DNA from: Acidimicrobiales bacterium | GTDB taxonomy: Bacteria > Actinomycetota > Acidimicrobiia > Acidimicrobiales > Aldehydirespiratoraceae | Length of the DNA stretch: 64,000 bases | Assembly: GCA_965207755.1 (NCBI GenBank) | Contig: OZ242297.1 | Coordinates: 2,789,816-2,853,815, forward strand | Direction: 5' to 3' | Shown: positions 1-64,000 of the stretch, piece by piece | How the letters are laid out: each line of letters opens with the position of its first letter | Numbering within the stretch: position 1 is the stretch's first letter | The notes under the pieces: model-generated | Told to the model about the DNA's origin: nothing | Database searches by the model: none | Seen by the model: only the letters and a program-made list of their open reading frames with translations | Program-made: the position numbers and the translations under genes

Positions 1-2104
1 CGAAGTCGATTCCGCAGATGACAGTTTCGGTTGGAAACGTAAAGGGAGGGTTCCTGCCTTCTGGCTTGCGCAGGCGGGAGATGTTGCTTGGCTCGATGAT
101 GAGAGCGGCACCCCACGCAAGCCAGCTGAGTTACGCGTTCGAACGCCGGGTACCGAGGCAATCTATGGCCCCAACTCCCGGGACTACCTGCATGCTGACC
201 TCGATCAGCCAATTCGTCGCGTGGTCTTGACGGCGCTTGGAGTCTCAAGTGATCCCAGTCGATCCGAACTCGTAGCACGGCTTCGGGAACTTCGCAGTGC
301 CTCAGACGAGGACGAGATCTCTTCTGAGGACCTGCGACGCGACGCTGCGCTCATCTACCGGGCGATCGCACGAGGCCTCAACGATGCGGACAGCGACGCT
401 GACCTGAACGCAAGTCAACTGAGAGCTGAATTCACGCGTCATCGTCTCGTACTAACGAATCTCGGCTGGTTGTCTCCCCAGAATGTGCTCGCGGGGCCAC
501 CGATCTTTGGACATTATCGCGCGTTCGCCCCCGCAATTTCGGATTGCGGGCCGCTGTGGCTCGCGCTGCGTCTGCGGCGACCCTCCGCGAGCGACTGCCT
601 GGAGGTCCTCGCGAAGATCGCATACCGTCGCCGAGACGCACCTGATCGTGCCGAGGAGGCGATTCTGCTTGAGACGCTGCGCACACTCGCCAAGCACCTC
701 GCGAAACAGAACACAATCGAGCGCCGGAAGCTGACAAGATTGGCTCTGTGGACGAGCGCAGGGTGGACGCGTGCCCGCCCTGTTTACGCGACCGACGACC
801 CGGTCCTCGCCGCCGGGCTCGGTGATCGCCTTCCCATTTGGCGACCGGGCGGCGGGATTGAACAGTTCCGTTCGCTGCTCGGACCGTTGCGCGTCACGAG
901 AATCCGAGCCGACGAAGCCCGAGTGATCGATCCTGAACTTGCGGAAGAAAAACAGGACTTAACGGAGCTTTTTCGCGAGTCGCTTGAACTGCTGCACGAC
1001 GACCTACAACGCCACGACCCAGCACTCGGCCAGGGCCTCACCGTGCCATGGGACAGGCTGGCGCTGTACGCCGTCAAAGTACTCCCGTCTCTTTCGCTCG
1101 AGATTAGCGCTGCAGGACGAGAATACGACTGCGAGGTGACCGCCAAGGTCGATACCACCTGTGCCACGGTCTTCGTCAGAGAAGCAGCGGCGCTCTCTCG
1201 CGTGGATGGGGGAGGCAGAGCGTTAGCAGCGCTCTTCGAGGGCGAAGCGCGGCTCGTCGCACAAGCATGGCGAGCCGCGTGCGATCAAGCCGAGGAAGGG
1301 ATCAAGGCGCGACGCGTTCCGCTCGCCAGCGAACTCGCTGCGCGGGAGAGGGCGGAACTTGATGCTCGACTTGCGGAGTGGGGAGAGAACGTCGCGAAGA
1401 AGCACCACTCGCCTCAAGGTCCCGCCGGAGAGAGGACAAAGAAGGCTCCTCAATCCGGCTCCGGAGCAGACAAGCACGAAAAGCGAGGGCAGTCTTCACC
1501 CGTGACCGCTCTCCGAGTACTCGTGGACCCTCAAGCACTCATGCTTGTCGACCCGAAGGGACGCACTGACCATAAATCCTCCGATATCGAGAACCGCACC
1601 GGTGAGAGCGCAACTTCCGACCGCGTTCTCAAGGAACCTAAGGGCAGCTCCCGCAGACCGCAGAATAGGTCTGCCTTGCGCGGCTACTCCGACCTGGACA
1701 AGGAAAACGTAGGATTCGAGCTTCTGCAGGTGCTGTTGGGCACGGACCAGGACGAACTCGTCGACCTGCGCACCCAGCGTGGGGTCGGTGCCGATGCCAT
1801 CGATCAGCTGAAGAAGTACTACGAACTAAAGGTCTTCGCTGGTGCCGAACCGGACCGAGTGACACTAACGGACTCCGAAGTACAGCGAGCACTCACCACG
1901 GCTGACTTCTTTCTCGTAGTCGTATCCAACGTTGAGGAGAGCGATGAAGCCCAGCCCACCATCCGCGTTGTGATCGATCCCCTGGAGCAGTTGCGTCCGA
2001 CCGACCGAGGTGCAATCACCCTCTCGGGACTGCGCGACGCTACGAGCCGCGTCTATAGGTTCGCTTCGACCGATGACGAGCAGCAGTTGATCGACGACGA
2101 GTAG
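1..2104 (+). CDS. C-terminal 700 aa of a large protein (5' end outside the window) ending in a DUF3883-like, restriction-endonuclease-fold domain
   Basis: The frame of the 221..2104 ORF stays open without a stop back to nt 2 and gives a protein-like translation (EVDSADDSFGWKRKGRVPAFWLAQAGDVAWLDDESG...). The GTG at 221 is therefore probably internal. The C-terminus (GFELLQVLLG...RGVGADAIDQLKKYYELKVFAG...LTDSEVQRAL..FFLVVVSNVE) fits the DUF3883 pattern of GxDI, then ExK, then a trailing hydrophobic strand. Confidence 0.6.
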   Translation, partial: EVDSADDSFGWKRKGRVPAFWLAQAGDVAWLDDESGTPRKPAELRVRTPGTEAIYGPNSRDYLHADLDQPIRRVVLTALGVSSDPSRSELVARLRELRSASDEDEISSEDLRRDAALIYRAIARGLNDADSDADLNASQLRAEFTRHRLVLTNLGWLSPQNVLAGPPIFGHYRAFAPAISDCGPLWLALRLRRPSASDCLEVLAKIAYRRRDAPDRAEEAILLETLRTLAKHLAKQNTIERRKLTRLALWTSAGWTRARPVYATDDPVLAAGLGDRLPIWRPGGGIEQFRSLLGPLRVTRIRADEARVIDPELAEEKQDLTELFRESLELLHDDLQRHDPALGQGLTVPWDRLALYAVKVLPSLSLEISAAGREYDCEVTAKVDTTCATVFVREAAALSRVDGGGRALAALFEGEARLVAQAWRAACDQAEEGIKARRVPLASELAARERAELDARLAEWGENVAKKHHSPQGPAGERTKKAPQSGSGADKHEKRGQSSPVTALRVLVDPQALMLVDPKGRTDHKSSDIENRTGESATSDRVLKEPKGSSRRPQNRSALRGYSDLDKENVGFELLQVLLGTDQDELVDLRTQRGVGADAIDQLKKYYELKVFAGAEPDRVTLTDSEVQRALTTADFFLVVVSNVEESDEAQPTIRVVIDPLEQLRPTDRGAITLSGLRDATSRVYRFASTDDEQQLIDDE

Positions 2105-2334
2105 ACCCCGCGCTGGGCTCAGCTTGCAAGCACAAGGGCACGGCTACCCGTCGTCGCAACTGTGTCGGCGAACACCGCGAGCACCTGATGTATGGACTCC
2201 GCCGTGCTCCTCTGAGCGGACGTTGGGTGTGCTAGGGCAGAGGACGACAGACCTGGTTGCACGATACCGATCTCTCCGTGCCTCAAGGCTGGCCTGCACT
2301 CCCAGCTAAGCCCTCGACGCTTCATCCCCGAACG

Positions 2335-3210
2335 TTATGAGCCGAGGTAGACCAACAGCCGCGCGAGACCATCGCTCCCGTCGACCACGGTCGCGGCGGG
2401 GGACTCTTGGCCGGTCAGGCGACGGCGGAGACTCGCCCAGAGTTGCGGGTCGTGGTAGCGAGACCGACTGCGGAGAGCTTGGCCGACGACAACCTGAAGG
2501 TCATTCACCCTCAGAGACGGAGCGCCACCAGCTGCTTTAGAGTGCCACAGCGACAGGTGCACTACTCCGCCTGGCGTGTGCTCGATGACAATGTGATCGG
2601 CGATCTCCCCAGAGCCATCGTTGCACAGGATCCAGCGGTGCTCAGCGCGACGAGGTTGCTGTCGCAGGTACTCCTCGACGCCCTCGTGAATTGAGACACC
2701 GAGCCCCTTGCGCGCGGCGGTCTCGCGGGTCTCCGACTCGATGTCTACGCCCCGAGCCTTCCAATTGATCGTCTCGATGTCTCGATGATCGAAGCGGCCC
2801 GCATTCCCTCCGTTCACATCGAAAATCTCGCGGCCCTGGACCGCTTCGCCCGAAGCAAAATAGACTATCGGTGGGTAGCGGTCCAGGAACTCCGTGAAAG
2901 CAAAATCTTCGCTGTATCCGTGCTTGACGCGGATTCCTGTCCCACGGTCCTCGGCTCCCCCGCCACAGATCAGCACTCCCGTCCAACACACGGTCTGAGT
3001 GCCGAGGCTTCGATCTGTCATCAGTGCGACAATGGGGAGTTCCCGAGCGGTGGTATTCGGCAGGGTCAACCCGCCTGTGGGATCGACGCCAGCGTGAAGT
3101 TCAAGGTCCTCCACAGAACCGATGAGCGTGTTCAACGGCGTCACCAACTGTAAGCCCCCAACAGCGACCGCTTGGTTCATCTCGACTGCGATCGGATCGA
3201 TAGCGGCCAT
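2335..3210 (-). CDS. helicase-coupled protein with a putative Mrr-like PD-(D/E)xK-type nuclease core
   Basis: The ORF lies directly downstream of the helicase. An alternative in-frame ATG at 3180-3178 overlaps the helicase stop (3179-3177) as ATGA. The C-terminal segment ILCNDGSGEIADHIVIEH..VHLSLWHSKAAGGAPSLRVNDLQVVVGQALRS resembles the Mrr-cat layout (DGGID ... QCK ... V..V..L.G) with HSK in place of QxK. This assignment is pattern recognition only. Confidence 0.55.
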   Translation of the reverse strand: MAAIDPIAVEMNQAVAVGGLQLVTPLNTLIGSVEDLELHAGVDPTGGLTLPNTTARELPIVALMTDRSLGTQTVCWTGVLICGGGAEDRGTGIRVKHGYSEDFAFTEFLDRYPPIVYFASGEAVQGREIFDVNGGNAGRFDHRDIETINWKARGVDIESETRETAARKGLGVSIHEGVEEYLRQQPRRAEHRWILCNDGSGEIADHIVIEHTPGGVVHLSLWHSKAAGGAPSLRVNDLQVVVGQALRSRSRYHDPQLWASLRRRLTGQESPAATVVDGSDGLARLLVYLGS

Positions 3211-5201
3211 TCGCTAATCGCTCTCCCCCGCGGGACTTGAGGCAGGAGCGGCGAGCCGTCGCCGCTTCGGGGGAACCAGAGCAGTTCCGCAGCCTCGGTC
3301 ACCCACGCGGCGTAATCGACCAGAGTCTTGTATCGACGCTGCCAAATCTTGCCCTTCTCCAAGGCGGCCCCAACGGTCGTCGAACCCTGACTCACGCGGA
3401 TCTGCATCATCACGTGCCCTAGGGCAGTTTGAGTTGTCTCGATTGAGCCGAGATCGATATAAGTGCTGCTGCCCGCTCTGGTCTTGTAGGCCGTGCCTCT
3501 CGTGCCTGCAAGGATGTTCCGCATTCCAATCGACGACACCGATATCCGCGGGAGACTCTGGAGATAGCCGTCGAGTCGCTCAGGATCGACAACGGAGGCG
3601 TTCTCCGGGACGTTGAGAATCTTGACGACTGCGTCCCCGATGCGTTTGTCCTCCGCGTCGACGAAGAGAAGCGATGGCAGACCGATTCGAGGAGCCGCTC
3701 GATACGAAATCACGGTCAGGCCGTACTCGATCGACTCGACCGATGAGTCAGTGCACCACCTTGGCGTTGAGCGACGGCGAGTTACCAGCACAATGAGTCT
3801 GCCGTGGTCGGCGACGAGTGCCGTGAGTATCTCAGCGCCGCCGAGAGAGCGCCCTACATCAAGCTCGGCCGGTAACGAGGTACCTTCGGCGACGGGCTTC
3901 CAGAGCGGTTCAGCTACCTCGAAGACCGTGGGCGTTGGCATCGGCTGAAGATGCATGGGATCGATGCGCCCCTGCCTGAGTTCAAGCGCATCAGCGAAGT
4001 CACGAGCCGCCTTGTCCGCCTCAATCTCAGCGTCGACGATCCCCGGCAGGATCGTTGCCCAGTCTGCATCCTCCTTATAGAGGTCGCGCACGACCGACTG
4101 AAGTTCCGGATACACATCTCCATCGTCAACGGTCACTAGGACGGACTCTTGGGGGTATTCCTCACTAACCCGGGCGAGACGACCGACCAGTTGAACGGTC
4201 GCAGGCAACGACTTGTGCTTGTCGTGGTATGCAACCAGGCGGAGACGTGGTAGGTCGTATCCCTCACCAAGCATCCCCACGACGCTGACCGCCTGCAGAG
4301 ATCCGTCCTTGAGCCTCCCTGTAATCGACTCGTAGTCGGAGGAAGATGTCTTCTGCGTCAGCGGCTCGATGTTGATACCTGCCTCTCGATGCAGATCAGC
4401 AAGCTCACCTGCCCGCTGGATGGAAGAGGCGCGGACCATCAGAGCACTTGATCGATGTTCAGGCCGCGCCGCGATCCGCACGACCTCATCGAGGATCATT
4501 CGGTCCTTCGTCTCGTGCGTAAGGGGCTCGGGCCGCGGAAGGACAAGTGGCCGTACGGGCCTGTAGAAGCTCTGATCGATTGCCTGCCGAAGCGGGAAGT
4601 GGAAGATGTTCGTTCCTGGCAGACGTTTATTGTCGAGCCTGAACGGGGTGGCTGTCAGAAGCAACGCAGAGCGAGAGTCGAGATGCTCAAGAATCGCGCT
4701 CCAAGTCCGCGAGGGAACGTGATGAGCCTCGTCCACGATCACAAGATCGAACATCCCGCTCGGAGGGACTGACACGTCGGCAGCGGAGGCTGGACTAACT
4801 GACTGCGGGATGGCAACAACGACATCCGCAGCAGCCGCTGCGTCCCAGTCGGTCGAGGTCCCGGTGACCTTATGAACTCGAAGCCTCGGACGACGACGCC
4901 TGTGGGGAAGGGCGCCAATGCTCCGCAGAAGATCCAAGTCCGCGAACTGAGGAACGGTCTGTTCTCGCAGCGCCCTCGACGGGACCAGCACTAGGACACG
5001 CTTCGGGGGCTCCGGTGTCACGAAGGGCGCTGCGAGGGCTACGCCAGTCTTGCCGGTGCCCGTTGGTAGGGAGATGAGAGCAGGTTCAGCGGGCGTCAAT
5101 GTCCAATGAGCTAGAAGCGCACCGAGTGCTCCACGCTGCGGAGCTCGCCAGCCATCAGCTGCGATCCGAAACGAAGTCCTTCCCGACTCGAACAGGCTCA
5201 T
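3177..5201 (-). CDS. SF2 DEAD/DEAH-box helicase (ResIII/XPB-like core) with an uncharacterised C-terminal region of about 270 aa
   Basis: Helicase motifs are present: I LPTGTGKTG, Ia VLVPSRALREQT, II VIVDEAHH, III LLLTATPF and VI QLVGRLAR. The ATG is at 5201. Confidence 0.85.
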   Translation of the reverse strand: MSLFESGRTSFRIAADGWRAPQRGALGALLAHWTLTPAEPALISLPTGTGKTGVALAAPFVTPEPPKRVLVLVPSRALREQTVPQFADLDLLRSIGALPHRRRRPRLRVHKVTGTSTDWDAAAAADVVVAIPQSVSPASAADVSVPPSGMFDLVIVDEAHHVPSRTWSAILEHLDSRSALLLTATPFRLDNKRLPGTNIFHFPLRQAIDQSFYRPVRPLVLPRPEPLTHETKDRMILDEVVRIAARPEHRSSALMVRASSIQRAGELADLHREAGINIEPLTQKTSSSDYESITGRLKDGSLQAVSVVGMLGEGYDLPRLRLVAYHDKHKSLPATVQLVGRLARVSEEYPQESVLVTVDDGDVYPELQSVVRDLYKEDADWATILPGIVDAEIEADKAARDFADALELRQGRIDPMHLQPMPTPTVFEVAEPLWKPVAEGTSLPAELDVGRSLGGAEILTALVADHGRLIVLVTRRRSTPRWCTDSSVESIEYGLTVISYRAAPRIGLPSLLFVDAEDKRIGDAVVKILNVPENASVVDPERLDGYLQSLPRISVSSIGMRNILAGTRGTAYKTRAGSSTYIDLGSIETTQTALGHVMMQIRVSQGSTTVGAALEKGKIWQRRYKTLVDYAAWVTEAAELLWFPRSGDGSPLLPQVPRGRAISEWPLSIRSQSR

Positions 5202-5299
5202 CTCTCAGGACACTCCAGACATCCGGCTTCGCCGATTCGCCTCGCACGCTGAGCACAATTCTTGGGAGACGCGGCACCCCCTGTCGTTCGCGTGCTTCA

Positions 5300-5608
5300 C
5301 TACAACGCCTCTGACAAGCGATGCAGCGTCTGCGGTAGGGGCGGTCCATGGAATTGGTGCCTGGCAACAACTGCGCGGGCCCTAGCCGCCAACAGATCAA
5401 GTTGTTCCGCGAATTGCGTCGTCCCAAGATTCCGGTAGTGGTCAGCATTGGCCCGCAGTGCCGCGTAGACATCGGTCCACGCCTTCGCCCCTCCTTTGCG
5501 GTAGCCCTGTTCAAGACGTTCGATGACCGATGCTGCTCGGTCGAAGACGGTGCGCCGCTCCCACTCCTCCGCCATTGGTGGTGAGTCTGGTTTGAACAAC
5601 TGGTCCAT
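5300..5608 (-). CDS. hypothetical small helical protein upstream of the helicase
   Basis: A 102-aa ORF lies on the same strand about 100 nt upstream of the helicase start. An alternative start is at MAEEWERR (about 5575). I recognise no motif. Confidence 0.3.
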   Translation of the reverse strand: MDQLFKPDSPPMAEEWERRTVFDRAASVIERLEQGYRKGGAKAWTDVYAALRANADHYRNLGTTQFAEQLDLLAARARAVVARHQFHGPPLPQTLHRLSEAL

Positions 5609-5986
5609 GGGCTATCTCCTGGCAGCAGCGGCGCGCCCGACTGAGATCTCCGGCCCGCCAATGAGGTGACAGGAGTGCAACTACACCAGTGTCAGATCCA
5701 CCTTAGTGACTCAGGCGTTTCGGTTGATTCCCTTCGCCAAAGCATCGACATCACGAGCCACCAGCCGGCCAATGCTGCTTCTCACGGCAAAAAGTTGGCC
5801 CGACGATCGTTCGCCCCGGATCGCTCGCAGCCTCGTCGCGATGGCCTTCTCAGAACCGTTCTGACATGTCGGATAACGAAGCTTCACAGATCGTCCGTTA
5901 GAATTCTCGTTAGAAGTTTGGCCGATTCTGGAGTTATCCACAGGTTAGCCTAGATCAGAAATGTGCTCTGACCTTGGCTTTTTTTG

Positions 5987-6061
5987 TCGGGCTGGGGAGA
6001 TTTGAACTCCCGACCTTCGGTCCCCCAGACCGACGCGCTAACCAAGCTGCGCCACAGCCCG
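5987..6061 (-). tRNA. tRNA-Pro (anticodon GGG)
   Basis: The reverse complement folds as a cloverleaf: CGGGCTG TG GCGC AGCTTGGTTA GCGC G TCGGT CTGGGGG ACCGA AGGTC GGGAG TTCAAAT CTCCC CAGCCCG A. It has a 7-bp acceptor stem, GGG at positions 34-36 and G37. CCA is not encoded. Confidence 0.93.
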
Positions 6062-6079
6062 CAGAGGCGAGGTTAGCGG

Positions 6080-6292
6080 CTACAGCAGGAGGGCGACACC
6101 CTGCACCGCCCGCCACACGAGGTAGACCGCGGCGCCGCCCACAAGCAGCCAGAAGTGCCACGGGATGCGCTCCGCGGCCGCCGCCGGGCGCTCATCCGGG
6201 TGCTGGACCTCGCGGCCGCAGGCCGGGCACCCGCCCTCGGCGGTGAGCGTGGCCGGAGTCAGGTACCGCTCGCAGGACCGGCACCAGGCCAT
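6080..6292 (-). CDS. small zinc-ribbon (CxxC...CxxC) membrane protein
   Basis: The 70-aa ORF begins MAWCRSCERY...GGCPACGREV and ends in a hydrophobic helix (WHFWLLVGGAAVYLVW). It lies immediately downstream of the phosphatase gene. Confidence 0.5.
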   Translation of the reverse strand: MAWCRSCERYLTPATLTAEGGCPACGREVQHPDERPAAAAERIPWHFWLLVGGAAVYLVWRAVQGVALLL

Positions 6293-6296
6293 GGGC

Positions 6297-7376
6297 TCAG
6301 TCTCGGCGGATGGCCATAATGGCGGTGTCGTCGCCGATCGAGCCGCCCGCGAAGTCCTTGGCCGCGTCCAGCAGCGACTTGCACAGCACGTCGGGGGCCG
6401 CGTTGAGGTCGCGCTCCACCGAGCGGATGATCCGGTTCTCGCCGAACATCTGGCGACCGGCGCGGGCCTCGGCCAGGCCGTCGGTGTACATCACCACCAG
6501 ATCGCCCGACGCCATCGGGATCTCCCGCGAGAAGTACGTCGCCCGCGGGTCGAGCATCAGCAGGGGGCCGGTAGAGCGCAGCGGCCTGGTGCCCTCCCCA
6601 TGGAACAAGAACGCGGCCGGGTGCCCCGCCGACGAGTAGCGCAGCGTCCCGGCCTCGGTGTCGAACACCACCACGCACGCCGATATGAACTCCTCGTTGC
6701 GGTCCCCCGCCGACAGCTGCGCGTTGATCTCCTCGAAGGCCTGGGCCGGGTCGCGGAACTGGCGCAGGAACACCCTCAGCAGGTACTTGGCCTGGAACGC
6801 GGTGATCGACGACTCGATGCCGTGGCCGGCCACGTCTCCGATGACCGCGGCCACCCGGTGGCGCCCCACCCGGTGTACGTCGAAGAAGTCGCCCGCCATC
6901 AGCCCCGAGCCCGCCTGGTAGACCCGGCCGATCTCGAACCCGCTGAAGTCCGGCACCTCCTCGGGCGCCAGCCGGGCCGCCCACGCCTTGGGCGCCAGCT
7001 GCTCCTGCTCGAGGGCCTGCTCGGCCCGGCGCTCCAGCGCGTAGCGGTTGCGGGCCATGCGTACCTCTTCGAGCGCGGAGCGCCCCCACCACACCGACAT
7101 CACCGCGGGCACTCCCAGCACGCCCAGCACGACGGTGATGTTGTCGAGGCCCGCCCGGCCCACCAGCAGCGCCACCGGCACCAGCAGGCCGTAGACGACG
7201 GCGCCGTGGACGTCCTTGCGGTAGCCGGCCTCGGCCAGGGCCAGCGCCTCGGGGTGGGTGCCGGCGTCGCCCTCGATCAGGCGGACGAACCGCTGGCGGT
7301 GGCGGGACGAGCGGATGTAGAACACCGTGGCCAGGGCGCAGCTCAGGGCCAGAAGATCGAGAACGATCGTCACCAC
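6297..7376 (-). CDS. membrane-anchored PP2C/SpoIIE-family serine phosphatase
   Basis: N-terminal TM segments are followed by PP2C-like motifs: GDFFDV, AAVIGDVAGHG, YSSAGHP, MYTDGL and DDTAIMAIR. Confidence 0.85.
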   Translation of the reverse strand: MVTIVLDLLALSCALATVFYIRSSRHRQRFVRLIEGDAGTHPEALALAEAGYRKDVHGAVVYGLLVPVALLVGRAGLDNITVVLGVLGVPAVMSVWWGRSALEEVRMARNRYALERRAEQALEQEQLAPKAWAARLAPEEVPDFSGFEIGRVYQAGSGLMAGDFFDVHRVGRHRVAAVIGDVAGHGIESSITAFQAKYLLRVFLRQFRDPAQAFEEINAQLSAGDRNEEFISACVVVFDTEAGTLRYSSAGHPAAFLFHGEGTRPLRSTGPLLMLDPRATYFSREIPMASGDLVVMYTDGLAEARAGRQMFGENRIIRSVERDLNAAPDVLCKSLLDAAKDFAGGSIGDDTAIMAIRRD

Positions 7377-7500
7377 GGGCGCCCCTCCCCTCGGTCTCGT
7401 GGCCCACTGCCGCTCCCATCGTACCGCCTCGGAGCGACGCCAGGGGTGCGGAACCCGCTCAGGACTCCGCCCGGGCCGCCGACCGGCCCCGGACGGCGGG

Positions 7501-8859
7501 CTACTCGTCGCGGCGGCGGACCCGGAACTTGAGCGCGGTGGCGCCCAGGTCGAAGCTCTCGCGCAGCCTGCGCTCGATGTAGCGCAGGTACGTGCGGGGC
7601 AGGGCGCGGTTGGCGAACAGCGTGAACGTCGGCGGGTCGGTGGCCACCTGCGTGGCGTACAGGATGCGGGCCCCCGCCGGCGCGGGCTGGGCGCTCTGGG
7701 CGGCCCGCACCGCGTCGTTGACCCTCCTGGTGGGGATGCGGGTGCGGTACCCGGCCACCGCCGCGCTCAGCGACGGCCACAGCCGGGACACGCCCTTGCC
7801 GCTGAGGGCGCTGATGCGCAGCACCGGCGGGTCGCCCAGGAAGCCCAGCCGGTCCTGGACGTCGCGGCCCAGGTCGAGGCGGGTCCCGGTGTCGGCCAGA
7901 TCCCACTTGTTGAGCAGGATCACGACCGGGCAGCCCGCGGCATCGACCCGCTCGGCCAGGCGCTGGTCCTGATGGGTCACACCCACCGACGAGTCGATCA
8001 CCAGCAGGGCCACGTCCGCGGTGTCGACCGCCCGCAGGGCCCTCACCAGCGAGTAGTACTCGGTGCCGGAGTCGATCCGGGCCCGGCGGCGCATCCCGGC
8101 GGTGTCGATGAACCGGACCGGTCCCTCGTCGGTCTCGACGAGAGTGTCGATGGCGTCGCGGGTGGTGCCCGGCAGGTCGTGCACGATGGCGCGGTCTTCG
8201 CCTGTCAGCCGGTTGAACAGCGTCGACTTCCCGGCGTTGGGCCGGCCCACCAGCACCACCGAGAACGCCTCGGCCGCAGCGGCCGCCAGGCCCCCGCCGG
8301 CCGGGTCGGCGGCCGGTCCGGGCGGCGCGTCCGGCGCGGTCGAGGCACCGGCCGCGTCGAGGCGGGCGACGAGCTCCTCCAGCAGGTCGCCGGTGCCGCG
8401 GCCGTGCAGCGCGCTGACCTGGTGGGGCGTGCCGAGACCGAGCCCCAGCAGCTCCCACACCGAATCGGCCTGCGCCGCGTGGTCGACCTTGTTGGCCACC
8501 ACCATCACCGGCACGTCGGCGGAGTGCAGCACCCGGGCGACCTGCTCGTCGTCGGCGGTCGGCCCCACCGACGCGTCCACCACGAACAGCACCGCGTCAG
8601 CCTCGCGCACCGCCCGCTCCGCCTGGGCGCTGACCTTGGCGTCGAGGTCGTCGCGGGAGGCGCTCCAGCCGCCCGTGTCGAGCAGCGTGAAGCAGCGGCC
8701 CTGCCACTCGGCGTCGACCGCCTTGCGGTCCCGGGTGACGCCGGGGCGCTCCTCGACGATCGCCTCGCGGCGACCCAGGATGCGGTTCACCAGCGTCGAC
8801 TTGCCGACGTTGGGCCGGCCGACCACGGCCACCACCGGGTTCACGACGGCGCCGGACAT
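7501..8859 (-). CDS. der: ribosome-associated GTPase Der/EngA (two tandem GTPase domains plus KH-like C-terminus)
   Basis: The protein starts MSGAVVNPVVAVVGRPNVGKSTL (ATG at 8859). A second P-loop VVLVGRPNAGKSTL is present, plus DTGG and DTAG motifs. The upstream part of the 1,000-aa ORF 7501..10503 is a shadow frame over the DUF512 gene. Confidence 0.95.
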   Translation of the reverse strand: MSGAVVNPVVAVVGRPNVGKSTLVNRILGRREAIVEERPGVTRDRKAVDAEWQGRCFTLLDTGGWSASRDDLDAKVSAQAERAVREADAVLFVVDASVGPTADDEQVARVLHSADVPVMVVANKVDHAAQADSVWELLGLGLGTPHQVSALHGRGTGDLLEELVARLDAAGASTAPDAPPGPAADPAGGGLAAAAAEAFSVVLVGRPNAGKSTLFNRLTGEDRAIVHDLPGTTRDAIDTLVETDEGPVRFIDTAGMRRRARIDSGTEYYSLVRALRAVDTADVALLVIDSSVGVTHQDQRLAERVDAAGCPVVILLNKWDLADTGTRLDLGRDVQDRLGFLGDPPVLRISALSGKGVSRLWPSLSAAVAGYRTRIPTRRVNDAVRAAQSAQPAPAGARILYATQVATDPPTFTLFANRALPRTYLRYIERRLRESFDLGATALKFRVRRRDE

Positions 8860-8891
8860 CTCCGGCGGACGGCACCGGCCCGCGCCCCGGC

Positions 8892-8997
8892 GTCGTGTTC
8901 CCCGCTCCTGTTCGCTTCGCTCGCGGGCCGCTCGGGCCACGGCCTCGCCGGGCGCCCCGCCGCACTCCTCCCCACTGGCCCCTACCCGCTCGGCCTC
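8892..8997. repeat. intergenic repeat, copy X; related to 30315-30419
   Basis: The 45-nt core at 8904-8948 matches 30327-30371 with 5 mismatches (hand alignment). A second shared block reads ggccc.a.ccgctcgg.c. Confidence 0.6.
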
Positions 8998-10397
8998 TGG
9001 TCCAGCGCCTGTCGCAGCGCCCGCCCGTGGGTGGCGACCACCTCCACCGGGCGGGGAAGCTCCTGCGTGGTCATCCCGTCGAGGAAGCGGCCCCGGCTGA
9101 GGCACACGTCGGGCAGCAGGTAGCGGTGGCCCTCGGGCTCGCCGGCCAGGGCCCGGGCCGCGTCCTCGCCCACCATCAGCCCGGTCACGCCGATGTTGCC
9201 GCCGAAGAAGCGGTTCTCGACCGGTACCACGCGCGCGTCGCTGCGGCCCAGCGACTCCACCAGCGGCGACACCACCGCCGCGCCCAGGGTGCCGGTGAGC
9301 ACCGCCACGGGCGCGGTCCGGCCGGCGCGGCGCGGACCGAGCGACACCTGCACGGGCGAGCCGCCGGGACCGGCCACCACCTCGGCGGGCGAGCCCCGGC
9401 GGGGGGCGCGGTAGCCGTCGGCCGGCGCGCCGTCCACCCAGGCGAAGAAGCCCGGACGCGGCGGGGTGGGCGCGTGGCCCACCTCCGAGAACTCGATCTC
9501 GAAGGCTCGGGCCATGCCGATGCCGTCCTCGTGCATGTCGAAGCCCTCGTAGTGCTCCGCGGCCGGGAAGCTGCGCCCGCACATGAGGTAGTACTCGTCG
9601 GCCACGAACGCCAGGCGGCGACCGAGCAGCCGCAGGAACACGGCCTGCCAGCCCTCTACGAGGTCGACGACGGCGGCCGCCTCGGCCCGGGTGTGGCGCC
9701 GCATCCTGGGCTGGCGGTTGAACCTCGACAGCCCTAGGGGCACCACGCACAGCGTTCGCAGCTCCGGGAAGCGGTCGAGCACGCCCGCGAGGGTGTCGGC
9801 CAGCACGTCGCCGTCGTTGACCCCGGGGCACACCACCACCTGGCCGTGAACCTCGATGCCGGCGTCGAGCAGGAGCCGCAGCCAGCGCAGCGACACCGCG
9901 CCGCGGCGGTTCTGGAGGATCGCGGCCCGCACGTCGGGGTCGGTGGAGTGGATCGACACGTACAGCGGCGACAGCCGCTCGGTCACCACCCGCTCGTAGT
10001 CGAGCTCGGTGAACCGGGTGAGGGTGGTGAAGTTCCCGTAGAGGAACGACAGCCGGTAGTCGTCGTCCTTGAGGTACAGCGAGCGGCGCATGCCCCGCGG
10101 CAGCTGGTGCACGAAGCAGAACTCGCAGTGGTTGTCGCAGGTCTGCACCCCGTCGAACACGGCCGAGTCGACCTCCGCTCCGAGAGGCTCGCCCTCCTGC
10201 TTGGCCACCACGACGGTGAATCTCCCGCCGCCGCGCCGCACTTCGAGGGGGACCTCGGCCCCGTCGCTCAGAAGCTGCCAGCGGATCACGTCGCGGGGCG
10301 CCTCCCCGGCGATGGCCGCGACCTCGTCTCCGGGCCTCAGCCCCGCCCGCTCGGCCGGAGATCCCGACGCGACAGCCACGATCTGCGGTCCGGCCAC
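8982..10397 (-). CDS. DUF512-family radical-SAM-related protein with an N-terminal PDZ domain
   Basis: A PDZ-like N-terminus (VASGSPAERAGLRPGDEV) is followed by CDNHCEFCF and then YLKDDDYRLSFLYGNFTTLT. The start is GTG at 10397. Confidence 0.85.
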   Translation of the reverse strand: MAGPQIVAVASGSPAERAGLRPGDEVAAIAGEAPRDVIRWQLLSDGAEVPLEVRRGGGRFTVVVAKQEGEPLGAEVDSAVFDGVQTCDNHCEFCFVHQLPRGMRRSLYLKDDDYRLSFLYGNFTTLTRFTELDYERVVTERLSPLYVSIHSTDPDVRAAILQNRRGAVSLRWLRLLLDAGIEVHGQVVVCPGVNDGDVLADTLAGVLDRFPELRTLCVVPLGLSRFNRQPRMRRHTRAEAAAVVDLVEGWQAVFLRLLGRRLAFVADEYYLMCGRSFPAAEHYEGFDMHEDGIGMARAFEIEFSEVGHAPTPPRPGFFAWVDGAPADGYRAPRRGSPAEVVAGPGGSPVQVSLGPRRAGRTAPVAVLTGTLGAAVVSPLVESLGRSDARVVPVENRFFGGNIGVTGLMVGEDAARALAGEPEGHRYLLPDVCLSRGRFLDGMTTQELPRPVEVVATHGRALRQALDQRPSG

Positions 10398-10560
10398 CGT
10401 CCAAGGCTACCGGCCGGGCCCGGCCCAGCAGTGCCGTCACCACATTTCGCAGCACCTCAGTTGCAACATCGTTCCATGTCGTGTATTTTACTGCTATGTG
10501 CATGATTGAAGGTCTACTGCGGGACTACGACACGGAAGTCGGGAGAGACTGGGGCGGGCC

Positions 10561-11847
10561 GTGGCCGCGGTGACGGTCAGCCGGTCCGAGCGGGGGCTGA
10601 TCGCGGTCAAGCAGGTCCCGGTGGAACGGGCCGCAGAGATCCAGCGGGAGGCGGATCTTCTGAAGCGACTGGACCATCCGGGCCTGGTGCGGTTCGTCGA
10701 CCTCGTCGACACCGCGGACGGCGGCCGGGCGCTCCACACCGAGTTCGTCAACTCCGACACCTGGGCCTCCCGGCCGCTGACCGACCCGGCCGAACGGGCC
10801 GCGGGTATGGCCGCCCTGGCCGCGGTGGTGGCCGACCTCCACCAGCTGGGCGTCGCCCACCTCCAGCTCACCCCGCCCCACATCCTGCACGGCGAGAACG
10901 ATCTCCCCGTGCTGTGCGGTCTGGCCTCGGCGGCCGACGCCACCCCCGAGAACCGCGACGCCGACCTGGCCGCGCTGGCCGACCTCTGCCACGACCCGGC
11001 GCTGGGCAGGGGAGCACTCGCCGGGAAGCTGTTCTCACTGGCCGACGCGGCTCGGACTGGAACGCTCAGCGCCCGCGAACTGTCCCGGCGGCTCGACACG
11101 CTCGCGACCAGGCGACCGGCCCGAGCCGCGCCGGTCCGGGTCGCGGGCGGTGGCGTCCTCGATGGCGTCAGGCGGCTCTGCCGGCCCAAGCTGCTCCTCA
11201 GGGCCGCCGCGGCAGCGGCCGCAGTCTGCGCGGCCTTCGTGATCGGGGCCCGTGGCGGAGACCCGGAGCCACCCCTGCCGGACCCGGCACCGGCACAGGA
11301 CGAGGCCCCTGGCGAGGTCGCCGGCGCGAGTCGACAACGGACCGAGGGGCACGACCCGGTCGACGGAACGAGCCGTCCCGCCGAGTCCGGGCCGGACCGG
11401 GGGCGGAACCCGGTCACCGATCCTGGCCCGGTCGCCGAGCCGGGCCCGGTCGCCCTGCCAGACCCGATCACCGAGCCGGTTCCCGGCCCGGCAGGCCTGC
11501 CAGGCCCGACCGCCGGACCGGGTCGGACCGCCGTGTCGGTGCGGGAGGCGGCCGCCGTCGTCGAGCACGGCGGGCGCCGCTACGCCATAGGCGCCACCGG
11601 CGACTTCGTGGAGGTCGGCGACTGGGACTGCGACGGGCAGGCCACCGCGGCGATCGTTCGTCCCAGCACCGGCGGGGTCGTGCTGTTCGACGCCTGGCCG
11701 GACCCGGGCGAGACCATCTCGCTGCCGGAGCGCTGGAGCGTGGACTCCCCTACCGGCGCCGACGCGGTCGCCCACGGCCGGTGCGATCTGCTGAGGGTCT
11801 ACACCACAGCAGGCTCCAAGCTCCTCAACCCCGGCGAGTCGTCATGA
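10561..11847 (+). CDS. protein-kinase-like protein, probably a pseudokinase, with a TM segment and an uncharacterised C-terminal domain
   Basis: The VAIK-like IAVKQV and the alpha-C Glu (EADLLKRLDHPGLV) are present. HRD is replaced by AHLQLTPPH and DFG by LCG. A hydrophobic stretch (AAAAAAVCAAFVI) follows. Confidence 0.6.
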   Translation: MAAVTVSRSERGLIAVKQVPVERAAEIQREADLLKRLDHPGLVRFVDLVDTADGGRALHTEFVNSDTWASRPLTDPAERAAGMAALAAVVADLHQLGVAHLQLTPPHILHGENDLPVLCGLASAADATPENRDADLAALADLCHDPALGRGALAGKLFSLADAARTGTLSARELSRRLDTLATRRPARAAPVRVAGGGVLDGVRRLCRPKLLLRAAAAAAAVCAAFVIGARGGDPEPPLPDPAPAQDEAPGEVAGASRQRTEGHDPVDGTSRPAESGPDRGRNPVTDPGPVAEPGPVALPDPITEPVPGPAGLPGPTAGPGRTAVSVREAAAVVEHGGRRYAIGATGDFVEVGDWDCDGQATAAIVRPSTGGVVLFDAWPDPGETISLPERWSVDSPTGADAVAHGRCDLLRVYTTAGSKLLNPGESS

Positions 11848-12119
11848 CCGACTCCACCGGCGCAGCACGCGCGGCAGGACGCCCGGCCTCGGGCCCCAGG
11901 ATCATCCCGGCAGGCCTGCGCCGGCTGGTGGCCGGCGCCTGGCTGGCGGCCCTGCTGGCAGCGACCGCCGCCGCCGGCACAGCATCGGCCTCGTCCGGCG
12001 CCGCCCCCTACGCGATCACTGAGATCGGCCCCGCGCCGGCGACCGGGTTCAAGATCAGCGACATCGGCGCCGTCCCGACCCCGACAGCCACTCCCCCGAC
12101 GCAGACGACGCACCGCTGA
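11844..12119 (+). CDS. small secreted protein (91 aa) translationally coupled to the kinase-like gene
   Basis: ATG 11844 overlaps the upstream stop 11845-11847 (ATGA). The signal-like N-terminus is RRLVAGAWLAALLAATAAAGTASA, and the tail is Pro/Thr-rich. Confidence 0.4.
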   Translation: MTDSTGAARAAGRPASGPRIIPAGLRRLVAGAWLAALLAATAAAGTASASSGAAPYAITEIGPAPATGFKISDIGAVPTPTATPPTQTTHR

Positions 12120-12120
12120 G

Positions 12121-12305
12121 CACAGACGACGCGGACGACGCAGACGACGCACCGGCGAACACAGACGAACGCGGACGACGCAGACGACGCACCGGCGAAC
12201 ACAGACGACCCAGACGACGCAGACGACGCACCGGCGAACACAGACGACGCGGACGACCCAGACGACGCACCGGCGAACACAGACGAACGCGGACGACGCA
12301 CCGGG
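12121..12305. repeat. tandem repeat, about 4.7 copies of 39-40 bp, between convergent genes
   Basis: Units beginning cacagacga start at 12121, 12160, 12200, 12239 and 12278. The last codons of the upstream CDS (gacgcagacgacgcaccg) already resemble the unit. Confidence 0.9.
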
Positions 12306-12319
12306 CGAGGTCGGCGGCA

Positions 12320-13039
12320 TCAACCCCCGCTGACAGTCCCCGCCCCGGGCAGGTGGCCGCTGCGGCGGGCGGCCAGCACGGCCGCCGCAGCGATGGCCGC
12401 CGTCTCGGCTCGCATGATGTGCGGGCCGAGAACCACATGGCGCGGCACCGCGGCCGTCTCCGCCTCCGTCCATCCGCCCTCGGGACCGACCAGCACGAAG
12501 TTCTCATCCGCCCTCAGTCGCCTACCGGCTGACAGCGCCAGCACAGCCCCGCCCAGGTCGAGCGCACCGAAGTCACGCACCGGCTCGACCTCCGGCAGCC
12601 ACAGACGGCGGCACTGCATCACCGCCTCGCGAGCCACCCGCCGCCACCGCTGCAGGCGCCGGGCCGACTTGACCCCGTCCCAGCGCACCACCGACCGAGC
12701 GGCCACGAACGGCACGATCCGGTCCACCCCCAACTCGGTGAGCTTCTGCACGACCGTCTCGGAGCGCCCGCCCTTCAGCACCGCGAAGCCGACAGCAAGC
12801 ACCGGCCTCGGGGCAGCCACCGCCACAACCCCGCCGACCGGCTCGACCCCGCCGGAGAAGCGGCACGGCCGCCACCGGCCGGCTCCGTCGCCGACGGTCA
12901 GAGGGTCGCCGGGGCGCAGGCGCAGGACCCGCTCGAGGTGATGGCGGTCGTCGCCGGCCAGCACCGGCGCATCCACGTCGGAGACCAGCACATGCGGGCC
13001 CGACCGGGCGTCGCCAGCGGCCGGCTCCGGGCCGCTCAC
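12320..13039 (-). CDS. rsmE: 16S rRNA (uracil1498-N3)-methyltransferase RsmE
   Basis: Diagnostic segments are HHLERVLRLRPGD, LKGGRSETVVQKLTELGV, LVGPEGGW and MRAETAAIAA. The start is uncertain: GTG 13039 is preferred, and the ORF is open up to GTG 13129. Confidence 0.85.
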   Translation of the reverse strand: MSGPEPAAGDARSGPHVLVSDVDAPVLAGDDRHHLERVLRLRPGDPLTVGDGAGRWRPCRFSGGVEPVGGVVAVAAPRPVLAVGFAVLKGGRSETVVQKLTELGVDRIVPFVAARSVVRWDGVKSARRLQRWRRVAREAVMQCRRLWLPEVEPVRDFGALDLGGAVLALSAGRRLRADENFVLVGPEGGWTEAETAAVPRHVVLGPHIMRAETAAIAAAAVLAARRSGHLPGAGTVSGG

Positions 13040-13142
13040 CCGGCCGCCGCCACCGGCGCCACCACACCCGCCCCCGAGTCGTCGGGTGCCTCTTGTGGAG
13101 TCACTCCACGAGTCCGGCCCGAGCTCCACGCAGGCGTGCGGC

Positions 13143-14258
13143 TCACCGGAACGCGGTGCGGATCCGGCCCAGCAGGCCCTCGCTCGGCGCGGCGACCTCC
13201 TCGCCCCGCAGCTCGGCCAGCCGGCGCACCAGATCCTCCTGCTCGCCGGTGAGATCGTCGGGCACGTCCACCACCAGCTGCACGAGCAGATCGCCGCGGC
13301 CCCGGCTGCGAACGTGGGGCACGCCGCGGCCCCTCAGCCGCACCACCGCGCCCGTCTCGGTCCCCTTGGGGACCACGATGCTCTCGGCGCCGTCGAGGGT
13401 CTCGTACTCCAGCCGGGCCCCCAGCGCCGCCTGGGTGAACGGCACGTGCAACTCGTGGACCAGGTCGCTGCCGTTGCGGTGGAACCGCGGATGGGGACGG
13501 ACCCTGGTGTGCACGTAGAGGTCGCCGTGGGCGCCGCCGCGGGGACCGGCCGCTCCCCTGCCGCTCAACCGCAGCGTCGTGCCGTCGTCCACCCCCACCG
13601 GCACCTGCACGCTGTAGGTGCGCTGCTCCAGCTTGCGGCCGTGCCCCTCGCAGTCGCCGCACACCTGCTCGATCATCTCGCCCAGACCCCCGCAGAGGTC
13701 GCAGGCCGCGGCGGTGACCATCTGGCCGAGCATCGACTGGCGCACCCTGCGGACCTGCCCCGAGCCGCCGCACTGGGAGCACCTCACCGGCGAGGTGCCC
13801 GCCTCGGCGCCGCTGCCGTCGCACGACTCGCAGCGCACCGCGGTGCGCACCGTCACCTCCCGCTCGGCCCCGAACACCACGTCGTGAAGATCGAGGTCGA
13901 CGTGGGCCTCCAGGTCCTCGCCGGGAGGCGGGCCCTGAGGGCGCGCCGAGCCGAAGCCCCCGAAGGGCGAGTCGCCGGCGAAGAACGCGTCGAAGATGCT
14001 GCCCAGGCCGCCGCTGAACGGGTCGGCCATGCCGGCCGCCCTGACGTCGTCGGTGCCGAAGCGGTCATACAGCGAGCGCCGCTCCGGATCCGACAGCACC
14101 TCGTAGGCCGCCCTCACCTCCTTGAAGCGGCTCTCTGCGGTCGGATCGTCGGGATTGGCGTCGGGATGGTACTGGCGGGCCATCTTGCGGTAGGCCCGCT
14201 TGAGCTCCTCGTCGGTGGCGCCGCGCTCCACCCCCAGCGTCTCGTAGTGGTCGGCCAT
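13143..14258 (-). CDS. dnaJ: chaperone DnaJ
   Basis: The J-domain reads YETLGVERGATDEELKRAYRKMARQYHPD. CxxCxGxG zinc-finger repeats are present (CESCDGSG, CSQCGGSG, CDLCGGLG, CGDCEGHG). Confidence 0.95.
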   Translation of the reverse strand: MADHYETLGVERGATDEELKRAYRKMARQYHPDANPDDPTAESRFKEVRAAYEVLSDPERRSLYDRFGTDDVRAAGMADPFSGGLGSIFDAFFAGDSPFGGFGSARPQGPPPGEDLEAHVDLDLHDVVFGAEREVTVRTAVRCESCDGSGAEAGTSPVRCSQCGGSGQVRRVRQSMLGQMVTAAACDLCGGLGEMIEQVCGDCEGHGRKLEQRTYSVQVPVGVDDGTTLRLSGRGAAGPRGGAHGDLYVHTRVRPHPRFHRNGSDLVHELHVPFTQAALGARLEYETLDGAESIVVPKGTETGAVVRLRGRGVPHVRSRGRGDLLVQLVVDVPDDLTGEQEDLVRRLAELRGEEVAAPSEGLLGRIRTAFR

Positions 14259-14376
14259 CTACAGCAGCTAGGTCTTCTGGGACGCGAGCCGGACACGTTC
14301 AACGTGCTCGTGGCACTCGCGGAGTTCGACCCCATGCTCGCTCAGAGCCGGCCGCGGCTCCCAGCGACCGGCCATC

Positions 14377-15369
14377 TCAGACCTCGTTCAGGGCCGGGCC
14401 GAGGCGCCGGCTCACCGCCGCCACTGCCGACAGCGCCTGCGGGTAGTCCATCCGGGTGGGTCCGATGACGCCGATCGTCCCGCCGCCGGCGCCCCCGGTG
14501 CTGTAAGGGGCCAGCACGAGCGAGCACTCGGCCAGCGAGGGCACGCCGGTCTCCTCGCCGATGGCCACCCTGCGGCCCCCGTCGATCACCCTGCGCATCA
14601 GCGTCACCACTGCCAGCTGCTGCTCCAGCAGGCCCAGCACCTCGCGGAGATGCTCCACCGCGTCGAAGGCGGCCGCCAGCTTGGACGTGCCGCCCACGAA
14701 CACCTCGTGGTGGGCGCGGGCCTCCCGCAGCGCGGCGATGGCCGCGGCCAGCAGCCTGTCGTCGGGCTGATCGCAGTCGTCGATGTCGGCCAGGGTCCGG
14801 CCCACCACCCGGCGGGCCAGCCGCCCCGACGCGTCGGCCACCACCTCCGGCGAGGTGTCGGAGGGCACGTCGAGGGTGCGCTTCTCGATCACGCCGTTGG
14901 ACATGACCGCCACCACCATGACCGTGCCGGCCGACAGTTCCACCAACTGGGCCGAGCGCACGGTGGCCGCCGCGGGGCTGGGCGCGACCACCACCGCGGT
15001 CCAGTCGGTGAGATCCGACAGCAGCCCGGTGGTGTCGCTGAGGATCGACTCGAACCCGCCGTGGGAGACCGAGAAGAAGTCGTTGACCTGGAGGCGGTCG
15101 GCGGGATCGAGGGTGGGCGAAGGCGAGCGCCGGCGCCACTGGTCGACGAAGAAGCGGTAGCCCTTGGCGGTGGGCACCCGTCCGGCGCTGGTGTGGGGCT
15201 GGACCAGGTACTGCTGGTCGGACAGCGCGGCCATATCGCTCCGCACCGTGGCCGGCGAAGCGTCGATGCCCTGCGAGCGCGCCACGCGGCCCGAACCGAC
15301 CGGCAGGGCGGTGCGTATGTACTCCTGAACGACGGTGTAGAGGATGGCGGCCTTGCGGTCGTCGAGCAT
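14377..15369 (-). CDS. hrcA: heat-inducible transcription repressor HrcA
   Basis: The N-terminus reads MLDDRKAAILYTVVQEYIRTALPVGS...ASPATVRSDMAAL...HTSAGRVPTAKGYRFFVD. Confidence 0.93.
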   Translation of the reverse strand: MLDDRKAAILYTVVQEYIRTALPVGSGRVARSQGIDASPATVRSDMAALSDQQYLVQPHTSAGRVPTAKGYRFFVDQWRRRSPSPTLDPADRLQVNDFFSVSHGGFESILSDTTGLLSDLTDWTAVVVAPSPAAATVRSAQLVELSAGTVMVVAVMSNGVIEKRTLDVPSDTSPEVVADASGRLARRVVGRTLADIDDCDQPDDRLLAAAIAALREARAHHEVFVGGTSKLAAAFDAVEHLREVLGLLEQQLAVVTLMRRVIDGGRRVAIGEETGVPSLAECSLVLAPYSTGGAGGGTIGVIGPTRMDYPQALSAVAAVSRRLGPALNEV

Positions 15370-15380
15370 GGGTGAAGATG

Positions 15381-15467
15381 CTACCCGTCCAGCGCGAGGG
15401 CCGAGATGCCCGGCAGCCCCATGCGCGAGGGCCGAGATGCTACCCGTCCAGCGTGAGGGCCGAGATG
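15381..15467. repeat. duplication of the lepA 3' end in the lepA-hrcA spacer
   Basis: The sequence ctacccgtccagcg[c/t]gagggccgagatg occurs at 15381-15408 and again at 15440-15467, which is the true lepA end including the TAG stop. A partial copy gcgcgagggccgagatg lies at 15423-15439. Confidence 0.85.
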
Positions 15468-17224
15468 AAGGCCTCCTGGGGGATGTCGACCCGACCGATG
15501 CTCTTCATGCGCTTCTTGCCCGCCTTCTGCTTCTCGAGCAGCTTGCGCTTGCGGGTGACGTCGCCGCCGTAGAGCTTGGCGGTGACGTCCTTGCGGTAGG
15601 CCTTGACCGTCTCACGGGCGATGATCCGCCCGCCGATGGCGGCCTGGATGGGCACCTCGAACTGCTGGCGCGGTATCAACTCCCGCAGGCGCCCGACCAT
15701 GGCCCGGCCGTAGGCGTAGGCCTTGTCGCGGTGTACGACGGCGGAGAAGGCGTCCACCGCCACCCCCTGCAGCAGCACGTCGACCTTCACGAGGTCGGCC
15801 GCCGCGTAGCCGTCGGTCTCGTAGTCGAGGCTGGCGTAGCCCTGGGTGCGGCTCTTGAGCTGGTCGAAGAAGTCGATCACCACCTCGGCCAGCGGCAGCC
15901 GGTAGCGCAGCTCGACCCGCTCCGGCGACAGGTACTCCATGCGCACCAGCTCGCCCCGGCGCGACTGGCACAGCTCCATCAGCGTGCCGGTGTAGCCGGC
16001 GGGCGTGATCAGCGCGGCGGCCAGCATGGGCTCGGCGACATCGGAGATCTGGCCGGCCTCCGGCATCTCCGAGGGGTTGGACACCGCCACGACTTCGCCG
16101 CTGGTCATGGTCACCCGGTACTCCACCGACGGGGCGGTCGAGATCAGCGACAGGTCGAACTCGCGCTCGAGGCGCTCCCGGACGATCTCCATGTGCAGCA
16201 GGCCCAGGAAGCCGCAGCGGAAGCCGAAGCCGAGCGCGCCGGAGGTCTCGGGCTCGTAGTTGAACCCGGCGTCGTTGAGGCGCAGCTTGGACAGGGCGGC
16301 CCGCAGGCTGGTGAAGTCGTCGCCGTCGGTCGGGTACAGGCCGGAGAACACCATCGGCTTCGGCTCCGAGTAGCCCTCCAGCGGCTCGGAAGCCGGCCGG
16401 GCCTCGTCGGTGACGGTCTCGCCCGAGCGGGCCTCGCCGACGTCCTTGATCCCGGCGATCAGGTATCCGGTCTCGCCGGGGCCGAGGCGGCCGACGACCT
16501 CGTCGGCCGGGGTGCGCACGCCGACCTCGTCGGCACCGTGTACCGTCCCGGCCTGCATGAACCGCACCCGGGAATCGGCCGCCAGCACGCCGTTCACCAC
16601 CCGCACCGACGACACCACCCCCCGGTACTGGTCGAAGTGGGAGTCGAATATCAGCGCCTGGAGGGGCGCGTCGGCCGACCCCTGCGGGGGCGGGGTGCGC
16701 TCCAGCACCGCGTCGAGCAGGTCGGCCACGCCGTCGCCGGTCTTGGCCGAGATCCGGAGGATGTCGGCGGCGTCGATGCCGAGCACCCGCTCCATCTCCT
16801 CCGCGCAGCGGTCCGGGTCGGCCGCGGGCAGGTCGATCTTGTTGACGGCGGCCACCACGTCGAGGTCGCTCTCGATGGCCTGGTAGCAGTTGGCCAGGGT
16901 CTGGGCCTCGATCCCCTGGGCCGCGTCCACCACCAGGATCACCGACTCGCAGGCGGCCAGCGACCGGCTGACCTCGTAGCTGAAGTCCACGTGGCCGGGC
17001 GTGTCGATCAGGTTGACGACGTGGTCGCGCCAGTTCAGGCGGACCGACTGGAGCTTGATGGTGATGCCCCGCTCGCGCTCGAGGTCCATCGAGTCGAGGT
17101 ACTGCTCGCGCATCTCGCGGGCCTCCACCGCGCCGGTCAGCTCCAGCATCCGGTCGGCTAGCGTGGACTTGCCGTGGTCGATGTGGGCGATGATCGACGT
17201 GTTGCGGATGCGGTGCAGGTCCAT
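15440..17224 (-). CDS. lepA: elongation factor 4 (LepA)
   Basis: The N-terminus reads [20 protein letters not shown], with DTPGHVDF further on. Full-length similarity continues to the LepA C-terminus. Confidence 0.97.
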
Positions 17225-17388
17225 GGGGCTCTTGCTGGGGCTCTCGGCCGGCGCCCGCAGGCGGGACGCGGCGGCAGGAAACGGTGGGGCGACGGCCCCG
17301 CAACGCTAGCCTCGACCGCCGGCCCTACGGCCCGAGACGACCGGCAGCCCCAAGGCGGCCGGAGGCCCGAGACGACCGGCAGGTGATT

Positions 17389-17661
17389 GTGGCCAACATC
17401 AAGTCCCAGATAAAGCGCAACCGGCAGAACGAGAAGCGCCGCCTGCGCAATCGCACGGTCCGTTCCGAGGTGAACACCCGGACCAAGGCGGCTCTGGCCG
17501 CGGTCGAGCACGACGACGAGGGCGCGGATGAGACGCTGCGGCTCGCCGTCAAGCGGATCGACAAGGCCGCGGCCAAGGGCGTCATCCACAGGAACACCGC
17601 CGCCCGTCGCAAGAGCCGCCTGGTGCGGCAGATAGAGCGCCTCCGGTCCGAGGAGGGCTGA
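17389..17661 (+). CDS. rpsT: 30S ribosomal protein S20
   Basis: The protein begins (V)ANIKSQIKRNRQNEKRRLRNRTVRSEV. GTG 17389 is preceded by AGGTGA. The ORF-track start at 17284 is probably too far upstream. Confidence 0.9.
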   Translation: MANIKSQIKRNRQNEKRRLRNRTVRSEVNTRTKAALAAVEHDDEGADETLRLAVKRIDKAAAKGVIHRNTAARRKSRLVRQIERLRSEEG

Positions 17662-17736
17662 CCTCCCCGAGTCTGGCGACCCGACGGGCCGCCGGCGCCC
17701 GATCCGTCGCCAGCCCCGGCGCTCGACGGCCGCCGG

Positions 17737-18753
17737 TCAGCGGGCCGACAGCTGCGCCAGCCGGGCGACCAGAACCTCCAGCACCAGTTCGTCGGGCCAG
17801 TCGACCGTTCCCCTGAGGGCGAGGTCGGCAGCGGCCAGCAGCCGGACGGCCCGGGCGATCCTCTCCGAGCCCAGCCTGCGGGTCTGGCCCAAGATCTTGC
17901 GGGCCGGGAACGTCGATCCCTTCATGCCGAGGATCTCCGCGGCCTGGCGCTCGTCGGCCGCGCCCGCGCCGTCGAGGCGCAGCATCCTCTGGTAGCGGCC
18001 GTGCAGCGCGGCCAGCAGCTGGAGAGGATGGCGCGACGGCAGCAGGCGGTGCAGCACCCTCAGCGCCCCGGCGATGTCGCCGCGGTCGACGGCGTCGTCG
18101 AGATCCCAGGGCAGCACGGAGCCCGGATCCCCGCCGTAGAGGGCCACGTCGCCGGCGGTTACGGCCGCTCCCGGGCCCAGCGCACCCTCCAAGGTCCGCA
18201 GCAGCCCGACGATGTTGCCGCGGTCGGCCCCCACGAGGTCGTCGACGGCGGCCGCCGCGGCCGGCTCGAAGCTCAGGCCCGACTGCTCCAACTGCTTCTT
18301 GAGCCACTTGTGGGCCTCGGACCGGCCCCTGGGCGGGGTCACGTCCAGCGAGACGCCCCCGGCCGCCTGCACGGCGTCCTTGAGCGCCTTGGGCACCGCC
18401 GGCAGGCGGCCGCCCATCACGGGGTCCACACCCCGCTCCCACACCAGCACCAGATCGGTGGTGGCGGGCAGCGTCCCGAGCAGGCGCACCAATCCGTCGC
18501 AGTCGCGGGAGCGGGCGAACCGGGTCAGATGGCGTCCCACCACCACCCGGCGGGAGGTCAGGAACGGCTGCGTCTGGGCCGCGTCCACCAGCGGGGCGAG
18601 ACGCCACCCGCCGTCGGGGTCCCGGAGGCCGGCCTCGTCGATCTGTTCCAGGGCCAGGCTGCGGTCCTGGTCGCCCAGCGTCTCCTTGACGATCCTCGCC
18701 ACCGCCTCGGCCACCAGCACGGGGTCGTCGCCGGTGACGAGTCGGACGCTCAT
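17737..18753 (-). CDS. holA: DNA polymerase III delta subunit (HolA)
   Basis: The protein begins MSVRLVTGDDPVLVAEAV and contains PFLTSRRVVV. ATG 18753 overlaps the comEC stop (ATGA). The position in the comEA-comEC-holA synteny supports the call. Confidence 0.8.
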   Translation of the reverse strand: MSVRLVTGDDPVLVAEAVARIVKETLGDQDRSLALEQIDEAGLRDPDGGWRLAPLVDAAQTQPFLTSRRVVVGRHLTRFARSRDCDGLVRLLGTLPATTDLVLVWERGVDPVMGGRLPAVPKALKDAVQAAGGVSLDVTPPRGRSEAHKWLKKQLEQSGLSFEPAAAAAVDDLVGADRGNIVGLLRTLEGALGPGAAVTAGDVALYGGDPGSVLPWDLDDAVDRGDIAGALRVLHRLLPSRHPLQLLAALHGRYQRMLRLDGAGAADERQAAEILGMKGSTFPARKILGQTRRLGSERIARAVRLLAAADLALRGTVDWPDELVLEVLVARLAQLSAR

Positions 18754-20534
18754 AGTGGCCGGATGATACGGCCACCCGGCCCGCCGCCGCGGGTGATCTC
18801 GACAACCAGTCCGGGAGCGTCGGACACGACCTCCACATGCACTGCGCCGACCCGGACAGTGTCGCCCGCCCGGACGGTGCGCGCTCCCGGCACCCGGTGC
18901 ATGGGCGGGGCCACCGCCGCCGCCGTCCGGTAGCGGTCCGTGAGCGCCAGCACCGCGTGGGCGTCGGACGCGCCGCCGCTGGAGGCCACCACCAGGTCGA
19001 CGCGCCGCACGCCCGCGAGCCGAAGCGACTGCAACAGATCCCGGGGCCGGGCCTGCTCGTCGAGGACGACCACCACCGCGGACTCGTGCCGGAACAGCCG
19101 AGCACCGCCGGCCTCCGACCAGCCCAGCGGGGGCGACGCCGCCGCCAGCACGCTGACCGCCATGACGACCGTCACCATCACCGCACCCCCGGCACCCAGC
19201 GGCCCGGCTCGCTCCAGCCTGCGGGACACCAACACCAGAGCCACCCCGGCTCCCACCAAGGCAGCGCTGCCCGCACCGAGCATCGCGGGGGGCGCGGCCG
19301 CGGCGGCCGCGGCGACGCTTCGCACCCACCACAGCAGCGCGGCGGTGGGCCGGTGAATCAGCCATGCGACCGGCTCGCCGGCCAGACCGGCGCCCAGCCC
19401 GCCGGTGAGGCCCCACATCATCACCGGCGCGGTCGCGGGTCCCGCGATCACGTTGGCAGGCAACGAAGCCACGGGAACGACGCCGAACACAGCCACCAGC
19501 AGTGGCATCACCGCCAGCTGGGCCCCGGCGGTAGTGGCCGCGGCCAGTCGCAGCGGGCGGGGGCCGGGCAGCATCTCGGCCAGCGGGGGCGTGATCCACA
19601 GCAGCCCGCAGGTGGCGCAGACCGAGAGCTGGAAGGCCAGGACGCGTATCAGGAAGGGGTCGGCCACCAGCACCGCGGCCACCGCCCAGGCCAGGGTCCG
19701 CCGTCCGGTCTCGGGCTGTCCGAGCGCCGCGCTGGTTACGGCCACCCCCGCCATGGTCACCGCCCGCAGCACCGACGGCTCGAAGCGGGTCAGCACCGCG
19801 AACACCGCCAGCAGCGCCAACAGCACGATCAGGCGGACACCGGGACGGGCCCGCACGGCCAGCGGCGACGCCAGCGCCAGCACGAAGGCCACGTTCTGGC
19901 CCGACACCACCAGCAGGTGCCCCAGCCCGGCGGCGCGGAAGTCGTCGTAGAGGCGGGGCGACTGGCTGCGGTCGTCGCCGTAGACCATCCCCGCGAACAT
20001 GGCCCGGCTGTCGTGGGGCAGGCCGGCGGCGCCCGACTCCAGCAGCCGCCGCACGCGGTTGGTGAACGCTCCCAGGGGCGCGGCGCCGGCCCGGTCTCCG
20101 ACGGCGTCGACGTTCAGGGTCGCGGCCACGTGCCGCCAGCGGTGCCAGTCGCCGGCGGCGGGCCGGGCGGCGCCCGAGACGTACACACGCTCGCCGGCCA
20201 GGGCGTCGTCCAGCCGGGCGGCCACCGCTCCGTACGCCCGGGCCTCGACGCGGGCGTCGCCGTGGCGGACCGTGACCCGGATCCCGTGGGCGCCCAGCGG
20301 CCTGGGATCGTCGAGCAGGGTGACCCACCCCTCCAGCGGACCGTCGGGCGGATCGGCGAGCCCGTCCAGCGCCTTGGAACCGAAGAAGCCGGCGAAGGCC
20401 GCGAAGGCGACCATCACGAGAAGCGGGCTCGGCCGCCACAGGCAGGCCCCGGCGAGCACCACCGCCACAGCCGGCGGGACGCCGACCAGCAGCCACGACC
20501 CCAGCGCGGCGCCAGCCGCGGCCGCGTAGGGCAT
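18750..20534 (-). CDS. comEC: competence protein ComEC/Rec2 (DNA internalisation channel)
   Basis: The protein is polytopic (MPYAAAAGAALGSWLLVGV...GLGHLLVVSGQNVAF...). The start is ATG 20534. The frame stays open upstream through the 75-bp array to GTG 20996. Confidence 0.85.
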   Translation of the reverse strand: MPYAAAAGAALGSWLLVGVPPAVAVVLAGACLWRPSPLLVMVAFAAFAGFFGSKALDGLADPPDGPLEGWVTLLDDPRPLGAHGIRVTVRHGDARVEARAYGAVAARLDDALAGERVYVSGAARPAAGDWHRWRHVAATLNVDAVGDRAGAAPLGAFTNRVRRLLESGAAGLPHDSRAMFAGMVYGDDRSQSPRLYDDFRAAGLGHLLVVSGQNVAFVLALASPLAVRARPGVRLIVLLALLAVFAVLTRFEPSVLRAVTMAGVAVTSAALGQPETGRRTLAWAVAAVLVADPFLIRVLAFQLSVCATCGLLWITPPLAEMLPGPRPLRLAAATTAGAQLAVMPLLVAVFGVVPVASLPANVIAGPATAPVMMWGLTGGLGAGLAGEPVAWLIHRPTAALLWWVRSVAAAAAAAPPAMLGAGSAALVGAGVALVLVSRRLERAGPLGAGGAVMVTVVMAVSVLAAASPPLGWSEAGGARLFRHESAVVVVLDEQARPRDLLQSLRLAGVRRVDLVVASSGGASDAHAVLALTDRYRTAAAVAPPMHRVPGARTVRAGDTVRVGAVHVEVVSDAPGLVVEITRGGGPGGRIIRPL

Positions 20535-20580
20535 CGCCGCCCCGCCCCAACTCCGGCGGAGCCGCTCGACGGTCGAGGAT

Positions 20581-21030
20581 CGCCCACCGCCGCCCGATCC
20601 CCGACCTCGCCCCGCCCTCACGGGCCGCCCACCGTGGCCAGAGGACGGATCTGATCGCCCACCGCCGCCCGATCCCCGACCTCGCCCCGCCCTCACGGGC
20701 CGCCCACCGTGGCCAGAGGACGGATCTGATCGCCCGCCGCCGCCCGATCCCCGACCTCGCCCCGCCCTCACGGGCCGCCCACCGTGGCCAGAGGGCGGAT
20801 CTGATCGCCCGCCGCCGCCCGATCCCCGACCTCGCCCCGCCCTCACGGGCCGCCCACCGTGGCCAGAGGGCGGATCTGATCGCCCACCGCCGCCCGATCC
20901 CCGACCTCGCCCCGCCCTCACGGGCCGCCCACCGTGGCCAAGGGGCGGATCTGATCGCCCACCGCCGCCCGATCCCCGACCTCGCCCCGCCCTCACGGGC
21001 CGCCCACCGTGGCCAGAGGGCGGATCTGGT
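20581..21030. repeat. tandem repeat, 6 copies of 75 bp, spanning the comEA stop and the comEA-comEC spacer
   Basis: Units start at 20581, 20656, 20731, 20806, 20881 and 20956. The copies are nearly identical, and each contains ctcacgggccgcccaccgtggccagagg.cggatctg, which is the last 12 codons plus the stop of comEA. Confidence 0.95.
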
Positions 21031-21739
21031 CGAGCTTGGCCGGGCCGATGCCGGAGACCTCGACCAGCTCGTCGACCGTGGTGAACGGGCCTGACTGCCG
21101 GCGGTGCTCGACTATGGCGGCCGCCAGCGCAGGGCCGATGCCCGGCAACTCTTGCAGCGCGGCAGCGTCTGCGGTGTTGACGTTCAGCGGTGCGCCCGCC
21201 CGTCCACTTCCCGCTCCGGCGCCTCCCGCTCCGGCGCCGCCGCCCGCTCCTGCGCTGGCCGAGACGACCTCGGGTCCCGCCGACTCCCCGACAGCCGGCA
21301 CCCACAGGCGCGCTCCGTCGCTCAGCGGCTCTGCCAGGTTGAGCCGCATCCGGTCGGCCTCGGCGGTCAGCCCGCCCGCGGCCTCGACTGCGTCGGCGAC
21401 GCGGCTGGTGGCGGGCAGTTCGTGCAGGCCGGGCCTGACCACCGCCCCGACGACGTCCACCGCTATGCGTGCCGGGTCCGCCACCGGCGACGGACCCGGC
21501 ACGGGGATCTCCACCGAGCCGGCCATCGGCAGGATCTCGGCCGGGTCCGGGCCGGCAGGCGGGCGCAGCGCCCACCAGCCCCCGAGCGCGGCGGCAGCCA
21601 CCGCGAGCGCGCCGAGGACCACCGTCACCGGGGACACGCCCAGCCGATCGGCCAGCGCTCCCGGGGATGGCACCGCGAGCCGGCGGCCGCGGCCGCCGGC
21701 GGGTGGCGTACCCATTGCCTGTCCCCACGTCGCCTGCAA
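20993..21739 (-). CDS. comEA: competence protein ComEA (SLBB domain plus helix-hairpin-helix DNA binding)
   Basis: Diagnostic segment: LNVNTADAAALQELPGIGPALAAAIVEHRRQSGPFTTVDELVEVSGIGPAKLDQI. The start is uncertain (21739 or 21715). Confidence 0.85.
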   Translation of the reverse strand: MQATWGQAMGTPPAGGRGRRLAVPSPGALADRLGVSPVTVVLGALAVAAAALGGWWALRPPAGPDPAEILPMAGSVEIPVPGPSPVADPARIAVDVVGAVVRPGLHELPATSRVADAVEAAGGLTAEADRMRLNLAEPLSDGARLWVPAVGESAGPEVVSASAGAGGGAGAGGAGAGSGRAGAPLNVNTADAAALQELPGIGPALAAAIVEHRRQSGPFTTVDELVEVSGIGPAKLDQIRPLATVGGP

Positions 21740-21840
21740 TCAGGCCGACACAACTAAGGCGGCCGGCTAGCCGACAGTGAGAATAGCGCTCCCCGGCGCA
21801 GACCAGCACAGGGCGACTCGTGGCCTCCGGCCATGCGGCC

Positions 21841-21889
21841 GAACTTCAATGACTTAACCACCCCTGAGGTGGTCAACCCATTGAAGTTC
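21841..21889. terminator. 49-nt two-tier hairpin abutting the stop codon of the thioredoxin-like gene
   Basis: The outer 11-bp stem is GAACTTCAATG / CATTGAAGTTC and the inner stem is ACCACC-cctga-GGTGGT. There is no U-tract. The architecture matches the GAATTGGCAGC hairpins elsewhere in the window. Confidence 0.5.
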
Positions 21890-22613
21890 AGAACAGGGCT
21901 GTCGAGAGCCGCTTGCGCCAGGCCGAGGTGCGGGGGTCGTCGGGCCCGAGCACCTCCAGCAAGTCGACGAAACGCCGCCGAGCGTCCTCGTCGGCCTTGA
22001 CGGCGGCCAGCAGCCCGGCCAGCTCGTCCTCGATCTCCGGTGCGCCGCCGGCCGGAGCATCGCCCGAATCCTGAACCCGGGCTAGGGCGACCAAGCGACG
22101 GGTCTCCGGCGTCTCGGGGACCCGTTCCAGCAAGCCGACCGCCTCGGCGGCGCGGCCGTCGTCGACGAGGAGCGCGGCCAGGGCAGTCACCGCGGCCGCG
22201 TTGTCGGCCTCGATCTCGAGGGCAGCCCGCAGGGACGCCTCGTCCCCGGCGGCGATCAGCCCCTCCATCTCGGTCGTCTCCGGCGTGGGCAGCAGTCGCT
22301 GCACGAACTCGCGCACCGCGGCCTCGCCCTGGGCGCCGAGGAAGCCGTCGGCCACCTGGCCGTCCACCATGGCGTATACGGCCGGGATCGACTGGACCCG
22401 GAACGCCTGGGCCACGCCCGGGTTCTTCTCGATGTCCACCTTGGCCAACTCGACCGCGCCCCGGGTCTCGGCCACCACCCTTTCGAGCAGCGGGGTCAGC
22501 TGCCGGCACGGCTCGCACCAGGAGGCCCAGAGGTCCACGATCACCGGGACGGTCCGGGACCGGTCGACCACTTGGGCTTGGAACGTGGCGTCGGTAACGT
22601 CGGCCATCGTCAT
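21888..22613 (-). CDS. thioredoxin-domain protein with a TPR-like C-terminus (YbbN/CnoX-like)
   Basis: The thioredoxin segment is VIVDLWASWCEPCRQLTP...VDIEKNPGVAQAF.VQSIPAV, followed by a helical Ala-rich C-terminal half. Confidence 0.85.
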   Translation of the reverse strand: MTMADVTDATFQAQVVDRSRTVPVIVDLWASWCEPCRQLTPLLERVVAETRGAVELAKVDIEKNPGVAQAFRVQSIPAVYAMVDGQVADGFLGAQGEAAVREFVQRLLPTPETTEMEGLIAAGDEASLRAALEIEADNAAAVTALAALLVDDGRAAEAVGLLERVPETPETRRLVALARVQDSGDAPAGGAPEIEDELAGLLAAVKADEDARRRFVDLLEVLGPDDPRTSAWRKRLSTALF

Positions 22614-22684
22614 CGCAACGTATCGGCCACCGCGCCGGATTCAGCCCACCGCCAATTCAGCCACCCCCACACCCGGAGGCAGCC

Positions 22685-23713
22685 ATGAAGATCGACGCCT
22701 GGATCGGACTCCCCGAGGCGTCCAGCAGCCACGAGCTCGCCGCCGTCGGCGGCCGGGCCCGGATGATGGAGCAGGACGGCTACAGCGGGCTGCTGTCGGC
22801 CGAGACCAGCCACGACCCCTTCCTGCCCCTGGCGCTGGCGGCCCAGCACACCGAGCGGATCGAGTTGATGACCGCCGTCGCGGTGGGCTTCGCCCGCAAC
22901 CCGATGGTGCTGGCGCACGTCGCCTGGGACCTGCAGGCGCTGTCGCGGGGGCGGTTCCTGCTCGGGCTGGGCAGCCAGATCCAGGCCCACATCACCAAGC
23001 GCTTCTCGATGCCGTGGTCGCGTCCGGCGGCCCGCATGGAGGAGATGATCCAGGCGATCCGGGCCATCTGGGACGCATGGCAGACCGGGGAGCGCCTCGA
23101 CTTCCGGGGCGAGTTCTACCGCCACACCCTGATGACCCCCATGTTCAGCCCCGGACCCATCGACGCGCCGCCGCCGCCCATCCTGATCTCGGCGGTGGGG
23201 CCGCTGATGACCAGGGTGGCGGGCCGGGCCGCGGACGGGCTGGTGTGCCACGCCTTCCAGACGGCCGAGTACCTGCGGGACGTGACGATGCCGAACGTGC
23301 ATGCCGGGCTGGCCGAGGCGGGGCGGGACCGGTCCGGCTTCCAGATCTCGATGCCGGTGTTCGTGGTGTCGGGATTCCACGAGGAGGAGGTCGCCGCCCA
23401 GGCGGCCCGGACCCGCCAGCAGATCGCCTTCTACGGATCGACGCCCGCCTACCGGGGCGTGCTGGAGCACCACGGCTGGGGCGAAGCCCAGACCGAGCTC
23501 AACCGCCTGTCGAAGCGGGGCCAGTGGGTCGAGATGGGCAACGTGATCGACGACGGCATGCTCGGCGCCTTCGCTGTCGTGGCCGAGCCCCACGAGGTGC
23601 CGGAGCGCATCGCCGAGCGCTTCGGCGGCAGGCTCGACCGGCTCCAGTTCTACGCCGGCGTGAGGGACAAGGACCGCTGGGGCCCCATCATCGAGGAGAT
23701 CAAGGCCGCCTAG
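22685..23713 (+). CDS. luciferase-like monooxygenase family, probable F420-dependent oxidoreductase
   Basis: Family-typical segments are RIELMTAVAVGFARNPMVLAHVAWDLQALSRGRFLLGLGS and FRGEFY. Confidence 0.8.
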   Translation: MKIDAWIGLPEASSSHELAAVGGRARMMEQDGYSGLLSAETSHDPFLPLALAAQHTERIELMTAVAVGFARNPMVLAHVAWDLQALSRGRFLLGLGSQIQAHITKRFSMPWSRPAARMEEMIQAIRAIWDAWQTGERLDFRGEFYRHTLMTPMFSPGPIDAPPPPILISAVGPLMTRVAGRAADGLVCHAFQTAEYLRDVTMPNVHAGLAEAGRDRSGFQISMPVFVVSGFHEEEVAAQAARTRQQIAFYGSTPAYRGVLEHHGWGEAQTELNRLSKRGQWVEMGNVIDDGMLGAFAVVAEPHEVPERIAERFGGRLDRLQFYAGVRDKDRWGPIIEEIKAA

Positions 23714-23763
23714 GCCCCTCGGTGGGTTCGCCCACGCCCGACCGCTAGCCTGTCGGCATCCTC

Positions 23764-23836
23764 GGGGCTATAGCTCAGTTGGTAGAGCGCTTCCATGGCA
23801 TGGAAGAGGTCAGGGGTTCAATTCCCCTTAGCTCCA
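23764..23836 (+). tRNA. tRNA-Ala (anticodon GGC)
   Basis: The cloverleaf is GGGGCTA TA GCTC AGTTGGTA GAGC G CTTCC ATGGCAT GGAAG AGGTC AGGGG TTCAATT CCCCT TAGCTCC A. The G3:U70 identity pair is present. CCA is not encoded. Confidence 0.95.
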
Positions 23837-23871
23837 CGGATCCGGGCAGCTGAACGCATCCGTCATGCGGA

Positions 23872-24891
23872 TCACGGTTTCTCCGACATACCACTAGTGT
23901 CGGCTTCCCGGCCGGGGTGGATCCTGGTGCCGGTGCGCAGGTCATGGACGGCGACGGTGCCGTCGGCGAGTTCGACGATGTGTCGGGCTCGTGTGACCTC
24001 TGGGGCTCCTGGCGCCAAGGCATCGAGTTCGCCAGCAGCGATGGCTGTCACCGATGTCGCGGCCTGCGCGATGCGCGGCGCCATCGCCGCGACGGTGTCC
24101 AGGTCGATGTCGGGACGGTCTGCGATGTAGGTGCCGGCAGCGCGCCAGATACTGAGATCTCCATAGGGCTCGTCGCCGCGGGCGACGGTGTTGGTCTCTA
24201 GGTCGGCCAGCGCGCTGTGGACGTCATCGGTGCGGGGGCCCGCCAGCGGCACCAGCAAGTCGATGCGATGCTTGTGCGGTGCCGGGGTTCCCTGGGAAGC
24301 CGCCAGGGCCTTCAGGGCGGTCTCGGCAGCCATCGCGCCGGCTGCGCAGACATCGATCAGCCGCCAGCGGGTCGCGTGGTCGTTGGGGGGCTCCAAGGCC
24401 TCCCAGTCTTCGGGCAGCATCCGGGCTCGCATCGAATGCAGCGCCTTGCTGGCCTCGTCCAAGCGGCCTAGGGCCTCGTCAGTGTTGTTGTCAGCCAAAC
24501 CGATCTCCTTGTCCCATCGCACCGCCCCGGCGGGACAGTCCACCAACATGACCGCCGACGATGCGATCCCGGCCTCAAACGACGCCGACACCTCCTTGGT
24601 GCGGCGGCGCCACTCGGCCCGATCGGTAACGAACACCTCCACGGGACTGTCCACCACACCCTCAGCAGCAGCACGCAAAGCACTGCGAACGCCGAGCCGT
24701 TCGCGGTAGTCGAGGTCATCGAATATGGCCACCAAATCGATGTCGCTGCCAACCTTCGCGCTGCCGCGGGCCACCGACCCGAACAACAGCACCTGTCCCA
24801 CACCAGCCGCAGCCAGACACTCAGCAACTCGCTGAGCCTCTTGGGCAGTCGGTGCCGACGCGGTCGCGGCGGTCGCGGTGGCCACGATCAC
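23872..24891 (-). CDS. fused minimal nucleotidyltransferase (MNT) + HEPN-domain protein with an uncharacterised C-terminal extension of about 100 aa
   Basis: The NTase motif is VLLFGSVARGSAKVGSDIDLVAIF. The HEPN-like helix pair is AAETALKALAASQG...HKHRIDLL. The gene ends 36 nt from tRNA-Ala. Confidence 0.7.
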   Translation of the reverse strand: MIVATATAATASAPTAQEAQRVAECLAAAGVGQVLLFGSVARGSAKVGSDIDLVAIFDDLDYRERLGVRSALRAAAEGVVDSPVEVFVTDRAEWRRRTKEVSASFEAGIASSAVMLVDCPAGAVRWDKEIGLADNNTDEALGRLDEASKALHSMRARMLPEDWEALEPPNDHATRWRLIDVCAAGAMAAETALKALAASQGTPAPHKHRIDLLVPLAGPRTDDVHSALADLETNTVARGDEPYGDLSIWRAAGTYIADRPDIDLDTVAAMAPRIAQAATSVTAIAAGELDALAPGAPEVTRARHIVELADGTVAVHDLRTGTRIHPGREADTSGMSEKP

Positions 24892-25106
24892 AGCCTACTC
24901 GGCTGGCAATCTCCGTTCGGGCGCTGACGGCGCTCGGCATCACCCTGCCGAGACTCGAACTCTTTATGGGCGCGGCCCTGATCCTGGCCGTCGATGTCCG
25001 GATCCAGATGTCCGGATCCAGCTGAGGCGCGAGTCGATCCATGGGACTCGATAGCGCTCGCGGCTACGGTTCGGGCACCAGTCCTGGTCCTGGGAGCAGG
25101 ACACGG

Positions 25107-25221
25107 CGCCCGAGGAGATCTGTTGGCTGACCGCAAGTCGTTCTGGGCTTCGTGCATGGAATCCGAGGAGCCCTCCCATGCCGACCGGGCCGCGCTGGCG
25201 GCCAAACTGTCGAAGCGGTAC
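25107..25221 (+). pseudogene. orphan copy of the ribosome-binding site plus first 33 codons of the FAD-oxidase gene (paralogous to 28645-28759)
   Basis: Hand alignment over 115 nt gives about 10 mismatches. The copy retains GAGGAG and the TTG start (25123). It encodes (L)ADRKSFWASCMESEEPSHADRAALAAKLSKRY and then diverges into the antisense of the permease gene. Confidence 0.65.
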
Positions 25222-25247
25222 TGGACGTCGCCAGCACAGGCCCATGT

Positions 25248-27761
25248 TCACTGGGTGGCGATGGCGTCCAGTACTTCCAGACGTCCGGCCCGGCGGGCGG
25301 GCAGGACCCCGGAGAGGAGGCCGGCAACCAGTCCGGCAGCGCCGATGGCGATCAGCGCGGCCCACGGGATGGCGAAGTCCGAGTAGGCCAGACCGAGCGC
25401 GTCGAAGGCGGCCCATCCGAAGAACAGGCCCAGCACCAGGCCGGCCAGCGTCCCGATGAGGGCGATGATGGCCGCTTCGTAGCGCACCGTCCGCCGCAGC
25501 TGGCGGGTGGTCATTCCTACCGCCCTCAGCAGACCCAGTTCCCGGGTGCGCTCGTGGATCGACAGGGACATCGTGTTCACGATGCCGATTAGAGCCACCA
25601 CGACCGACATGCCCAGCAGGGCGTACAGCAGGGTCAGCAGATCGGTGATCTGGCCCGCCTGATCGTCGATGAATTCCTGGCGGGTGCTGATCTTGGCGGT
25701 CGGGTCGCCCGCTAGGGCGGCGCCGATGCTGGCGATCAGCGCTTGGTCCGCATCGTCGGCGCTCACCAGGATCCTCGTATCAAGGCTGCGGCTCAGGCTG
25801 GCGTCCAACGACGAGTTGTCGACCAGCCACTCGCCGACGAGCTGGTATCCCCCGTCGAAGATGCCGGCCACGGTCACGGTGGCTGCTCCCTGCTGGAAGC
25901 GCATGTCGACGGTGTCGCCGATGTTGAGGCCCTCGTCCCGGGCAGTGGGCTCGCGCACGGCCACCTCGTCCGGGCCGAGGCCCGAGACCGTGCCCGCCAC
26001 CACCCCGAGATCGGCCACCGCCGCGAGACGCGCTGTGTCCGCGCCGGAGACCGGCGCGAAGCCGTCGCCGACCTGCGCGAAAGCCGTCCGGGTGCCGACC
26101 GCCGCGTCGACGCCTCCGAGGCCCCCGATGGAAGCCGCGATGGCGGGATCCAGGCCGCCGCCCGCGCCCGCCACTGCGTCGCTGACGGTCACCACATGGT
26201 CGGCGAGGAGCTCCTCTTCGAGGTCGCCGGCGATGAGTTCGCTGAGGGTGGCCGCGAAGACCGTGGCGGTGACCACCAACGCCACACCGATCATCAGCGT
26301 CAACGAAGTGGTGGAACTGCGCTTGGGATTGCGGGAGGCATTCTCGCTGGCCAGCTCGCCGGTGATCGAGCCTCGCCGCACCGCGGGAGCAGCCAGCAGC
26401 CGGCTGATGGGCCGCACGATCGTCGGACCGAGCAGCACCACCGCTATCACGACCAGCGGCAGACCCGCGTACAGGATGCGCTCCTCGCCGGAGACCGACG
26501 ACCAGGCCGTGGCCCCGGCACCGGCGGCCAGCACACTCAGCCCCCCGTACAGGCGGCCCCTCGCCGGCCCGCCCGGCTCGGCGGCCGCGTCCCGCATGGC
26601 CTCGATGGGGTCGACTCTGGCGCCCCGGCGCGCCGGAATGTAGGCGGCCGCCACCGTGATCACCGTGCCGAGCACAACGCCCTGGATGAGCCCGCCCGCC
26701 GGGACCGAAAGGCTCAGACCGAGGTCCCCGATGAAGGATCCGAGCAACTGAAGGAGCCCCCAACCGATCCCGATACCGGCGGCCGCGCCCACGGCCGAGG
26801 CGACCACGCCGATGGCGGCCGACTCGACCACGACGCTCACCGCGACCTGCCGGCCCGTGGCGCCGATGGCTCGCAGCAGGGCCATCTCCCGGGTGCGCTG
26901 GGCCACGGTGATGGTGAACGTGTTGTAGATCACGAATGCGCCCACGAAGAGCGCCACGCCGGCAAAGACCTGCAGGGCGATCTCGATGATGTTGGTGAAC
27001 GTCCCGACGACCTCCTGGAACTCGTCGGTGAGGGTGGCGCCGGTCACGGCCTCGAGGTCGGCGCCGATCCGCAGGTTGAGCCGCTCCGCCAACTGGTCGG
27101 GGGTGATCCCCGCGGCCGCCCCAGCGAAGATCTGGTCGACCTCGCTGCCGCCGAACACCGTCGCCGCGCCGGCGAAGCTCAACGAGAGGACCTGGCCGCC
27201 GAAGGTGCCGCCGTCGTCGATGGCGCCCACCACATCGAACCGCTGCTGAGGCCCCAGGGGCAGCACCTGGACGGAGTCGCCCAGACTGAAGCCGCCATCG
27301 TCGAAGGTGTTCACGTCGATGACCACCTCATCGGGCGCAACCGGGGCGCGACCCGCCACGACCGTCAGCGGATTGACCTCGTCGTCGTCGATCCAGGCGA
27401 TCGCCTGGGCGTTGGCGTCGGCGCCGCCGACGGTCTTTCCGTCCGCCGCGACCACCTGCGCATAGCCCGCCAGGAAAGGAAAGACCCACGCCACGCCGTC
27501 GACCTCGGCGATCTCGTCGGCCACCGACGGCGGGATGCGCTCGCGGATGTCGATGATCGGCGTCTCGATGATCTCGGCTGAGCGCACCGCGACGTCGACG
27601 TCCACGAAGGCCTCGGCGATGGAGTCGTTCAGCGAGTCCTCGAACGACGTGGTCATCACCGACGTGGCGGTGAAGAAGGCGATGCCCAGCACGATGGCCA
27701 GCGCGGTGGCGGCATAGCGGAAGGGGTTGCCGGCGATCCCCCGCAGCGCGATGGTCAGCAT
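25248..27761 (-). CDS. ABC transporter permease, FtsX/MacB-like (two FtsX modules, large extracytoplasmic domains)
   Basis: The 837-aa protein carries a duplicated motif: REMALLRAIGATGRQV and RELGLLRAVGMTTRQL. Confidence 0.9.
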   Translation of the reverse strand: MLTIALRGIAGNPFRYAATALAIVLGIAFFTATSVMTTSFEDSLNDSIAEAFVDVDVAVRSAEIIETPIIDIRERIPPSVADEIAEVDGVAWVFPFLAGYAQVVAADGKTVGGADANAQAIAWIDDDEVNPLTVVAGRAPVAPDEVVIDVNTFDDGGFSLGDSVQVLPLGPQQRFDVVGAIDDGGTFGGQVLSLSFAGAATVFGGSEVDQIFAGAAAGITPDQLAERLNLRIGADLEAVTGATLTDEFQEVVGTFTNIIEIALQVFAGVALFVGAFVIYNTFTITVAQRTREMALLRAIGATGRQVAVSVVVESAAIGVVASAVGAAAGIGIGWGLLQLLGSFIGDLGLSLSVPAGGLIQGVVLGTVITVAAAYIPARRGARVDPIEAMRDAAAEPGGPARGRLYGGLSVLAAGAGATAWSSVSGEERILYAGLPLVVIAVVLLGPTIVRPISRLLAAPAVRRGSITGELASENASRNPKRSSTTSLTLMIGVALVVTATVFAATLSELIAGDLEEELLADHVVTVSDAVAGAGGGLDPAIAASIGGLGGVDAAVGTRTAFAQVGDGFAPVSGADTARLAAVADLGVVAGTVSGLGPDEVAVREPTARDEGLNIGDTVDMRFQQGAATVTVAGIFDGGYQLVGEWLVDNSSLDASLSRSLDTRILVSADDADQALIASIGAALAGDPTAKISTRQEFIDDQAGQITDLLTLLYALLGMSVVVALIGIVNTMSLSIHERTRELGLLRAVGMTTRQLRRTVRYEAAIIALIGTLAGLVLGLFFGWAAFDALGLAYSDFAIPWAALIAIGAAGLVAGLLSGVLPARRAGRLEVLDAIATQ

Positions 27762-27767
27762 CGCCGA

Positions 27768-28547
27768 TCAGTTCCCCAGCGTCTTCATGTGATCGAGCAC
27801 CGCTTCGCTGGTGGGGTCGAGCATCTCGTTGACGATCTTGCCATCGACCAGGAAGATCACCCGGTGCGCGTAGGCGGCCGCCGAGGGATCGTGAGTCACC
27901 ATCACGATGGTCTGGGAGAGCTCGTCCACCGCGCGGCGCATGAAGGTCAGGATCTCGTCGCTGGTGGTGCTGTCGAGGTTTCCGGTGGGCTCGTCCGCGA
28001 ACACCAGCTTGGGCTTGGACACCAGGGCCCGGGACACGGCCACGCGCTGCTGCTGCCCGCCGGAGAGCTCGTTGGGCCGGTGGTCGAGGCGGTGGCCCAG
28101 GCCGACGGTGGCGACCACCTCGTCGAGCCAAGCCTCGTCGGGGGCGCGCCCGGCGAGGCGCTGGGGCAGCACGATGTTCTCGCGGGCGTTGAGGGTGGGC
28201 ACCAGGTTGAACGCCTGGAAGACGAAACCGAGCTTGTCGCGCCGCAGCATCGTGCGCTCGCGGTCCGACATCTCGCTCACGTCCTCGCCGTCGATGACGA
28301 CCCGACCCGAGGTGAGGGTGTCCAGTCCGGCCATGCAGTGCATCAGCGTCGACTTGCCCGACCCCGACGGTCCCATGATGGCCGTGAACTCTCCGGTCCC
28401 GAAGGAGACGTCAACGCCGTCGAGGGCGCGCACCTCGGCGGCGCCGCTCCCGTAGTGCCGGGCCGCGTTCTCGGTGTAGGCGACGCCCGGATCGCTGCCG
28501 GAACCCGTGTCAGGTCCGGCCGCTGGTGCAGGTTCAGTCTCAGGCAT
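27768..28547 (-). CDS. ABC transporter ATP-binding protein (MacB/LolD-like)
   Basis: Walker A is GPSGSGKSTL, the signature is LSGGQQQRVAVSRAL and Walker B is LVFADEPTGNLD. Confidence 0.95.
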   Translation of the reverse strand: MPETEPAPAAGPDTGSGSDPGVAYTENAARHYGSGAAEVRALDGVDVSFGTGEFTAIMGPSGSGKSTLMHCMAGLDTLTSGRVVIDGEDVSEMSDRERTMLRRDKLGFVFQAFNLVPTLNARENIVLPQRLAGRAPDEAWLDEVVATVGLGHRLDHRPNELSGGQQQRVAVSRALVSKPKLVFADEPTGNLDSTTSDEILTFMRRAVDELSQTIVMVTHDPSAAAYAHRVIFLVDGKIVNEMLDPTSEAVLDHMKTLGN

Positions 28548-28660
28548 CAGGCGAGCCTACGTCCCCAGTCCTGATCCGCGATGAGATGCTCCGGACTGGC
28601 GAGGCCCGGCACCGCACGCCTACCGTGGCGCCGGCACGCCGCGACGCCCGAGGAGCGCCG

Positions 28661-30262
28661 TTGACTGACCGCAAGTCGTTCTGGGCTTGGTGTATGGAGT
28701 CCGAGGAGCCCTCCGACGCCGACCGGGCCGCGCTGGCGGCCAAGCTGTCGAAGCGGTACGGCACCGAGATTGTCGCCAGGCCGGTGCCGTCGCTGGACGA
28801 CGCCGAACTTAGGGCGCCCCGCATCCCGGTGCCGGACTCGGTGGCCGGCTGGTGCTCGACCACCACCTACGACCGGGCCCGTCACGCCTACGGCGCCCAC
28901 TTCACCGAACGGGTGCGGGCATTCAACCTCGACTTCGGCAACCCGCCCGACGTGGTGGCCCACCCCCGCGACGAGACAGAGGTGGAGGCCACCCTCGACT
29001 GGTGCGACGCCAACGGCTACGTGACCGTCCCCTACGGCGGCGGATCCTCGGTGGTGTGGGGCGTCACCCCCCACGACGACCTGGGACCCACCGTGGTGGT
29101 CTCCCTCGACCGGCTCGACCGGGTGCTGGAGATCGACGACGTGTCCCGGGCGGCCCGCATCCAGGCCGGAGTGTTCGGGCCGCACCTCGAGGACCAGCTC
29201 CGCCCCAGCGGCCACACGCTCAGACACTTCCCGCAGTCGTTCCGGTTCTCCACCCTCGGCGGCTGGATCGCCACCCGCTCCGGGGGCCACTACGCCACCA
29301 ACCACACCCACATCGACGACTTCGTCGAGTCGGTGCGCATGATCACCCCGGCCGGGTGGTGGGAGTCGCGCCGGCTGCCCGGATCGGGCGCGGGCCCGAG
29401 CCCCGACCGCATGGTCATCGGCTCCGAAGGCGTCTACGGCATCATCACCGAGGCCTGGATGAGGGTCCAGCGCCGGCCGACCTTCCGGGCCACCGCCGGG
29501 GTCACGTTCGAGTCGTGGCGGGCCGGCTGCGATGCCGTGCGCCGTATCGTGCAGGCCAAGCTGTGGCCGGCCAACCTCCGCATCCTCGACCCCGCCGAGG
29601 CTCGCCGGGCCGCGGGGCTCGACGGCGAGCAGGCGCTGGCGATCGTGTCGTTCGAGTCGGCCGAGCTCAGCCAGCGCCACAACATCGCGGCCGCTGTGGA
29701 GATCGCCCGCGACAGCGGCGGCCGCGTCGACGACGACGACATCCGGGTCGACGACGGGACGGGCAAGCCCACCGGCCGCGGCGGCGCGGTCGGTGCCTGG
29801 CGCAACGCCTTCATCGGTGTCGGCAACGGCGTGGAGACCTCGCTGGGCCTGATCAACGACACGTTCGAGACCGCCGTCACATGGGACCGCTGGCCCGACT
29901 TCGACGACGAGATCCGCACCCGGGTGGGCGCCGCCCTCGCCGACACGTTCGGGCCGCACCACTCGCTGTCGTGCCGGTTCACCCACGTCTACACCGACGG
30001 CCCCGCCCCCTACTACACATGGTCGGGCATGGGCGCGGTGGGCAGCGAGATCGCCCAGTGGCAGATCGTCAAGGACGCAGCCAACCAGGCGGTCGTCGAT
30101 GCGGGCGGCACCGTCACCCACCACCACGCGGTGGGCCGCATGCACCGGCCCGGCGGCTACGACCGCCAGCGCCCCGAGCTGTTCGCCGAAGCCGTCCGGG
30201 CCGTCAAGCAGCGCCTCGACCCCAACGGCATCCTCAACCCCGGCGTGCTCATCGACCCCTGA
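28661..30262 (+). CDS. FAD-linked oxidase (alkyldihydroxyacetone-phosphate-synthase-like)
   Basis: TTG 28661 lies 5 nt after GAGGAG. The FAD-binding PCMH-type region is VTVPYGGGSSVVWGV. The C-terminus (HHHAVGRMH...DPNGILNPGVLI) is typical of the family. Confidence 0.85.
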   Translation: MTDRKSFWAWCMESEEPSDADRAALAAKLSKRYGTEIVARPVPSLDDAELRAPRIPVPDSVAGWCSTTTYDRARHAYGAHFTERVRAFNLDFGNPPDVVAHPRDETEVEATLDWCDANGYVTVPYGGGSSVVWGVTPHDDLGPTVVVSLDRLDRVLEIDDVSRAARIQAGVFGPHLEDQLRPSGHTLRHFPQSFRFSTLGGWIATRSGGHYATNHTHIDDFVESVRMITPAGWWESRRLPGSGAGPSPDRMVIGSEGVYGIITEAWMRVQRRPTFRATAGVTFESWRAGCDAVRRIVQAKLWPANLRILDPAEARRAAGLDGEQALAIVSFESAELSQRHNIAAAVEIARDSGGRVDDDDIRVDDGTGKPTGRGGAVGAWRNAFIGVGNGVETSLGLINDTFETAVTWDRWPDFDDEIRTRVGAALADTFGPHHSLSCRFTHVYTDGPAPYYTWSGMGAVGSEIAQWQIVKDAANQAVVDAGGTVTHHHAVGRMHRPGGYDRQRPELFAEAVRAVKQRLDPNGILNPGVLIDP

Positions 30263-30314
30263 ACCTGTCCTTCGGAGCAGGCGCAAGCAGGTGGAAGCCT
30301 GTCGCGTCGCAGAG

Positions 30315-30419
30315 GTGTCGTTTCGCGCTCATGTTCGCCGCGCTCACGGGCCGCTCGGGCCACGGCCTCGCTCTGCATCTCGTCGCGATCCCCGCCGTGA
30401 AGGCCCATCCGCTCGGTCC
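30315..30419. repeat. intergenic repeat, copy Y; related to 8892-8997
   Basis: See copy X for the shared sequence. This copy contains a 36-codon ORF (ATG 30331 to TGA 30439-30441) that overlaps the GTG start (30434) of the downstream CoA-transferase. Confidence 0.6.
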
Positions 30420-30433
30420 TTACACTGACCGCC

Positions 30434-31675
30434 GTGACTGACGAGCGGGTGCCGGGCCCGCTGGCCGGGGTTCGGGTGATCGAGTCGAGTCTGCTGGGAC
30501 CCGGACACCTCGGAACATTCCTGGCCGACCTTGGCGCGGACGTGATCAAGGTCGAGTCGCCCGCCGGCGACTACATCCGCCAGATGACCTGGCCCATCGT
30601 CGAGGGGGTGTCGCTGCTGCACCTGCACACCCACCGGGGCAAGCGCAGCATCACCCTCGACCTCAAGAACCCGGCCGGCCGGCAGCTCTACATCGACCTG
30701 GCCGCGGGTGCCGACGTCGTGGTGGAGGCCATGCGGCCCGGCACGCTGGCCCGGCTCGGCCTCGGCTACGACGTGCTCAGCGCAGCCAACCGGAGCCTCG
30801 TGTTCGCCACCCTGTCGGGCTACGGGGCCACCGGCCCCTACAAGGACATGCCCAGCCACGGAATTGCCTACGACACCTGGTCGGGGATCGTGCAGCCCGT
30901 CGTCGACGACGAGGGCTTCACCCGCATCCCGCCGGACATGCCCAATGTGGGGATCAACGTGGGGCCGATGCTGGCCGCGCTGGCCGTGCTGGCCGCGGTG
31001 ATCAAGGCCCGCGACACCGGCGAGGGCTGCCAGATCGAGGTGGCCCAGTCCGACGCGTCGGCCTACATGGACTGGTACCGCATCGAGACCGAGCGTGCCT
31101 ACCTGCGGCCCGCCGACGAGGTGACCGGCAACCCGTCCGACGGCTACGAGCGCCGCCCTGCGGGGCTTGCCGGGATGTGGGAGGGCGTGCGCTACCAGGC
31201 CTACGCCACCGCCGACGGCCACGTGCTGTTCATGGCGTCGGAGCAGGCCTTCTGGCGCAACTTCTGCGAGGGCGTGGGCCGCATGGACCTGTACGAGCGC
31301 TGGCCCGGGTCCACCTACGCCGACCACGCCCGGGGCAACACCGAACTGCAGCACGAGCTCAAGGCCATCTTCGCCACCAGGACCTGCGCCGAGTGGCTCG
31401 CGTTCAGCAACGAGGTCAACACCCCCATCGCGCCGTTCAACACGGCCGCCAACATCGGCGACGACCCCCAGTTCCAAGCCCGCATCGGCTTCCTGCCCAC
31501 CGAGTCCATGGGCTGCGAGCAGCTCCCCCTGCCCGTCTTCGTCGACGGCGACAAGCCCCCCACCCCCTCCAAAGCCCCCACAGCAGGCCAGCACACCGAC
31601 GAAGTCATGGAGCAGATCTTGAACTTCAGCGAGGCCGGGATCGCCGCCCTCCGCACCGAAGGCGCCTTCGGCTAA
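30434..31675 (+). CDS. family III CoA-transferase (CaiB/BaiF type)
   Basis: The N-terminal region reads LAGVRVIESSLLGPGHLGTFLADLGADVIKVESPAGD and YDTWSG lies further on. The length and overall sequence fit the family. Confidence 0.9.
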   Translation: MTDERVPGPLAGVRVIESSLLGPGHLGTFLADLGADVIKVESPAGDYIRQMTWPIVEGVSLLHLHTHRGKRSITLDLKNPAGRQLYIDLAAGADVVVEAMRPGTLARLGLGYDVLSAANRSLVFATLSGYGATGPYKDMPSHGIAYDTWSGIVQPVVDDEGFTRIPPDMPNVGINVGPMLAALAVLAAVIKARDTGEGCQIEVAQSDASAYMDWYRIETERAYLRPADEVTGNPSDGYERRPAGLAGMWEGVRYQAYATADGHVLFMASEQAFWRNFCEGVGRMDLYERWPGSTYADHARGNTELQHELKAIFATRTCAEWLAFSNEVNTPIAPFNTAANIGDDPQFQARIGFLPTESMGCEQLPLPVFVDGDKPPTPSKAPTAGQHTDEVMEQILNFSEAGIAALRTEGAFG

Positions 31676-31678
31676 CCC

Positions 31679-31726
31679 GAATTGGCAGCAGAAAGCACGC
31701 ATACCGTGCAAAACGCTGCCAATTCC
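31679..31726. repeat. 48-nt two-tier hairpin repeat (GAATTGGCAGC family) 3 nt after the stop codon
   Basis: The fold is GAATTGGCAGC agaaa GCACG catac CGTGC aaaac GCTGCCAATTC. Confidence 0.8.
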
Positions 31727-31897
31727 GGCTAGACCCGGGTGACGACTGCTTCGACGGCGATCCCGACCTCACAGCCGACATCTCGCCCAGCCGACCCGAC
31801 GGGGCCTGAGCACGTTCGGGACGAGTGACGCCGGGTGCTCCTCGTCGACGACCACCTGGCAAGGGTAGCGCTGGGAGCGACCGCCCCGGAACTTTGG

Positions 31898-31915
31898 AGC
31901 GGGCGCGTGCCCGCT
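31898..31915. terminator. short GC hairpin downstream of the dehydrogenase gene
   Basis: The fold is AGCGGGC gcgt GCCCGCT, a perfect 7-bp stem with no U-tract. Confidence 0.3.
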
Positions 31916-31972
31916 AGCCCGAGCGGGTCACACCTGAATCCGTTTGCGCTCCTGTCTCACGCGTCCCGCATC

Positions 31973-32968
31973 TCATTGGGGCAGCCGGCCGCGGGAGACC
32001 ACCACCTCGCGGCCGGGGAGCTCGGGCTCGTCGTCGATCATCTGGGCCGGGAACCCGGGAGCCAGCACCGACGTGCCCACGGCCTCCTCCAGGCGCCGGA
32101 CCACGTTCGGAGACCACTCCCGGGACCCGTAACGGGCCGCGGCGTCGTCGAAGATGTCGATCAGCACCGGCGACAACTCCAGCGGGACGCCGGCCCGCTC
32201 GGCCACCGCCGCGAACAGCGACAGGTCCTTCTGCACCAGATCCATGGTGAAGTTGATGTCGCGGCTGCCGTTGAGGATGACCTGGCTCTCGGTCTCATGC
32301 ACGAACGAGTTGCCCGACGAGATGCGGATGGCCTCGTAGGCGGTGTTCAGGTCGATCCCGGCCTGCTTCGACGTGACCAGCGCCTCGCACAGCGACACCA
32401 GGTTGGCGGTGGCCAAATAGTTGGTGACCACCTTGAGGATCGACGCCGAGCCGAGTGGGCCGGCGTGCAGGATGTTGCGGCCCATGGCGGTGAGCACCGG
32501 CAGGGCTCGCTCGAAAGTCGGCCGGTCGCAGCCCGCGAGAATCGAGATGTTGCCGGTGGCGGCCCGGTGGCAGCCACCCGACACGGGACAGTCGACCGCC
32601 GAACCGCCCGCAGCGGCCACCAGCTCCCCCAGACGGCGCACCTCGGCCTCGTCGGTGGTGCTCATCTCGGCCCAGATGACCGGCTCAGCATCGTCGCCGC
32701 GGCCCGCCCGAACAGCCAGTCCGGCCAGGATGCCGTCACCGGCCTCCATCACCGCCGCGCTGGCAGCGGGGCTGGGCAGGCAGGTGATCACCACCTCCGC
32801 GGTGGCGGCCATCGCCGCGGGGCTGTCGGCCCAGCCCGCGCCGGCGGACTCGAGCGCGGCCGCGGCCGAGCGGTCCAGATCCCGCACGACCAGATCGAAG
32901 CCGTTGCGCAGCAGGCTCCCCGCCAGCTTCGACCCCACATTGCCCAGTCCGATGAAGCCCACTCTCAT
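31973..32968 (-). CDS. NAD(P)-dependent dehydrogenase, 3-hydroxyisobutyrate/6-phosphogluconate dehydrogenase family
   Basis: The Rossmann N-terminus is MRVGFIGLGNVGSKLAGSLL. ASILKVVTNYL lies further on. Confidence 0.8.
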   Translation of the reverse strand: MRVGFIGLGNVGSKLAGSLLRNGFDLVVRDLDRSAAAALESAGAGWADSPAAMAATAEVVITCLPSPAASAAVMEAGDGILAGLAVRAGRGDDAEPVIWAEMSTTDEAEVRRLGELVAAAGGSAVDCPVSGGCHRAATGNISILAGCDRPTFERALPVLTAMGRNILHAGPLGSASILKVVTNYLATANLVSLCEALVTSKQAGIDLNTAYEAIRISSGNSFVHETESQVILNGSRDINFTMDLVQKDLSLFAAVAERAGVPLELSPVLIDIFDDAAARYGSREWSPNVVRRLEEAVGTSVLAPGFPAQMIDDEPELPGREVVVSRGRLPQ

Positions 32969-33070
32969 GAACTACCCCTCTCCCGGCGGTTCGGCGGCGG
33001 CCATGCCAGGCCCGCTCGAACCAGAGCAGCCATGCCAGGCAGCTGCGCCGACGCAGCTTCGGCGGCGTCG

Positions 33071-33384
33071 CTATGCCGACGCGGTCATGGCGGCATCGTA
33101 GTCGGGCTCGTCGGCGATCTCCTCCACGGACTGCGAGTGCAGCACCGTGCCGTCGCGCCGATCACGACCACCGCTCGGGCGCACAGCCCCGCGGCCGCGG
33201 AGCGTTCCAGGCGGCTCGACTGGGCCGTCACCGCCGAGAGACAGGCGCCGCTGCCGGACCGCGGCGGCCTCGAATCGCTCCAGGAGTCCCTGCCCGACAC
33301 GCGAGTCGCCCGGCAGGCGCCGGCGAGCGCGCCCGGTGCGCCGCTCGGGCAGTGTTTGACCGGGTGCCGGGGGGATGCCATCAT
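33071..33384 (-). pseudogene. decayed thiol-peroxidase (tpx-like) paralogue: 5'-truncated, internally deleted and frameshifted
   Basis: Position 33094-33121 is almost identical to 40759-40786 of tpx, and 33161-33187 matches 40826-40852. Translation gives GLCARAVVVI and then, after a 1-nt deletion relative to tpx, VLHSQSVEEIADEPDYDAA. The catalytic TPTC region is not conserved. Confidence 0.6.
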
Positions 33385-36300
33385 CGTGGTCGGTGGGTGT
33401 GGGTCGATGGAGGTTCGAGCGCCTGAGGGCGGTACCGGAGGGCTCGGGGCGCGGTCGGGAGTTCGGGGCGGCTTCGCTGGAGCTGGTGTTGTTGGTGCCG
33501 GCGTTGACGGCTCTGGTGTTGTTCGTGGTGTGGGCGGGCGCCGGGGGGCGTGCGGGTCTGGTGGCTGATCTCGCCGCGGAGGAGGCGGCTGCGGCGGCGG
33601 GGATGGCGTGTGATCCTGCGGACGCGGCCGGGGATGCGCAGTGTCTGGATTCGGTGGCTCGGGAGGTTCTGGGGGCGCGCCCGGGTCTCGGGGAATTGTG
33701 CGTGGGAGGCGCAGCGCCGTCGCGGCCCGGGACGGGTCTCGCCTCCCGGCAGGGCGATGCGGTGTCGGTGGGGGTGCTGTGCCGCGCGGCAGGGGCGGCT
33801 GCGCCGTTGGGGGGTCTCGCCCCGGCGGTGGACTTCTACGGCGAGGGCACCCACGTCGTTGTGCTGCCCGACCGCTCCGTGACCGTCGCCGCCGTCTCCT
33901 CCGGCGTCACCGAGGGCTCAGACGCCGAGTTCGCGGTGACGGTGGCGCCTCCGCCCGCGGGGGCACTCGAGTTGGTGGTGACGTTGAGCGAGGACGGCGG
34001 TTTCGTGGACGGCGGCTACCTGGGCGGCCACCCGCTGGCAGTGCCCCCCTTCCCGGTCACCGAGGCGCCCAAGATCGACTTCGGTGACGGCACCCGGCTG
34101 GACGCCGACGGCGCCGTGGTCGGCGCCGACGACGCCGCCGACAGCGTGGTGTACAGGTTCGCGGTGCCGACCGTCGACGACGGCGCGGTGGAGCCAGACG
34201 GTTGGGTCCAGGCCGCCGTGGCGGTCGCGGCCGGCGACGGCTACCGGCCCGGCGCGCCGGCGCGTGTCGCCGTGCTCGACGACGACGTGCCCACCGTGAC
34301 CGTCGCCGCCGCCGACCACGACCCCGCCACACCCGGCGCGCAGACCGCCGTCACCGAGGGCGACGTCGGCGACCCGGCCGTCTACGCGGTGTTCACCGTC
34401 ACCGCGGACCAGTCGCCCGCCGAGGACACCACCATCCGGCTGTCGGTCACTGAGACCGGCGACCAGATCGCCGCCGCCGCCGAAGGCCCCAAGACAGTCA
34501 CCATCGCCAAGGGCGCCACTGCAGCCACCTACCGCGTCCCCGTCGCCGCCGACGACCGAGTCGAGGCCTCCAGCACCGTGACCGCCGCCATCACCGCGGA
34601 CGCCGCATACGCCGTGGGCGCGCCGTCGTCGGCGCCGGTGACCGTGCTCGACGACGACGTGCCCACCGTGACCGTCGCCGCCGCCGACCACGACCCCGCC
34701 ACACCCGGCGTGCAGACCGCCGTCACCGAGGGCGACGCCACCGAGTTCACCGTGTCGGTCCCCTCCCAGCACGCGCCCCTCACCGACCTCACCGTCAACC
34801 TCACCGTCACCCAGACCGGCCAGTACGTCCCCGCCGCAGGACTCGGCGCCCGCAGCGTCACCATCGACAAGGGCGCCACCACGGCCCGATTCGCCGTCGC
34901 CACCGTCGACGACAGCACCCCGGAGCCCCCGGGCGCGGTCACCGCCACTGTCACCGCCGCCCCAGATTATGCCGTGGGCGTGCCGTCATCGGCGTCGGTG
35001 GACGTGCTCGACGACGACGTGCCCGAAGTCACCGTCACCGCCGGAGCGGACGTCACCGAAGCCGACCCCGGCGACGCGGCGGTGTTCGCGGTGTTCACCG
35101 TCACCGCGGACCACGCCCCGGTCATAGACACCGCGGTGAGCCTGTCGGTCACGGAGACCGGCGACCAGATCGCCGCGGCCGCCGAGGGCGAGCACACGGC
35201 CACCATCGCCAAAGGCGCCACCACCGCCGTGCTGCGCGTCGCCGTCGCCGCCGACGACAGAGTCGAGGCCTCCAGCACCGTGACCTCCGTTATCGAGCCC
35301 GCCTCGGGGTATTCGGTGGGCGTTCCCGCCAGCGCCTCGCTGCAGGTGCTCGACGACGACCTGCCAGAAGTGACCGTCGCCGCCGGCCCCGACGTCTATG
35401 AGGGCTCCCCGGCGAAGTTCACCGTCGCCGCGGACCAGCCGCCCATCGCGGACACCGCAGTCACCCTGACAATCGCTGAGACCGGCAGCGAACTGCGCTC
35501 AGGCCAGACCGGCGCCCACACCGTCACCATACGGAAGGGCACCACCACCGCAACCCATCCGGTGCTGACCCGCGCCGACGACAACCGAGTCGAAGCAGGC
35601 AGCCGGATCACCGCCACCGTCGCAGCCGTCACCGTCGCCTCCGGCTATGGCGTCGGCGTTCCCGGGTCGGCAGAGCTGTCGGTCAAAGACAACGACAGGC
35701 CCGCAGTGTCGGTATCGCCCGGCCCGGCCATCACCGAAGGCCAGACCGCGGAGTTCACCGTGTCGGTGCCCATCCAGCACGCGCCCCTCGCCGACCTCAC
35801 CGTGCAGGTTGACGTCACCCAGACCGGCCGATACGCCGCGTCTGGCCAGACCGGCGCCCGCAGCGCCACCATCGCCAAGGGCGCCACGACAGCCAAACTC
35901 GCCGTCGCCACCATCGACGACACCACCCCGGAACCCGCAGGCGCGATCACCGCTGCAATCACCAGCGTCACCGCCGACGCCGACTACACCGTCACCGCGC
36001 CCTCCACCGCAACCGTCGCCGTCAACGACAACGAACCCACCGTCACCATCACCGCCGACACCCCAGCCGTCACCGAAGGCGACAGCGCCGCGTTCACCGT
36101 CCGCGCCGACCCCGCACCCAGCGCCGACCTCACCGTGCGAGTCAACATCACCCAGACCGGCCAATACGCCGCCGCCTCCGCCCTCGGCGCCCGCAGCGTC
36201 ACCATCACCAAGAACACCACCACCGCCAAACTCGCCGTCGCCACCGTCGACGACACCACCGTCGAACCCGCCGGAACCGTCACCGCCACCATCAGGACCG

Positions 36301-37529
36301 CAGCCGCCACCCCCCACACCGTCAAGAATCCATCCACCGCCACAATCACCGTCAACGACAACGAACCCGCTGTCACCATCACCGCCGACACCCCAGCCGT
36401 CACCGAAGGCGACAGCGCCGCGTTCACCGTCCGCGCCGACCCCGCACCCAGCGCCGACCTCACCGTGCGAGTCAACATCACCCAGACCGGCCAATACGCC
36501 GCCGCCTCCGCCCTCGGCGCCCGCAGCATCACCATCACCAAGAACACCACCACCGCCAAACTCGCCGTCGCCACCGTCGACGACACCACCGTCGAACCCG
36601 CCGGAACCGTCACCGCCACCATCAGGACCGCAGCCGCCACCCCCCACACCGTCAAGAATCCATCCACCGCCACAATCACCGTCAACGACAACGACCAGGT
36701 CGTCACCGTCACCGCCGACGCCACGGCGGTCACCGAAGGAGCCGACGCCGCCTTCACTGTCCGCGCCGACCCCGCACCCGGCAGCGACCTCACCGTCAAC
36801 ATCACCGTCACCCAGACCGGCGAATACGTCGCCGCCGCCAACCTCGGAACCCGCAACATCACCATCGCCAAAGGTGCCGCCACCGCCAGACTAGCCGTCC
36901 CGACCGTCGACGACCGGCGGGACGAACACCCCGGAACCGTCACCGTCACCGTCAACACCGCAGCCGGCTACACCCGAGGCACCCCCGACACCGCCACAAC
37001 CACAGTCAACGACAACGACCCACCGCTGTCCGGTATCATACCGGGCTACAGAGGATGCAACAGCGGCTATCTCCTGTACGAAGGCACCAGCACCAACTTC
37101 TGCGTGTTCAGCATGCCGCGGTACGGGCTGACCGCCGACGTCGACTACACGATCTACTTCGCCCAACTTGACTGGAGCACTCTTCCAATCGGGTGGACGG
37201 TGGACAGCGAGCGTCTCATTCTGCGGAATCTCAACGAGGCCGTGGCGGGCACGAGCTGCGGGTCGGGCGTCGACATCGTCATGTTGGACTGGGTGGACGG
37301 CACCTTCGGCAAGGATGCGGAATTCGATGCCGCCGTCGAGGGAGCCGGCGCCCTGCGGGGAACGGTCAAGGAGGGCAAGAGCATCCATCTGGCATGGGAC
37401 ATCAGAGTATGCAACGACTATGTGAAAGAAGGATGGGAACTGACCGCAATAAGGATCACATTCGAATCCGGAGGTCAAACCCGGACCTACAAAATCCCCA
37501 CGCTGTTGTTGGTGAGAGACAACGACTGA
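33375..37529 (+). CDS. giant surface protein: TadE-like pseudopilin N-terminus, 9 Calx-beta-like repeats and a novel Cys-containing C-terminal domain
   Basis: The N-terminus REFG|AASLELVLLVPALTALVLFVVWA fits a prepilin-type G|xxxxE site and the TadE family. Nine repeats of about 110 aa follow (VTEGD.A.FTV...LTV.V.VTQTG.Y....GARSVTI.KG.TTA.LAV.TVDD...EP.G.VTA). The last 170 aa or so are unrelated and have lower G+C. Confidence 0.8.
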   Translation: MPSSWSVGVGRWRFERLRAVPEGSGRGREFGAASLELVLLVPALTALVLFVVWAGAGGRAGLVADLAAEEAAAAAGMACDPADAAGDAQCLDSVAREVLGARPGLGELCVGGAAPSRPGTGLASRQGDAVSVGVLCRAAGAAAPLGGLAPAVDFYGEGTHVVVLPDRSVTVAAVSSGVTEGSDAEFAVTVAPPPAGALELVVTLSEDGGFVDGGYLGGHPLAVPPFPVTEAPKIDFGDGTRLDADGAVVGADDAADSVVYRFAVPTVDDGAVEPDGWVQAAVAVAAGDGYRPGAPARVAVLDDDVPTVTVAAADHDPATPGAQTAVTEGDVGDPAVYAVFTVTADQSPAEDTTIRLSVTETGDQIAAAAEGPKTVTIAKGATAATYRVPVAADDRVEASSTVTAAITADAAYAVGAPSSAPVTVLDDDVPTVTVAAADHDPATPGVQTAVTEGDATEFTVSVPSQHAPLTDLTVNLTVTQTGQYVPAAGLGARSVTIDKGATTARFAVATVDDSTPEPPGAVTATVTAAPDYAVGVPSSASVDVLDDDVPEVTVTAGADVTEADPGDAAVFAVFTVTADHAPVIDTAVSLSVTETGDQIAAAAEGEHTATIAKGATTAVLRVAVAADDRVEASSTVTSVIEPASGYSVGVPASASLQVLDDDLPEVTVAAGPDVYEGSPAKFTVAADQPPIADTAVTLTIAETGSELRSGQTGAHTVTIRKGTTTATHPVLTRADDNRVEAGSRITATVAAVTVASGYGVGVPGSAELSVKDNDRPAVSVSPGPAITEGQTAEFTVSVPIQHAPLADLTVQVDVTQTGRYAASGQTGARSATIAKGATTAKLAVATIDDTTPEPAGAITAAITSVTADADYTVTAPSTATVAVNDNEPTVTITADTPAVTEGDSAAFTVRADPAPSADLTVRVNITQTGQYAAASALGARSVTITKNTTTAKLAVATVDDTTVEPAGTVTATIRTAAATPHTVKNPSTATITVNDNEPAVTITADTPAVTEGDSAAFTVRADPAPSADLTVRVNITQTGQYAAASALGARSITITKNTTTAKLAVATVDDTTVEPAGTVTATIRTAAATPHTVKNPSTATITVNDNDQVVTVTADATAVTEGADAAFTVRADPAPGSDLTVNITVTQTGEYVAAANLGTRNITIAKGAATARLAVPTVDDRRDEHPGTVTVTVNTAAGYTRGTPDTATTTVNDNDPPLSGIIPGYRGCNSGYLLYEGTSTNFCVFSMPRYGLTADVDYTIYFAQLDWSTLPIGWTVDSERLILRNLNEAVAGTSCGSGVDIVMLDWVDGTFGKDAEFDAAVEGAGALRGTVKEGKSIHLAWDIRVCNDYVKEGWELTAIRITFESGGQTRTYKIPTLLLVRDND
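36021..36680 (+). repeat. near-identical 330-bp tandem duplication inside the giant gene (two Calx-beta-like units)
   Basis: The anchor gtcaacgaca recurs at 36021, 36351 and 36681. By eye, units 36021-36350 and 36351-36680 differ at only a few positions. Confidence 0.9.
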
Positions 37530-37541
37530 CCGGCACACCGG

Positions 37542-38630
37542 ATGACTCTCCCGCCCGTCCGCCCCGTCAGCAAGGTGCGCTCCGGCGACACTCGCGCCGT
37601 GGCCCGAGCGCCGAAGGGAATCGATCCGGAGCCGGTCACTGCCTGGCTGGCGGCCGAAGTGGGCACGGTGCCGCCCCTCGACTTCGATCCCATCGCCGGG
37701 GGCGCCTCCAACCTCACGTTCGTGGTCACCGATGCCGCCGGCCGCCGGGTCGTTCTGAGGCGCCCGCCCACCGGCCATGTGCTGGCCAGCGCCCACGACA
37801 TGGGCCGCGAGCACCGGGTCATCTCGGCTCTGGCCCCCACCCCGGTGCCGGTTCCGCCCGCGCTGGGATTGTGTACCGACCCGGCCATCAACGGCGCCGA
37901 CTTCTACGTGATGGACTACGTCGAGGGCTCGGTGGTGTTCGACCGGGACGACGCCACAGCGGTGGACGAGGCGGTGCGTCCGGTGATGGCCCGCTCGATC
38001 GTCGACACCCTTGCGGACCTTCACTCCCTGGATCCCGACGACGTCGGACTGGGCGACCTCGGCCGCCGCGAGGGCTACTGCGCCCGCCAACTGCGACGCT
38101 GGCAGCGCCAGGTGGACGAGGGCTCCGACCGCGACCTGCCCCTGGTGCGGGCCCTGCACGACCGGCTGGTGGCGACGATCCCCGAGCAGCAGGGCACAGG
38201 CATCGTGCACGGCGACTACCGCCTCGACAACTGCATCATGGCCGCCGACGGATCGGTGGCCGCGGTGCTCGACTGGGAGCTGTGCACCCTCGGCGACGTG
38301 CTGATCGACGTGGCCGGGCTGGTGACCTGGTGGGGCGACACGGAGAGGGGCGAGGGCCGGCTGGCCGACATGCCCACCACCGTCGACGGCTTCGGCAGCC
38401 CTGATGACGTGCTGGAGCGCTACAGCCGGCGATCCGGCCGGGACCTGTCGTCGCTGGACTGGTACGTGGCGCTACAGTTCTGGCGGATGGCCTGCATCAT
38501 CGAGGGCGTGAGGGTGCGCCACACCTCGGGTGCCATGGGCGACAACCAGCAGTACGACGACACCGGTGCCCGGATGTTCATCGACTACTCCTTGGCGCGC
38601 TGCACCGAAGCCCTCGATTCGGCGTCCTGA
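37542..38630 (+). CDS. phosphotransferase-family kinase (APH/choline-kinase-like)
   Basis: The catalytic segment is IVHGDYRLDNCIM, followed by VLDWELCTLGD. GASNLTFVV lies in the N-lobe. Confidence 0.85.
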   Translation: MTLPPVRPVSKVRSGDTRAVARAPKGIDPEPVTAWLAAEVGTVPPLDFDPIAGGASNLTFVVTDAAGRRVVLRRPPTGHVLASAHDMGREHRVISALAPTPVPVPPALGLCTDPAINGADFYVMDYVEGSVVFDRDDATAVDEAVRPVMARSIVDTLADLHSLDPDDVGLGDLGRREGYCARQLRRWQRQVDEGSDRDLPLVRALHDRLVATIPEQQGTGIVHGDYRLDNCIMAADGSVAAVLDWELCTLGDVLIDVAGLVTWWGDTERGEGRLADMPTTVDGFGSPDDVLERYSRRSGRDLSSLDWYVALQFWRMACIIEGVRVRHTSGAMGDNQQYDDTGARMFIDYSLARCTEALDSAS

Positions 38631-38635
38631 CGCCC

Positions 38636-40714
38636 ATGCGCGACCCCGCCTACGACGTGCTGTTCGAGCCGGTGCCGATCGGCCCGCTGGTGGCCAAGAA
38701 CCGGTTCTTCCAGGTGCCCCACTGCAACGGCATGGGCTACCGGGACCCCAGAGCCTGCGCCGAGATGCGGGCGGTCAAGGCCCAGGGCGGCTGGGCGGTG
38801 GTGTGCACCGAGGAAGCCGAGATCCACTACACGTCCGAGGTCACGCCCTACATCGAGGCCCGCATCTGGGACGACGCCGACATCCCCGCGCTGGCGGTGA
38901 TGGCCGAGCGGGTCCACGACTGCGGGGCGCTGGCCGGCATCGAACTCGCCTACAACGGACTCGACGGCACCAACCTCCACTCCCGTGTGGTCCCGCAGGC
39001 GCCGTCGGCGCTGCCGGTGATCTCCGGTTCCTGCCACCCCGTCCAGGCCCGGGCCATGACCAAGCGGGACATCGCCAACCTGCGGCGCTGGCACCGCCAG
39101 GCCGTGGACCGCTCGCTGCGGGCCGGTTTCGACCTGGTCTACGTGTACTCGGGCCACTCCCTCGGCGCGACCCATCACTTCCTGTCGCGGCGCTACAACC
39201 ACCGCAGCGACGAGTACGGAGGCAGCGTCCGCAACCGGATGCGGCTGCTGCGCGAGCTGCTGGAGGACGCCGTCGACGAGGTCGCCGGACGGGCCGCGGT
39301 GGCCTGCCGGATCACCGTGGACGAGACCATGTACCGCGACGGCATCGACCGCGCCGAGATCGAGGAGGTGATCGGCGAGCTGGGCGAGATCCCCGACCTG
39401 TGGGACTTCGTGCCCGGCGCATGGGAGGACGACAGCGTCACCTCGCGCTTCAGTGCCGAGGCCCACGAGGAGCAGTGGGTGCGGGGCCTGAAGGCCCTGA
39501 CCTCCAAGCCGGTGGTAGGGGTCGGCCGCTTCACCTCCCCGGACACCATGGTCCGCATGATCCGGCAAGGGATCCTGGACTTCATCGGCGCGGCCCGGCC
39601 CTCCATCGCCGACCCGTACCTTCCCCTCAAGATCGAGGAGGGCCGGCCGGAGGACATCCGCGAGTGCATCGGCTGCAACATCTGCGTGACCGGCGACTAC
39701 ACGATGTCTCCCATCCGCTGCACCCAGAACCCGTCGATGGGCGAGGAATGGCGACGGGGCTGGCACCCCGAGGACTACCGACCCCGCCACGCGGCCGAGA
39801 AGGTGCTGGTGGTGGGCGCCGGCCCGGCCGGCCTGGAGGCGGCCATGGCGCTGGGCAAGCGGGGCTACGAGGTGGTGCTGGTCGAGAAGTCACGCACCCT
39901 CGGTGGCCGGGTGGCGGCCGAGGCCCGCCTGCCGGGGCTGGCTGAGTGGATCCGGGTGGCGGACTACCGACTGGGCCAGATCTCGCGGCTCGACAACGTC
40001 GAGCACTACCTGGAGAGCGACATGACCGCCGCGGAGGCCCTCGCCTACGGCTTCGACCACATCGCGGTGGCCACAGGCTCGGTCTGGCGCCGCGACGGGG
40101 TGGCCCGCTGGCACACCCGGGCCGGCGCCATGCCCATAGGCGGCCTGCCGGTGTACACGCCCGACGACATCCTGGCCGGAACCCGTCCCCCCGCCGGTGC
40201 TCGGGTGGCCGTCTACGACGACGACCACTACTACATGGGCGGCGTCCTGGCCGAGCTGCTGCAAGGCGAGGGTTACGAGGTGGTGCTGGCCACGCCGGAG
40301 CCGCTGGTGTCGGGGTGGACGGTCAACACCATGGAGCAGCACCGCATCCAGGCCCGGCTCATGGAAGCGGGCGTCGGACTGCACACGTCGACCGCGGTCT
40401 CGGCCGTGCTCGACGACGGGCTGCGAGCCGAGTGCGCCTTCACCGGCCGCGAGCGCCGGATCGGCGCCGACGCGGCTCTGCTGGTCACTGCCCGCCTGCC
40501 CGTCGACGGGCTGGTCCAGGATCTGCTGGCCCGCCGCGACGAGTGGGCCGACAACGGCCTGCGCAGCGTCCGGGCCGTGGGAGACGCCCTGGCCCCCGGG
40601 ACTGTCGCGGCCGCGGTTTGGGACGGTCGCCGCTACGCGGAGGAGTTGGAAGCCCCCACCGACGACTCCGACGCCACCCCCTACCGCCGCGAGATCGCCG
40701 CTCTGAGCCCCTGA
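38636..40714 (+). CDS. NADH:flavin oxidoreductase of the OYE/2,4-dienoyl-CoA-reductase/TMADH type (FMN + 4Fe-4S + NAD(P)/FAD-binding domains)
   Basis: The TIM-barrel N-terminus contains NRFFQVPH. The Cys cluster is CIGCNICV...CTQNP. The dinucleotide fold is VLVVGAGPAGLEAA. Confidence 0.85.
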   Translation: MRDPAYDVLFEPVPIGPLVAKNRFFQVPHCNGMGYRDPRACAEMRAVKAQGGWAVVCTEEAEIHYTSEVTPYIEARIWDDADIPALAVMAERVHDCGALAGIELAYNGLDGTNLHSRVVPQAPSALPVISGSCHPVQARAMTKRDIANLRRWHRQAVDRSLRAGFDLVYVYSGHSLGATHHFLSRRYNHRSDEYGGSVRNRMRLLRELLEDAVDEVAGRAAVACRITVDETMYRDGIDRAEIEEVIGELGEIPDLWDFVPGAWEDDSVTSRFSAEAHEEQWVRGLKALTSKPVVGVGRFTSPDTMVRMIRQGILDFIGAARPSIADPYLPLKIEEGRPEDIRECIGCNICVTGDYTMSPIRCTQNPSMGEEWRRGWHPEDYRPRHAAEKVLVVGAGPAGLEAAMALGKRGYEVVLVEKSRTLGGRVAAEARLPGLAEWIRVADYRLGQISRLDNVEHYLESDMTAAEALAYGFDHIAVATGSVWRRDGVARWHTRAGAMPIGGLPVYTPDDILAGTRPPAGARVAVYDDDHYYMGGVLAELLQGEGYEVVLATPEPLVSGWTVNTMEQHRIQARLMEAGVGLHTSTAVSAVLDDGLRAECAFTGRERRIGADAALLVTARLPVDGLVQDLLARRDEWADNGLRSVRAVGDALAPGTVAAAVWDGRRYAEELEAPTDDSDATPYRREIAALSP

Positions 40715-40735
40715 CTCGCCGGGGCCCGGCTAGGT

Positions 40736-41236
40736 TCAGCCCAGGGCGGCCAGGGCGGCGTCGTAGTCGGGCTCGTCGGCGATCTCGGAGACCATCTCGG
40801 TGTGCAGCACGCTGCCGTCGGCGTCGATCACGACCACCGCCCGGGCGCACAGTCCGGCTAGCGGGCCGCCCCCGATGCCGATCCCGTAGTCGTCGAGGAA
40901 CTCCGAGTTGCGGAAGGTCGAGCCCGTGGTCACGTTCTCGATCCCCTCGGCGCCGCAGAACCGGCCCGAGGCGAACGGCAGGTCGGCCGACACGCACACC
41001 ACAGTCGTGTCGTCCAGACCGGCGGCCCGCTCGTTGAACGTGCGCACGCTCTGAGCGCAGGTCGGGGTGTCGATCGACGGGAAGATGTTCAACACCACCC
41101 GGCCGCCGAGCAGGCCCTCGGAGGTCACCGCGTCGAGGTCGCCTCCGGTCAGGGCGAAGGCAGGGGCGGGCCGGCCCACCGGCGGCAGATCGCCCACGGT
41201 CTTGAGGGGATTGCCCCGGAACGTGATCTCAGCCAT
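40736..41236 (-). CDS. tpx: thiol peroxidase Tpx
   Basis: The protein begins MAEITFRGNPLKTVG and contains IFPSIDTPTCAQS (peroxidatic Cys) and VVCVSADLPFA. The ATG at 41236 is preceded by AAGGAGA. Confidence 0.9.
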   Translation of the reverse strand: MAEITFRGNPLKTVGDLPPVGRPAPAFALTGGDLDAVTSEGLLGGRVVLNIFPSIDTPTCAQSVRTFNERAAGLDDTTVVCVSADLPFASGRFCGAEGIENVTTGSTFRNSEFLDDYGIGIGGGPLAGLCARAVVVIDADGSVLHTEMVSEIADEPDYDAALAALG

Positions 41237-41302
41237 TTGCGTCTCCTTTGGAAGCTGGGGGAAGGCTCGCACCCGACGGGTCGCCACATCAGTGCGTGAC
41301 GG

Positions 41303-42784
41303 ATGATCCGTATGCACACCGGAGGCTACAACCGCTCGCCGTTACCATCCCCTCCGATGGCGCCCGAACCTGCACCACCGCCCGACCCGCTCGACCTCGA
41401 GGCGTTCCGCCGCAACGCCCACGCCCTGGTCGACTGGGTGGCCGACTACCTCGCCGGACTCGGCGCCAGGCCGGTCCGCGAGCCGGTGGCGCCCGGTGAG
41501 GTGCGAGCCAAGCTGCCCGACCGAGCACCCGAGGGGCCCGAGCCCTTCGACGCGGTGCTGGCCGACCTCGACCGGGTGGTGGTGCCGGGGCTGGCCCACT
41601 GGCAGCATCCCGGCTGGTTCGCCTTCTTCCCGGCCCAGACCTCGCCGCCGGCGGTGCTCGGCGAGTTGGCCGCGGCCGGCATCGGCGTGCAGGGGATGAT
41701 GTGGGCGACCTCGCCGGCGTCCACCGAGCTCGAGTCCCACATGCTCGACTGGCTGGTCGACCTGCTCGACGTGCCCCAGTCGTGGAAGACGACCGGACCC
41801 GGCGGCGGGGTGCTGCAGGCCGGCGCCTCGACCGCCACCCACACCGCCATGATGGTGGCCCGCGAGCTCTGCCGCGAGCGCACCGGGGCACCGGCCGAGC
41901 AGATGGTGGCGTACACGTCCAGCCAGGCCCACTCGTCGCTGGAGAAGGGCGCCATGCTGACGGGGTTCGGCCACCTCCGCCTGCTGGACGTCGACTCGGA
42001 CTTCGCGGCCCGGCCCGAGGCGCTGACCGGAGCGATCGAGGCCGACCGCCGCGACGGCCTGATACCGGCCTTCCTGGGCTCGAACATGGGCACCACCGGG
42101 ACCGCGGGGGTCGATCCGCTGCGCGCCCTCGGCAGGATCGCCCAGGCCGAGCAGATGTGGCACCACGTCGACGCGGCCTACGGAGGGTCGGCCATGATCT
42201 GCGAGGAGTTCCGCCACCACCACGACGGGCTGGAACTGGTCGACAGCTACACCTTCAACCCCCACAAGTGGCTGGCCACCAACCTGGAGTGCTCGGTGAT
42301 GTGGGTCGCCGACCGGCGGCCCCTGATCGACACCCTCAGCGTTACACCCCCCTACCTGCGCAACCCGGCCTCGGAGTCGGGCCTGGTGATCGACTACCGG
42401 GACTGGCACGGCCCGCTGGGGCGGCCGTTCCGGGCGCTCAAGCTGTGGTTCGTGCTGCGCGGCTTCGGCGCCGAGGGCCTGCGGCGCATGATCCGCAACC
42501 ATGTCGGTTGGGCACGCGAGCTGGCCGAGCGCGTCGACGACCACCCCCGGCTGGAGCGCATCGCGCCGGTACACTTCGCGCTGGTGTCGTTCGTACACCG
42601 CGACGGCGACGCGGCCACCGGCGCCCTGGCCGAAGCCATCAACGCCGACGGCCGGTTCTACGTCACGACCTCGGAGATCGACGGTCGGCGGTTCGTGCGG
42701 ATCTCGGTCGGCTCCACCTGGACCACCGCCGACGATGTCGAGGCCCTATGGGACCTCATCGAGGCCCGCTCCTCCGTTCTGTGA
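41303..42784 (+). CDS. PLP-dependent group II decarboxylase (aromatic-L-amino-acid/DDC-like)
   Basis: Diagnostic segments are HWQHPGWFAFFPA and the PLP-lysine motif SYTFNPHKWL. The start is possibly at ATG 41357 (MAPEPAPP). Confidence 0.85.
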   Translation: MIRMHTGGYNRSPLPSPPMAPEPAPPPDPLDLEAFRRNAHALVDWVADYLAGLGARPVREPVAPGEVRAKLPDRAPEGPEPFDAVLADLDRVVVPGLAHWQHPGWFAFFPAQTSPPAVLGELAAAGIGVQGMMWATSPASTELESHMLDWLVDLLDVPQSWKTTGPGGGVLQAGASTATHTAMMVARELCRERTGAPAEQMVAYTSSQAHSSLEKGAMLTGFGHLRLLDVDSDFAARPEALTGAIEADRRDGLIPAFLGSNMGTTGTAGVDPLRALGRIAQAEQMWHHVDAAYGGSAMICEEFRHHHDGLELVDSYTFNPHKWLATNLECSVMWVADRRPLIDTLSVTPPYLRNPASESGLVIDYRDWHGPLGRPFRALKLWFVLRGFGAEGLRRMIRNHVGWARELAERVDDHPRLERIAPVHFALVSFVHRDGDAATGALAEAINADGRFYVTTSEIDGRRFVRISVGSTWTTADDVEALWDLIEARSSVL

Positions 42785-42896
42785 GCAGATATGCCGACTG
42801 AGGCGGCTCTGTTGCGCACAGAACGCTGGGATCGAGTTCTGTGAGCAGATATGCCGACTGAGGCGGCTCTGTTGCGCACAGAACGCTGGGGGGGCT
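42777..42896. repeat. tandem repeat, 2 copies of 60 bp, starting in the last codons of the decarboxylase gene
   Basis: The sequence ttctgtgagcagatatgccgactgaggcggctctgttgcgcacagaacgctggg occurs at 42777 and 42837. Each copy contains the stem GTTCTGTG...CACAGAAC. Confidence 0.9.
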
Positions 42897-43660
42897 CAGC
42901 GGCCGAGCGACTCCAGGTAGCGGCGAGCCGTCTCGCGCGACTCGGGATCGCGCCTCGCCGCGGCCAGCGAGTCGGCGTCGTTCCAGGCGCCGCCGGTGGG
43001 AACCAGGGCCTCCGCGGCCGCGTCAACCGCTCGCAGGGTGGCTCGCAGGGTGTAGGCCGACTTGGACGCCAGGAGGCGGGCCAGTTCCGTGGCGGCCTCC
43101 TCCAGTTCCGGCGCGGGCACGACCCGGTTGACGAAGCCCAGAGCCCGCGCCTCGGCCGAGCCGAACGGACGGCACGTCATCACCAGGTCGCGGGTGGCCG
43201 CGGGGCCGATCTCCCGCACCAGCCGGGGGATCCCGCCCCACGCCAGCGGTATGCCCAGATCGACCTCGGGTATCACGAAACGCGCATCCTCCGCGACCAC
43301 TCGCAGGTCGCAGGCCGCGGCCAGCACCACGCCGCCGCCCACGCAATGACCGTGTATGGCCGCCACCGTCACCGCCTGCATGGCCGTCACCGCCTCGGCC
43401 ATCACCCGCCCGGCGTCGGTGCCGGCCCGGCCCGGTCCGCGACCGTCGGCGAACGCGGCCAGGTCCGCGCCCGCGGTGAAGGCCCGCCCGTTGCCCCGAA
43501 CGATCACCGCCTTGACCTCGGCGTGGGAGTCGAACCATCCGGCTGCGTCGGTCAACTCCCGAATACACGCCACCGACAGCGGGTTGAGTTTGGCCGGCCT
43601 GTCCAGCAACAGGGTGCCCACCGCCCCGTCGACGCTGACTGTGATCGTGTCGTAGTCCAT
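42896..43660 (-). CDS. enoyl-CoA hydratase/isomerase (crotonase family)
   Basis: The protein reads MDYDTITVSVDGAVGTLLLDRPAKLNPL...RAFTAGADL...IHGHCVGGG. The ATG at 43660 is preceded by GGAAGGA. Confidence 0.9.
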   Translation of the reverse strand: MDYDTITVSVDGAVGTLLLDRPAKLNPLSVACIRELTDAAGWFDSHAEVKAVIVRGNGRAFTAGADLAAFADGRGPGRAGTDAGRVMAEAVTAMQAVTVAAIHGHCVGGGVVLAAACDLRVVAEDARFVIPEVDLGIPLAWGGIPRLVREIGPAATRDLVMTCRPFGSAEARALGFVNRVVPAPELEEAATELARLLASKSAYTLRATLRAVDAAAEALVPTGGAWNDADSLAAARRDPESRETARRYLESLGR

Positions 43661-43896
43661 CGATCCTTCCCGTTCCGCCGATTCCGTCGAGAGCCGAGCC
43701 GGTAGACCCGAACCGCTCGTCGGTGCAGCGAGTCCGTTGAGCGACGCCGTGACCCGAGCGGCCCTCAGGTCGCCGCGAACAAGAGCAGAAATCGTAACAC
43801 TCCGCCGCGAGACGCCCCGGATCCGCCCGCGCTCGGCCGCGGCCACGACGCAACCGATGGCGGCTCGGCGGCAAACGGCTGATAGAAGAAGCCGCC

Positions 43897-44685
43897 ATGA
43901 GAAGAAACCCCATGCGAGAGCGCTGGGCCGCGGGCGAGGCCGCTCTCGGCGGCTGGCTGGGCATCCCCAGCGCCTACTCCGCAGAGATCGTGGCCCGCTG
44001 CGACCTCGACTACGTCTGCGTCGACATCCAGCACGGCATCCTCGACTACAGCGACGCTTGGAAGATGCTGCAGGCCATCAACCTGGGCTCGGGCACGCCG
44101 CTGGTTAGGGTGCCGTGGAACGAGCCGGGTATCATCGGCAAGAGTCTCGACGCCGGTGCCAGGGGGATCATCATTCCCATGGTCGACACCCGGGCCGAGG
44201 CCGCGGCCGCGGTGCGAGCCTGCCGGTACGCGCCCGACGGCAGCCGCAGCTACGCCGGGACCCGGGTGGTGCGCCAGGAGGGCTCCGACTACTTCGCCAA
44301 CGCCAACACCGACGTGGCCGTTGTCCCGATGGTGGAGACGGTCGAAGCGGTGGAGAACCTCGACGGCATCCTGTCGGTGCCGGGAGTGGACGCCATCTAC
44401 GTGGGGCCCTCGGACCTGTCGGTCAGCCTCGGTCTGCATCCGGGCAACAACGACGGCGAGCCCGCCTTCGACGAGGCGGTGGCCCGGATCCTCGAGAGCT
44501 GCGCCCGCCACGGCGTGATCGCGGGATGCCACACGGTGTCGGAACTGTGCCGGCGCCGCATCGAGCAGGGCTTCCGCATGATCACCATCACCTCCGACAC
44601 GGTGGCCCTCACCAGAGCGCTCGACGACGAGCTGCGCCGCGCCCGGGGCGAGGAGCCGGTGGTCCGCTCCAGCTCCATGTACTGA
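43897..44685 (+). CDS. HpcH/HpaI-family aldolase
   Basis: Diagnostic segments are DYVCVDIQHG, LVRVPWNEPGIIGKSLDAGARGIIIPMV and MVETVEAVENLDGI. Confidence 0.85.
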   Translation: MRRNPMRERWAAGEAALGGWLGIPSAYSAEIVARCDLDYVCVDIQHGILDYSDAWKMLQAINLGSGTPLVRVPWNEPGIIGKSLDAGARGIIIPMVDTRAEAAAAVRACRYAPDGSRSYAGTRVVRQEGSDYFANANTDVAVVPMVETVEAVENLDGILSVPGVDAIYVGPSDLSVSLGLHPGNNDGEPAFDEAVARILESCARHGVIAGCHTVSELCRRRIEQGFRMITITSDTVALTRALDDELRRARGEEPVVRSSSMY

Positions 44686-44960
44686 CGGTCCGCGGGACCA
44701 GCCGACACCGCCAACCGGGCCGCAGGACGCCAACCCGGCCACGACACGCACCGTCACCCCGCGGGACCAGCCGGCACCGCCAACCGGGCCGCAGGACGCC
44801 AACCCGGCCACGAGACGCACCGTCACCCCGCGGGACCAGCCGGCACCGCCAACCGGGCCACACACCGCCATCCCGGCCACGACGACACGCACCGTCACCC
44901 CGCGGGGCCGGCCGGCACCGCCAGACGGGCCGCAGGACGCCGGTACGCTGACCCCGTCCG
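44686..44960. repeat. tandem repeat, about 4 copies of 69-72 bp, in the aldolase-ACAD spacer
   Basis: The anchor cgcgggaccagcc (or ggggccggcc) recurs at 44691, 44760, 44829 and 44901. Confidence 0.9.
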
Positions 44961-44998
44961 CCCGGCCCGCCCGCAGCCGCCGGCACCGAGGAGCCGCC

Positions 44999-46222
44999 AT
45001 GGACTTCGAGTTCTCCGACGACCAGAAGGCGTTCGCGGCCGAGGTGGAGGCATTCCTCGACGCCAACCACGACCCCGACGTGTTCGACCTGACCCGCGAG
45101 AACATGGCCCAGCTGGTCGACACCCCCGAGCGCCGGGCGTTCATGAAGGAGATGGGCCGGAAGGGATGGCTGGGCATCACCTGGCCCGCCGAGTACGGCG
45201 GCAGCGAGGGCGAGGGCGTCTACGAGTACCTGCTGAACGAGGCTCTGGCCGCCCGGGGCGGTCCCCAGATCGGCAAGGGGGTCGGCATCGTGGGCAAGAC
45301 GATCATCGCCCACGGCTCCGAGAAGCTGAAGGCCGAGTTCCTGCCCATGATCCTGGAGAACGACGTGGAGTTCGCGGTTGGCTACTCCGAGCCCGACGCC
45401 GGGTCCGACGCCGCCTCCATGCGGCTGCGGGCCGAGCGGCACACCGCGGAGGACGGCACCAGGGGCTGGCTGCTCAACGGCCAGAAGATCTGGACCACGT
45501 CCGCCCATTTCGCCGAGTGGTACTGGCTCGGGACCCGCACCGACCCCGACAACAAGCACATGGGCATCACCCTGATGCTGGTGCCGATGGACCAGCCCGG
45601 CATCACCGTCGACGGCATCTGGACCATGGGCGACGAGCGCACCAACTCGGTGTTCCTAGACAACGTGTTCGTGCCCGACGACTACGTGGTGGGCGAGGTC
45701 GACCACGGGTTCCGCTACATCAGCCAGGCACTCGACCTCGAACGCTTCACGATGTTCACGTTCTCGCCCATCAAGCAGCGCCTCGACCTGCTCACCGATT
45801 GGGTCAAGGACGCGGAGCGCGACGGCGAGGCGGTGCGGTCCGATCCCCGGGTGCGGGCCCGTCTCGCCAACCTGCACGCCGAGGCCGAGGTGGCGCGGGT
45901 GCTCGGCCTGAAGTTCGTGGCCGAGGCGGTGATGGTCGAGCAGGCGGTGCGCGACGGCAGGGAGGGTTTCCAGCCGCCGACGGTGGCCGCCTCGGAGTAC
46001 AAGCTCTACGCCACCGAGCTGTCCAAGCGTCTGGCCGACGCGTCCATGGACATCGCCGGGCCCGGGGCGCAGCTGCGGGTCCACACCAACGACGCCCCCA
46101 TGGACGGCCGGGCGGAGTCGACCTACCGCTTCACCGTGATCGACACCATCGGCGGCGGCTCCTCGGAGATCCAGAAGAACATCATCGCCCGCCGGGGACT
46201 CGGCCTCCCCAAGAACTTCTGA
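44999..46222 (+). CDS. acyl-CoA dehydrogenase (FadE-like)
   Basis: The protein begins MDFEFSDDQKAF and contains GWLGITWPAEYGG, GYSEPDAGSD and GGGSSEIQKNIIA. GAGGAG precedes the ATG. Confidence 0.9.
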   Translation: MDFEFSDDQKAFAAEVEAFLDANHDPDVFDLTRENMAQLVDTPERRAFMKEMGRKGWLGITWPAEYGGSEGEGVYEYLLNEALAARGGPQIGKGVGIVGKTIIAHGSEKLKAEFLPMILENDVEFAVGYSEPDAGSDAASMRLRAERHTAEDGTRGWLLNGQKIWTTSAHFAEWYWLGTRTDPDNKHMGITLMLVPMDQPGITVDGIWTMGDERTNSVFLDNVFVPDDYVVGEVDHGFRYISQALDLERFTMFTFSPIKQRLDLLTDWVKDAERDGEAVRSDPRVRARLANLHAEAEVARVLGLKFVAEAVMVEQAVRDGREGFQPPTVAASEYKLYATELSKRLADASMDIAGPGAQLRVHTNDAPMDGRAESTYRFTVIDTIGGGSSEIQKNIIARRGLGLPKNF

Positions 46223-46224
46223 GC

Positions 46225-46431
46225 GTGCAGGCCATGACGGCGACAGCCCCTGACGGGCGTCGCGGCGCGGTGAGGGGCAGCCCTCGCGCTTCCGGCGCCC
46301 GCAACGGAGTTCGCCGCGGCGCGCCGGTTCGCGCCGGCGACCGCGTCCGCACGGACGGAGTGGCCGCTACTCGCAACGGCGCTCGCCGCGGCTCGCCTGT
46401 TCGCGCCCGTCCCGGGGGCGTGGGAGCGTGA
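46225..46431 (+). repeat. intercistronic segment with 2 copies of a 72-bp repeat and a bridging small ORF
   Basis: The anchor gcaacgg recurs at 46301 and 46373. The ORF runs from GTG 46225 or ATG 46234 to TGA 46429-46431, which overlaps the GTG 46428 start of the next gene. Confidence 0.7.
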
Positions 46432-47618
46432 CGTCCTCCGAGGCGCAGGCCGCCCCGGCGGGCGCGCTCGACGGGGTCAGGGTGCTGGACCTGTCGTCGG
46501 TCGGGCCCGCGGCCCGGGCCACCAGGCTTCTGGCCGACTACGGCGCGGAGGTGGTGAAGGTCGGTCCGGTGCCGCGACGGGCCGGGGCCGCCACCGTTCC
46601 CCCCGCCTACGCCTACAGCGGCCACCGGGGCATGAGGCGGGTGCTGCTCGACCTCAAGTGCGACAGCGGGCGGGACGCCTTCCTCGACCTGGCCCGGGGC
46701 GCCGACGTGGTGGTGGAGAGCTTCCGTCCCGGCGTGGTCGACCGCCTCGGCATCGGCCACGGCGCGGTGCGGGCCGTCAATGAGGGTGTCGTCTACTGCT
46801 CCACCAGCGGCTACGGCCAGAGCGGCCCGAGGCGGAACTGGGCCGGCCACGACCTCAACTACCTGGCCGTCTCCGGCTACCTGCACTGCAGCGGACGCGA
46901 CGCCGGCGGCGTCCCCGCGCTGCCCGGCGCCACGGTGGCCGACATCGCCGCCGGCGGGATGCACGCCGCGCTGGCGGTCACGGCCGCCCTGCTGCGCCGG
47001 GAGCGCACCGGCCACGGCGAGCACCTCGACGTTTCGGTGGCCGACGGGGCGCTGGGGATGATGGCGCTGTACGCCGACGAGCACCTGGCCACCGGCGCCG
47101 AGCCCGGTCCGGGCCACTACATCCTCACCGGCCGCTATGCCTGCTACGGCGTTTACGCCTGCGCCGACGGCGAGTATCTGTCGGTGGCCGCCATCGAGCC
47201 CGCATTCTGGGCCAACCTGTGCCGTGCGCTGGGCTTCGAGCGCTACATCGACGCCCAGACCGATGACGATGCCCAGGACGAGATCCGCGCCGCTGTCTCG
47301 GCCGCACTGGAGACGGCCGACCGCGACGAGTGGGTGCGTCGACTCGGCCCCGCCGACTGCTGTGTCGCCCCGGTCAACAGAATCTCCGAAGCCGTCCGCG
47401 ACGAGCAGTACCTGGCCCGGGGTGCGGTGGTCGATGCCGAGCACCCCCAGGCAGGCGCCGTCGAGCAGATCAGCTCGCTGTGGGCCGGAACGGCAACGCC
47501 GGAGAGCCCGCACCGGCTGCCCGACCCCGGGGCCACCGACACCGCCGCGCTCCTGGCCGAGGCCGGCTACGACGAGACCCGCCTGGCCGGACTGACCGCG
47601 GAAGGAGCCATCGCGTGA
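46428..47618 (+). CDS. family III CoA-transferase (CaiB/BaiF, alpha-methylacyl-CoA-racemase-like)
   Basis: The N-terminal region is LDGVRVLDLSSVGPAARATRLLADYGAEVVKV. GHDLNYLA lies further on. Confidence 0.9.
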   Translation: MTSSEAQAAPAGALDGVRVLDLSSVGPAARATRLLADYGAEVVKVGPVPRRAGAATVPPAYAYSGHRGMRRVLLDLKCDSGRDAFLDLARGADVVVESFRPGVVDRLGIGHGAVRAVNEGVVYCSTSGYGQSGPRRNWAGHDLNYLAVSGYLHCSGRDAGGVPALPGATVADIAAGGMHAALAVTAALLRRERTGHGEHLDVSVADGALGMMALYADEHLATGAEPGPGHYILTGRYACYGVYACADGEYLSVAAIEPAFWANLCRALGFERYIDAQTDDDAQDEIRAAVSAALETADRDEWVRRLGPADCCVAPVNRISEAVRDEQYLARGAVVDAEHPQAGAVEQISSLWAGTATPESPHRLPDPGATDTAALLAEAGYDETRLAGLTAEGAIA

Positions 47619-47790
47619 TGTCCGCCGAACCGGCAAGCCCAACAGGCGGACGGCGGCGCCGAGTTGGATGCCGCCAATCTGATCGCGTGATGTCCGCCGA
47701 ACCGGCAAGCCCAACGGGCGGACGGCGGCGCCGAGTTGGATGCCGTCAATCTGATCGCGTGATGTCCGCCGAACCGGCAAGCCCAACAGA
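47615..47790 (+). repeat. tandem repeat, about 2.4 copies of 72 bp, each beginning GTGATG and so re-creating the upstream stop codon
   Basis: Units start at 47615, 47687 and 47759. The first GTGATG contains the CoA-transferase TGA (47616-47618). Confidence 0.9.
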
Positions 47791-47847
47791 CCCAAGACGG
47801 CCCCCACTCCCCCTGTTCACGGCGCCCTCGACCGCCACCCGATTCAC

Positions 47848-47896
47848 GAACTGGCAGCAGAATGCGCCCCATACGGGGCACCACGCTGCCAATTCC
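47848..47896. repeat. 49-nt two-tier hairpin repeat (variant of the GAATTGGCAGC family)
   Basis: The outer stem is GAACTGGCAGC...GCTGCCAATTC. The inner stem GCCCC-atac-GGGGC replaces GCACG/CGTGC. Confidence 0.75.
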
Positions 47897-47922
47897 CGGA
47901 GTGACGGGGAGGCGGCGACCGC

Positions 47923-48984
47923 ATGACCGGCGAACTGCCTGCCGGCATCGGCGAGCTGATCGGCCGGCCCGTGTACCCGCAGACGGCCGACTTCCCTGCC
48001 GAAATGGGCTACGGCTGGAACACGCTGGCCGCCACCGAGAACGGCAACCCGCTGTACTGGGAACCGGCCGTGGCCGGGATGGTCGCCGGGGACCGCATCC
48101 TGCCCCTCAGCACGCTGTCGCTGTGGATGCGGCCCCACCGCTGGGCGCCCGGCGCCACCACCGAGCAGGTCGCGCTCGGGGTCCACTTCGACCTCAAGGA
48201 GGGTCTGGGGCTCCCCGAGGCCATCATGAGCGACAACACGGTCGTGTTCCACGAGCCCGTGCGCCCCGGCGACGTGATCAGCCACCACCAGGTTCTGCGG
48301 TCGGTGAGCGGGCCCAAGACGACCCGGCTCGGCTCCGGACGGTTCTGGGTGATCGACGTCGAGTACCACAACCAGCACGCGACGCTGGTCGGTGTGGAGT
48401 CCTACACCGGTTTCGGCTACCGCCGGAGCGACCCGGCCCCAGCCGGGCAGCCTCGGGCGCCCCGTCCGACGGAGCCCCCGTCGCCGGACGAGGCTTCCGG
48501 CCCGCGGGCCAAGCCGGACCCCGCCCACGACCAGGTCCGGGTGGGCGACGCCCTGCCCGTGCTCACCCACGACGTGACCGCCACCACCGTCGTGCTCGGC
48601 GCCCTGGCCAGCCGCGACTGGCGGCCGATGCACCACGACTACCGCTTCGCCACCGAGCGAAACGGGGCCCGCGACATCTTCCTGAACACGCCCAACCAGC
48701 TCGCCTGGATCGAGCGGGCCGTCACCGACTGGACCGGGCCCCGCGGCCGGCTGGGGCGGGTCTCGTTCCGCATGCAGGATCCGGTCTTCCCCGGCGACAC
48801 CATGACCATCTCGTCGGTGGTCACGGCGGTGCCCGTCGACGACTCCGGCTGCGGCTGGGCCGAACTCGACCTGGTGCTGCGGGCCGGCGACCGGGTCTGC
48901 ACGACCGGGAGGGCCAAGGTGGCCCTGCCGATGTCGGCGGCCGACAATCCGTGGCAGCGCCGCGGCGAGGACTGGAACCCGTGA
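47923..48984 (+). CDS. double hot-dog-fold (MaoC-like) enoyl-CoA hydratase/dehydratase
   Basis: The N-terminal hot-dog ends FWVIDVEYHN. A linker follows, then the MaoC-type C-terminal half (RPMHHDYRFATERNGARDIFLNTPNQ...FPGDT). Confidence 0.8.
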   Translation: MTGELPAGIGELIGRPVYPQTADFPAEMGYGWNTLAATENGNPLYWEPAVAGMVAGDRILPLSTLSLWMRPHRWAPGATTEQVALGVHFDLKEGLGLPEAIMSDNTVVFHEPVRPGDVISHHQVLRSVSGPKTTRLGSGRFWVIDVEYHNQHATLVGVESYTGFGYRRSDPAPAGQPRAPRPTEPPSPDEASGPRAKPDPAHDQVRVGDALPVLTHDVTATTVVLGALASRDWRPMHHDYRFATERNGARDIFLNTPNQLAWIERAVTDWTGPRGRLGRVSFRMQDPVFPGDTMTISSVVTAVPVDDSGCGWAELDLVLRAGDRVCTTGRAKVALPMSAADNPWQRRGEDWNP

Positions 48985-49021
48985 TGCTCCAGTCCTCCGA
49001 CCAGGCTTGCGGGAGGCGTTG

Positions 49022-50167
49022 ATGCTCGACCTCGACTTCACCCAGGAACAGGAGATGCTGCGCGGCATGGTGCGCGGCCTGTGCAGCGAGCTCTCGCCGC
49101 TGGAGCGTGTGCGGGAGCTCGAGGACGACCCCGACGGCGTCCACCGGGAGCTCTGGCAGCGTTTCGGGGAGCTGGGCCTGTGCGGCCTGATGGTCCCCGA
49201 GAGCGCCGGCGGCTCCGGCATGAGCCTCCTCGACGGGGTCGTGCTCTACGAGGAGTTGGGGCGCTCGCTGGCCCCGCTGCCCCACTTCGTCAGCTGCGTG
49301 CTGTCCGCCGCGGCGATCACCGAGGCCGGGTCGCCGGCCCAGCAGGCCGAGCTGCTGGGCGGCATCGCGTCGGGCGAGACCATCGCGACCGTCGGGTGGC
49401 TGGAGCCGGGCGGGGGCTACAAGCCCCGCGGCGTGCAGCTGGCCGCCCGCGCCGACGGAGACGGCTTCGTGCTGGACGGCGCCAAGGAGCATGTCCCGTT
49501 CGCGGCGGCCGCCGACCTCGTCGTCGTGCTGGCCCGCAGCGGCGACGACGACACCGATATCGACCTGTTCGTGGTGGAGGCGGGCGCCCCGGGCCTGAGC
49601 CTCGACCAGCGGATGTCGATCTCGTCGGACACCCAGTACCGGGCCACCCTCGACGGCGTACACGTCGGTGCCGGCGCCCGCCTGGGCACCCCCGACGCTG
49701 CTGCGGGCGCCGGCTGGGAGGCCTGGCAGCGCGCCATGCACGCCGGCGCGATCCTGGCCGCGGCCCAGGCCGTCGGCGGCGCCTCGGCCGCCCTCGAGAT
49801 GACCGTCGAGTACGCCAAGGAGAGGCGCCAGTTCGACAAGGCCCTGGCCGAGTTCCAGGCCGTCTCGCACTACCTGGCCGACGCCCGCACCGCCCTCGAC
49901 GGCGCCGAACTGCTGGTGTACGAGGCGGCCTGGGCCCACAGCACGGGCCGCTCCACCGAGCGGCTGGCCCCCATGGCCAAGATGTTCGCCTGCCGCACCT
50001 ACCGGGAGATCACCGCCATGTGCCAGCAGGTGTTCGGCGGCATCGGCTTCACTGTGGAGTACGACATCCAGCTCTACTTCCGCCGAGCCAAGCAGCTCCA
50101 GCTCTCCTGGTGGGACCAGGCGACCTGCGAGGACCGCATCGCCGACGCCGTCCTGGGCGCCCGCTAA
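49022..50167 (+). CDS. acyl-CoA dehydrogenase
   Basis: The protein begins MLDLDFTQEQEMLRGMV and contains EYAKERRQFDKALAEFQAV. ATG 49022 follows GGGAGG. The ORF-track TTG at 49007 is probably too early. Confidence 0.9.
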   Translation: MLDLDFTQEQEMLRGMVRGLCSELSPLERVRELEDDPDGVHRELWQRFGELGLCGLMVPESAGGSGMSLLDGVVLYEELGRSLAPLPHFVSCVLSAAAITEAGSPAQQAELLGGIASGETIATVGWLEPGGGYKPRGVQLAARADGDGFVLDGAKEHVPFAAAADLVVVLARSGDDDTDIDLFVVEAGAPGLSLDQRMSISSDTQYRATLDGVHVGAGARLGTPDAAAGAGWEAWQRAMHAGAILAAAQAVGGASAALEMTVEYAKERRQFDKALAEFQAVSHYLADARTALDGAELLVYEAAWAHSTGRSTERLAPMAKMFACRTYREITAMCQQVFGGIGFTVEYDIQLYFRRAKQLQLSWWDQATCEDRIADAVLGAR

Positions 50168-50505
50168 GCGGCCCCGGTTGCGCCCTCGAGTGCGGCTATC
50201 CGCTCGCCGTGGTCCGCCATCGAGGTGAGCAGACGACCATGCTCCTCCAGAGTGGCCTCGATCCTGGCAAGACGACGGCCATGCTCCTCCAGAGTGGCCT
50301 CGATCCTGGTCAATCGACGGCCATGCTCCTCTTGGACGGTCTCAATCTTGGTCAATCGCTCAAGCACCTTGACCAAGATCGCCTCGTTGCGATCGAGGCG
50401 CGCGCCGAGGGATCGAATGTCCGACTTGATTACGGACAGGGAAAAGCCGAGCAGCCCCAAGATGCCCGCACCCAATACTCCGATGATCGCTTCTGCCACG
50501 GTCAT
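50164..50505 (-). CDS. small single-TM coiled-coil protein with 3 copies of a 14-aa (42-bp) repeat
   Basis: The TM segment is MTVAEAIIGVLGAGILGLLGF. The repeats are TKIETVQEEHGRRL, TRIEATLEEHGRRL and ARIEATLEEHGRLL (nt 50237-50362). GGAGGA precedes ATG 50505. G+C is lower than in the flanking sequence. Confidence 0.5.
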   Translation of the reverse strand: MTVAEAIIGVLGAGILGLLGFSLSVIKSDIRSLGARLDRNEAILVKVLERLTKIETVQEEHGRRLTRIEATLEEHGRRLARIEATLEEHGRLLTSMADHGERIAALEGATGAA

Positions 50506-50572
50506 GTCCTCCCAAGTATAGCATGTCCAACCGTCGAGGCCATTCGGCAATAGTTATATAGATCAATATAGC
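50506..50572. promoter_or_regulatory. AT-rich divergent intergenic region with a direct repeat
   Basis: This is the only strongly AT-rich stretch in the core region. TATAGCATG occurs at 50517-50525 and 50567-50575, exactly 50 bp apart, and the second copy contains the ATG of the downstream gene. Confidence 0.3.
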
Positions 50573-51568
50573 ATGATAGTTACCAAGTGTCTCACCCCCC
50601 GGCGGGTCGATCTGCTGCTGGGCGGGGCGGTGACGGTGGCCGCGGTGACCGGCCTGGTGTCCTGGGGCGTCGGCAGCGGCTGGGCCCGCTGGGTGACGGT
50701 CGTCCATGCTCTGGCCGGCCTGAGCCTTCTGGCGCTGGCCCCGGCCAAGCTCCGCGGCTCGGTGCGCACCGGGCTGAAGCGTCGCCGGGCCACCCGGTGG
50801 CTGTCGATGCTGTTGGGCTTGCTGGTGGCAGCCACCGTCGTCCTTGGCATCCTGCACGCCACCGGCCTGTGGCACGGGGTGGGCTACTGGTCGGCGCTGT
50901 GGACCCATTTCCTGCTTGCCGCGCTGCTGGCCCCGCTGGTGGTCTGGCACATCGCAAGCCGGCCCGGCCGTCCCCGCGTGGCCGACCTCGACCGCAGGAC
51001 CCTTGTCGGCGGCAGCGCCGCGGTCGCGGCCGCCGGCATCGCCTACGGGGTCCAGCAACTCGTGGTCGGCGACAACCGGCGCTTCACCGGCTCCCACGAG
51101 ATCGCCTCGTTCAACCCGGCGGAGATGCCGACCACCATGTGGCTCAACGACCGCTCCCCGAGGGTGCCGGCCTCGGGGTGGGAGTTGGTGGTCGCCGGCC
51201 GGACGGTCCCGCTGGAGGATCTGCACGCCCGAGCCGCTCCCGTCGAGGCCGATCTCGACTGCACCGGCGGATGGTGGAGCCGCCAGTCGTGGGACGCGGT
51301 GCCGCTGGCCGAGCTGATGCCGACGGTGGACGCGGCCACACTCGAAGTCACATCGCTGACCGGCTACAGCCGGCTGTTCCCGGCCCGCGACGCCGCCAAC
51401 CTGTACCTGGCCGTCGGCTACAACGGCGAGCCCCTGCGCCGGGGCCACGGCGCGCCCGTCCGTCTGGTGGCGCCGGGGCGCCGGGGCTTCTGGTGGGTGA
51501 AGTGGGTGAGCCGCATCGACCCCGTCGACCGCCCGTGGTGGCTCCAACTGCCGTTCCCGCTGGAGTGA
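50573..51568 (+). CDS. membrane-anchored molybdopterin-binding oxidoreductase (sulfite-oxidase/YedY-like domain)
   Basis: Four N-terminal TM helices are followed by DCTGGWWS, GYNGEPLRRGHGAPVRLVAPGRRGFWWVKWV. Confidence 0.75.
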   Translation: MIVTKCLTPRRVDLLLGGAVTVAAVTGLVSWGVGSGWARWVTVVHALAGLSLLALAPAKLRGSVRTGLKRRRATRWLSMLLGLLVAATVVLGILHATGLWHGVGYWSALWTHFLLAALLAPLVVWHIASRPGRPRVADLDRRTLVGGSAAVAAAGIAYGVQQLVVGDNRRFTGSHEIASFNPAEMPTTMWLNDRSPRVPASGWELVVAGRTVPLEDLHARAAPVEADLDCTGGWWSRQSWDAVPLAELMPTVDAATLEVTSLTGYSRLFPARDAANLYLAVGYNGEPLRRGHGAPVRLVAPGRRGFWWVKWVSRIDPVDRPWWLQLPFPLE

Positions 51569-51689
51569 CCCGCACCAAGCCGGCGGCCGCGTTCGAGTTC
51601 TTCGAGAAGTCGGGCGTGCTGTTCGTGCTTCCGCGACCACGACATCGCCCCGGAGGGGTCCGGCGGCGCGATACTGGGCGCCACCACCG

Positions 51690-53474
51690 ATGCGACTCGC
51701 TTGTCTATTAGTGGCGGCCGCGCTGGCGGCTACGGCGTGCTCGGATGAGCCGCCCGCGGGCGACGGCCTAACCGACGAGAGCGTTCAGGCCGAGCCGGCC
51801 GCCACCGACGACGGCGCAAGCGCCGGGGCGCCCGACCAGTCGACGCCTCCGCCGGTCCCGGGGACGTTCACCGCGGTGGCGGCCGGGTTCTGGCACACCT
51901 GCGCGATCCGCTCCGACGGCCGGATCGAATGCTGGGGCGTCAACCGGGACGGGCTGCTGGACGCGCCCGTGGGTCGGTTCAAGGCGATCTCTGCCGGGCC
52001 CGGCCACAACTGCGCCATCCGCACCGACGGCGGCATCGAGTGCTGGGGCGAGGAGTTCCCAGGAATGGCCGACGCGCCCGTCGGCGAATTCGTCGCGGTG
52101 TCCGCGGGCGCCGGATACACGTGCGCGCTGCGTGACGACGGAGACGTCGACTGCTGGGGCGGTTCCGACACTCAACTCTTGACCCCGCCCGGTGGGCACT
52201 TCACCGCGGTGGCCGCGGGGCACCGTCACGCGTGCGTGCTGCGCGAGGGTGGAACGGTGCTCTGCTGGGGCGCCAACGAAGAAGGCCAGGCCGAAGGGCG
52301 CACCCAACGCTTCAGTGACATCGCCGCCGGGGCCGACCACACCTGCGGGGTGAAACTCGACGGCACCGTCGAATGCTGGGGATCCGACTACCTGGCCAAG
52401 TCCGACGCGCCCGGCGGGACCTTCACGACGCTCGCGGCCGGGGTAGACCACACGTGCGCGGTGAGCACCGGCGGCACAGCCGAGTGCTGGGGATCGGACG
52501 CCTTCGGTGCGACTCCGGCACCCGACGGCCAATTCCAGTCGGTCGCGGCCGCGGCCGACCACAGTTGCGGGCTGCGCACAGACGGCACCATCCAGTGCTG
52601 GGGCAGGCGCTTCATCGCGGGCGCCGAACCTCCCGGCGAGCAGCTTGCATCCCTGGTTGCCGGCGGCAACCACACCTGCGGGCTGCGCCCCGACGGCACC
52701 GTCGAATGCTGGGGCACAGACCTCGTGGGTCGGATGGAACCGCCCGGTGGACGCTTCGATTCGATGGCCACCGGGAACTACTTCGCCTGCGGGCTGCGCC
52801 CCGACGGCACCGTCGAATGCTGGGGATTCGACCGCTTCGGCGTGCTCGACGTCCCCGACGGAGCGTTCCATGCCGTGACGGCCGGCGTCGGCCACGCCTG
52901 CGCCCTGCGAGGCAACGGCACCGTCGAATGCTGGGGTTCCAACTCGCACGGACAGGCCGACACCCCCGCAGACACCTTCGCCGCCATCTCGGCAGGGAGC
53001 TCGCACACCTGCGGCATCCTCCTCGACACCGGTTGGGCCGAGTGCTGGGGAAACCCGTACGCGGGGAGGCTGGATGCCCCAGCGGGGGCCTTCATCGCCG
53101 TCGCAGCCGGCGGCCAGGAGCAGCCTCCTCCAGAGCGCCAACTCCGCGGCCCTCAGGAGTCCGTCGCAGCCGGTGACAGCCACACCTGCGGGCTGCGCCC
53201 CGACGGCGCCGCCGAGTGCTGGGGATCCAACTCGCACGGGCAGAGCGAGGCCCCCGCAGGCGCCTTCACGGCTGTCTCGACCGGCGTGCATTCCTGCGGC
53301 TTGCGCCCCGACGGCGCCGTCGAGTGCTGGGGAACCGACGAAGCGCCCTCCGCAGGGGAGTTCGCCGCCGTGGAGGTCGGCCAGGGCTACACCTGCGGGC
53401 TGCGTCCCGACGGCGCCGCCGAGTGCTGGGGAACGCTGCGGGCGCCGCCCGAGGGAGTGACCTACACCGGCTGA
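51690..53474 (+). CDS. RCC1-repeat (beta-propeller) lipoprotein
   Basis: The lipobox is LAATAC. About 11 repeats of the form HTCAIRSDGRIECWG follow. Confidence 0.85.
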   Translation: MRLACLLVAAALAATACSDEPPAGDGLTDESVQAEPAATDDGASAGAPDQSTPPPVPGTFTAVAAGFWHTCAIRSDGRIECWGVNRDGLLDAPVGRFKAISAGPGHNCAIRTDGGIECWGEEFPGMADAPVGEFVAVSAGAGYTCALRDDGDVDCWGGSDTQLLTPPGGHFTAVAAGHRHACVLREGGTVLCWGANEEGQAEGRTQRFSDIAAGADHTCGVKLDGTVECWGSDYLAKSDAPGGTFTTLAAGVDHTCAVSTGGTAECWGSDAFGATPAPDGQFQSVAAAADHSCGLRTDGTIQCWGRRFIAGAEPPGEQLASLVAGGNHTCGLRPDGTVECWGTDLVGRMEPPGGRFDSMATGNYFACGLRPDGTVECWGFDRFGVLDVPDGAFHAVTAGVGHACALRGNGTVECWGSNSHGQADTPADTFAAISAGSSHTCGILLDTGWAECWGNPYAGRLDAPAGAFIAVAAGGQEQPPPERQLRGPQESVAAGDSHTCGLRPDGAAECWGSNSHGQSEAPAGAFTAVSTGVHSCGLRPDGAVECWGTDEAPSAGEFAAVEVGQGYTCGLRPDGAAECWGTLRAPPEGVTYTG

Positions 53475-53480
53475 CCTTCC

Positions 53481-53600
53481 GAATTGGCAGCACAATGCAC
53501 GCCACCCGTGCATCACGCTGCCAATTCCCTGGTGGCGCCAACCGGCGCTCTCGAATTGGCAGCACAATGCACGCCATCCGTGCATCACGCTGCCAATTCC
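53481..53600. repeat. two copies of the 48-nt GAATTGGCAGC hairpin, 72 bp apart
   Basis: The copies lie at 53481-53528 and 53553-53600. Each folds as GAATTGGCAGC acaa TGCACG cca[c/t]c CGTGCA tcac GCTGCCAATTC. Confidence 0.85.
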
Positions 53601-53644
53601 CTTTGGCCGGGGCGTGGGGGGCGGGGGGCGGGGCATACTGAGGC

Positions 53645-55900
53645 GTGTCCTGGTGGCGGAGGCTCGATCCGGGCCGGATTGCGATCCTGGCGGTGATGGT
53701 GCTGGGAGTGGCCGCGTTCCTGACCCGGGGACAGTGGCTCGGAACCGTCGAGACCGCCGTGGACGTGGCCGTGGACGCCGTCGACGTCGCCGTGGACGGC
53801 GAGATCGATCACGACGACCTGGTGACCGGGGGCGAGGTGGTCGCTCCCCCGGTCGTGGACGTGGAGGATCCCGAGGACTTCGACGTCGAGACCGAGCGGC
53901 TGTACCGGATCGTTCCCGGAAGCGGATCCCGGGCCAGCTACCACATCGAGGAACGCCTCGGCGGGCTGTCGCGCACCACGGTGGGCACCACCTCGGTCAT
54001 GGCCGGCGAGATCGCGGTGAACCTCGTCGATCTCGCCGCCAGCCGGGTCGGCGAGATCGTGGTCAACGTGGAGATGTTCCAGTCCGACTCCGCCCTGCGC
54101 GACAAGCGCATCCGCCACGACTACCTGGAGTCGAGCCACTGGCCCTTCGTGCGGTTCCGGCCCGCTCAGATCGAGGGCCTCGACGCCGGCTTCGCCGACG
54201 GCCTGTCCTACGAGATCGCCGTCACCGGCGAACTCACCGTCAAGGAGACCACCCGCACCGAGACCTTCGCCGGCGCCGTCACCGTCACCCCCGACGCCCT
54301 CGTCGCGACGATGTCGGCCACCGTGCTGACCAGCCACTACGACGTCGGTCCCATCAACATCGCCCGCCTCGTCCACACCTCCGACGAGGTGATCCTGACC
54401 TTCGAGCTGGTCGCCGACCGGGTCGAGTTCGGCTCGGCGCCGGCCGGCGACCTGCGCCGCGAGATCCCGGCGCCCGAGTTCGCCGGCGGCCGGTTCGCGG
54501 CCACAGTGCAGCCCATCCTCGAGACACGCTGCGTGAGCTGCCACACGTCGAACGGCCCGGCCTGGAGCACCCTCGCCCTCGACACCGCCGGCGACGCGGC
54601 CGCCATCGCCGGCGACATCGCCTTCGTCACCGGGATCGGCTTCATGCCCCCATGGCTGCCCTCGGACCTGAGCCCGCAGTACATGCACGACTGGTCGCTC
54701 AGCGACGCCGAGAAGGCCGCCATCAAGCAGTGGGCCGACGCCGGCGGCGGTCTCGACGTGCGGCCCGACACGCCGCTGGTGGCCCGCGTCCAGGCCATCC
54801 TGCCGGTGGAGGAGGACCAGAAGATCGGGCCCCGCGACGGCCTGTACACCGGCTACTCACGCCCCGACGGCCGGCCGGTCAAGAAGGACGACTACCGCTG
54901 CCAGGTCCACGAGGTGGCCGATCCCGAGGGCGACGGCACCTGGGTCAAGGGCTTCGAGTTCCGGCCCGACCAGGTGGAGGTGGTGCACCACGCCATCGTC
55001 TACCGGGTGCCGGCCGCGGCGGCTTCCGAGATCGCGGCCAGGATCGCAGCCGAGGACCGCATCGAGGCGGCCGAGGGCTTCTCCGACGAGCCGGGCTGGA
55101 CGTGCTTCGGCCTGTCGGGGCTCAACTCCCAGGGCGTGTACTCGATCCAGGGCTGGGCGCCGGGCCAGTCGCCGACCATCTACCCCGAGGGTTACGGCAT
55201 ATACCTGTGGCCCGGCGACATGATCGTCAACCAGATCCACTACCACTACGACCACGACACCCCGCCCGACGGCTCCTGGATCATCCTCGACACCGCCACC
55301 GGCGCCGAGGTCGCCGCGGGCATCACTCACATCACCGGCGACAGCTACCTCACCCCGGCCGAGGTCCCCTGCACACCCGAGGAGGCTGCAATCGCGGCCG
55401 AGCGGACCGCCACTATCGACGGCTACGTCAACCTGTGCCTGCGTTCCAACGTGCTCGACGAGATCGCCGAGAAGTACGACGCGTTCGCCCGCTTCATCCC
55501 CGACGCCCTCCTGGCGGTATGCAGAGGCACCGTCGACGACTACGACGACCTCGACGGCAGCGTCGGCTACAGCTCCTGCGACCTGCCGGCCCGGGACACC
55601 GGCACCATCCACACCGTGCTGGGCCACATGCACGAGTTCGGCGCGGCCTACCGGATGACGCTGCATCCCGACACGCCGGAGGAGCGGATCCTGCTCGACA
55701 TCCCGGTGTGGGACTTCGAATGGCAACTCAACTACGAGCCGGTGGAGCAGATCCGCATCGAGCGGGGCGACACGGTGCGCTTCGAGTGCTGGTGGGACCG
55801 CACGCTGCAGTTCATGCCCGAGCCCCGCTACATCACCTGGAACGAGGGCACCGTCGACGAGATGTGCTTCTCCAGCATCTCGGTGATCCCCGACGTCTAA
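53645..55900 (+). CDS. membrane-anchored fusion of a YceI-like domain, a CxxCH (PSCyt1-like) module and a PHM/DBH-like copper monooxygenase
   Basis: The N-terminus has a TM segment. FAATVQPILETRCVSCH carries the CxxCH motif. The PHM-type ligand pattern is VVHHAIVY, IHYHYDH, GHMHEFG and DEMCF. Confidence 0.7.
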   Translation: MSWWRRLDPGRIAILAVMVLGVAAFLTRGQWLGTVETAVDVAVDAVDVAVDGEIDHDDLVTGGEVVAPPVVDVEDPEDFDVETERLYRIVPGSGSRASYHIEERLGGLSRTTVGTTSVMAGEIAVNLVDLAASRVGEIVVNVEMFQSDSALRDKRIRHDYLESSHWPFVRFRPAQIEGLDAGFADGLSYEIAVTGELTVKETTRTETFAGAVTVTPDALVATMSATVLTSHYDVGPINIARLVHTSDEVILTFELVADRVEFGSAPAGDLRREIPAPEFAGGRFAATVQPILETRCVSCHTSNGPAWSTLALDTAGDAAAIAGDIAFVTGIGFMPPWLPSDLSPQYMHDWSLSDAEKAAIKQWADAGGGLDVRPDTPLVARVQAILPVEEDQKIGPRDGLYTGYSRPDGRPVKKDDYRCQVHEVADPEGDGTWVKGFEFRPDQVEVVHHAIVYRVPAAAASEIAARIAAEDRIEAAEGFSDEPGWTCFGLSGLNSQGVYSIQGWAPGQSPTIYPEGYGIYLWPGDMIVNQIHYHYDHDTPPDGSWIILDTATGAEVAAGITHITGDSYLTPAEVPCTPEEAAIAAERTATIDGYVNLCLRSNVLDEIAEKYDAFARFIPDALLAVCRGTVDDYDDLDGSVGYSSCDLPARDTGTIHTVLGHMHEFGAAYRMTLHPDTPEERILLDIPVWDFEWQLNYEPVEQIRIERGDTVRFECWWDRTLQFMPEPRYITWNEGTVDEMCFSSISVIPDV

Positions 55901-55910
55901 GGGCAGAGAG

Positions 55911-56789
55911 ATGACCGGCGCGCCGGTGGGAGCGGTGGAGGCCGGCGGGACCAAGTTCCGGTGCGCGGTGGTGTCGTCGGACTTGACGATCGTCGACTCC
56001 CGCTATTTGCTGACAGCCGACCCCGACACGACGCTGGCAGCCGTCGCGGAGTTCTTCGAGCGGTCCGAGCCGGTGGCCGCGCTGGGAATCGCCTCGTTCG
56101 GGCCGGTCGACCTCGATCCTGGCTCGCCCGGTTTCGGTTCGATCACCGACACTCCCAAGCCGGGATGGTCGGGAGCCAAGATCCGGAGCCGGCTCTCGGA
56201 GGCCATCGGCGTGCCCGCCGGCATCCAGACCGACGTGGAGGCGGCCGCGGTGGCCGAGCAGGCCCTGGGACCCGAGCCCGAACCGCAGCGGCTCGCCTAC
56301 GTCGCCGTCGGCACCGGGGTCGGGGCCGCGGTGGCGGTCGACGGCCGGCCATGGCGGGGGCGTCACCACAGCGAACTGGGGCACATCCCGGTTCGCCGTG
56401 CGGCGGGCGACGACTACCCGGGCCGCTGCCCGTTCCATCGCGACTGCCTGGAGGGCATGGCCTGCGGACCGGCCGTCGCCGAGCGCTGGGGCATCGACCC
56501 GCCCGGCGCCGGCGGGCGCGCCGACATCTGGCAGTTGGAGGCCTTCTATCTGGCCCAACTCGTGCGGGTGCTCGCCTACTCGTTCGCCCCCGACCGGGTC
56601 GTGTTCGGAGGCGGCGTCGGCGCCCGCCCCGGCCTGGCTGAGATGATCCAGGCCGCGGCCCGCACAGAACTCGCCGGCTACGCCGACTACAGCTCCGGAG
56701 ACGACCGGTTCGTGACCGCCCCCGCCCTAGGAGACGACTCCGGACTGCTGGGCGCGGCTCTCCTCGCCCGCTCCCTGATCGACCGCTGA
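55911..56789 (+). CDS. ROK-family sugar kinase (fructokinase/Mak-like)
   Basis: The N-terminus is VEAGGTKFRCAVV. The zinc motif is GHIPVRR...CPFHRDCLEGMACGPA. Confidence 0.85.
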   Translation: MTGAPVGAVEAGGTKFRCAVVSSDLTIVDSRYLLTADPDTTLAAVAEFFERSEPVAALGIASFGPVDLDPGSPGFGSITDTPKPGWSGAKIRSRLSEAIGVPAGIQTDVEAAAVAEQALGPEPEPQRLAYVAVGTGVGAAVAVDGRPWRGRHHSELGHIPVRRAAGDDYPGRCPFHRDCLEGMACGPAVAERWGIDPPGAGGRADIWQLEAFYLAQLVRVLAYSFAPDRVVFGGGVGARPGLAEMIQAAARTELAGYADYSSGDDRFVTAPALGDDSGLLGAALLARSLIDR

Positions 56790-56890
56790 TCCCCGGAGGG
56801 GACGGGGACCGCGGCGTCGAGTCGGGAACTTGGTCCGCTTCGTGCAAGCCACGCGGAATAGTCGCAGCGAGGCGTGTAGCTTGGCGGCCC

Positions 56891-59449
56891 GTGACGCAGC
56901 CGAGACCACTGTCCTCGGCTCGCAAGGTTGCAGGTGCGGTTTGGGTTGCCGTTGTTGTCGCACTCCTTGCGGGCGGCTGCGCTCAAGACGATCACAACCC
57001 AGACGCGACCCGGGCCAGGGCGACAGGCGCCGAGGGCGCCGCGTCGCCGTCCTCCACGAGCACTTCAAGACCCGTCGTGGACATGCCGAGCCGGACGGCC
57101 GCCGAGGAGACAGCCACCGGGGAGCGCGAACCCGGGTCGGCGACTGCGGTGGCGTCCCCCACTCCCTTCGAGGCCGACGACCTCTCGGAGACCGATGACG
57201 GCACTCAGATTGATGCCCCCATAGACGGACTCGACGATGAGGCTCCCCCGGAGTCTCCGGAGCCCACGAGCCCGGAGATCGCCGACCCGTTCCCATGGCT
57301 CATCCAGCGCCGCCTCGGACCCGATCCGACCGGCTGTGGATTGTCGTTCGTCGTGCCCGGGGAGAGCGTCGGACTGTCGGCCGGAGGGTTCGCTCCCCAT
57401 TCGGAGGTGAGCTTCACCGCCCGTGGGGCATCGCTCACGGGGACCGAGTTGCCCCCGCCGACGATTCCGCCGACGACAGCCGACGGCGAGGGCCTCATCG
57501 ACGTGGTGTGGACCGTCCCGGAGGCGCCGCCGGCCGGGGAGGATCCGGAGCCCAGGGCCTACATCGCCGAAGCCGTCGGCGTCGGGCGGGGCGGCGAGGA
57601 GTACGTGGCGTACATGGTGCAGCCGCTGGTGGCCTATCCGGGCACGACGATCTGCGCGCTGGCCGACGCGGCCGCCACCACCTTGGGGCAGCCGGTCCGC
57701 ATCCCGGTGCTGGACAACGACGTCGCCCCCGAGGGCGGCTGGCTGGATCCGGCGTCGGTGAGTACCCGGCCGGTCGCAGGAGGCGAACTGGCCGTAGACC
57801 CCACCGACGGGTCGCTGACGTTCACGCCCGACCCGGGCTTCGCGGGAACGGCCACGGCGACGTACGCGGTCTACGACAACTGGCAGATCGGGATGGAGGG
57901 CGAGGTCACCGTGACCGTAGACGCCGGATGCACGATCGAGATCCCCCCGGACACCAGGGAGATCCATGGCACCGAGGGCGACGACGTGATCTGCGCCGAC
58001 GATCTGGGCGACACATCCGGTTGGGATCGGAACCGGTTCCACGTCATCTACGCCCTAGGCGGCGACGACATCATCCTCGGAAGCAACGGAGTGGACTGGA
58101 TCTACACCGGCGAGGGAACCGACGTCGTGTACGGACGGGGCAGTGACGATCGGATAATCGTGTACGGCGAGGACAGGGTCTACGGCGGCTCCGGTTTCGA
58201 CACCATCTACTCGGTGGACCTCTTGATGGAGGTCTTCGACGACGATGACGGCTACCTCATCGAGTTGTCCTCGACGACCCTCTTCGAGCAACGCGCGCCC
58301 ATTGCAGCCGACGACCACCGGCATCTGAACCCGTTCGCGACGCAGGTCATCGAAGTGCTCGAGAACGACTACAGCCCCATGGACAGTCTCGATTGGGAGA
58401 CCATGTCCATCACCAAGCCTCCGACGCTCGGCTCAGCGCGGGTCGTCGACTCGCCGTGGTTCGGCAACGCCATCGAGTACGCACCCATGGGTGCCTCGGG
58501 CACCGACGAACTCTCCTATTCGATCTGCGACATCCTCTCGCGATGCACTACCGCCGAGGTTCACATCACCCTCGGCACGGACCACTGCACCATCATGGGC
58601 ACCGCGGGGCCCGACACGCTCACGGGCACGCCGGGCGACGACATCATCTGCGGGCTCGGAGGAGACGACCGGATCGACGGCCTGGGCGGCAACGACGTGA
58701 TCATCGCCGGCCCGGGCGACGACACGGTCGTGGGAGGTGCGGGCGATGACCGGATCTGGGGCGGTGACGGCGACGACACGCTCGACGGCGGCTCGGAGGA
58801 CGACATGCTCTGGGGCGGACCCGGAGACGACACCCTCAACGGGGGACCCGGCCACGACACGCTCCTTGGAGGCGACGGCGGTGACAGCCCCAACGGCGGC
58901 GAAGGAAGCGACCGTCTGTGGGGCGGTGACGGCGACGACACGCTCAATGGCGGCTCGGGCGACGACATGCTCTGGGGCGGACCCGGCTCGGACGATCTCA
59001 ACGGTGGGCCCGGCCACGACACGCTATGGGGTGATGCCAGTACAGGCGTGGGCGACGACACCATCGACGGCGGCGACGGCAACGACATAATCCTCGGTGA
59101 TTTCGGCCGCGACACGCTCATGGGCGGAGCCGGCGACGACCTGATCTGGGGAGGCTCGGGCGACGACACGATTCGCGGGGGCTCGGGCGACGACGAGATC
59201 CTGGACAACCGCGGCGACAACCGGCTGGAGGGCGGGGTCGGAGACGATCGCATACACGGCGGCAACGGCGACGACACGCTCGACGGCGGCGACGGGGACG
59301 ACTACCTCACCGGCGACGACGGCGACGACACGCTCGACGGCGGCGAGGGATCCGACTATCTCACCGGCGACGACGGCACCGACACCTGTCTCGGCGGCGA
59401 GATCACCGCTCTGTGCGAGTCCTTCAGCACCGATTCGACCGAGCCCTGA
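56891..59449 (+). CDS. RTX-like calcium-binding repeat lipoprotein with cadherin/VCBS-like modules
   Basis: The lipobox is LLAGGC. The motifs VLDNDVAPEG and VLENDYSPMD are present. The C-terminal 280 aa or so consist of more than 25 GGxGxDxhx nonapeptides. Confidence 0.85.
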   Translation: MTQPRPLSSARKVAGAVWVAVVVALLAGGCAQDDHNPDATRARATGAEGAASPSSTSTSRPVVDMPSRTAAEETATGEREPGSATAVASPTPFEADDLSETDDGTQIDAPIDGLDDEAPPESPEPTSPEIADPFPWLIQRRLGPDPTGCGLSFVVPGESVGLSAGGFAPHSEVSFTARGASLTGTELPPPTIPPTTADGEGLIDVVWTVPEAPPAGEDPEPRAYIAEAVGVGRGGEEYVAYMVQPLVAYPGTTICALADAAATTLGQPVRIPVLDNDVAPEGGWLDPASVSTRPVAGGELAVDPTDGSLTFTPDPGFAGTATATYAVYDNWQIGMEGEVTVTVDAGCTIEIPPDTREIHGTEGDDVICADDLGDTSGWDRNRFHVIYALGGDDIILGSNGVDWIYTGEGTDVVYGRGSDDRIIVYGEDRVYGGSGFDTIYSVDLLMEVFDDDDGYLIELSSTTLFEQRAPIAADDHRHLNPFATQVIEVLENDYSPMDSLDWETMSITKPPTLGSARVVDSPWFGNAIEYAPMGASGTDELSYSICDILSRCTTAEVHITLGTDHCTIMGTAGPDTLTGTPGDDIICGLGGDDRIDGLGGNDVIIAGPGDDTVVGGAGDDRIWGGDGDDTLDGGSEDDMLWGGPGDDTLNGGPGHDTLLGGDGGDSPNGGEGSDRLWGGDGDDTLNGGSGDDMLWGGPGSDDLNGGPGHDTLWGDASTGVGDDTIDGGDGNDIILGDFGRDTLMGGAGDDLIWGGSGDDTIRGGSGDDEILDNRGDNRLEGGVGDDRIHGGNGDDTLDGGDGDDYLTGDDGDDTLDGGEGSDYLTGDDGTDTCLGGEITALCESFSTDSTEP

Positions 59450-59625
59450 CAGGAACAGAGCCCCCGCGGGAATCCGGGACGGCGAGCCTCTAGAGGGCGC
59501 GCCGCCGGGCTGCGGCTTGCCACAGTTCAGCCCGGCAACCGAGAGTTCCGGCTGGATGACCCCAGATTAGGATCAAGGCCAACGGCACCGCCACGAACCG
59601 TGGCAGGCAGTGTGGGCAGGGAGCG

Positions 59626-60828
59626 ATGCACATCGGGTACACGGCTGAGCAGGAGGCTCTGCGGGACGAACTGCGGGCCTACTACGACGGGCTGCTCACC
59701 GACGACGTGCGGGCCGAGTTGGGGAACGAGCCCGGCGTGGGTGCGGCTCATCGCCGGATCGTGCGCCAGATGGGCGCCGACGGCTGGCTGGCGGTGGGCT
59801 GGCCGGTCCAGTACGGCGGGCGAGGCCTCTCCGCGGTGGAGCAGTTCATCGTGTTCGACGAGTCGGTTGCGCTGGGCGCGCCGATCCCGATGCTCACCAT
59901 CAACACTGTCGGCCCGACGATCATGCAGTACGGCACCGACGAGCAGAAGGACTTCTTCCTGCCCCGCATCGCCGGCGGCGAGATCACCTTCTGCATCGGC
60001 TACTCCGAGCCCGACGCCGGCACCGACCTCGCCTCGCTCACCACCCGGGCGGTGCGCGACGGCGAGACATACGTGCTCAACGGCCAGAAGACCTGGACGT
60101 CACTGGCCGCCGACGCCGACTACATCTGGCTGGCGGCCCGCACCGACCCCGACGTGCCCAAGCACAAGGGCATCTCGCTGTTCTGCATCCCGATGGACAC
60201 GCCCGGCATCAGCATCGAGCCCCTCGACCTGCTGTCGTCACACAACATCAACCACACCTTCTTCGACGACTGCCGGGTGCCGGCGTCCACCCTCATCGGC
60301 GAGGAGAACCGGGGCTGGGGACTGATCACCAGCCAGCTCAACCGGGAGCGGGTGACGATCTGCTCGTCGGGCATGGTCACCAAGCGCTTCGAGGAGTGCG
60401 TGGAATGGGCCAGGTCGGCCAAGCGGGCCGACGGCTCCTACGTGATCGACGAGCCGTGGGTGCAGCGCAACCTGGCTGAGGTGGCCGCCAGGCTGGAGTT
60501 CCTGCGGCTGGCCAACTGGAAGGTGGCCTGGACGGCGGCCAACAGGATCGACGGCGCCGAGCCCGACATGGACACCATCGCCGGGTTCGTGGCCGACTCC
60601 TCCGCGGTGAAGGTGTCGGGCACCGAGTTCTACGTCGACGCCTACCGCAGGCTGATGCAGGTCTACGGCCAGCGCTCCTACGTGGTGGAGGGCTCGCCCG
60701 GATACCTGACCCGCCTGGAGATGATGTACCGCTCGACCGTCATCCTGACCTTCGGCGGCGGCACCAACGAGATGCAGCGCGACCTGATCTCGCAGTTCGG
60801 CCTCGGCTACCCCCGAGCCTCCCGCTAG
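59626..60828 (+). CDS. acyl-CoA dehydrogenase (FadE-like)
   Basis: Diagnostic segments are GYSEPDAGTDLASL and GGGTNEMQRDLISQ. GGGAG precedes the ATG. Confidence 0.9.
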   Translation: MHIGYTAEQEALRDELRAYYDGLLTDDVRAELGNEPGVGAAHRRIVRQMGADGWLAVGWPVQYGGRGLSAVEQFIVFDESVALGAPIPMLTINTVGPTIMQYGTDEQKDFFLPRIAGGEITFCIGYSEPDAGTDLASLTTRAVRDGETYVLNGQKTWTSLAADADYIWLAARTDPDVPKHKGISLFCIPMDTPGISIEPLDLLSSHNINHTFFDDCRVPASTLIGEENRGWGLITSQLNRERVTICSSGMVTKRFEECVEWARSAKRADGSYVIDEPWVQRNLAEVAARLEFLRLANWKVAWTAANRIDGAEPDMDTIAGFVADSSAVKVSGTEFYVDAYRRLMQVYGQRSYVVEGSPGYLTRLEMMYRSTVILTFGGGTNEMQRDLISQFGLGYPRASR

Positions 60829-60842
60829 CAGGGGACCGACCG

Positions 60843-62009
60843 ATGGACTTCGAGCTGGGCGAGGAGGAGCAGGCCATACGGGACCTGACCGCTCAGGTCC
60901 TGGCCGACATGTCCTCGCACGAACGTCTGAAGGCTCTGGCCGCCGAGGGCGACCACGTCGACCGCAAGGCGTGGGCCGCGCTGGCCGGCACCGGCGTCGC
61001 CGGAGCCGTCGTGCCCGAGGCGCACGGCGGCCTCGGTCTGGGATTCCTGGCCACCGCGGTGGCCCTGGAGGAGGTAGGTCGCCACGCCTCGCCCGTGCCG
61101 CTGCTGACCACCGCTGTGATGGGAGCCATGCCGATCGCCACCTACGGCACCGAGGCCCAGCAGGCCTCCTGGCTTCCGGGCCTGGCCGACGGGTCGGTGC
61201 TGGCGTGCGCCGCCCTGGCCGAGGACGGCTCCGCCCCGGATGAGCCGACCACGTCGGCGCGGGCCGGCAACGGCATCTTCACGCTCGACGGCACCAAGGA
61301 CCTGGTCGCGGGAGGCCTCGACGCCGATGTCGCGCTGGTTCCGGCCCGTCTCGACAACGGCGAGGTCGGCATGTTCCTGGTGCCCACCGGCGCCGAAGGC
61401 CTCGAGCGCTTGGCGGTGGAGGTGACGACCGGCCGCCCGGAGGCCCGCTTCGAACTGTCGGGAGTGCGGGTCGGCGCTGAGGCGCTGCTCGGTGGCGGGG
61501 CATCCGACGGCGCGGCATCCGAAGGTGCGGAGATCGTCCGCTTCATCGAGCGGCACGCCAATGTGGGGCTGTGCATGATGATGGCCGGATCGGCCCGGGC
61601 CGCCATCGAGATGACCGCCGGCTACGCCAAGCAGCGCCACCAGTTCGACCGGCCCATCGCCACCTTCCAGGCGGTGAGCCAGCGGGCGGGCGACTCCTAC
61701 ATCGACTCCGAGGCGATCTGGCTGACCGCCTGCCAGGCTGCCTGGCGCCTCTCGGCCGGCCTGCCCGCCGACCGGGAGATCGCCATCGCCAAGTACTGGG
61801 CCTGCGAGGGCGGCTTCCGGGTGGTACACGCCGCGGTGCATGTCCACGGCGGTGTGGGAGTCGACCGCGACTACCCGCTGCACCGCCACTTCCTGGCCGC
61901 CCGCCACATGGAGCTCACCCTCGGCCACGCCGAGGAGCAGTTGGCCGATCTGGGCCGCCAGATCGCTACGCGGGGGCAGAACCGTGGCCGGACGAGACGC
62001 TATTCGTAG
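60843..62009 (+). CDS. acyl-CoA dehydrogenase-family protein, paired with the upstream ACAD
   Basis: The protein begins MDFELGEEEQAIRD and contains GYAKQRHQFDRPIATFQAV. It starts 14 nt after the previous ACAD. Confidence 0.85.
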   Translation: MDFELGEEEQAIRDLTAQVLADMSSHERLKALAAEGDHVDRKAWAALAGTGVAGAVVPEAHGGLGLGFLATAVALEEVGRHASPVPLLTTAVMGAMPIATYGTEAQQASWLPGLADGSVLACAALAEDGSAPDEPTTSARAGNGIFTLDGTKDLVAGGLDADVALVPARLDNGEVGMFLVPTGAEGLERLAVEVTTGRPEARFELSGVRVGAEALLGGGASDGAASEGAEIVRFIERHANVGLCMMMAGSARAAIEMTAGYAKQRHQFDRPIATFQAVSQRAGDSYIDSEAIWLTACQAAWRLSAGLPADREIAIAKYWACEGGFRVVHAAVHVHGGVGVDRDYPLHRHFLAARHMELTLGHAEEQLADLGRQIATRGQNRGRTRRYS

Positions 62010-64000
62010 CGGGTTCCGTTGGCTTTGATGTAGTCGAGCCACAGAGAGCCCGCGTCGGGGGCCAGCTCACCGGGCCGGTAGGTCACCGCCTCCAGCCGGC
62101 CCGAGTACGGGTACGGGCCGTGGCGCTCGTAGACGTCCCAACTGACCGGCGAGCGGCGGTCGACGCCGACGTCGATGCCCTCGAAGGGGGCCATCGCCAT
62201 CAGCGACACCAGCCCGGGAGCCTCCCCCACCGTGTCGCCGTCCACGTTGACGGAGGCGTTCCACACCAGATTGCCGGGATTCTCCATGGTCAGACGCACG
62301 CTCGACGCGCCCTCGGCCAGCGGGCCGCAGTCCAGCACCGTCATGTCTCCGTAGGCGTTGTGGGCCAGGAACAGCCGCTCGTGCTCCACGTACAGCATGT
62401 AGCCGCCGCCCTGGTCGCCGTGGGCCACCAGCACACCGGCGTCGCCAGGCCGCCAGCTAAGGGCAACATCGATGTCGAAGCTCTTCTGGAAGATCAGCTG
62501 CTGGGACCGCCACCGCTCCAGCGTCGGCGTTCCCGGCCTGAGCGTCGTCTCGGCCGCCAGATCGTCGTACCACGGCGGACGCAGGATCCTCACCAGTTGG
62601 TTGCCCTCGTCGAGGGGGAACACCTGGTTGGCCCACGCGGCCCGGTCCCAGGCCTGCTGCATGTCGTCCAGCTTCTCCGGGTGCTCGGCGGCCAGATCGC
62701 GGGTCTCGGTCGGGTCTTCGGCCAGGTTGTGCAGCTCCCAGCGGTCCTGGCTGAAGGGCCTCCGGGGCCGGTGGCAGGTCACCACCGACCAGCCGTCGCG
62801 ATAGAAGCCCCTGTGCCCGAAGTTCTCGTAGTACTGCTCGGGATGGGTGGACGGCGTGGCCGCGTCGGTGATCGTGGACGCGAAGCTGGCCCCGGCCGGG
62901 TCCGGCGCGGGCACGCCGTGACGTGCGGTCGGGACGGTCACGCCGCAGAGTTCGGCCAGGGTCGGGAACACGTCGGTGACGTGCTGGTACTGGGTGCGGA
63001 TGCCGCCGGCCAGCCCCACGCCGGCGGCGCCGAACCGGGCCGGCCAGTTCACGATGAACGGCACGCTGTGGCCGCCCCGGTGGGTGTTGATCTTGTAGAG
63101 CCGGAACGGGGTGCACGACACCATGGCCCAGCCCATCGGGTAGTGGGCCAGGGTTCGGGGCCCTCCCAGCAGGTCGAGGCGGGCGTAGTCGGTGTCGACC
63201 ACCTCCAGGTCGGTGGTGCGCACCTGCGAGAGCAGCGTCCTGAAGTAGGCCGACGTGCCGGTGTACTGGCCCTCCCGGGAGCCGCCGTTGTCGCTGGTGA
63301 ACAGCACGATGGTGTTGTCCCACTCCCCGATGGCCTCGAGGTGGCGGCGCAGGCGGCCGAAGTTGCGGTCGACGTTGTGCACCATCCCCGCGTACACCTC
63401 CATGTACCGGGCGAACAGCTCCTTGGACCGGTCGTCGAGATCGTCCCAGGGGCCGACCTCGTGGAGCTCCTCGGTGTTGCGCGGCGGCAGCACCGCGCCG
63501 GGCGGCACCACGCCCAGCTCCTGCTGGCGCTCGAACCGCTGCTCCCTCAGCGCGTCCCAGCCGGCGGCGTAGCGGCCCCTGAACCGTTCGATGTCGGCGG
63601 CGGGGGCCTGCAGCGGGGCATGGACCGCGCCGTGGGCGAAGTACATGAAGAACGGCCTTCTCGGGTGCGAGGTCCGCAGCTCGTCCACCATCCGGATCGC
63701 CTGGTCGGTCAGGTCGTCGGTGAAGTAGTAGCCGTCCGGGTAGCGCTCGACGTCGATGTGATGGTTGTCCGCGAAGAGGCGGTGGGGATGGTGGAAGTTG
63801 GTGAAGGCCTCGAGGATCCCGTAGTAGCGGTCGAAGCCCCGCTGCAGGGGCCAGCTGGCCTTGGGAGCACCGTCGCTGAGGTGGGCCTCCTTGGTGAGGT
63901 GCCACTTGCCGAGCATGAACGTCGCCCAACCCGCGTCGCGGAACGTCTCGGAGACAGTGACCGCGTTGTCCCGCAGCTCGTGGCTGTAACCCGGGAATCC
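62000..64000 (-). CDS. arylsulfatase-family protein (N-terminus outside the window)
   Basis: Diagnostic segments are GKWHL, HGAVHAPLQAP and LFTSDNGG. The frame stays open upstream of the track start (63916) to the window edge (..GFPGYSHELRDNAVTVSETFRDAGWATFMLGKWH). Confidence 0.85.
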   Translation of the reverse strand, partial: GFPGYSHELRDNAVTVSETFRDAGWATFMLGKWHLTKEAHLSDGAPKASWPLQRGFDRYYGILEAFTNFHHPHRLFADNHHIDVERYPDGYYFTDDLTDQAIRMVDELRTSHPRRPFFMYFAHGAVHAPLQAPAADIERFRGRYAAGWDALREQRFERQQELGVVPPGAVLPPRNTEELHEVGPWDDLDDRSKELFARYMEVYAGMVHNVDRNFGRLRRHLEAIGEWDNTIVLFTSDNGGSREGQYTGTSAYFRTLLSQVRTTDLEVVDTDYARLDLLGGPRTLAHYPMGWAMVSCTPFRLYKINTHRGGHSVPFIVNWPARFGAAGVGLAGGIRTQYQHVTDVFPTLAELCGVTVPTARHGVPAPDPAGASFASTITDAATPSTHPEQYYENFGHRGFYRDGWSVVTCHRPRRPFSQDRWELHNLAEDPTETRDLAAEHPEKLDDMQQAWDRAAWANQVFPLDEGNQLVRILRPPWYDDLAAETTLRPGTPTLERWRSQQLIFQKSFDIDVALSWRPGDAGVLVAHGDQGGGYMLYVEHERLFLAHNAYGDMTVLDCGPLAEGASSVRLTMENPGNLVWNASVNVDGDTVGEAPGLVSLMAMAPFEGIDVGVDRRSPVSWDVYERHGPYPYSGRLEAVTYRPGELAPDAGSLWLDYIKANGTRYE

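Follow-up and report, generated by a model that had tools for sequence, protein, structure and literature searches.

The eight non-coding tandem arrays (A1 to A8; units of 28-75 bp, 1.5-6.1 copies) found near gene ends in a 64-kb stretch of an uncultured marine Acidimicrobiales chromosome, hereafter the window, are probably independent, locally generated minisatellites of the VNTR type, made by slippage and filtered by selection. All eight, reported in an earlier note, were confirmed at their coordinates, six being recovered by Tandem Repeats Finder and the other two by a repeat search (Table 1). At a cut-off of period >=25 and score >=100 the window holds 10 arrays, against none in 30 dinucleotide-preserving shuffles of it. 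This density (15.6 per 100 kb) is about 15 times that of a comparison set of lepA neighbourhoods from 82 other loci (14 arrays in ~1.5 Mb, or 0.9 per 100 kb); non-coding arrays occur about once per 8 kb in the window, set against about 1 array per 100 kb for the comparison loci. The window also contains coding arrays with periods of 27, 42, 111 and 330, every one divisible by three; that of 42 bp (50232-50358) had been overlooked in the earlier note. The non-coding units have an A content of 9-31% and a high G+C content, and rotation-insensitive local alignment against shuffles detected no related pair among them, in agreement with the prior view that their sequences are unrelated. Our survey covered ~64 kb of the source genome and ~250 kb of close relatives.

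Table 1. Tandem arrays, palindromic elements and spacer-spanning ORFs in the window (TRF, Tandem Repeats Finder; RS, repeat search; z, folding relative to shuffles)
Feature	Coordinates	Strand	Structure	Position	Detection
A1	12097..12300	+	39/40-bp unit x5.2	Between convergent stops of a 91-aa signal-peptide ORF (stop 12117-12119) and rsmE (stop 12320)	TRF, 39 bp x5.2, 92% matches
A2	15376..15467	-	Three 28-31-bp units = last 8 codons + TAG of lepA	Ends 6 nt ahead of hrcA ATG (15369)	TRF, 28-31 bp units; 59-bp offset copies 97% identical
A3	20578..21032	-	75-bp unit x6.1	Ends 43 nt ahead of comEC ATG (20534)	TRF, 75 bp x6.1, 97%
Palindrome, single copy	31679..31725	+	z -6.8	4 nt past stop of a paralogous CoA-transferase (30434-31675)	
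A4	42776..42890	+	60-bp unit x1.9	Between convergent stops of PLP decarboxylase (42784) and enoyl-CoA hydratase (42896)	TRF, 60 bp x1.9, 100%
A5	44690..44941	+	69/72-bp unit x3.6, dimer of ~35-bp unit	4 nt past HpcH-aldolase stop, 57 nt before acyl-CoA dehydrogenase (ACAD) ATG	TRF, 69 bp x3.6, 89%
ORF through A6	46225..46431	+		GTG 3 nt past dehydrogenase stop	
A6	46300..46407	+	72-bp period, ~1.5 copies	77 nt past acyl-CoA dehydrogenase stop, 20 nt before CoA-transferase GTG	RS, 36-nt repeat at 46300/46372, 89% identity, spacing 72 bp
A7	47610..47789	+	72-bp unit x2.5	Begins 9 nt inside CoA-transferase	TRF, 72 bp x2.5, 97%
ORF, CoA-transferase/MaoC	47617..47926	+	Open through A7 and palindrome	CoA-transferase-MaoC spacer	
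Palindrome, single copy	47848..47895	+	z -3.8	CoA-transferase-MaoC spacer, downstream of A7	
A8	53480..53602	+	Two copies, 72-bp spacing, of palindrome GAATTGGCAGC-N25-GCTGCCAATTC + linker; z -6.2	5 nt past RCC1-repeat protein stop, 42 nt before YceI-protein GTG	RS, 51-nt repeat at 53480/53552, 98% identity, spacing 72 bp

With gene ends set from Pfam and gene calls on sister contigs, five arrays indeed start inside the upstream gene, as had been claimed, with overlaps of 9-40 nt (23 nt of the small ORF at A1, 28 of lepA, 40 of comEA and 9 each of the decarboxylase and CoA-transferase genes); two others start 4-5 nt past the stop codon and only A6 lies well beyond it. The accompanying claim of stop-codon duplication holds for four arrays, in which the stop of the upstream gene is repeated, but fails for the 39-bp array A1, where the TGA is present in unit 1 only. 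For six of the eight arrays the genes on either side are co-directional and the array shares their orientation, while A1 and A4 are situated between convergent genes and each therefore abuts two stop codons. Pooling the window with its relatives gives 17 arrays, of which 9 overlap a stop codon; of the 13 that are co-directional, none reaches into a start codon (P ~0.002), and 6-133 nt always separate array and next start. The stop-anchored geometry recurs in the relatives L002, L088, L170 and L171. Two other classes of repeat were ruled out: clusters of intrinsic terminators, as the 41-56 kb region contains 0 G+C-rich hairpins with a U tract, where shuffles would lead one to expect 2.7, and CRISPR arrays, as whole units are repeated, the sister strain repeating the full 72-bp unit of A6.

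The relative L001 (93% LepA identity) retains unduplicated lepA and comEA ends, and comparison with it bears out the proposal of a common process of local duplication across stop codons, both gene tails having been duplicated between microhomologies. In L001 the junction reads lepA-TAG-CATCTGCGGC-ATG; the segment duplicated in A2 is flanked by the direct repeat CATCT, which in L001 also lies 28 nt upstream within lepA. The A3 unit, which comprises the last 11 codons of comEA, its TGA and then 39 nt of spacer, is bounded by a direct repeat, GATCC; every A3 unit carries a G-quadruplex motif on the sense strand. An independent 34-bp array occurs at the same comEA end in L002. Units drawn from local sequence, as in VNTRs, are thus found in A2 and A3 when set against L001, and also in A5, which is weakly similar to 34- and 35-bp arrays of L171 and L085 at the same junction and shares with the L085 array the ancestral spacer tail GGTACGCTG. 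A5 is nearly T-free, with neither start nor stop codons, and the + strand of A1 has no T at all. Every unit of A7 repeats ...ATCGCGTGATG, that is the stop and overlapping start codons, and nothing in the compact relative L086 corresponds to the non-coding portions of the A6 and A7 units. Relative to the array-free state (L001/L086) the spacers of the window measure 70 nt instead of 10 at lepA-hrcA, 458 instead of 38 at comEA-comEC, 313 instead of 71 at HpcH-ACAD, 205 instead of 7 at ACAD-CoA-transferase, 304 instead of 22 at CoA-transferase-MaoC and 170 instead of 47 at RCC1-YceI.

The comparison of copy numbers that had been suggested shows a sister strain, at least 99% identical, to differ from the window at four or five arrays, its copy numbers being read from short-read assemblies with gaps at several of them. 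A1 has 5 units in the window and 3 in the sister strain, A2 has 3 against 4 (L082), A4 is present there in at least 3 copies where the window has 2, and the units of A5 measure 69, 69 and 72 against 72, 72 and 72. The sister strain has 2.7 copies of A6 in a spacer of 277 nt, exactly 72 more than the 205 of the window, and two of its contigs terminate at this array. Other relatives show different arrays at the same or neighbouring gene junctions: L171 has one of 94 bp that includes the enoyl-CoA hydratase stop, one of 33 bp from inside MaoC and others of 34, 47 and 73 bp, while L170 has one of 105 bp and L088 one of 71 bp. No arrays were found in L086/L001, L168 or L169. The high density of arrays is a property of a sub-lineage comprising the source genome, L171 and, in part, L085. 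A literature search found no description of such arrays in uncultured marine Acidimicrobiales.

Based on these observations we propose a history in three steps. Slippage or template switching between two direct repeats of ~5 nt, one within the final codons of a gene, the other close behind its stop, would have duplicated the segment between them, stop included; this is the step that the L001 comparison makes visible for A2 and A3. Slipped-strand mispairing or unequal recombination would then gain or lose whole units, as the strain comparison shows, with the consequence that copy number differs in near-identical strains and units within an array are alike. Finally, selection would decide the places in which arrays persist: gene tails copied behind the original stop would never be translated, duplications within genes would persist only in frame, and those across a ribosome-binding site or start codon would be removed. 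Because ancestral spacers are only 7-71 nt long, a surviving unit of 30-100 bp must abut or overlap the stop and end short of the next start, so that much of the anchoring at stop codons follows from short spacers together with tolerance of duplicated tails but not of duplicated start regions. At A8 and A4 the same slippage and selection would have acted on pre-existing hairpin elements. A purely neutral version of the model predicts neither the unmatched sequence of A6 and A7, nor the sharing of 72 bp, the seven divisible periods out of eight or the excess of ORFs described below.

The periods provide a test of one further idea, that frame-neutral spacers are selected. Multiples of three do predominate in the window as had been noted (7/8, P=0.003; five of the six co-directional arrays). 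However, independent arrays in relatives have periods of 34, 35, 71, 105, 94, 34, 47, 33 and 73, only two of the nine being divisible by three, and the pooled count of 9/17 gives P=0.075; frame neutrality is therefore no general rule and the proposed selection is not upheld as one. In four arrays that occupy consecutive spacers the period is exactly 72 bp, and periods of 69-75 are over-represented among the 17 (7/17) at a nominal P=0.009, which becomes 0.13 after merging probably homologous arrays.

An explanation that we consider unlikely, albeit with several points in its favor, is that the arrays are MIRU-like units kept or inserted in operon spacers, each with a small ORF from the upstream stop to the downstream start, by which ribosomes would be handed on and translational coupling kept, periods divisible by three being selected for an open ORF. 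The preponderance of such periods in the co-directional spacers of the window, the orientation of the six arrays with their genes and the biology of MIRUs as summarised in PMC12548453 are consistent with this, and ORFs do cross A7 and A6, with 4-nt overlaps at the downstream start. The ATG of the ORF through A7 overlaps the CoA-transferase TGA (TGATG) and its TGA overlaps the ATG (ATGA) of the MaoC dehydratase gene; an equivalent ORF spans this junction in 9 of 9 genomes, across spacers of 22-304 nt with differing contents, and in L171 it is predicted by the gene caller as a 99-aa gene. The ORF through A6 ends in a TGA that overlaps the CoA-transferase GTG (GTGA). Furthermore, spacer-spanning ORFs occur at 17/28 junctions against 11.5 expected under a repeat-aware null (P=0.017), in a test that was post hoc and ignores shared ancestry. 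Nevertheless, a stop-to-start ORF is only nearly formed at A8 and is absent at A5 and A2, the HpcH-ACAD and lepA-hrcA spacers having none in any genome examined; the compact relative already has the stop codons that overlap downstream starts; open frames are common at high G+C; and the periods in relatives are mostly not divisible by three. The units are mutually unrelated and come from local gene tails, and therefore form no mobile family.

It is also conceivable, though improbable, that in a sub-lineage of Acidimicrobiales an active genome-specific process makes tandem duplications of preferred length (~35, 72 and 105 bp) at stop codons, the long intercistronic spacers being tolerated because a ribosome-passable ORF through them is kept by selection. 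Such a process might be tied to gene-end events or to a lineage-specific defect in replication or repair and, if real, would amount to a MIRU-like solution reached through local duplication and not through a mobile element.

Two arrays, A8 and A4, are tandem copies of hairpin elements, which raises the question of whether the arrays at large are REP/BIME-like elements spread or maintained for mRNA stabilisation or termination; we regard this as quite improbable. The imperfect palindrome TGGCAGC-N25-GCTGCCA of A8 occupies three loci in the window, where chance would give 0.02. At each it is much more stable when folded than shuffled sequence (z -3.8 to -6.8), and it recurs in 1-4 copies at the CoA-transferase-MaoC junction of six or more relatives (L085, L088, L089, L094, L170 and L171). 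In L168 both arms of the palindrome, as read from its sequence, have changed together. The A4 unit is a different hairpin of 49 nt (z -2.3) with the decarboxylase TGA within its 5' arm, and is likewise kept as two tandem copies in L085. Against a general role, folding of A1, A2, A3, A5 and A6 is no better than that of shuffled sequence and these arrays stem from coding tails, and folding of A7 is marginal (z -1.8). In the aligned set the outer stem of the palindrome shows neither variation nor compensatory changes; the element has no GTAG head and matches no Rfam family, and the hairpin plus U-tract terminators are lacking. The conserved palindrome between operon genes is a candidate mRNA-stability or processing element.

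It is very improbable that the arrays are translated repeats, that is C-terminal tails or N-terminal extensions mis-annotated as spacers. Most periods are multiples of three, upstream of comEC, ACAD and hrcA the reading frame stays open through A3, A5 and A2, a GTG of every A3 unit is in frame with comEC, and the A1 units would encode a Thr/Gln/Arg-rich tail. Yet the upstream stop recurs in frame in each unit of A3, A7 and A4, A5 offers no start codon in any frame, the 40-nt units of A1 break the frame, the peptide from the overlapping GTG to the comEC ATG is not conserved among the window, L001 and L002, and the segments are wholly missing from relatives. That the arrays are assembly or polishing artefacts of a long-read genome is scarcely credible, for although in some of them the copies are perfectly identical and tandem repeats are known to cause assembly errors, independent short-read assemblies of the sister strain (GCA_028819505.1 and ERZ23495468) have the same units in the same places. 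The contigs of these assemblies are broken or have N gaps precisely where the arrays lie, which is what true repeats should produce.

These loci offer a clean natural example of minisatellite birth, as public genomes display the single-copy ancestral state, the microhomologies and the subsequent changes in copy number, and likewise of where selection lets bacterial minisatellites live. Operon spacers can lengthen 4- to 30-fold in a single lineage, with sister genomes remaining compact, which may alter the coupling and relative expression of neighbouring genes. As the arrays break short-read contigs, surveys of metagenome-assembled genomes will under-count them, and these genomes will be broken up at operon junctions. 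In this uncultured marine group, strains could be told apart by their arrays.

Tandem repeats are generally enriched in prokaryotic intergenic space (PMC12418385), and close precedents include bacterial VNTRs, such as the ETR, QUB and Mtub loci used in MLVA typing of Mycobacterium tuberculosis. These also are head-to-tail units of tens of bp, mostly intergenic, that differ from locus to locus and vary in copy number between close strains, presumably through slippage or recombination; the present arrays are distinguished by a far higher density, by the frequent inclusion of the upstream stop codon and by their host lineage. MIRUs share tandem units of 40-100 bp in operon spacers between co-directional genes, in gene orientation, and an ORF through the repeats that overlaps the flanking stop and start, as at two junctions here; however, they are one dispersed family thought to be mobile, whereas each locus here has its own unit from a local gene tail and several junctions have no coupling ORF. 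The resemblance to REP/BIME elements of Proteobacteria, namely an imperfect palindrome after stops or between operon genes, in one orientation and often in tandem clusters of variable number, holds for A8 only, A4 being a second hairpin type, and lacks the GTAG head. The repeats of Borg elements (PMC9879509) also comprise many unrelated arrays of independent origin and rapid turnover, some with the first unit in a gene end, that are genome-specific and absent from related genomes; contigs end at them, and among their intergenic units multiples of three are in the minority, as they are in the relatives studied here. Borg units, however, are perfect, A-rich and mostly shorter, with at least 3 copies required, unlike the G+C-rich arrays of this bacterial chromosome and its relatives, which have identities of 74-100%, units of 28-105 bp and in several cases two copies only. 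The earlier view that no feature class explains these arrays can accordingly be set aside: they are a fresh instance of the known VNTR or minisatellite type of tandem repeat and work like mycobacterial VNTRs and the tandem repeats of Borgs.

All eight tandem arrays that an earlier note had placed at gene ends in the window (A1-A8, see table) were recovered with Tandem Repeats Finder and by direct repeat search. At a period of at least 25 and a score of at least 100, ten arrays were observed in the window and none in 30 dinucleotide-preserving shuffles. By the same criterion their density is 15.6 per 100 kb versus 0.9 per 100 kb elsewhere, with 14 arrays across 1.5 Mb surrounding lepA in other genomes, a comparison set including many short-read assemblies, in which repeats are under-represented. 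Three of the ten are coding repeats, and in all coding repeats of the window, one of which (42 bp) had previously been overlooked, the period is divisible by three. The 42-bp repeat corresponds to 14 amino acids of a small membrane-anchored coiled-coil protein, whose ORF adjoins an AT-rich promoter-like stretch; as the orthologous small ORFs at four loci from relatives (L085, L088, L168 and L171) contain different 21-, 33- or 42-bp repeats, the repeat region of this protein evolves fast.

Five arrays (A1, A2, A3, A4 and A7) begin inside the upstream coding sequence, as had been claimed, with overlaps of 9-40 nt. The further claim that all arrays lie directly behind a coding sequence holds for A5 and A8, which begin 4-5 nt past the stop codon, but not for A6, which begins 77 nt past it. 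Repeated stop codons occur in A2, A3, A4 and A7, whereas A1 has one in its first unit only. A1 and A4 are situated between convergent genes and the other six between co-directional genes, and the arrays occupy 53-91% of their spacers, always stopping 6-133 nt short of the next start codon. Across the window and its relatives the stop codon is overlapped by 9 of 17 arrays and the start codon by none (P about 0.002). A 72-bp period is common to four neighbouring window arrays, but the reported clustering of periods at 69-75 bp is not robust, its nominal P of 0.009 becoming 0.13 when arrays that are probably homologous are counted as one. Divisibility of the period by three holds for seven of the eight window arrays (P=0.003) but for only two of nine from relatives (pooled 9/17, P=0.075), which rules it out as a general law; the geometry of the arrays is general in the clade and the divisibility is not.

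The window (G+C about 71%) encodes a LepA that shares 93% identity with the LepA of two Acidimicrobiales/Acidimicrobiia metagenome-assembled genomes and 80% with its counterpart in a Candidatus Microthrix genome. Contigs of GCA_028819505.1 and of the ENA assembly ERZ23495468 carry a LepA identical to the window's; both may stem from one sample, and they are counted here as a single sister strain, strain B. Exact-protein look-ups with the acyl-CoA dehydrogenase (ACAD) and MaoC proteins of the window gave no match, strain B deviating at a few residues, and the analysis turned to a homologue search. With the CoA-transferase as query this recovered strain B (99% identity) together with many relatives (80-87%), and supplied loci L083-L087 and L168-L171; a metagenome scan added only three close relatives (L088, L089 and L094). 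L001 and L086 come from one genome, the complete chromosome OZ220709.1. Flanking genes were named from Pfam matches and from genes called on the contigs of strain B.

Although their proteins are at least 99% identical, the window and strain B differ in copy number at several arrays (see table). N gaps or contig ends occur in strain B at A2, A3, A4 and A6, as is expected of true repeats, and some strain-B copy numbers are consequently lower bounds. Since the short-read contigs and scaffolds of both strain B and L002 break at arrays, such repeats fragment metagenome-assembled genomes, and data of this kind under-count them. The 255-nt lepA-hrcA spacer of L081 was left out of the evidence as a scaffolding artefact (N gap and duplicated flank). 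Among the relatives, L002 has an independent 34-bp array taking in the comEA stop codon, and L171, whose CoA-transferase is 87% identical, has five arrays within 21 kb; no arrays were found at the loci examined in L086/L001, L168, L169, L089 and L094.

Arrays and other features of the window and of loci from related genomes (unit counts or lengths as window; strain B)
Feature	Locus	Coordinates	Particulars
Low-G+C region	window	1-6061	60-62% G+C vs 70-75% elsewhere
TmtA-like (Tiamat defence) protein	window	221-2104	C-terminal 600 residues; E 3e-162, PADLOC
ResIII/DEAD helicase	window	3177-5201	minus strand
tRNA-Pro(GGG)	window	5986-6061	minus strand
A1 (rsmE side)	window	12097-12300	5 units; 3 units
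dnaJ-rsmE spacer	window	13040-13142	103 nt
hrcA-dnaJ spacer	window	14259-14376	118 nt
A2 (lepA-hrcA)	window	15376-15467	3 units; 4 units
A3 (comEA-comEC)	window	20578-21032	minus strand
Palindrome	window	31679-31725, 47848-47895, 53481-53527, 53553-53599
Secreted-type, surface-type 1384-aa protein	window	33375-37529	330-bp (110-aa) coding repeats; weak LapA, Calx-beta, Ig matches
A4 (decarboxylase end)	window	42776-42890	2 copies; at least 3 copies
HpcH-ACAD junction	window	44686-44998	lacks 417-aa CoA-transferase gene
A5 (HpcH-ACAD)	window	44690-44941	unit lengths 69, 69, 72; 72, 72, 72
A6 (ACAD-CoA-transferase)	window	46300-46407	spacer 205 nt; 277 nt (difference exactly 72)
A7 (CoA-transferase-MaoC)	window	47610-47789	copy number equal
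Small coiled-coil ORF	window	50164-50505	minus strand
42-bp coding repeat in this ORF	window	50232-50358	minus strand
AT-rich stretch	window	50505-50600
A8 (RCC1-YceI)	window	53480-53602
RCC1-repeat gene	window		111-bp coding repeats
Secreted-type 852-aa RTX calcium-binding protein	window	56891-59449	RTX nonapeptide coding repeats; Big_9 and cadherin-like domains
Breaks/N gaps exactly at arrays	L081	6336-6435, ~11800-11900
Breaks/N gaps exactly at arrays	L083	6170-6270
Breaks/N gaps exactly at arrays	L082, L084, L002	start
Array, 94 bp x2.0	L171		takes in enoyl-CoA hydratase stop codon
Array, 34 bp	L171		begins 7 nt past a stop codon
Array, 47 bp	L171		begins 3 nt past a stop codon
Array, 33 bp	L171		begins 31 nt inside MaoC
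Array, 73 bp	L171		begins on RCC1 stop codon
Array, 105 bp x3.1	L170		16 nt past MaoC stop codon
Array, 71 bp x2.7	L088		1 nt past CoA-transferase stop codon
Array, 35 bp x7.9	L085
CoA-transferase C-terminus fragment	L085	8230-8300	immediately before 35-bp array
417-aa CoA-transferase gene	L169	7456-8709	between HpcH and ACAD
417-aa CoA-transferase gene	L171	7235-8488	between HpcH and ACAD
Palindrome	L085	11212-11361
Palindrome	L088	11172-11366
Palindrome	L171	11160-11410, 20177-20413

The compact spacers of L001, which has none of the window's arrays, point to how such arrays may have arisen. Its lepA-hrcA sequence reads ...TTCATCTCGGCGCTCACGCTGGACGGGTAG-CATCTGCGGC-ATG, with the pentamer CATCT present both within lepA and immediately past the stop codon, and A2 consists of three copies of exactly the segment bounded in L001 by these two pentamers. 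The comEA-comEC spacer of L001 measures 38 nt, and the 75-bp unit of A3 spans from a GATCC in comEA to a GATCC in the spacer; at the junction of the HpcH-aldolase gene (HpcH) and ACAD, one and the same sequence, the ancestral spacer tail GGTACGCTG, closes the array both in the window and in L085. All three patterns bear the marks of microhomology-mediated tandem duplication. As for A6 and A7, the non-coding portion of their units has no counterpart in L086, where the respective spacers measure 7 and 22 nt. A shared unit family dispersed in the manner of MIRUs is excluded, since the window units are mutually unrelated, as had been stated, no pair being similar in rotation-insensitive local alignments against shuffles. 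The idea that slippage is triggered by a hairpin present in each unit was likewise rejected: A8 and A4, and marginally A7, outdo shuffles in folding, whereas the other units do no better than chance. G-quadruplexes fail as a general trigger, being present only in A3, each unit of which has a motif (GGGCGGGGCGAGGTCGGGGATCGGG) on the gene-sense strand, together accounting for 18 of the 22 minus-strand motif starts in the window. A CRISPR-like repeat-spacer-repeat origin of A6 (36 + 36 nt) is dismissed, as strain B repeats the whole 72-bp unit.

A weak similarity (z 3.3-3.5) links the HpcH-ACAD units found in the window, in L171 and in L085, so that the array there is probably of long standing and subject to concerted evolution; the 69-72-bp unit of A5 itself consists of two units of about 35 bp. 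A 417-aa CoA-transferase gene intervenes at this junction in L169 and L171 and is absent from it in the window, L086 and L088, while in L085 a remnant coding for its C-terminus is left. As L169 and L171 show, a CoA-transferase gene formerly sat at the junction.

A8 is a doubled palindrome, CGAAYTGGCAGC-N25-GCTGCCAATTCC. This element folds far better than shuffles and has four matches in the window versus 0.02 expected, two of them beyond A8 (at 31683 and 47852). It always has the orientation of the genes and is located past stop codons or between operon genes, a CoA-transferase family III gene preceding it at two of three window loci. At the CoA-transferase-MaoC spacer it occurs in one to four tandem copies in L085, L088, L089, L094, L170 and L171, and is kept across relatives with 80-87% protein identity. 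The arms show no variation, unlike the centre; in L168 both arms are altered together (GAAATTGGTG...CACCAATTTC, read off the sequence). The palindrome matches no Rfam family, the Rfam search of the window gave only two tRNAs at gathering score, relaxed searches gave only sub-threshold generic hairpin (microRNA-precursor) matches, and a search for intrinsic (canonical) terminators found none. The A4 unit is a distinct hairpin that L085 likewise carries in two tandem copies; the copies are identical within each of these two genomes and different between them, which indicates concerted evolution or repeated re-duplication.

In the window, A7 and A6 are crossed by ORFs that extend from the stop codon upstream as far as a stop overlapping the downstream start, and a spanning ORF is found at the CoA-transferase-MaoC junction in 9 of 9 genomes, with spacers of 22-304 nt. 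Such ORFs occur at 17 of 28 junctions versus 11.5 expected under a null keeping the repeat structure (P=0.017). As a sign of coupling this excess is suggestive only, because the test was devised post hoc, after the data had been seen, the genomes share ancestry, the stops overlapping downstream starts are ancestral, and some junctions have no spanning ORF in any genome. A3 as an N-terminal extension of ComEC was rejected, the peptide not being conserved in L001 and L002 (strain B was excluded, an N gap making its frame unusable). A1 has no T on the plus strand and A5 only 2%, and their sense strands are without ATG, GTG and TTG; with T nearly absent a stop codon is impossible on either strand, and both arrays are silent in all six reading frames.

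The dnaJ-rsmE and hrcA-dnaJ spacers of the window exceed their counterparts in L001 and L002 (about 2-5 and 47 nt) in length and yet have no detectable repeat, so that spacer growth in this lineage goes beyond recognisable arrays; these spacers may be decayed arrays. The first 6 kb of the window, encoding also unknowns beside the helicase and the TmtA-like protein, which is probably cut by the window edge, and ending at a tRNA gene, looks like a defence island that integrated there.

Taken together, we consider it probable that the arrays are VNTR-type minisatellites shaped by microhomology slippage, copy-number turnover and a selective filter. Arrays would be born by slippage at microhomologies, their copy number would change by further slippage or recombination, and selection would confine them to the interval between the stop codon and the next translation start. 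What stands of the common generating mechanism and/or frame-neutral selection proposed in the earlier note is local duplication across stop codons, and not the multiple-of-three law. Tandem repeats are generally enriched in prokaryotic intergenic space (PMC12418385); our literature search found no report of such arrays for Acidimicrobiia. MIRUs (PMC12548453) are alike in location, but the window arrays fail the test of belonging to a family. Mycobacterial VNTRs have the same way of working, and the tandem repeats of Borgs (PMC9879509) are similarly numerous, unrelated, fast-evolving, genome-specific and often rooted in gene ends.

Follow-up and report, generated by a model that had tools for sequence, protein, structure and literature searches.

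The spacer between comEA and comEC in the window, i.e., the whole analysed stretch of 64,000 nucleotides, is occupied by a tandem array of 75-bp units that repeats the 3′ end of comEA and leaves an open reading frame into comEC. This raises the question of how the array arose, and whether it is read by ribosomes or is a spacer that separates two genes. Pfam searches revealed all the diagnostic domains of ComEA (SLBB and helix-hairpin-helix) and ComEC (Competence); the array lies between these two co-oriented genes, and comEC in turn overlaps holA by ATGA (Table 1). The reading favoured here, with a probability of about 0.57, is that of a locally derived and recently expanded minisatellite, probably translated as an N-terminal extension of ComEC that keeps comEC coupled to comEA, and tolerated rather than purpose-built.

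Table 1. Features of the comEA–comEC locus in the window and junction duplications in related loci
Feature	Positions	Strand	Description
comEA	20993..21739	-	stop TGA 20995-20993; Pfam SLBB (1e-11), HHH_3 (1.6e-21)
GTGA, comEA stop TGA overlapping GTG	20993..20996	-	ancestral type of coupled comEC start
75-bp array, 6.07 copies	21032-20958 (true comEA end), 20957-20883, 20882-20808, 20807-20733, 20732-20658, 20657-20583	-	TRF, pattern search, unit table
Five cloned GTGA	20921-20918, 20846-20843, 20771-20768, 20696-20693, 20621-20618 (span 20618..20921)	-	
Partial seventh copy, CGATC	20582-20578	-	
Unique 43-nt linker, array to comEC ATG	20535..20577	-	comEC frame reads STVERLRRSWGGAA; conserved in closest subclade
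comEC as conventionally called	18750..20534	-	594 aa, M1 of MPYAAAAG; Pfam Competence (1.5e-40)
Extended comEC frame from coupled GTG	18750..20996	-	748 aa: 594 aa plus putative 154-aa extension (six 25-aa units VRAGRGRGSGGGGRSDPPSGHGGRP and linker)
holA (DNA polymerase III delta)	17737..18753	-	Pfam; ATG overlaps comEC stop as ATGA
L008 junction duplication (comEA end and GTGA)			34 nt, ~5 copies
L034 junction duplication (comEA end and GTGA)			39 nt, 2.8 copies
L017 junction duplication (comEA end and GTGA)			47 nt, 2.2 copies
L012 junction duplication (comEA end and GTGA)			37/72 nt, ~7 copies
L002 junction duplication (comEA end and GTGA)			one 44-nt step
L006 junction duplication (comEA end and GTGA)			steps of 32 and 14 nt
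L082-84, L085-86 junction duplication (comEA end and GTGA)			45 nt, 2 copies

TRF reported a repeat at positions 20578–21032 of the minus strand with a period of 75, 6.07 (~6.1) copies, 97% matches, no indels and a score of 861, and a consensus-unit search allowing up to three mismatches found six complete copies, each of them on the minus strand, from 20583–20657 through 20958–21032, with no matches in 100 shuffles used as a control. Both searches agree with the preliminary description, in which six nearly identical units had been listed with starts that differ from these only in register; head-to-tail, near-identical units within the range of 10–100 bp are those of a generic bacterial minisatellite. 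Counted along the minus strand, the true end of comEA forms unit 1, which finishes with KLDQIRPLATVGGP and the stop codon, and units 2–6 each read GDQIRPLATVGGP and a stop in the comEA frame, as had been proposed in describing one genuine terminal unit and five pseudo C-termini with their TGA. Nucleotides 1–39 of the unit comprise the final 12 codons of comEA and the stop, and they are conserved in relatives that have no array. The variants of the unit are found in neighbouring pairs (two with T at position 13 and two with C at position 72), with one CT variant; such adjacency of identical variant units would result from expansion by slippage or unequal exchange.

The GTG at 20996–20994 overlaps the comEA stop and shares its frame with the comEC ATG at 20534, the distance being 462 nt, or 154 codons, free of stops, which bears out the earlier reading of this junction. 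The five cloned GTGA motifs are preceded by at least 17 nt of context identical to that of the real one, and all their GTGs (at −387, −312, −237, −162 and −87 relative to the comEC ATG) lie in the comEC frame. Unlike in phase-variable contingency loci, a change in the number of units, each of 75 nt or 25 codons, does not shift the downstream frame. The suggestion that a unit length divisible by three preserves the frames is a weak argument: it holds for the window, where all the GTGs are in frame, but it does not extend to the relatives, in which successive GTGA motifs are spaced by 32, 14, 34, 44 and 47 nt, and also by 39 and 45 nt, as against 75 nt here. The openness of the comEC frame carries little weight in DNA of 70.5% GC: the array is open in four of six frames, and the frame of GTG 20996 is open as far as 21809, across the whole of comEA. 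The GC3 of the array, counted from the units, is about 64% when read in the comEC frame and about 84% in that of comEA, the coding GC3 of the genome being about 0.9; a low value in the comEC frame is expected of a young array, but GC3 gives no positive coding signal.

The preliminary description had named collapse or expansion in assembly as a possible source of the array, and two further assemblies of the same species, L080 (GCA_028819505.1) and L081, are about 99% identical to the window at the nucleotide level. Both carry the array and both break within it: in L080 the units are the same and a scaffold gap of 100 N interrupts them, and in L081 the contig starts inside the array. The array is therefore genuine and present in other assemblies of the species. 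Spurious expansion or mis-joining of a single-copy junction is highly improbable; tandem arrays exceeding the read length are indeed error-prone, and six is the copy number given by the assembly, but at least three to four units are present in two independent assemblies that break where a real array would break short-read data, the units are not identical and their variants are ordered, and analogous arrays exist at the same junction in several relatives with long contigs or chromosome-level sequences. All the resolved units of L080 are of the T13 variant, and its unit 1 is unlike unit 1 of the window; variation in copy number from strain to strain, i.e., VNTR behaviour, appears likely from these sequences. 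A search of metagenome contigs for exact matches to the unit core returned 0, and look-ups of cluster members added further relatives but no other resolved array from this species. The nearest genomes are MAGs of Acidimicrobiia/Acidimicrobiaceae.

The genes of the same species are annotated in L080 (comEC at 3001–4785, holA at 4782–5798), and the 240-aa ComEA called there agrees with a start at ATG 21715 in the window, where the start of comEA is uncertain, TTG 21739 being the first possible one. Exact-protein look-ups of the window ComEA (248 and 240 aa), ComEC and HolA returned no record. A ComEC of the same species, P0001, 99% identical to that of the window, is deposited as a 594-aa protein from the ATG start; no deposited protein spanning the 154-aa extension was found, the best match (99% identical) covering just 79% of the 748-aa query.

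In size and setting the array resembles the MIRUs of mycobacteria, for which PMC3914561 gives tandem units of 46–101 bp; the 75-bp unit falls within this range, and it is likewise tandemly repeated between co-oriented genes of a presumed operon in a high-GC actinobacterium, with a copy number that is likely to vary. An ORF of the MIRU overlaps the stop or start of the neighbouring gene by 4 nt, with a minimal effect on downstream expression; the array has such an overlap on its upstream side, between its GTG and the comEA TGA. MIRUs, however, are dispersed, with 41 loci in M. tuberculosis H37Rv, and are regarded as mobile elements whose insertion sites are start codons (Supply et al. 1997, 2000, as cited in PMC12548453 and PMC3914561). 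The insertion of a mobile, dispersed element of this type at the comEC start would account for the unit size, tandem layout, intercistronic site and stop/start-overlapping ORF (PMC12548453, PMC3914561), but it is extremely improbable, since the unit opens with 39 nt that are comEA's own conserved end and the arrays of relatives differ in boundaries and periods, which points to local duplications. A dispersed repeat family was rejected in the same way, within the 64 kb of the genome that were searched: the consensus search with up to three mismatches found no 75-bp unit elsewhere in the window, and the units of the other arrays there are unrelated. The array differs from MIRUs further in that its unit clones the local junction (comEA 3′ end, GTGA and spacer), its ORF fuses in frame with comEC instead of ending with a stop that overlaps the downstream start, and its host is an uncultured member of Acidimicrobiia rather than Mycobacterium.

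Three more arrays in the window clone the 3′ end of a gene including the stop codon. One of them follows a CoA-transferase gene, whose stop (GTGATG) opens a 102-codon ORF that runs through a 72-bp array of 2.5 copies and ends as ATGA on the start of the next gene; as judged from the sequence, this is a second junction of the window that is bridged in the manner of comEA/comEC. These three arrays, as well as the clade-wide hotspot described below, were absent from the preliminary description.

The comparison of comEA–comEC spacers across relatives, which the preliminary description had advised, revealed recurrent duplications of the junction and a preserved path for ribosomes. In distant Acidimicrobiales, comEC starts at the NTG of an NTGA located on the comEA stop (V-T-P-H-A..., which aligns with M-P-Y-A-A of the window), and in 60 of 76 related loci the start on the comEA stop gives access to the comEC frame, either directly or through a relay; this sequence comparison identifies the NTGA overlap as the ancestral form of the comEA/comEC junction in Acidimicrobiales. 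The overlap in the window (GTGA 20996–20993, with the GTG in the comEC frame and no stop following) is that of a coupled gene pair. An unbroken path connects the comEA stop with the comEC frame in 19 of the 22 close loci, either directly, over 39 to 462 nt, or through as many as four GTGA hops; the relays consist of mini-ORFs each ending in GTGA, with two hops in L002 and L017, three in L006 and L008 and four in L012. Junction duplications that contain the comEA end and GTGA (Table 1) have lineage-specific unit lengths, and, on this comparative sequence evidence, the comEA/comEC junction is a recurrent duplication hotspot across the clade, shaped by independent events. N-terminal repeats are included in the gene calls of the ComEC proteins P0022 and P0071, and other in-frame minisatellites occur in ComECs of relatives, in a loop and at the C-terminus.

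The same comparison lends support to both proposals of the preliminary description, a ComEC extended by 154 aa from the overlap GTG and an array acting as a bridge for translational coupling, through the NTGA ancestry, the 19 unbroken paths and the older spacers that stay in frame; the argument from openness, with which the extension had been justified, is weak. For 11 of 13 lineages, the length of the repeat-free spacer is a multiple of three (p = 2e-4 in a binomial test, without phylogenetic correction), and some spacers are equal in length at only 52–57% identity, namely 77 nt in L005, L010 and L013 and 38 nt in L007 and L009. A statistic for preservation of the path, with relays included, gave p = 4e-7, a value that overstates selection: in array-bearing loci the path is kept largely automatically, since a GTGA-carrying duplication leaves the distal GTG in frame, so that the neutral expectation is about 2/3 to 5/6 and not 1/3. 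This value was therefore downgraded and the test on repeat-free spacers was used instead; kinship among loci is ignored in all the frame and path tests. In about half of the clade, a comEA-frame ORF ends as TGATG on M1 of comEC, a possible alternative route of coupling that would also favour multiples of three; the window has GCGATG at M1, and this route is absent there.

The favoured reading can be set out as a series of steps. The array would have originated by tandem duplication of 75 bp across the coupled junction (GTGA) of comEA stop and comEC start, with the first duplication possibly mediated by the imperfect 5-bp microhomology CGACC...CGATC flanking the unit, and later growth probably proceeded by slippage or unequal exchange. 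Such growth would be tolerated, as comEA and its stop are intact in the first copy and the conserved part of ComEC is intact past the last one. Ribosomes ending at the comEA TGA may resume translation at GTG 20996, and others may begin at one of the five cloned GTGs; since the frame is stop-free and every unit has its own GTGA with the native upstream context, the array is most probably translated. ComEC would then gain an N-terminal tail of 29 to 154 residues, low in complexity and rich in Gly and Arg, and comEC would stay translationally coupled to comEA over 458 nt, the conserved ATG 20534 probably serving as an additional, independent start. We infer the order of the duplication events, the reinitiation at GTG and the extended protein from the arrangement of these motifs, and likewise that the constraint falls on an unbroken path for ribosomes and not on the peptide, the array being a tolerated mutational growth in a duplication-rich genome and clade rather than a dedicated device. 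If the N-terminus of ComEC faces outward, an Arg-rich tail of 154 aa would be hard to accommodate.

Less probable than the favoured reading is the view that the array is an untranslated, neutral intergenic VNTR, that comEC is made only from ATG 20534 with its own G-rich ribosome-binding region, and that the frame is open merely as a consequence of high GC content. The ATG of M1 is conserved in 17 of the 22 close loci, as is a G-rich stretch just upstream, which fits independent initiation at this site; P0001 is deposited from this ATG; and the openness of the frame far past the array and the low GC3 in the comEC frame agree with this view as well. The 594-aa call in L080, however, lies behind the 100-N gap, so that an extension could not have been called, and in the NCBI-deposited annotation of a relative, L097, comEC is called at 1291–3141 (616 aa) from the GTG of the GTGA overlap, comEA ending at 1294. 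The GTG on the comEA stop corresponds to the ancestral comEC start and is intact in its native context, and ribosomes that use it must read into comEC, since the frame is stop-free; moreover, in-frame repeat-free spacers of equal length at about 55% identity would be unexpected of unconstrained non-coding DNA.

Substitutions in the region before M1 do not decide the coding question, as two subclades disagree. In the closest subclade, the differences at codon positions 1/2/3 number 39/26/51 and the peptide TVE[RQ][LIV]R..WGG is conserved, which is weakly coding-like; in the second subclade the third-position bias is absent (56/64/37), a pattern that is not coding-like and that suits an untranslated spacer. 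It was also considered whether the linker before M1 is a decayed older copy of the comEA end (VERLRR/VEQIR versus LDQIR/LEQIR). This idea found no support, as nucleotide alignment against shuffles gave z = 0.6 for the window, not significant, and non-significant values for most relatives; the similarity is significant in L006, which has an evident partial duplicate, and in L085 and L007 only via an identical 10-nt CGGCCGGTGA, which reflects a duplicated or nearby junction.

A regulatory role of the repeats, in which the array tunes comEC relative to comEA either as a copy-number rheostat, with a loss of reinitiation or processivity at each unit, or through an RNA or DNA G-quadruplex in each unit, is unlikely. 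A canonical G4 motif (GGGCGGGGCGAGGTCGGGGATCGGG) does occur once per unit on the coding strand, so that the array holds six of the mere 14 that the two strands of the 64-kb window contain; throughout the clade, the coding strand of the junction is very rich in G (45–55% G), and the multi-hop relays of relatives could plausibly lower translation downstream. Canonical G4 motifs are nevertheless missing from the junctions of nearly all the relatives, including array-bearing ones, and no correlate of copy number is in evidence. G-quadruplexes were accordingly discarded as a general cause of instability and kept as a local curiosity. A structured regulatory RNA found no support: the predicted folding energy is similar to that of shuffles (z = −1.12 for 20520–21060 of the minus strand), and an Rfam search gave no match at E ≤ 1.

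Termination–reinitiation at −4/−1 overlaps is well established (PMC6728339, PMC12548453), and coupling at overlapping ATGA, GTGA or TGATG needs an overlap or a very short distance (PMC6728339, PMC10666635, PMC12548453). Both comEA/comEC (GTGA) and comEC/holA (ATGA) are classical −4 overlaps, and the relays of relatives are chains of such overlaps; the difference is that the conserved body of ComEC lies 458 nt from the comEA stop, and this distance is bridged by a putatively translated repeat or, in relatives, by up to four hops. Short upstream ORFs that deliver ribosomes have been described (PMC12548453), and similar ORFs lacking a recognisable product link a stop to the next start in L002, L006, L008, L012 and L017 and at the junction between the CoA-transferase and MaoC-like genes of the window, but the described ones are single, whereas those found here arise by repeated cloning of a junction and can form chains. 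If translated, the array would be an in-frame 25-residue repeat and, presumably, a disordered tail, comparable to coding minisatellites such as MPTR in PPE genes (PMC3914561); unlike these, the array also specifies, in another frame, the C-terminus and stop codon of comEA and, coding in two frames, would belong to two genes at once.

A broader proposal, possible though less likely than not, is that the coupled junctions of this clade act as self-cloning modules, in which GTGA-bearing duplications grow spacers to hundreds of bases as an in-frame tail or a chain of mini-ORFs, and selection keeps the path unbroken. If so, the array of six 75-bp units would be the largest known case, the N-terminal tail of ComEC would be hypervariable, with a length that tracks the copy number, and termination–reinitiation would be relayed over more than 450 nt. 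The locus may be viewed as a natural experiment on coupling, with the genes 458 nt apart here and 40 to 330 nt apart in relatives, and the path almost always kept. It suggests a simple route by which bacterial genes could gain low-complexity N-terminal tails, and indicates that intercistronic repeats resembling MIRUs need not depend on a mobile element for their origin.

For practical purposes, the array accounts for the breaks of short-read MAG assemblies at comEA–comEC and is a candidate strain-typing marker for uncultured Acidimicrobiia. Gene calling is also affected, since the choice of the comEC start varies among the deposited annotations of near relatives. The predicted tryptic peptides specific to the array in the comEC frame are SDPPSGHGGRPVR, SDPPLGHGGRPVR, SDPSSGHGGRPVR and SSTVER.

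The comEA/comEC spacer of the window contains a single tandem array, located at 20578-21032, with a period of 75 bp, 6.1 copies, 97% matches and no indels. The consensus unit has six minus-strand matches with two or fewer mismatches (0/100 shuffles matched), and a consensus search revealed no further copy in the window. As the preliminary description stated, one unit (unit 1) is the genuine end of comEA and the others clone it together with its TGA; units 2-6 are copies of the comEA end plus 36 nt located 3' of its stop. It also correctly placed a GTG (20996-20994) overlapping the comEA stop, in frame with the comEC ATG at 20534, which lies 462 nt (154 codons) downstream with no intervening stop; all its factual statements hold. 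Creation of the array by the assembly, which had been named as an outcome that would undo these claims, is unlikely: two assemblies of the same species (~99% identical) hold the same units and break inside the array, L080 (GCA_028819505.1, ~99% nt identity) with a 100-N scaffold gap and L081 with a contig start. Such breaks are the behaviour of a real array exceeding the read length in short-read assemblies, and the array is genuine. In the resolved part of L080, unit 1 differs from that of the window at several positions and the remaining visible units are all of the T13 variant; this composition and the variant units of the window array, which neighbour each other in pairs, fit ongoing slippage or unequal exchange. 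The nearest relatives of the source organism (uncultured Acidimicrobiia) are Acidimicrobiaceae and "Candidatus Aldehydirespirator" MAGs. A deposited ComEC (P0001, 594 aa, 99% identical to the window ComEC) is present in two independent assemblies; the 594-aa call of this species sits behind the N gap and therefore is not extendable upstream.

The comEC frame remains open to 21809, across the entire comEA, and four of the six reading frames are open in the array region; since the GC content of the window is 70.5%, the open comEC frame alone carries little weight. Counted over the units, GC3 is ~64% in the comEC frame vs ~84% in the comEA frame, as expected for a young array.

The junction was compared across 79 fetched related loci, plus more obtained via exact-protein look-ups. 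The comEA stop of distant Acidimicrobiales is usually embedded in GTGA or ATGA, with the overlapping NTG as the comEC start; the distant ComEC N-terminus V-T-P-H-A... aligns with M-P-Y-A-A... of the window. Since distant comEC genes start at the stop-overlapping NTG, and this start reaches the comEC frame, directly or by a relay of mini-ORFs, in 60/76 loci, the ancestral comEA/comEC junction is a classical -4 overlap, an architecture that supports translational coupling through termination-reinitiation (PMC6728339, PMC12548453). The window's clade (ComEC 60-88% identical) has additional sequence between the NTGA and the conserved comEC start, M1 (ATG 20534 in the window). The spacer comparison proposed in the preliminary description revealed that many lineages of this clade have each tandemly duplicated the comEA 3' end and GTGA, with different boundaries and periods (see the table), and repeats of 13 and 12 residues are found in the gene-called N-termini of the ComEC proteins P0022 and P0071. 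No other case of this recurrent, independent process at the comEA/comEC junction is as large as the 75 x 6 array of the window.

Features of the comEA/comEC region and other tandem arrays (window positions), and GTGA copies at the junction of related loci
Feature or locus	Position	Strand	Period or GTGA copy spacing	Copies	Remarks
comEA	20993-21739	minus			SLBB and HHH_3 domains
comEC	ATG 20534 down to 18750	minus			Competence domain
holA	downstream of comEC	minus			its ATG overlaps the comEC stop
unit 1	21032-20958	minus			genuine comEA end (...DQIRPLATVGGP), TGA at 20995-20993
CoA-transferase array	47610-47789	plus	72 bp	2.5	97% match; begins 6 nt before TGA of CoA-transferase family III gene (46254-47618)
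decarboxylase array	42776-42890	plus	60 bp	1.9	perfect; begins 6 nt before TGA of pyridoxal (PLP)-dependent decarboxylase gene (41300-42784)
lepA array	15376-15467	minus			lepA 3' end with TAG stop (ISALTLDG-stop) duplicated in lepA-hrcA spacer
aldolase array	44690-44941	plus	69 bp	3.6	intergenic; begins 5 nt 3' of stop of HpcH/HpaI-type aldolase gene (43798-44685); ends 57 nt upstream of ATG 44999 (MDFEFSDDQ...)
Asp/Ala/Thr-rich array	12097-12300	plus	39/40 bp	5.2	Asp/Ala/Thr-rich repeats encoded
14-residue repeat	50232-50358		42 bp	3	in-frame (LTRIEATLEEHGRR) in 113-aa protein (50167-50505, minus)
330-bp repeat	35789-36966	plus	330 bp	3.6	coding, within 1389-codon ORF (33360-37529)
RTX-like repeats	58755-59401	plus	27/54 bp		consensus translation GGDGDDTLN, resembling RTX-type nonapeptide calcium-binding repeats
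L008			34 nt	about 5
L034			39 nt	2.8
L017			47 nt	2.2
L012			37/72 nt	about 7
L002			44 nt		one step
L006			32 and 14 nt		two steps
L082-84			45 nt	2
L085-86			45 nt	2

A ribosome was simulated that ends at the comEA stop, restarts at the start codon overlapping it and repeats this at every later stop; in 19/22 close loci the chain finishes in the frame of comEC and meets no stop before M1. Direct in-frame paths measure 39, 42, 57, 72, 75, 81, 93, 120, 159 and 462 nt, and relays via mini-ORFs, each ending in GTGA, take two hops in L002 and L017, three in L006 and L008 and four in L012. A naive binomial test against 1/3 gives 4e-7 for this path preservation, a value overstated by the inclusion of array-bearing loci and not relied on here, because a tandem duplication that includes GTGA automatically keeps the distal GTG in frame. 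If the period is 0 mod 3, the frame runs on uninterrupted; at 2 mod 3, every GTG-ORF terminates on the next TGA; the path can be broken only at 1 mod 3, so path preservation in array-bearing loci is mostly free. Old spacers without detectable repeats, available for 13 lineages, provide the preferred test: NTG-to-M1 distances divisible by three occur in 11 of them (p = 2e-4). Equal spacer lengths are found at only 52-57% identity (77 nt in L005, L010 and L013; 38 nt in L007 and L009), a constancy that unconstrained non-coding DNA should not show.

The pre-M1 peptide itself seems at most weakly constrained. Upstream of M1, the closest subclade has a conserved peptide TVE[RQ][LIV]R..WGG and a weak excess of differences at third positions (39/26/51 by codon position), and the second subclade has no such excess (56/64/37). 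M1 is ATG in 17/22 loci, which, together with the low comEC-frame GC3, argues against an exclusively upstream start. An untranslated VNTR, with comEC started independently at this ATG, is a possible but less probable explanation, which the spacer lengths of the repeat-free lineages speak against. In about half of the clade the M1 context is GTGATG, so that an ORF in the comEA frame would likewise terminate in TGATG on M1, a second coupling route equally favouring multiples of three; the window context, GCGATG, is without this route. The NCBI-deposited annotation of L097, a locus of a relative species, starts ComEC at the overlap GTG (1291-3141, 616 aa). For near-identical ComEC genes of that species, start calls differ (1720-3504 in L088-L095), the called lengths being 594, 597, 606, 613 and 616 aa.

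The array is one instance of the recurrent process and, most probably, is translated and acts as a coupling-preserving extension. Ribosomes ending comEA would reinitiate at GTG 20996, the ancestral comEC start with its native upstream context retained, and would then translate six 25-codon units and a 14-codon linker directly into comEC. The five cloned GTGs, which share an identical upstream context of 17 nt or more, may initiate shorter ComEC forms, and ATG 20534 probably also functions independently. The predicted product is ComEC bearing a 29-154-residue Gly/Arg-rich tail (VRAGRGRGSGGGGRSDPPSGHGGRP repeats), for which Pfam contained no family match and which no deposited protein covers. 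We consider the tail itself to be without function and the maintained feature to be the unbroken ribosome path, and therefore the coupling; the array would owe its existence to the fact that duplications spanning the junction, unlike most tandem duplications, harm neither gene. We give this overall reading a probability of about 0.55-0.6. The earlier proposal of a ComEC extension or coupling bridge is partly supported, by the ancestral NTGA, the simulated paths and the repeat-free spacers, the open frame alone being uninformative. The comEA/comEC loci are a natural series that is unusually clear on the distance over which translational coupling can be stretched and on the means of doing so.

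The array edges, CGACC (21032-21028) and CGATC (20582-20578), form an imperfect 5-bp direct repeat, which could have mediated the first duplication. One canonical G-quadruplex motif (GGGCGGGGCGAGGTCGGGGATCGGG) per unit lies on the coding strand right after GTGA (20617-20992, minus), and these six represent 6/14 motifs in the 64-kb window, both strands counted; the motif does not explain the hotspot, because the relatives' junctions, G-rich on the coding strand throughout (45-55% G), are without canonical motifs. A role as regulatory RNA is not supported, with folding no better than that of shuffles (z = -1.1) and no Rfam match. In logic, the array is like the mycobacterial MIRUs, described in PMC12548453 (citing Supply et al. 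1997) and PMC3914561 as intercistronic tandem repeats of 46-101 bp with an internal ORF coupled through a -4 overlap, so that the downstream gene is minimally affected. However, MIRUs are defined as a dispersed, apparently mobile family of mycobacteria, whereas this array has no dispersed copies in the window, its host is not a mycobacterium, and its ORF continues in fusion with the downstream gene and does not end on the start codon of that gene. The local origin of the unit, together with the lack of related units within the window, rules out a mobile element of the MIRU type. We classify the array as a locally derived minisatellite that sits at a coupled gene boundary and clones its junction, and not as a new kind of system.

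Three other arrays in the window clone a gene 3' end and stop. The 72-bp array clones the last two CoA-transferase codons and the stop within GTGATG; an ORF from GTG 47615 or ATG 47618 runs 102-103 codons through it, and its final TGA overlaps ATG 47923 (ATGA) of a MaoC/hotdog-like gene (47923-48984). Such bridging is attained by 20% of shuffles with ends and length fixed, and this second ORF-bridged junction is supportive, not conclusive. The 60-bp duplication, located between convergent genes, clones the last two decarboxylase codons and the stop (context CTGTGA), its unit containing an 8-bp inverted repeat (GTTCTGTG...CACAGAAC). The lepA-hrcA spacer measures about 70 nt in the window vs 11 nt in relatives (L088-L095), and there is no relay, since no start codon overlaps the lepA stop. 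The 69-bp array excludes the aldolase stop and has no stop/start relay. The array at 12097-12300 overlaps the stop of a 91-aa ORF (ATG 11844, hydrophobic N-terminal stretch), which ends at a TGA in the first unit, and 1-nt indels in its units shift the frame. The 113-aa protein has a hydrophobic N-terminus and adjoins an unusually AT-rich stretch around 50500-50560. The clade seems generally inclined to tandem duplication, because relatives' ComEC proteins hold further lineage-specific in-frame minisatellites (P0040, from L011, P0081, P0060, P0085, P0108, P0100 and P0106); P0040, for instance, has five copies of PLGGGVGVSSGVG within an internal loop, and P0100 and P0106 have C-terminal repeats.

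Follow-up and report, generated by a model that had tools for sequence, protein, structure and literature searches.

A probable recombination scar at a hypervariable locus of an Acidimicrobiales bacterium: an orphaned oxidase gene start beside an ABC-transporter operon

Results

Genes and features at the locus

We analysed a 64-kb window (64,000 nucleotides) from a metagenome-assembled genome of an Acidimicrobiales bacterium; positions are counted from its first letter, and loci of relatives are designated by L and a number. In the region concerned, genes for a luciferase-like (LLM) oxidoreductase and tRNA-Ala are followed by a nucleotidyltransferase-domain gene, a truncated copy of the start of an FAD-linked oxidase gene, an ABC-transporter operon, and the intact oxidase gene (Table 1).

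Table 1 Features between the left border and the intact oxidase gene, with the evidence for each
Feature	Position	Strand	Evidence
Luciferase-like (LLM) oxidoreductase, conserved gene bordering the variable locus on the left	22685..23713	+	Pfam PF00296
tRNA-Ala(GGC)	23764..23837	+	ARAGORN, Rfam RF00005
Nucleotidyltransferase-domain gene	23872..24891	-	Pfam PF01909/PF18765; weak NCBIfam and PADLOC hits
geneA relic, last ~45 codons, relic stop TAG 25052-25054	24901..25054	+	Alignment to L002:8631-9932 and L021:7203-8387, and translations
U_A, type-A intergenic region and 5' leader of oxidase	25055..25122	+	Multiple alignment, blastn
Left repeat copy	25096..25226	+	Repeat search, alignment, blastn
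Orphan oxidase codons 1-33, TTG start	25123..25221	+	Alignment, blastn, orthologue comparison
Junction of oxidase relic and ABC operon	25222..25247	.	Sequence comparison
Duplicated FtsX/MacB-type ABC permease, 837 aa	25248..27761	-	Pfam PF02687 x2
ABC ATPase, 259 aa	27768..28547	-	Pfam PF00005; NCBIfam LolD/MacB-like, below equivalog cut-offs
U_B, type-B intergenic region between ATPase and oxidase	28548..28660	.	Comparison with relatives
Right repeat copy (RBS region and true oxidase start)	28634..28764	+	Repeat search, alignment
Intact FAD-linked oxidase, 533 aa, conserved gene bordering the variable locus on the right	28661..30262	+	Pfam PF01565 and PF02913

The LLM gene also adjoins tRNA-Ala in L002, L006-L012, L017, L021, L022, and L090-L092, and homology with relatives on this side stops exactly at the 3' end of the tRNA gene (23837/8, blastn). 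The nucleotidyltransferase gene has an MntA-like N-terminus that scored below the curated cut-off, and it gave no tblastn match in 80 related loci. This cassette, which is present in conspecific contigs and was seen in this species only, stands in place of most of geneA, a gene for a multi-TM membrane protein without a Pfam family. ComEA- and ComEC-type genes are located 3-5 kb to the left. The permease yielded further hits to PF12704 (MacB_PCD, precomputed annotation) and, in part, to NCBIfam ADOP/MacB models. Between the repeats, permease and ATPase are followed by an intergenic stretch that extends up to the right repeat at 28634.

A single direct repeat derived from the start of the oxidase gene

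The repeat search returned one outstanding direct repeat, 25096-25226 versus 28634-28764, which is ungapped over 131 nt with 88% identity and a spacing of 3538; the next-best repeat families were 40-50 nt at 65-75% identity, and blastn revealed no third copy in the 64-kb window. The chance probability of the repeat, a binomial tail at the base composition of the window times the number of position pairs that 64 kb allows, was approximately 5e-35. Base-by-base comparison gave 16 mismatches over the 131 nt and exactly 10 in the 115-nt core (25107-25221), the number that an earlier note on this sequence had counted by hand, and with its full ungapped extent the similarity was neither shorter nor weaker than that hand alignment. 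With a 7-nt gap allowed, eight further bases match (GTCGCCAG, 25228-25235). Relative to the oxidase start, the repeat in the window extends from -27, where similarity stops, to +99.

As had been proposed, the FAD oxidase gene truly starts in the right copy, which contains GAGGAG, TTG at 28661, and codons 1-33; orthologues in the 80 loci that were kept from 565 relatives found share this start position. The left copy likewise retains GAGGAG and a TTG at 25123 and diverges after codon 33, and its core ends 26 nt (25222-25247) before the permease stop codon at 25248-25250. The similarity of the two copies is due solely to their content, in that each consists of the RBS region and the N-terminal codons of the oxidase gene, which are conserved.

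The orphan frame stays open for 87 aa, as far as a stop at 25384-25386, and runs antisense to the 3' end of the permease gene. It has nevertheless decayed: it carries the substitution W10S, at a position where Trp was invariant in all 81 of 81 orthologue hits, as well as D19H, and with its continuation past codon 33 antisense to the permease it showed no sign of purifying selection.

Two halves of the locus are collinear with different relatives

The repeat is real, but the supposed duplication proved to be just the conserved part of a larger relic of approximately 320 nt (24901-25221), in which the 3' end of geneA (last ~45 codons), the leader U_A, and oxidase codons 1-33 follow one another. 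This relic is collinear with the geneA-oxidase region of the related Acidimicrobiia genomes L002, L011, L012, L018, and L001 at 81-84% nucleotide identity (83.6% versus L002 9790-10099 by blastn), and U_A stands upstream of the intact oxidase gene in L002, L011, L001, L018, L012, and L021. A tandem duplication of 14 nt (24993-25006 and 25007-25020; TRF row 24993-25021) has shifted the reading frame of the geneA relic.

The ABC operon, U_B, and the oxidase gene (25248-30394) are collinear with L010 at 92.5%. Homology to L010 begins exactly at the permease stop (window 25248, L010 6589), and in L010 the operon adjoins the oxidase gene without any left copy. U_B is common to L010, L071, and L091, and in part to L013-L016 and L042. 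We refer to the order geneA, U_A, oxidase as type A and to permease, ATPase, U_B, oxidase as type B. The seven differences between the repeat copies at -27 to -2 split cleanly, with the left copy having the type-A states and the right copy the type-B (L010) states.

The junction at 25222-25247 matched neither partner convincingly and contained no clear microhomology, the sole resemblance being GCCAGC/GTCGCCAG. Its sequence up to 25235 is possibly derived from the oxidase gene with a 7-nt deletion.

In their coding part, both copies resemble the L002-type allele, sharing ATG at codon 12, CCCGAGGAG, and possibly GTCGCCAG; these shared states require later gene conversion or an origin in the same lineage. 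The left flank is L002-like at 67-83% of informative sites, and on the right side of the ABC operon the site patterns of a three-taxon comparison form a mosaic.

Variable contents between conserved borders

LLM/tRNA-Ala and the oxidase gene are conserved among relatives, with at least six different contents between them; L010, for instance, has an Amt transporter there, and L002 has genes for M24 peptidase, PhyH, Amdase, and PPC. Relatives lacking the ABC operon were predicted to have a single oxidase start beside tRNA-Ala, and this was found for L006, L009, and L017, in which the end of the tRNA gene lies approximately 45 nt before the oxidase TTG with nothing between them. Both copies without intervening cargo were encountered in none of the relatives examined.

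The ABC operon occurs in at least five contexts with unchanged gene boundaries, including directly after tRNA-Ala (L021, L092), directly after the geneA stop codon (L090), and beside a nearly deleted oxidase gene (L091). A second oxidase start was absent from L010, L021, L090, L091, and L092, all of which carry the operon. The description of the operon as a module bracketed by repeats therefore holds for the window but is not a property of the module, and we rejected att sites and a target-site duplication as explanations of the repeats because the same operon is found in these other contexts without the left copy.

L015 carries an independent orphan oxidase start (7386-7567, 75-79% identity to its right copy), which is embedded among HEPN, HTH, and PIN genes. 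Its start codon has been lost (TTG to TCG), one TGG has become TAG, and the end points of its repeat, approximately -82 to +78, are unlike those in the window.

Mobile-element features and assembly integrity

No integrase, recombinase, or transposase was detected by Pfam analysis of all genes from the LLM gene to the CoA-transferase gene or in precomputed Pfam annotation of ±10 kb in L081. The repeat search found neither terminal inverted repeats pairing the module ends nor a repeat of the tRNA 3' end. A transposon or insertion sequence with a target-site duplication was rejected, given that the repeat is 131 nt long and imperfect and that terminal inverted repeats and a transposase are lacking. 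The earlier note had suggested a composition check on the ABC genes; they have the same composition as their flanks, with no GC anomaly, and thus give no sign of a distant origin.

The junction and both copies recur in independent assemblies and samples (NCBI GCA_028819505.1, ENA ERZ23495530 and ERZ23495468, and JGI 3300009940, in which a single contig spans both copies), and a Logan unitig crosses the left junction. The junction is therefore not a misassembly. All conspecific contigs have the same structure. The left copy is identical in three of them, which are themselves approximately 99% identical overall. In a fourth, L084, 5 of 201 positions in the left-copy region differ, exceeding its average of 0.9%, and right-copy alleles are present at 25151 and 25155. 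A metagenome pattern scan for the pre-event haplotype gave 0 hits.

Discussion

The earlier note had read the left copy as an old scar, and it is indeed an orphaned, truncated oxidase start. We consider it very probable that the locus contains an inert recombination scar at a hypervariable site, rather than a mobile element or a module with a function. The stretch from tRNA-Ala to the FAD oxidase gene in this Acidimicrobiia group would have gained, lost, and swapped cassettes by recombination anchored in its conserved neighbours, the LLM gene and tRNA-Ala on the left and the oxidase gene on the right. In the present lineage, a type-A and a type-B arrangement may have been joined by one homologous crossover within a conserved flank and one illegitimate crossover that fused the type-A oxidase, at codon ~33-38, to DNA just past the permease stop codon. 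The outcome would be a type-A leader with 33 codons orphaned on the left side of the ABC operon, with an intact oxidase gene and its type-B leader on the right side. Replacement of most of geneA by the nucleotidyltransferase gene was presumably a separate event.

We infer that recombination was responsible and that it acted in one step, and we lean towards homology-facilitated illegitimate recombination (HFIR) or an equivalent displacement event as the mechanism. As such a process predicts, the truncated orphan keeps the native flank of the alternative arrangement and the intact copy has another flank, and conserved anchor genes border a region with differing cargo in relatives. HFIR has been described during natural transformation in Acinetobacter, S. 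pneumoniae, and P. stutzeri (reviewed in PMC3240628). There, as proposed here, one conserved flank serves as a homologous anchor, the other end joins without homology, and extra DNA is trapped beside the anchor. Competence-type genes, ComEA and ComEC, lie near the locus in the window, and DNA uptake by the host lineage is plausible for this reason. The present case differs in that it concerns an uncultured lineage, is deduced from comparative anatomy alone, and has a junction without clear microhomology. Several observations weigh against the proposed mechanism: the junction lacks clear microhomology, both copies share states in their coding part, and the pre-event haplotype appeared neither in the metagenome scan nor among the conspecific contigs. 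The site patterns on the right are mosaic and delimit no donor tract; the ABC operon may have entered a geneA-oxidase chromosome, or a geneA-oxidase fragment may have entered beside a resident ABC operon.

Campbell-type insertion-duplication would invoke a 3.5-kb circle containing U_B, oxidase codons 1-33, the junction, permease, and ATPase. One homologous crossover between this circle and the 5' end of the oxidase gene in a type-A chromosome would insert it, leaving the left copy truncated and the right copy intact. It reproduces the topology exactly, with direct repeats of the homology segment bracketing the whole insert, a 3'-truncated left copy, and an intact right copy whose leader is supplied by the insert, and the first ~800 nt of the oxidase gene after U_B are L002-like (61-65% of informative sites), as if the recipient gene resumed there. 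We nevertheless regard it as unlikely. No circular intermediate or vector is known here, and a Logan contig (L086, window 25127-28694) with a length of 3568 nt, equal to 3538 + 30, does not prove a circle, since a k=31 graph yields such a contig at a repeat. The coding part of the left copy is not L010-like, contrary to a donor-derived segment, and the expected reciprocal hybrid is not seen in the alleles. The model also requires prior illegitimate circularisation together with a replicon or an uptake route for circles, and the L015 orphan brackets no simple insert.

The alleles common to the coding part of both copies would also be accounted for if permease, ATPase, U_B, and oxidase 5' end had been tandemly duplicated or amplified in a type-B ancestor, of which the present repeat would be what is left, and if type-A DNA had subsequently taken the place of the left unit by homologous recombination via LLM/tRNA-Ala and the 126-nt oxidase 5' homology; the fusion of oxidase codon 33 to the permease flank would then be an ordinary duplication join point. 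Such a history is distinctly improbable, in that U_A and U_B, the upstream flanks, show no relationship to each other, the ABC genes are present once with no further copy or fragment, two rare steps are needed while an unstable 3.5-kb duplication persisted, and the intermediate is seen in no relative.

We give little credence to retention of the orphan for a function, in which the displaced oxidase promoter and RBS would drive a putative antisense RNA or 87-aa peptide, convergent with the permease gene, that tunes ABC expression. The RBS, TTG, and 87-codon open frame are intact, U_A is whole, and the left copy is invariant in three conspecific contigs, but this identity carries no weight in view of their overall similarity and the divergence of L084. 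Loss of the invariant Trp, together with loss of the start codon in the L015 orphan, argues against a conserved coding function for the predicted ORF. Searches for promoter, terminator, Rfam, and structure signals found none, and L010 has the same operon without an orphan.

Islands and prophages that have inserted in genes typically have long imperfect direct repeats by which the end of the gene is rebuilt. The repeats might accordingly be attL and attR of an integrative island, one with the oxidase 5' end as its target and a restored gene start as the result, with a recombinase encoded elsewhere. The locus shares with tRNA-linked islands variable cargo beside a tRNA gene and direct repeats around a gene module, relatives have some toxin-antitoxin or defence-like cargo, and the second duplicated oxidase start, in L015, lies near cargo rich in genes of this type. 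Here, however, it is the oxidase start and not the 3' end of the tRNA gene that the repeats copy, a gene for an integrase, excisionase, or transposase is found neither in the bracketed segment nor within ±10 kb, the repeats are missing where the ABC module sits elsewhere, their end points differ between the window and L015, and composition is native. We therefore judge this explanation very improbable. The probability of an assembly chimera of type-A and type-B strains joined at the shared oxidase start is negligible despite the metagenomic source and the match of the two halves to different relatives, given that the junction and the right copy have no k-mer in common, which excludes graph collapse, and that the junction recurs in the independent assemblies.

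The displacement that we propose has a parallel in Rhs/CDI and T6SS effector-immunity loci, where orphan fragments derive from the old gene end displaced by an incoming module (PMC5361080). In both cases, a constant gene borders a variable region, the incoming DNA carries its own copy of the constant part, and the old end is displaced and persists as a truncated orphan, part of which is still homologous to the constant gene. The present locus is a mirror image, with the 5' end and leader of a metabolic oxidase gene orphaned instead of the 3' tip of a toxin gene, and its cargo is an ABC exporter rather than toxin/immunity pairs. Its orphans are single and do not form arrays, and selective logic such as retained immunity is not applicable. 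As in Rhs and T6SS loci, orphans have appeared in independent lineages, those of the window and of L015.

The direct repeat and the orphan oxidase start

A repeat search of the window identified one outstanding family, an ungapped direct repeat of 131 nt with 88% identity whose two copies are spaced by 3538 nt; no third copy was found in the 64 kb. Base-by-base comparison revealed 16 mismatches in the 131 nt; with every pair of positions in the window considered, approximately 5e-35 such repeats would be expected by chance. If a 7-nt gap is allowed, 8 more bases (GTCGCCAG) align between the copies. The 115-nt core, for which the earlier note had estimated about 10 mismatches, contains exactly 10. 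The gene assignments of that note (permease, ATPase, and FAD-linked oxidase) were borne out, as was its observation that the left copy retains GAGGAG and a TTG codon and departs from the oxidase after codon 33. This point is separated from the permease stop codon by 26 nt.

Features of the repeat region and other repeats, in window positions
Feature	Position	Strand	Remarks
Nucleotidyltransferase gene (NTase)	23872-24891
Tandem duplication in geneA relic	24993-25020		14 nt, perfect
Stop codon of geneA relic	25052-25054
Intergenic region U_A	25055-25122
Left repeat copy	25096-25226
Orphan TTG	25123
Stop codon of orphan frame	25384-25386
ABC permease	25248-27761	-	duplicated FtsX/MacB-type, 837 aa
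ABC ATPase	27768-28547	-	259 aa
Right repeat copy	28634-28764
Oxidase TTG	28661		orthologous start in 80 related loci
FAD-linked oxidase	28661-30262	+	533 aa; PF01565 + PF02913
Dispersed GC-rich repeat	30320-30371; 8897-8948
Dispersed GC-rich repeat	43739-43786	-
75-nt tandem array	20578-21032		6.1 copies, 97% matches
Inverted repeat GGATCCG...CGGATCC	23838-23875		directly 3' of tRNA-Ala
Long internal repeats	35789-36966; 34246-34737		330-nt period, 3.6 copies, 86%

In the left copy, Ser replaces W10, a Trp residue that is invariant in 81 orthologue hits, and a His takes the place of an Asp found in most of these hits (67), none of which has His there. Past codon 33, the orphan frame runs antisense through the 3' end of the permease gene, giving 87 amino acids in total. 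The idea that the left copy holds a regulatory RNA or a terminator was rejected: Rfam at permissive E-values returned only tRNA, a promoter and terminator scan detected no consensus near the repeat copies, and past the permease stop codon the minus strand showed no unusual fold (z = -0.8). The orphan TTG should not be annotated as the start of a gene, nor should the repeat be taken for an att site or a transposon footprint.

Origin of the left copy

With the oxidase protein as query, 80 loci (kept of 565 relatives) were retrieved from species-representative genomes together with 10-kb flanks. All are from Acidimicrobiia MAGs, the closest of which are named Ca. Aldehydirespirator. Collinearity with the oxidase start and the sequence directly upstream in loci L002 (VYFQ01000003.1), L011, L012, L018, and L001 was not limited to 25096-25221 but covered 24901-25221, with nucleotide identities of 81-84%. 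In these loci a plus-strand gene, geneA (for example L002:8631-9932), stops 68 nt short of the oxidase; its multi-TM product has no Pfam family. We refer to the order geneA, U_A (the intergenic region), and oxidase as type A. The window keeps the last ~45 codons of geneA, a complete U_A, and oxidase codons 1 to 33. The geneA relic is broken and frame-shifted by the tandem duplication (GATGTCCGGATCCA twice), which was not seen in any aligned relative. The region 25248-30394 is collinear with L010 (OZ220743.1) at 92.5%, and consists of permease, ATPase, a different upstream region (U_B), and oxidase (type B); homology to L010 starts exactly at the permease stop codon.

Seven differences between the repeat copies at positions -27 to -2 are cleanly split, the left copy having the type-A states and the right copy the type-B states of L010. 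What produced the repeat is therefore the juxtaposition of two alternative arrangements upstream of the oxidase; its limits are simply the conservation limits of the RBS region and NH2-terminal codons. The earlier interpretation of the repeat as a scar stands in outline, but the repeats do not belong to the ABC module as such. Given that the ABC operon (permease and ATPase) is flanked by 131-nt, 88%-identical direct repeats, it is prone to loss by homologous recombination.

An exact-protein look-up with the ATPase yielded eight contigs from different samples in NCBI (GCA_028819505.1), ENA (among them ERZ23495530), JGI (3300009940), and Logan, which share approximately 99% identity with the window. 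Every one that reaches far enough has NTase, left copy, permease, ATPase, and oxidase; one JGI contig spans both repeat copies, and a Logan unitig crosses the left junction. An assembly artefact was rejected as the origin of the repeat, given that the junction is shared by assemblies of different samples. The length of Logan contig L086 (3568 nt, or 3538 + 30 nt) was rejected as evidence of a circle, since a break of the k=31 graph is expected at the repeat. No pre-insertion haplotype was recovered by exact-protein look-ups, which returned the same arrangement (ATPase and NTase) or nothing (oxidase), and a degenerate 37-nt pattern of U_A and the start had 0 matches in metagenome contigs. Three conspecific contigs have identical left copies. 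In a further one, L084, 5 of 201 positions are different; right-copy alleles are present at two of these (25151 and 25155), which suggests that the copies have occasionally undergone gene conversion or that decay has been slower in the L084 strain.

A hypervariable locus between tRNA-Ala and the oxidase

The stretch between LLM (a luciferase-like oxidoreductase gene)/tRNA-Ala and the oxidase is hypervariable. In L006, L009, and L017 it is empty, with tRNA-Ala ending ~45 nt before the oxidase start. L002, L011, L012, and L018 contain geneA, U_A, and oxidase, with four extra genes between LLM and the tRNA in L002. The order in L010 is tRNA, ammonium transporter, ABC operon, U_B, and oxidase, without a second oxidase start. 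The ABC operon lies ~30 nt past tRNA-Ala in L021 and L092, followed in L021 by 2.2 kb, geneA, U_A, and oxidase; in L090, the permease stop is 13 nt from the geneA stop codon. In L091 (LXNI01000216.1), ATPase and U_B are followed by an oxidase remnant (codon 2 fused to the last ~17 codons) and a CoA-transferase gene, nearly all of the oxidase between ATPase and CoA-transferase having been deleted. At least one relative can therefore do without the oxidase.

The ABC operon was thus found in at least five contexts. Its limits are the permease stop and a point ~20 nt upstream of the ATPase start, and it has no terminal repeats. No integrase or transposase was found between the anchors or within 10 kb on either side. 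A classical tRNA island was rejected, as there is no repeat of the tRNA-Ala 3' end and there are no inverted repeats at the module ends. The composition check proposed earlier gave no foreign signal, the GC content of the operon (0.68-0.73) being like that of its flanks. NTase, which has taken the place of most of geneA, has no counterpart in the 80 loci; here a cassette was exchanged in a separate event, between the tRNA 3' end and position 24901. Membership of NTase or the ABC genes in a defence system was rejected, with PADLOC and NCBIfam giving only weak, sub-threshold domain matches.

A second orphan was detected in L015, a locus of a different species of the same family. This ~180-nt segment (7386-7567) comprises U_B and oxidase codons 1 to ~26, matches its own right copy (9919-10078) at 75-79% identity, and lies 2.5 kb upstream of the intact oxidase, with a HEPN_Swt1/MerR gene and an HTH/PIN pair in between. 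Its start has been lost (TTG to TCG), and a TGG has become TAG. The sister loci L013, L014, L016, and L042 have a single copy of the oxidase start, and they are again homologous to L015 from 210 nt upstream of the right copy; the orphan lies deeper in the variable region, beside segments located elsewhere in L016. The repeat end points differ between L015 and the window, a pattern that fits recurrent imprecise recombination rather than a fixed crossover site. Upstream of the L015 right copy, ~20 nt of the ABC ATPase start also survive as a relic.

Mechanism and alternatives

The left copy is very probably an inert recombination scar at a hypervariable locus, and neither a mobile element nor a functional module. 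Its anatomy calls for one homologous exchange in a conserved flank together with one illegitimate join of oxidase codon ~33-38 to the permease-distal flank. Such a combination is the signature of homology-facilitated illegitimate recombination, a described mechanism (PMC3240628), and, judging from the locus comparisons, we lean towards such recombination or displacement. Orphaned gene ends are likewise left by "displacement" events at Rhs and T6SS loci (PMC5361080), and the anatomy matches these events too. Two directions are possible: import of the ABC operon, U_B, and a new oxidase start into a type-A chromosome, or import of a fragment with NTase, geneA relic, U_A, and oxidase 5' end beside a resident ABC-oxidase pair.

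A donor-tract search (sliding identity and three-taxon informative sites, window versus L002 and L010) revealed a mosaic that fits either direction. The share of informative sites matching L002 rather than L010 was 67-83% in the left flank at 19.5-23.8 kb (L002-like), 61-65% at 28.5-29.5 kb (weakly L002-like), and 28-50% at 29.5-31.5 kb (L010-like), with a mosaic beyond 31.5 kb.

A single Campbell-type crossover, with a circular intermediate, would give the same end product but is unlikely, as it needs extra steps and has no specific support; tandem duplication followed by replacement, with again the same outcome, meets the same objections and is slightly less likely still. It is highly improbable that the oxidase 5' end is a dedicated landing pad, with repeated integration of cassettes carrying their own leader and first ~30 codons, a recombinase encoded elsewhere, and the displaced promoter perhaps co-opted to regulate the new cargo antisense; if true, this would constitute a gene-start-replacing, integron-like acquisition site with independent cases here and in L015. 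A site-specific (att) origin is likewise highly improbable, as three of its defining features are lacking.

The scar adds one more case to a known kind of recombination relic and is no pointer to a new mechanism. Its importance beyond annotation is small, its value being annotation caution and a documented natural case. In an uncultured, apparently sponge-associated Acidimicrobiia lineage, it cleanly illustrates how orphaned gene starts are left behind when cassettes turn over at a tRNA-linked hypervariable locus; empty, alternative, and deleted states are preserved in relatives.

Other repeats

ComEA- and ComEC-type genes lie 3-5 kb left of the locus, and the 75-nt array is located between or overlaps them; its copy number is apparently different in conspecific contig L081. 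A CTCACGGGCCGCC...GTGGCC motif in the unit is similar to a dispersed, GC-rich intergenic repeat of ~50-90 nt (core ...GCGCTCATGTTCGCCGCGCTCACGGGCCGCTCGGGCCACGGCCTCGC...) that looks REP- or MITE-like. The latter also occurs at unrelated intergenic positions in L003, L005, L006, L007, L008, L021, L023, L045, and L048, with two copies in L021, one of them within U_A at 8410-8477. L021 also has a tRNA-Ala homologue at ~2960-3010 with an internal deletion (...CCATGGCAT|TCAATTCC...) and no ARAGORN call, reflecting either real tRNA loss or an assembly error. A string similar to the inverted repeat 3' of tRNA-Ala, CCGGATCCAGCTGA, is present at the end of the geneA relic (25011-25026), which may be coincidence. 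The long internal repeats sit inside a ~1380-aa gene with faint LapA matches, whose product is likely a giant repetitive surface protein.
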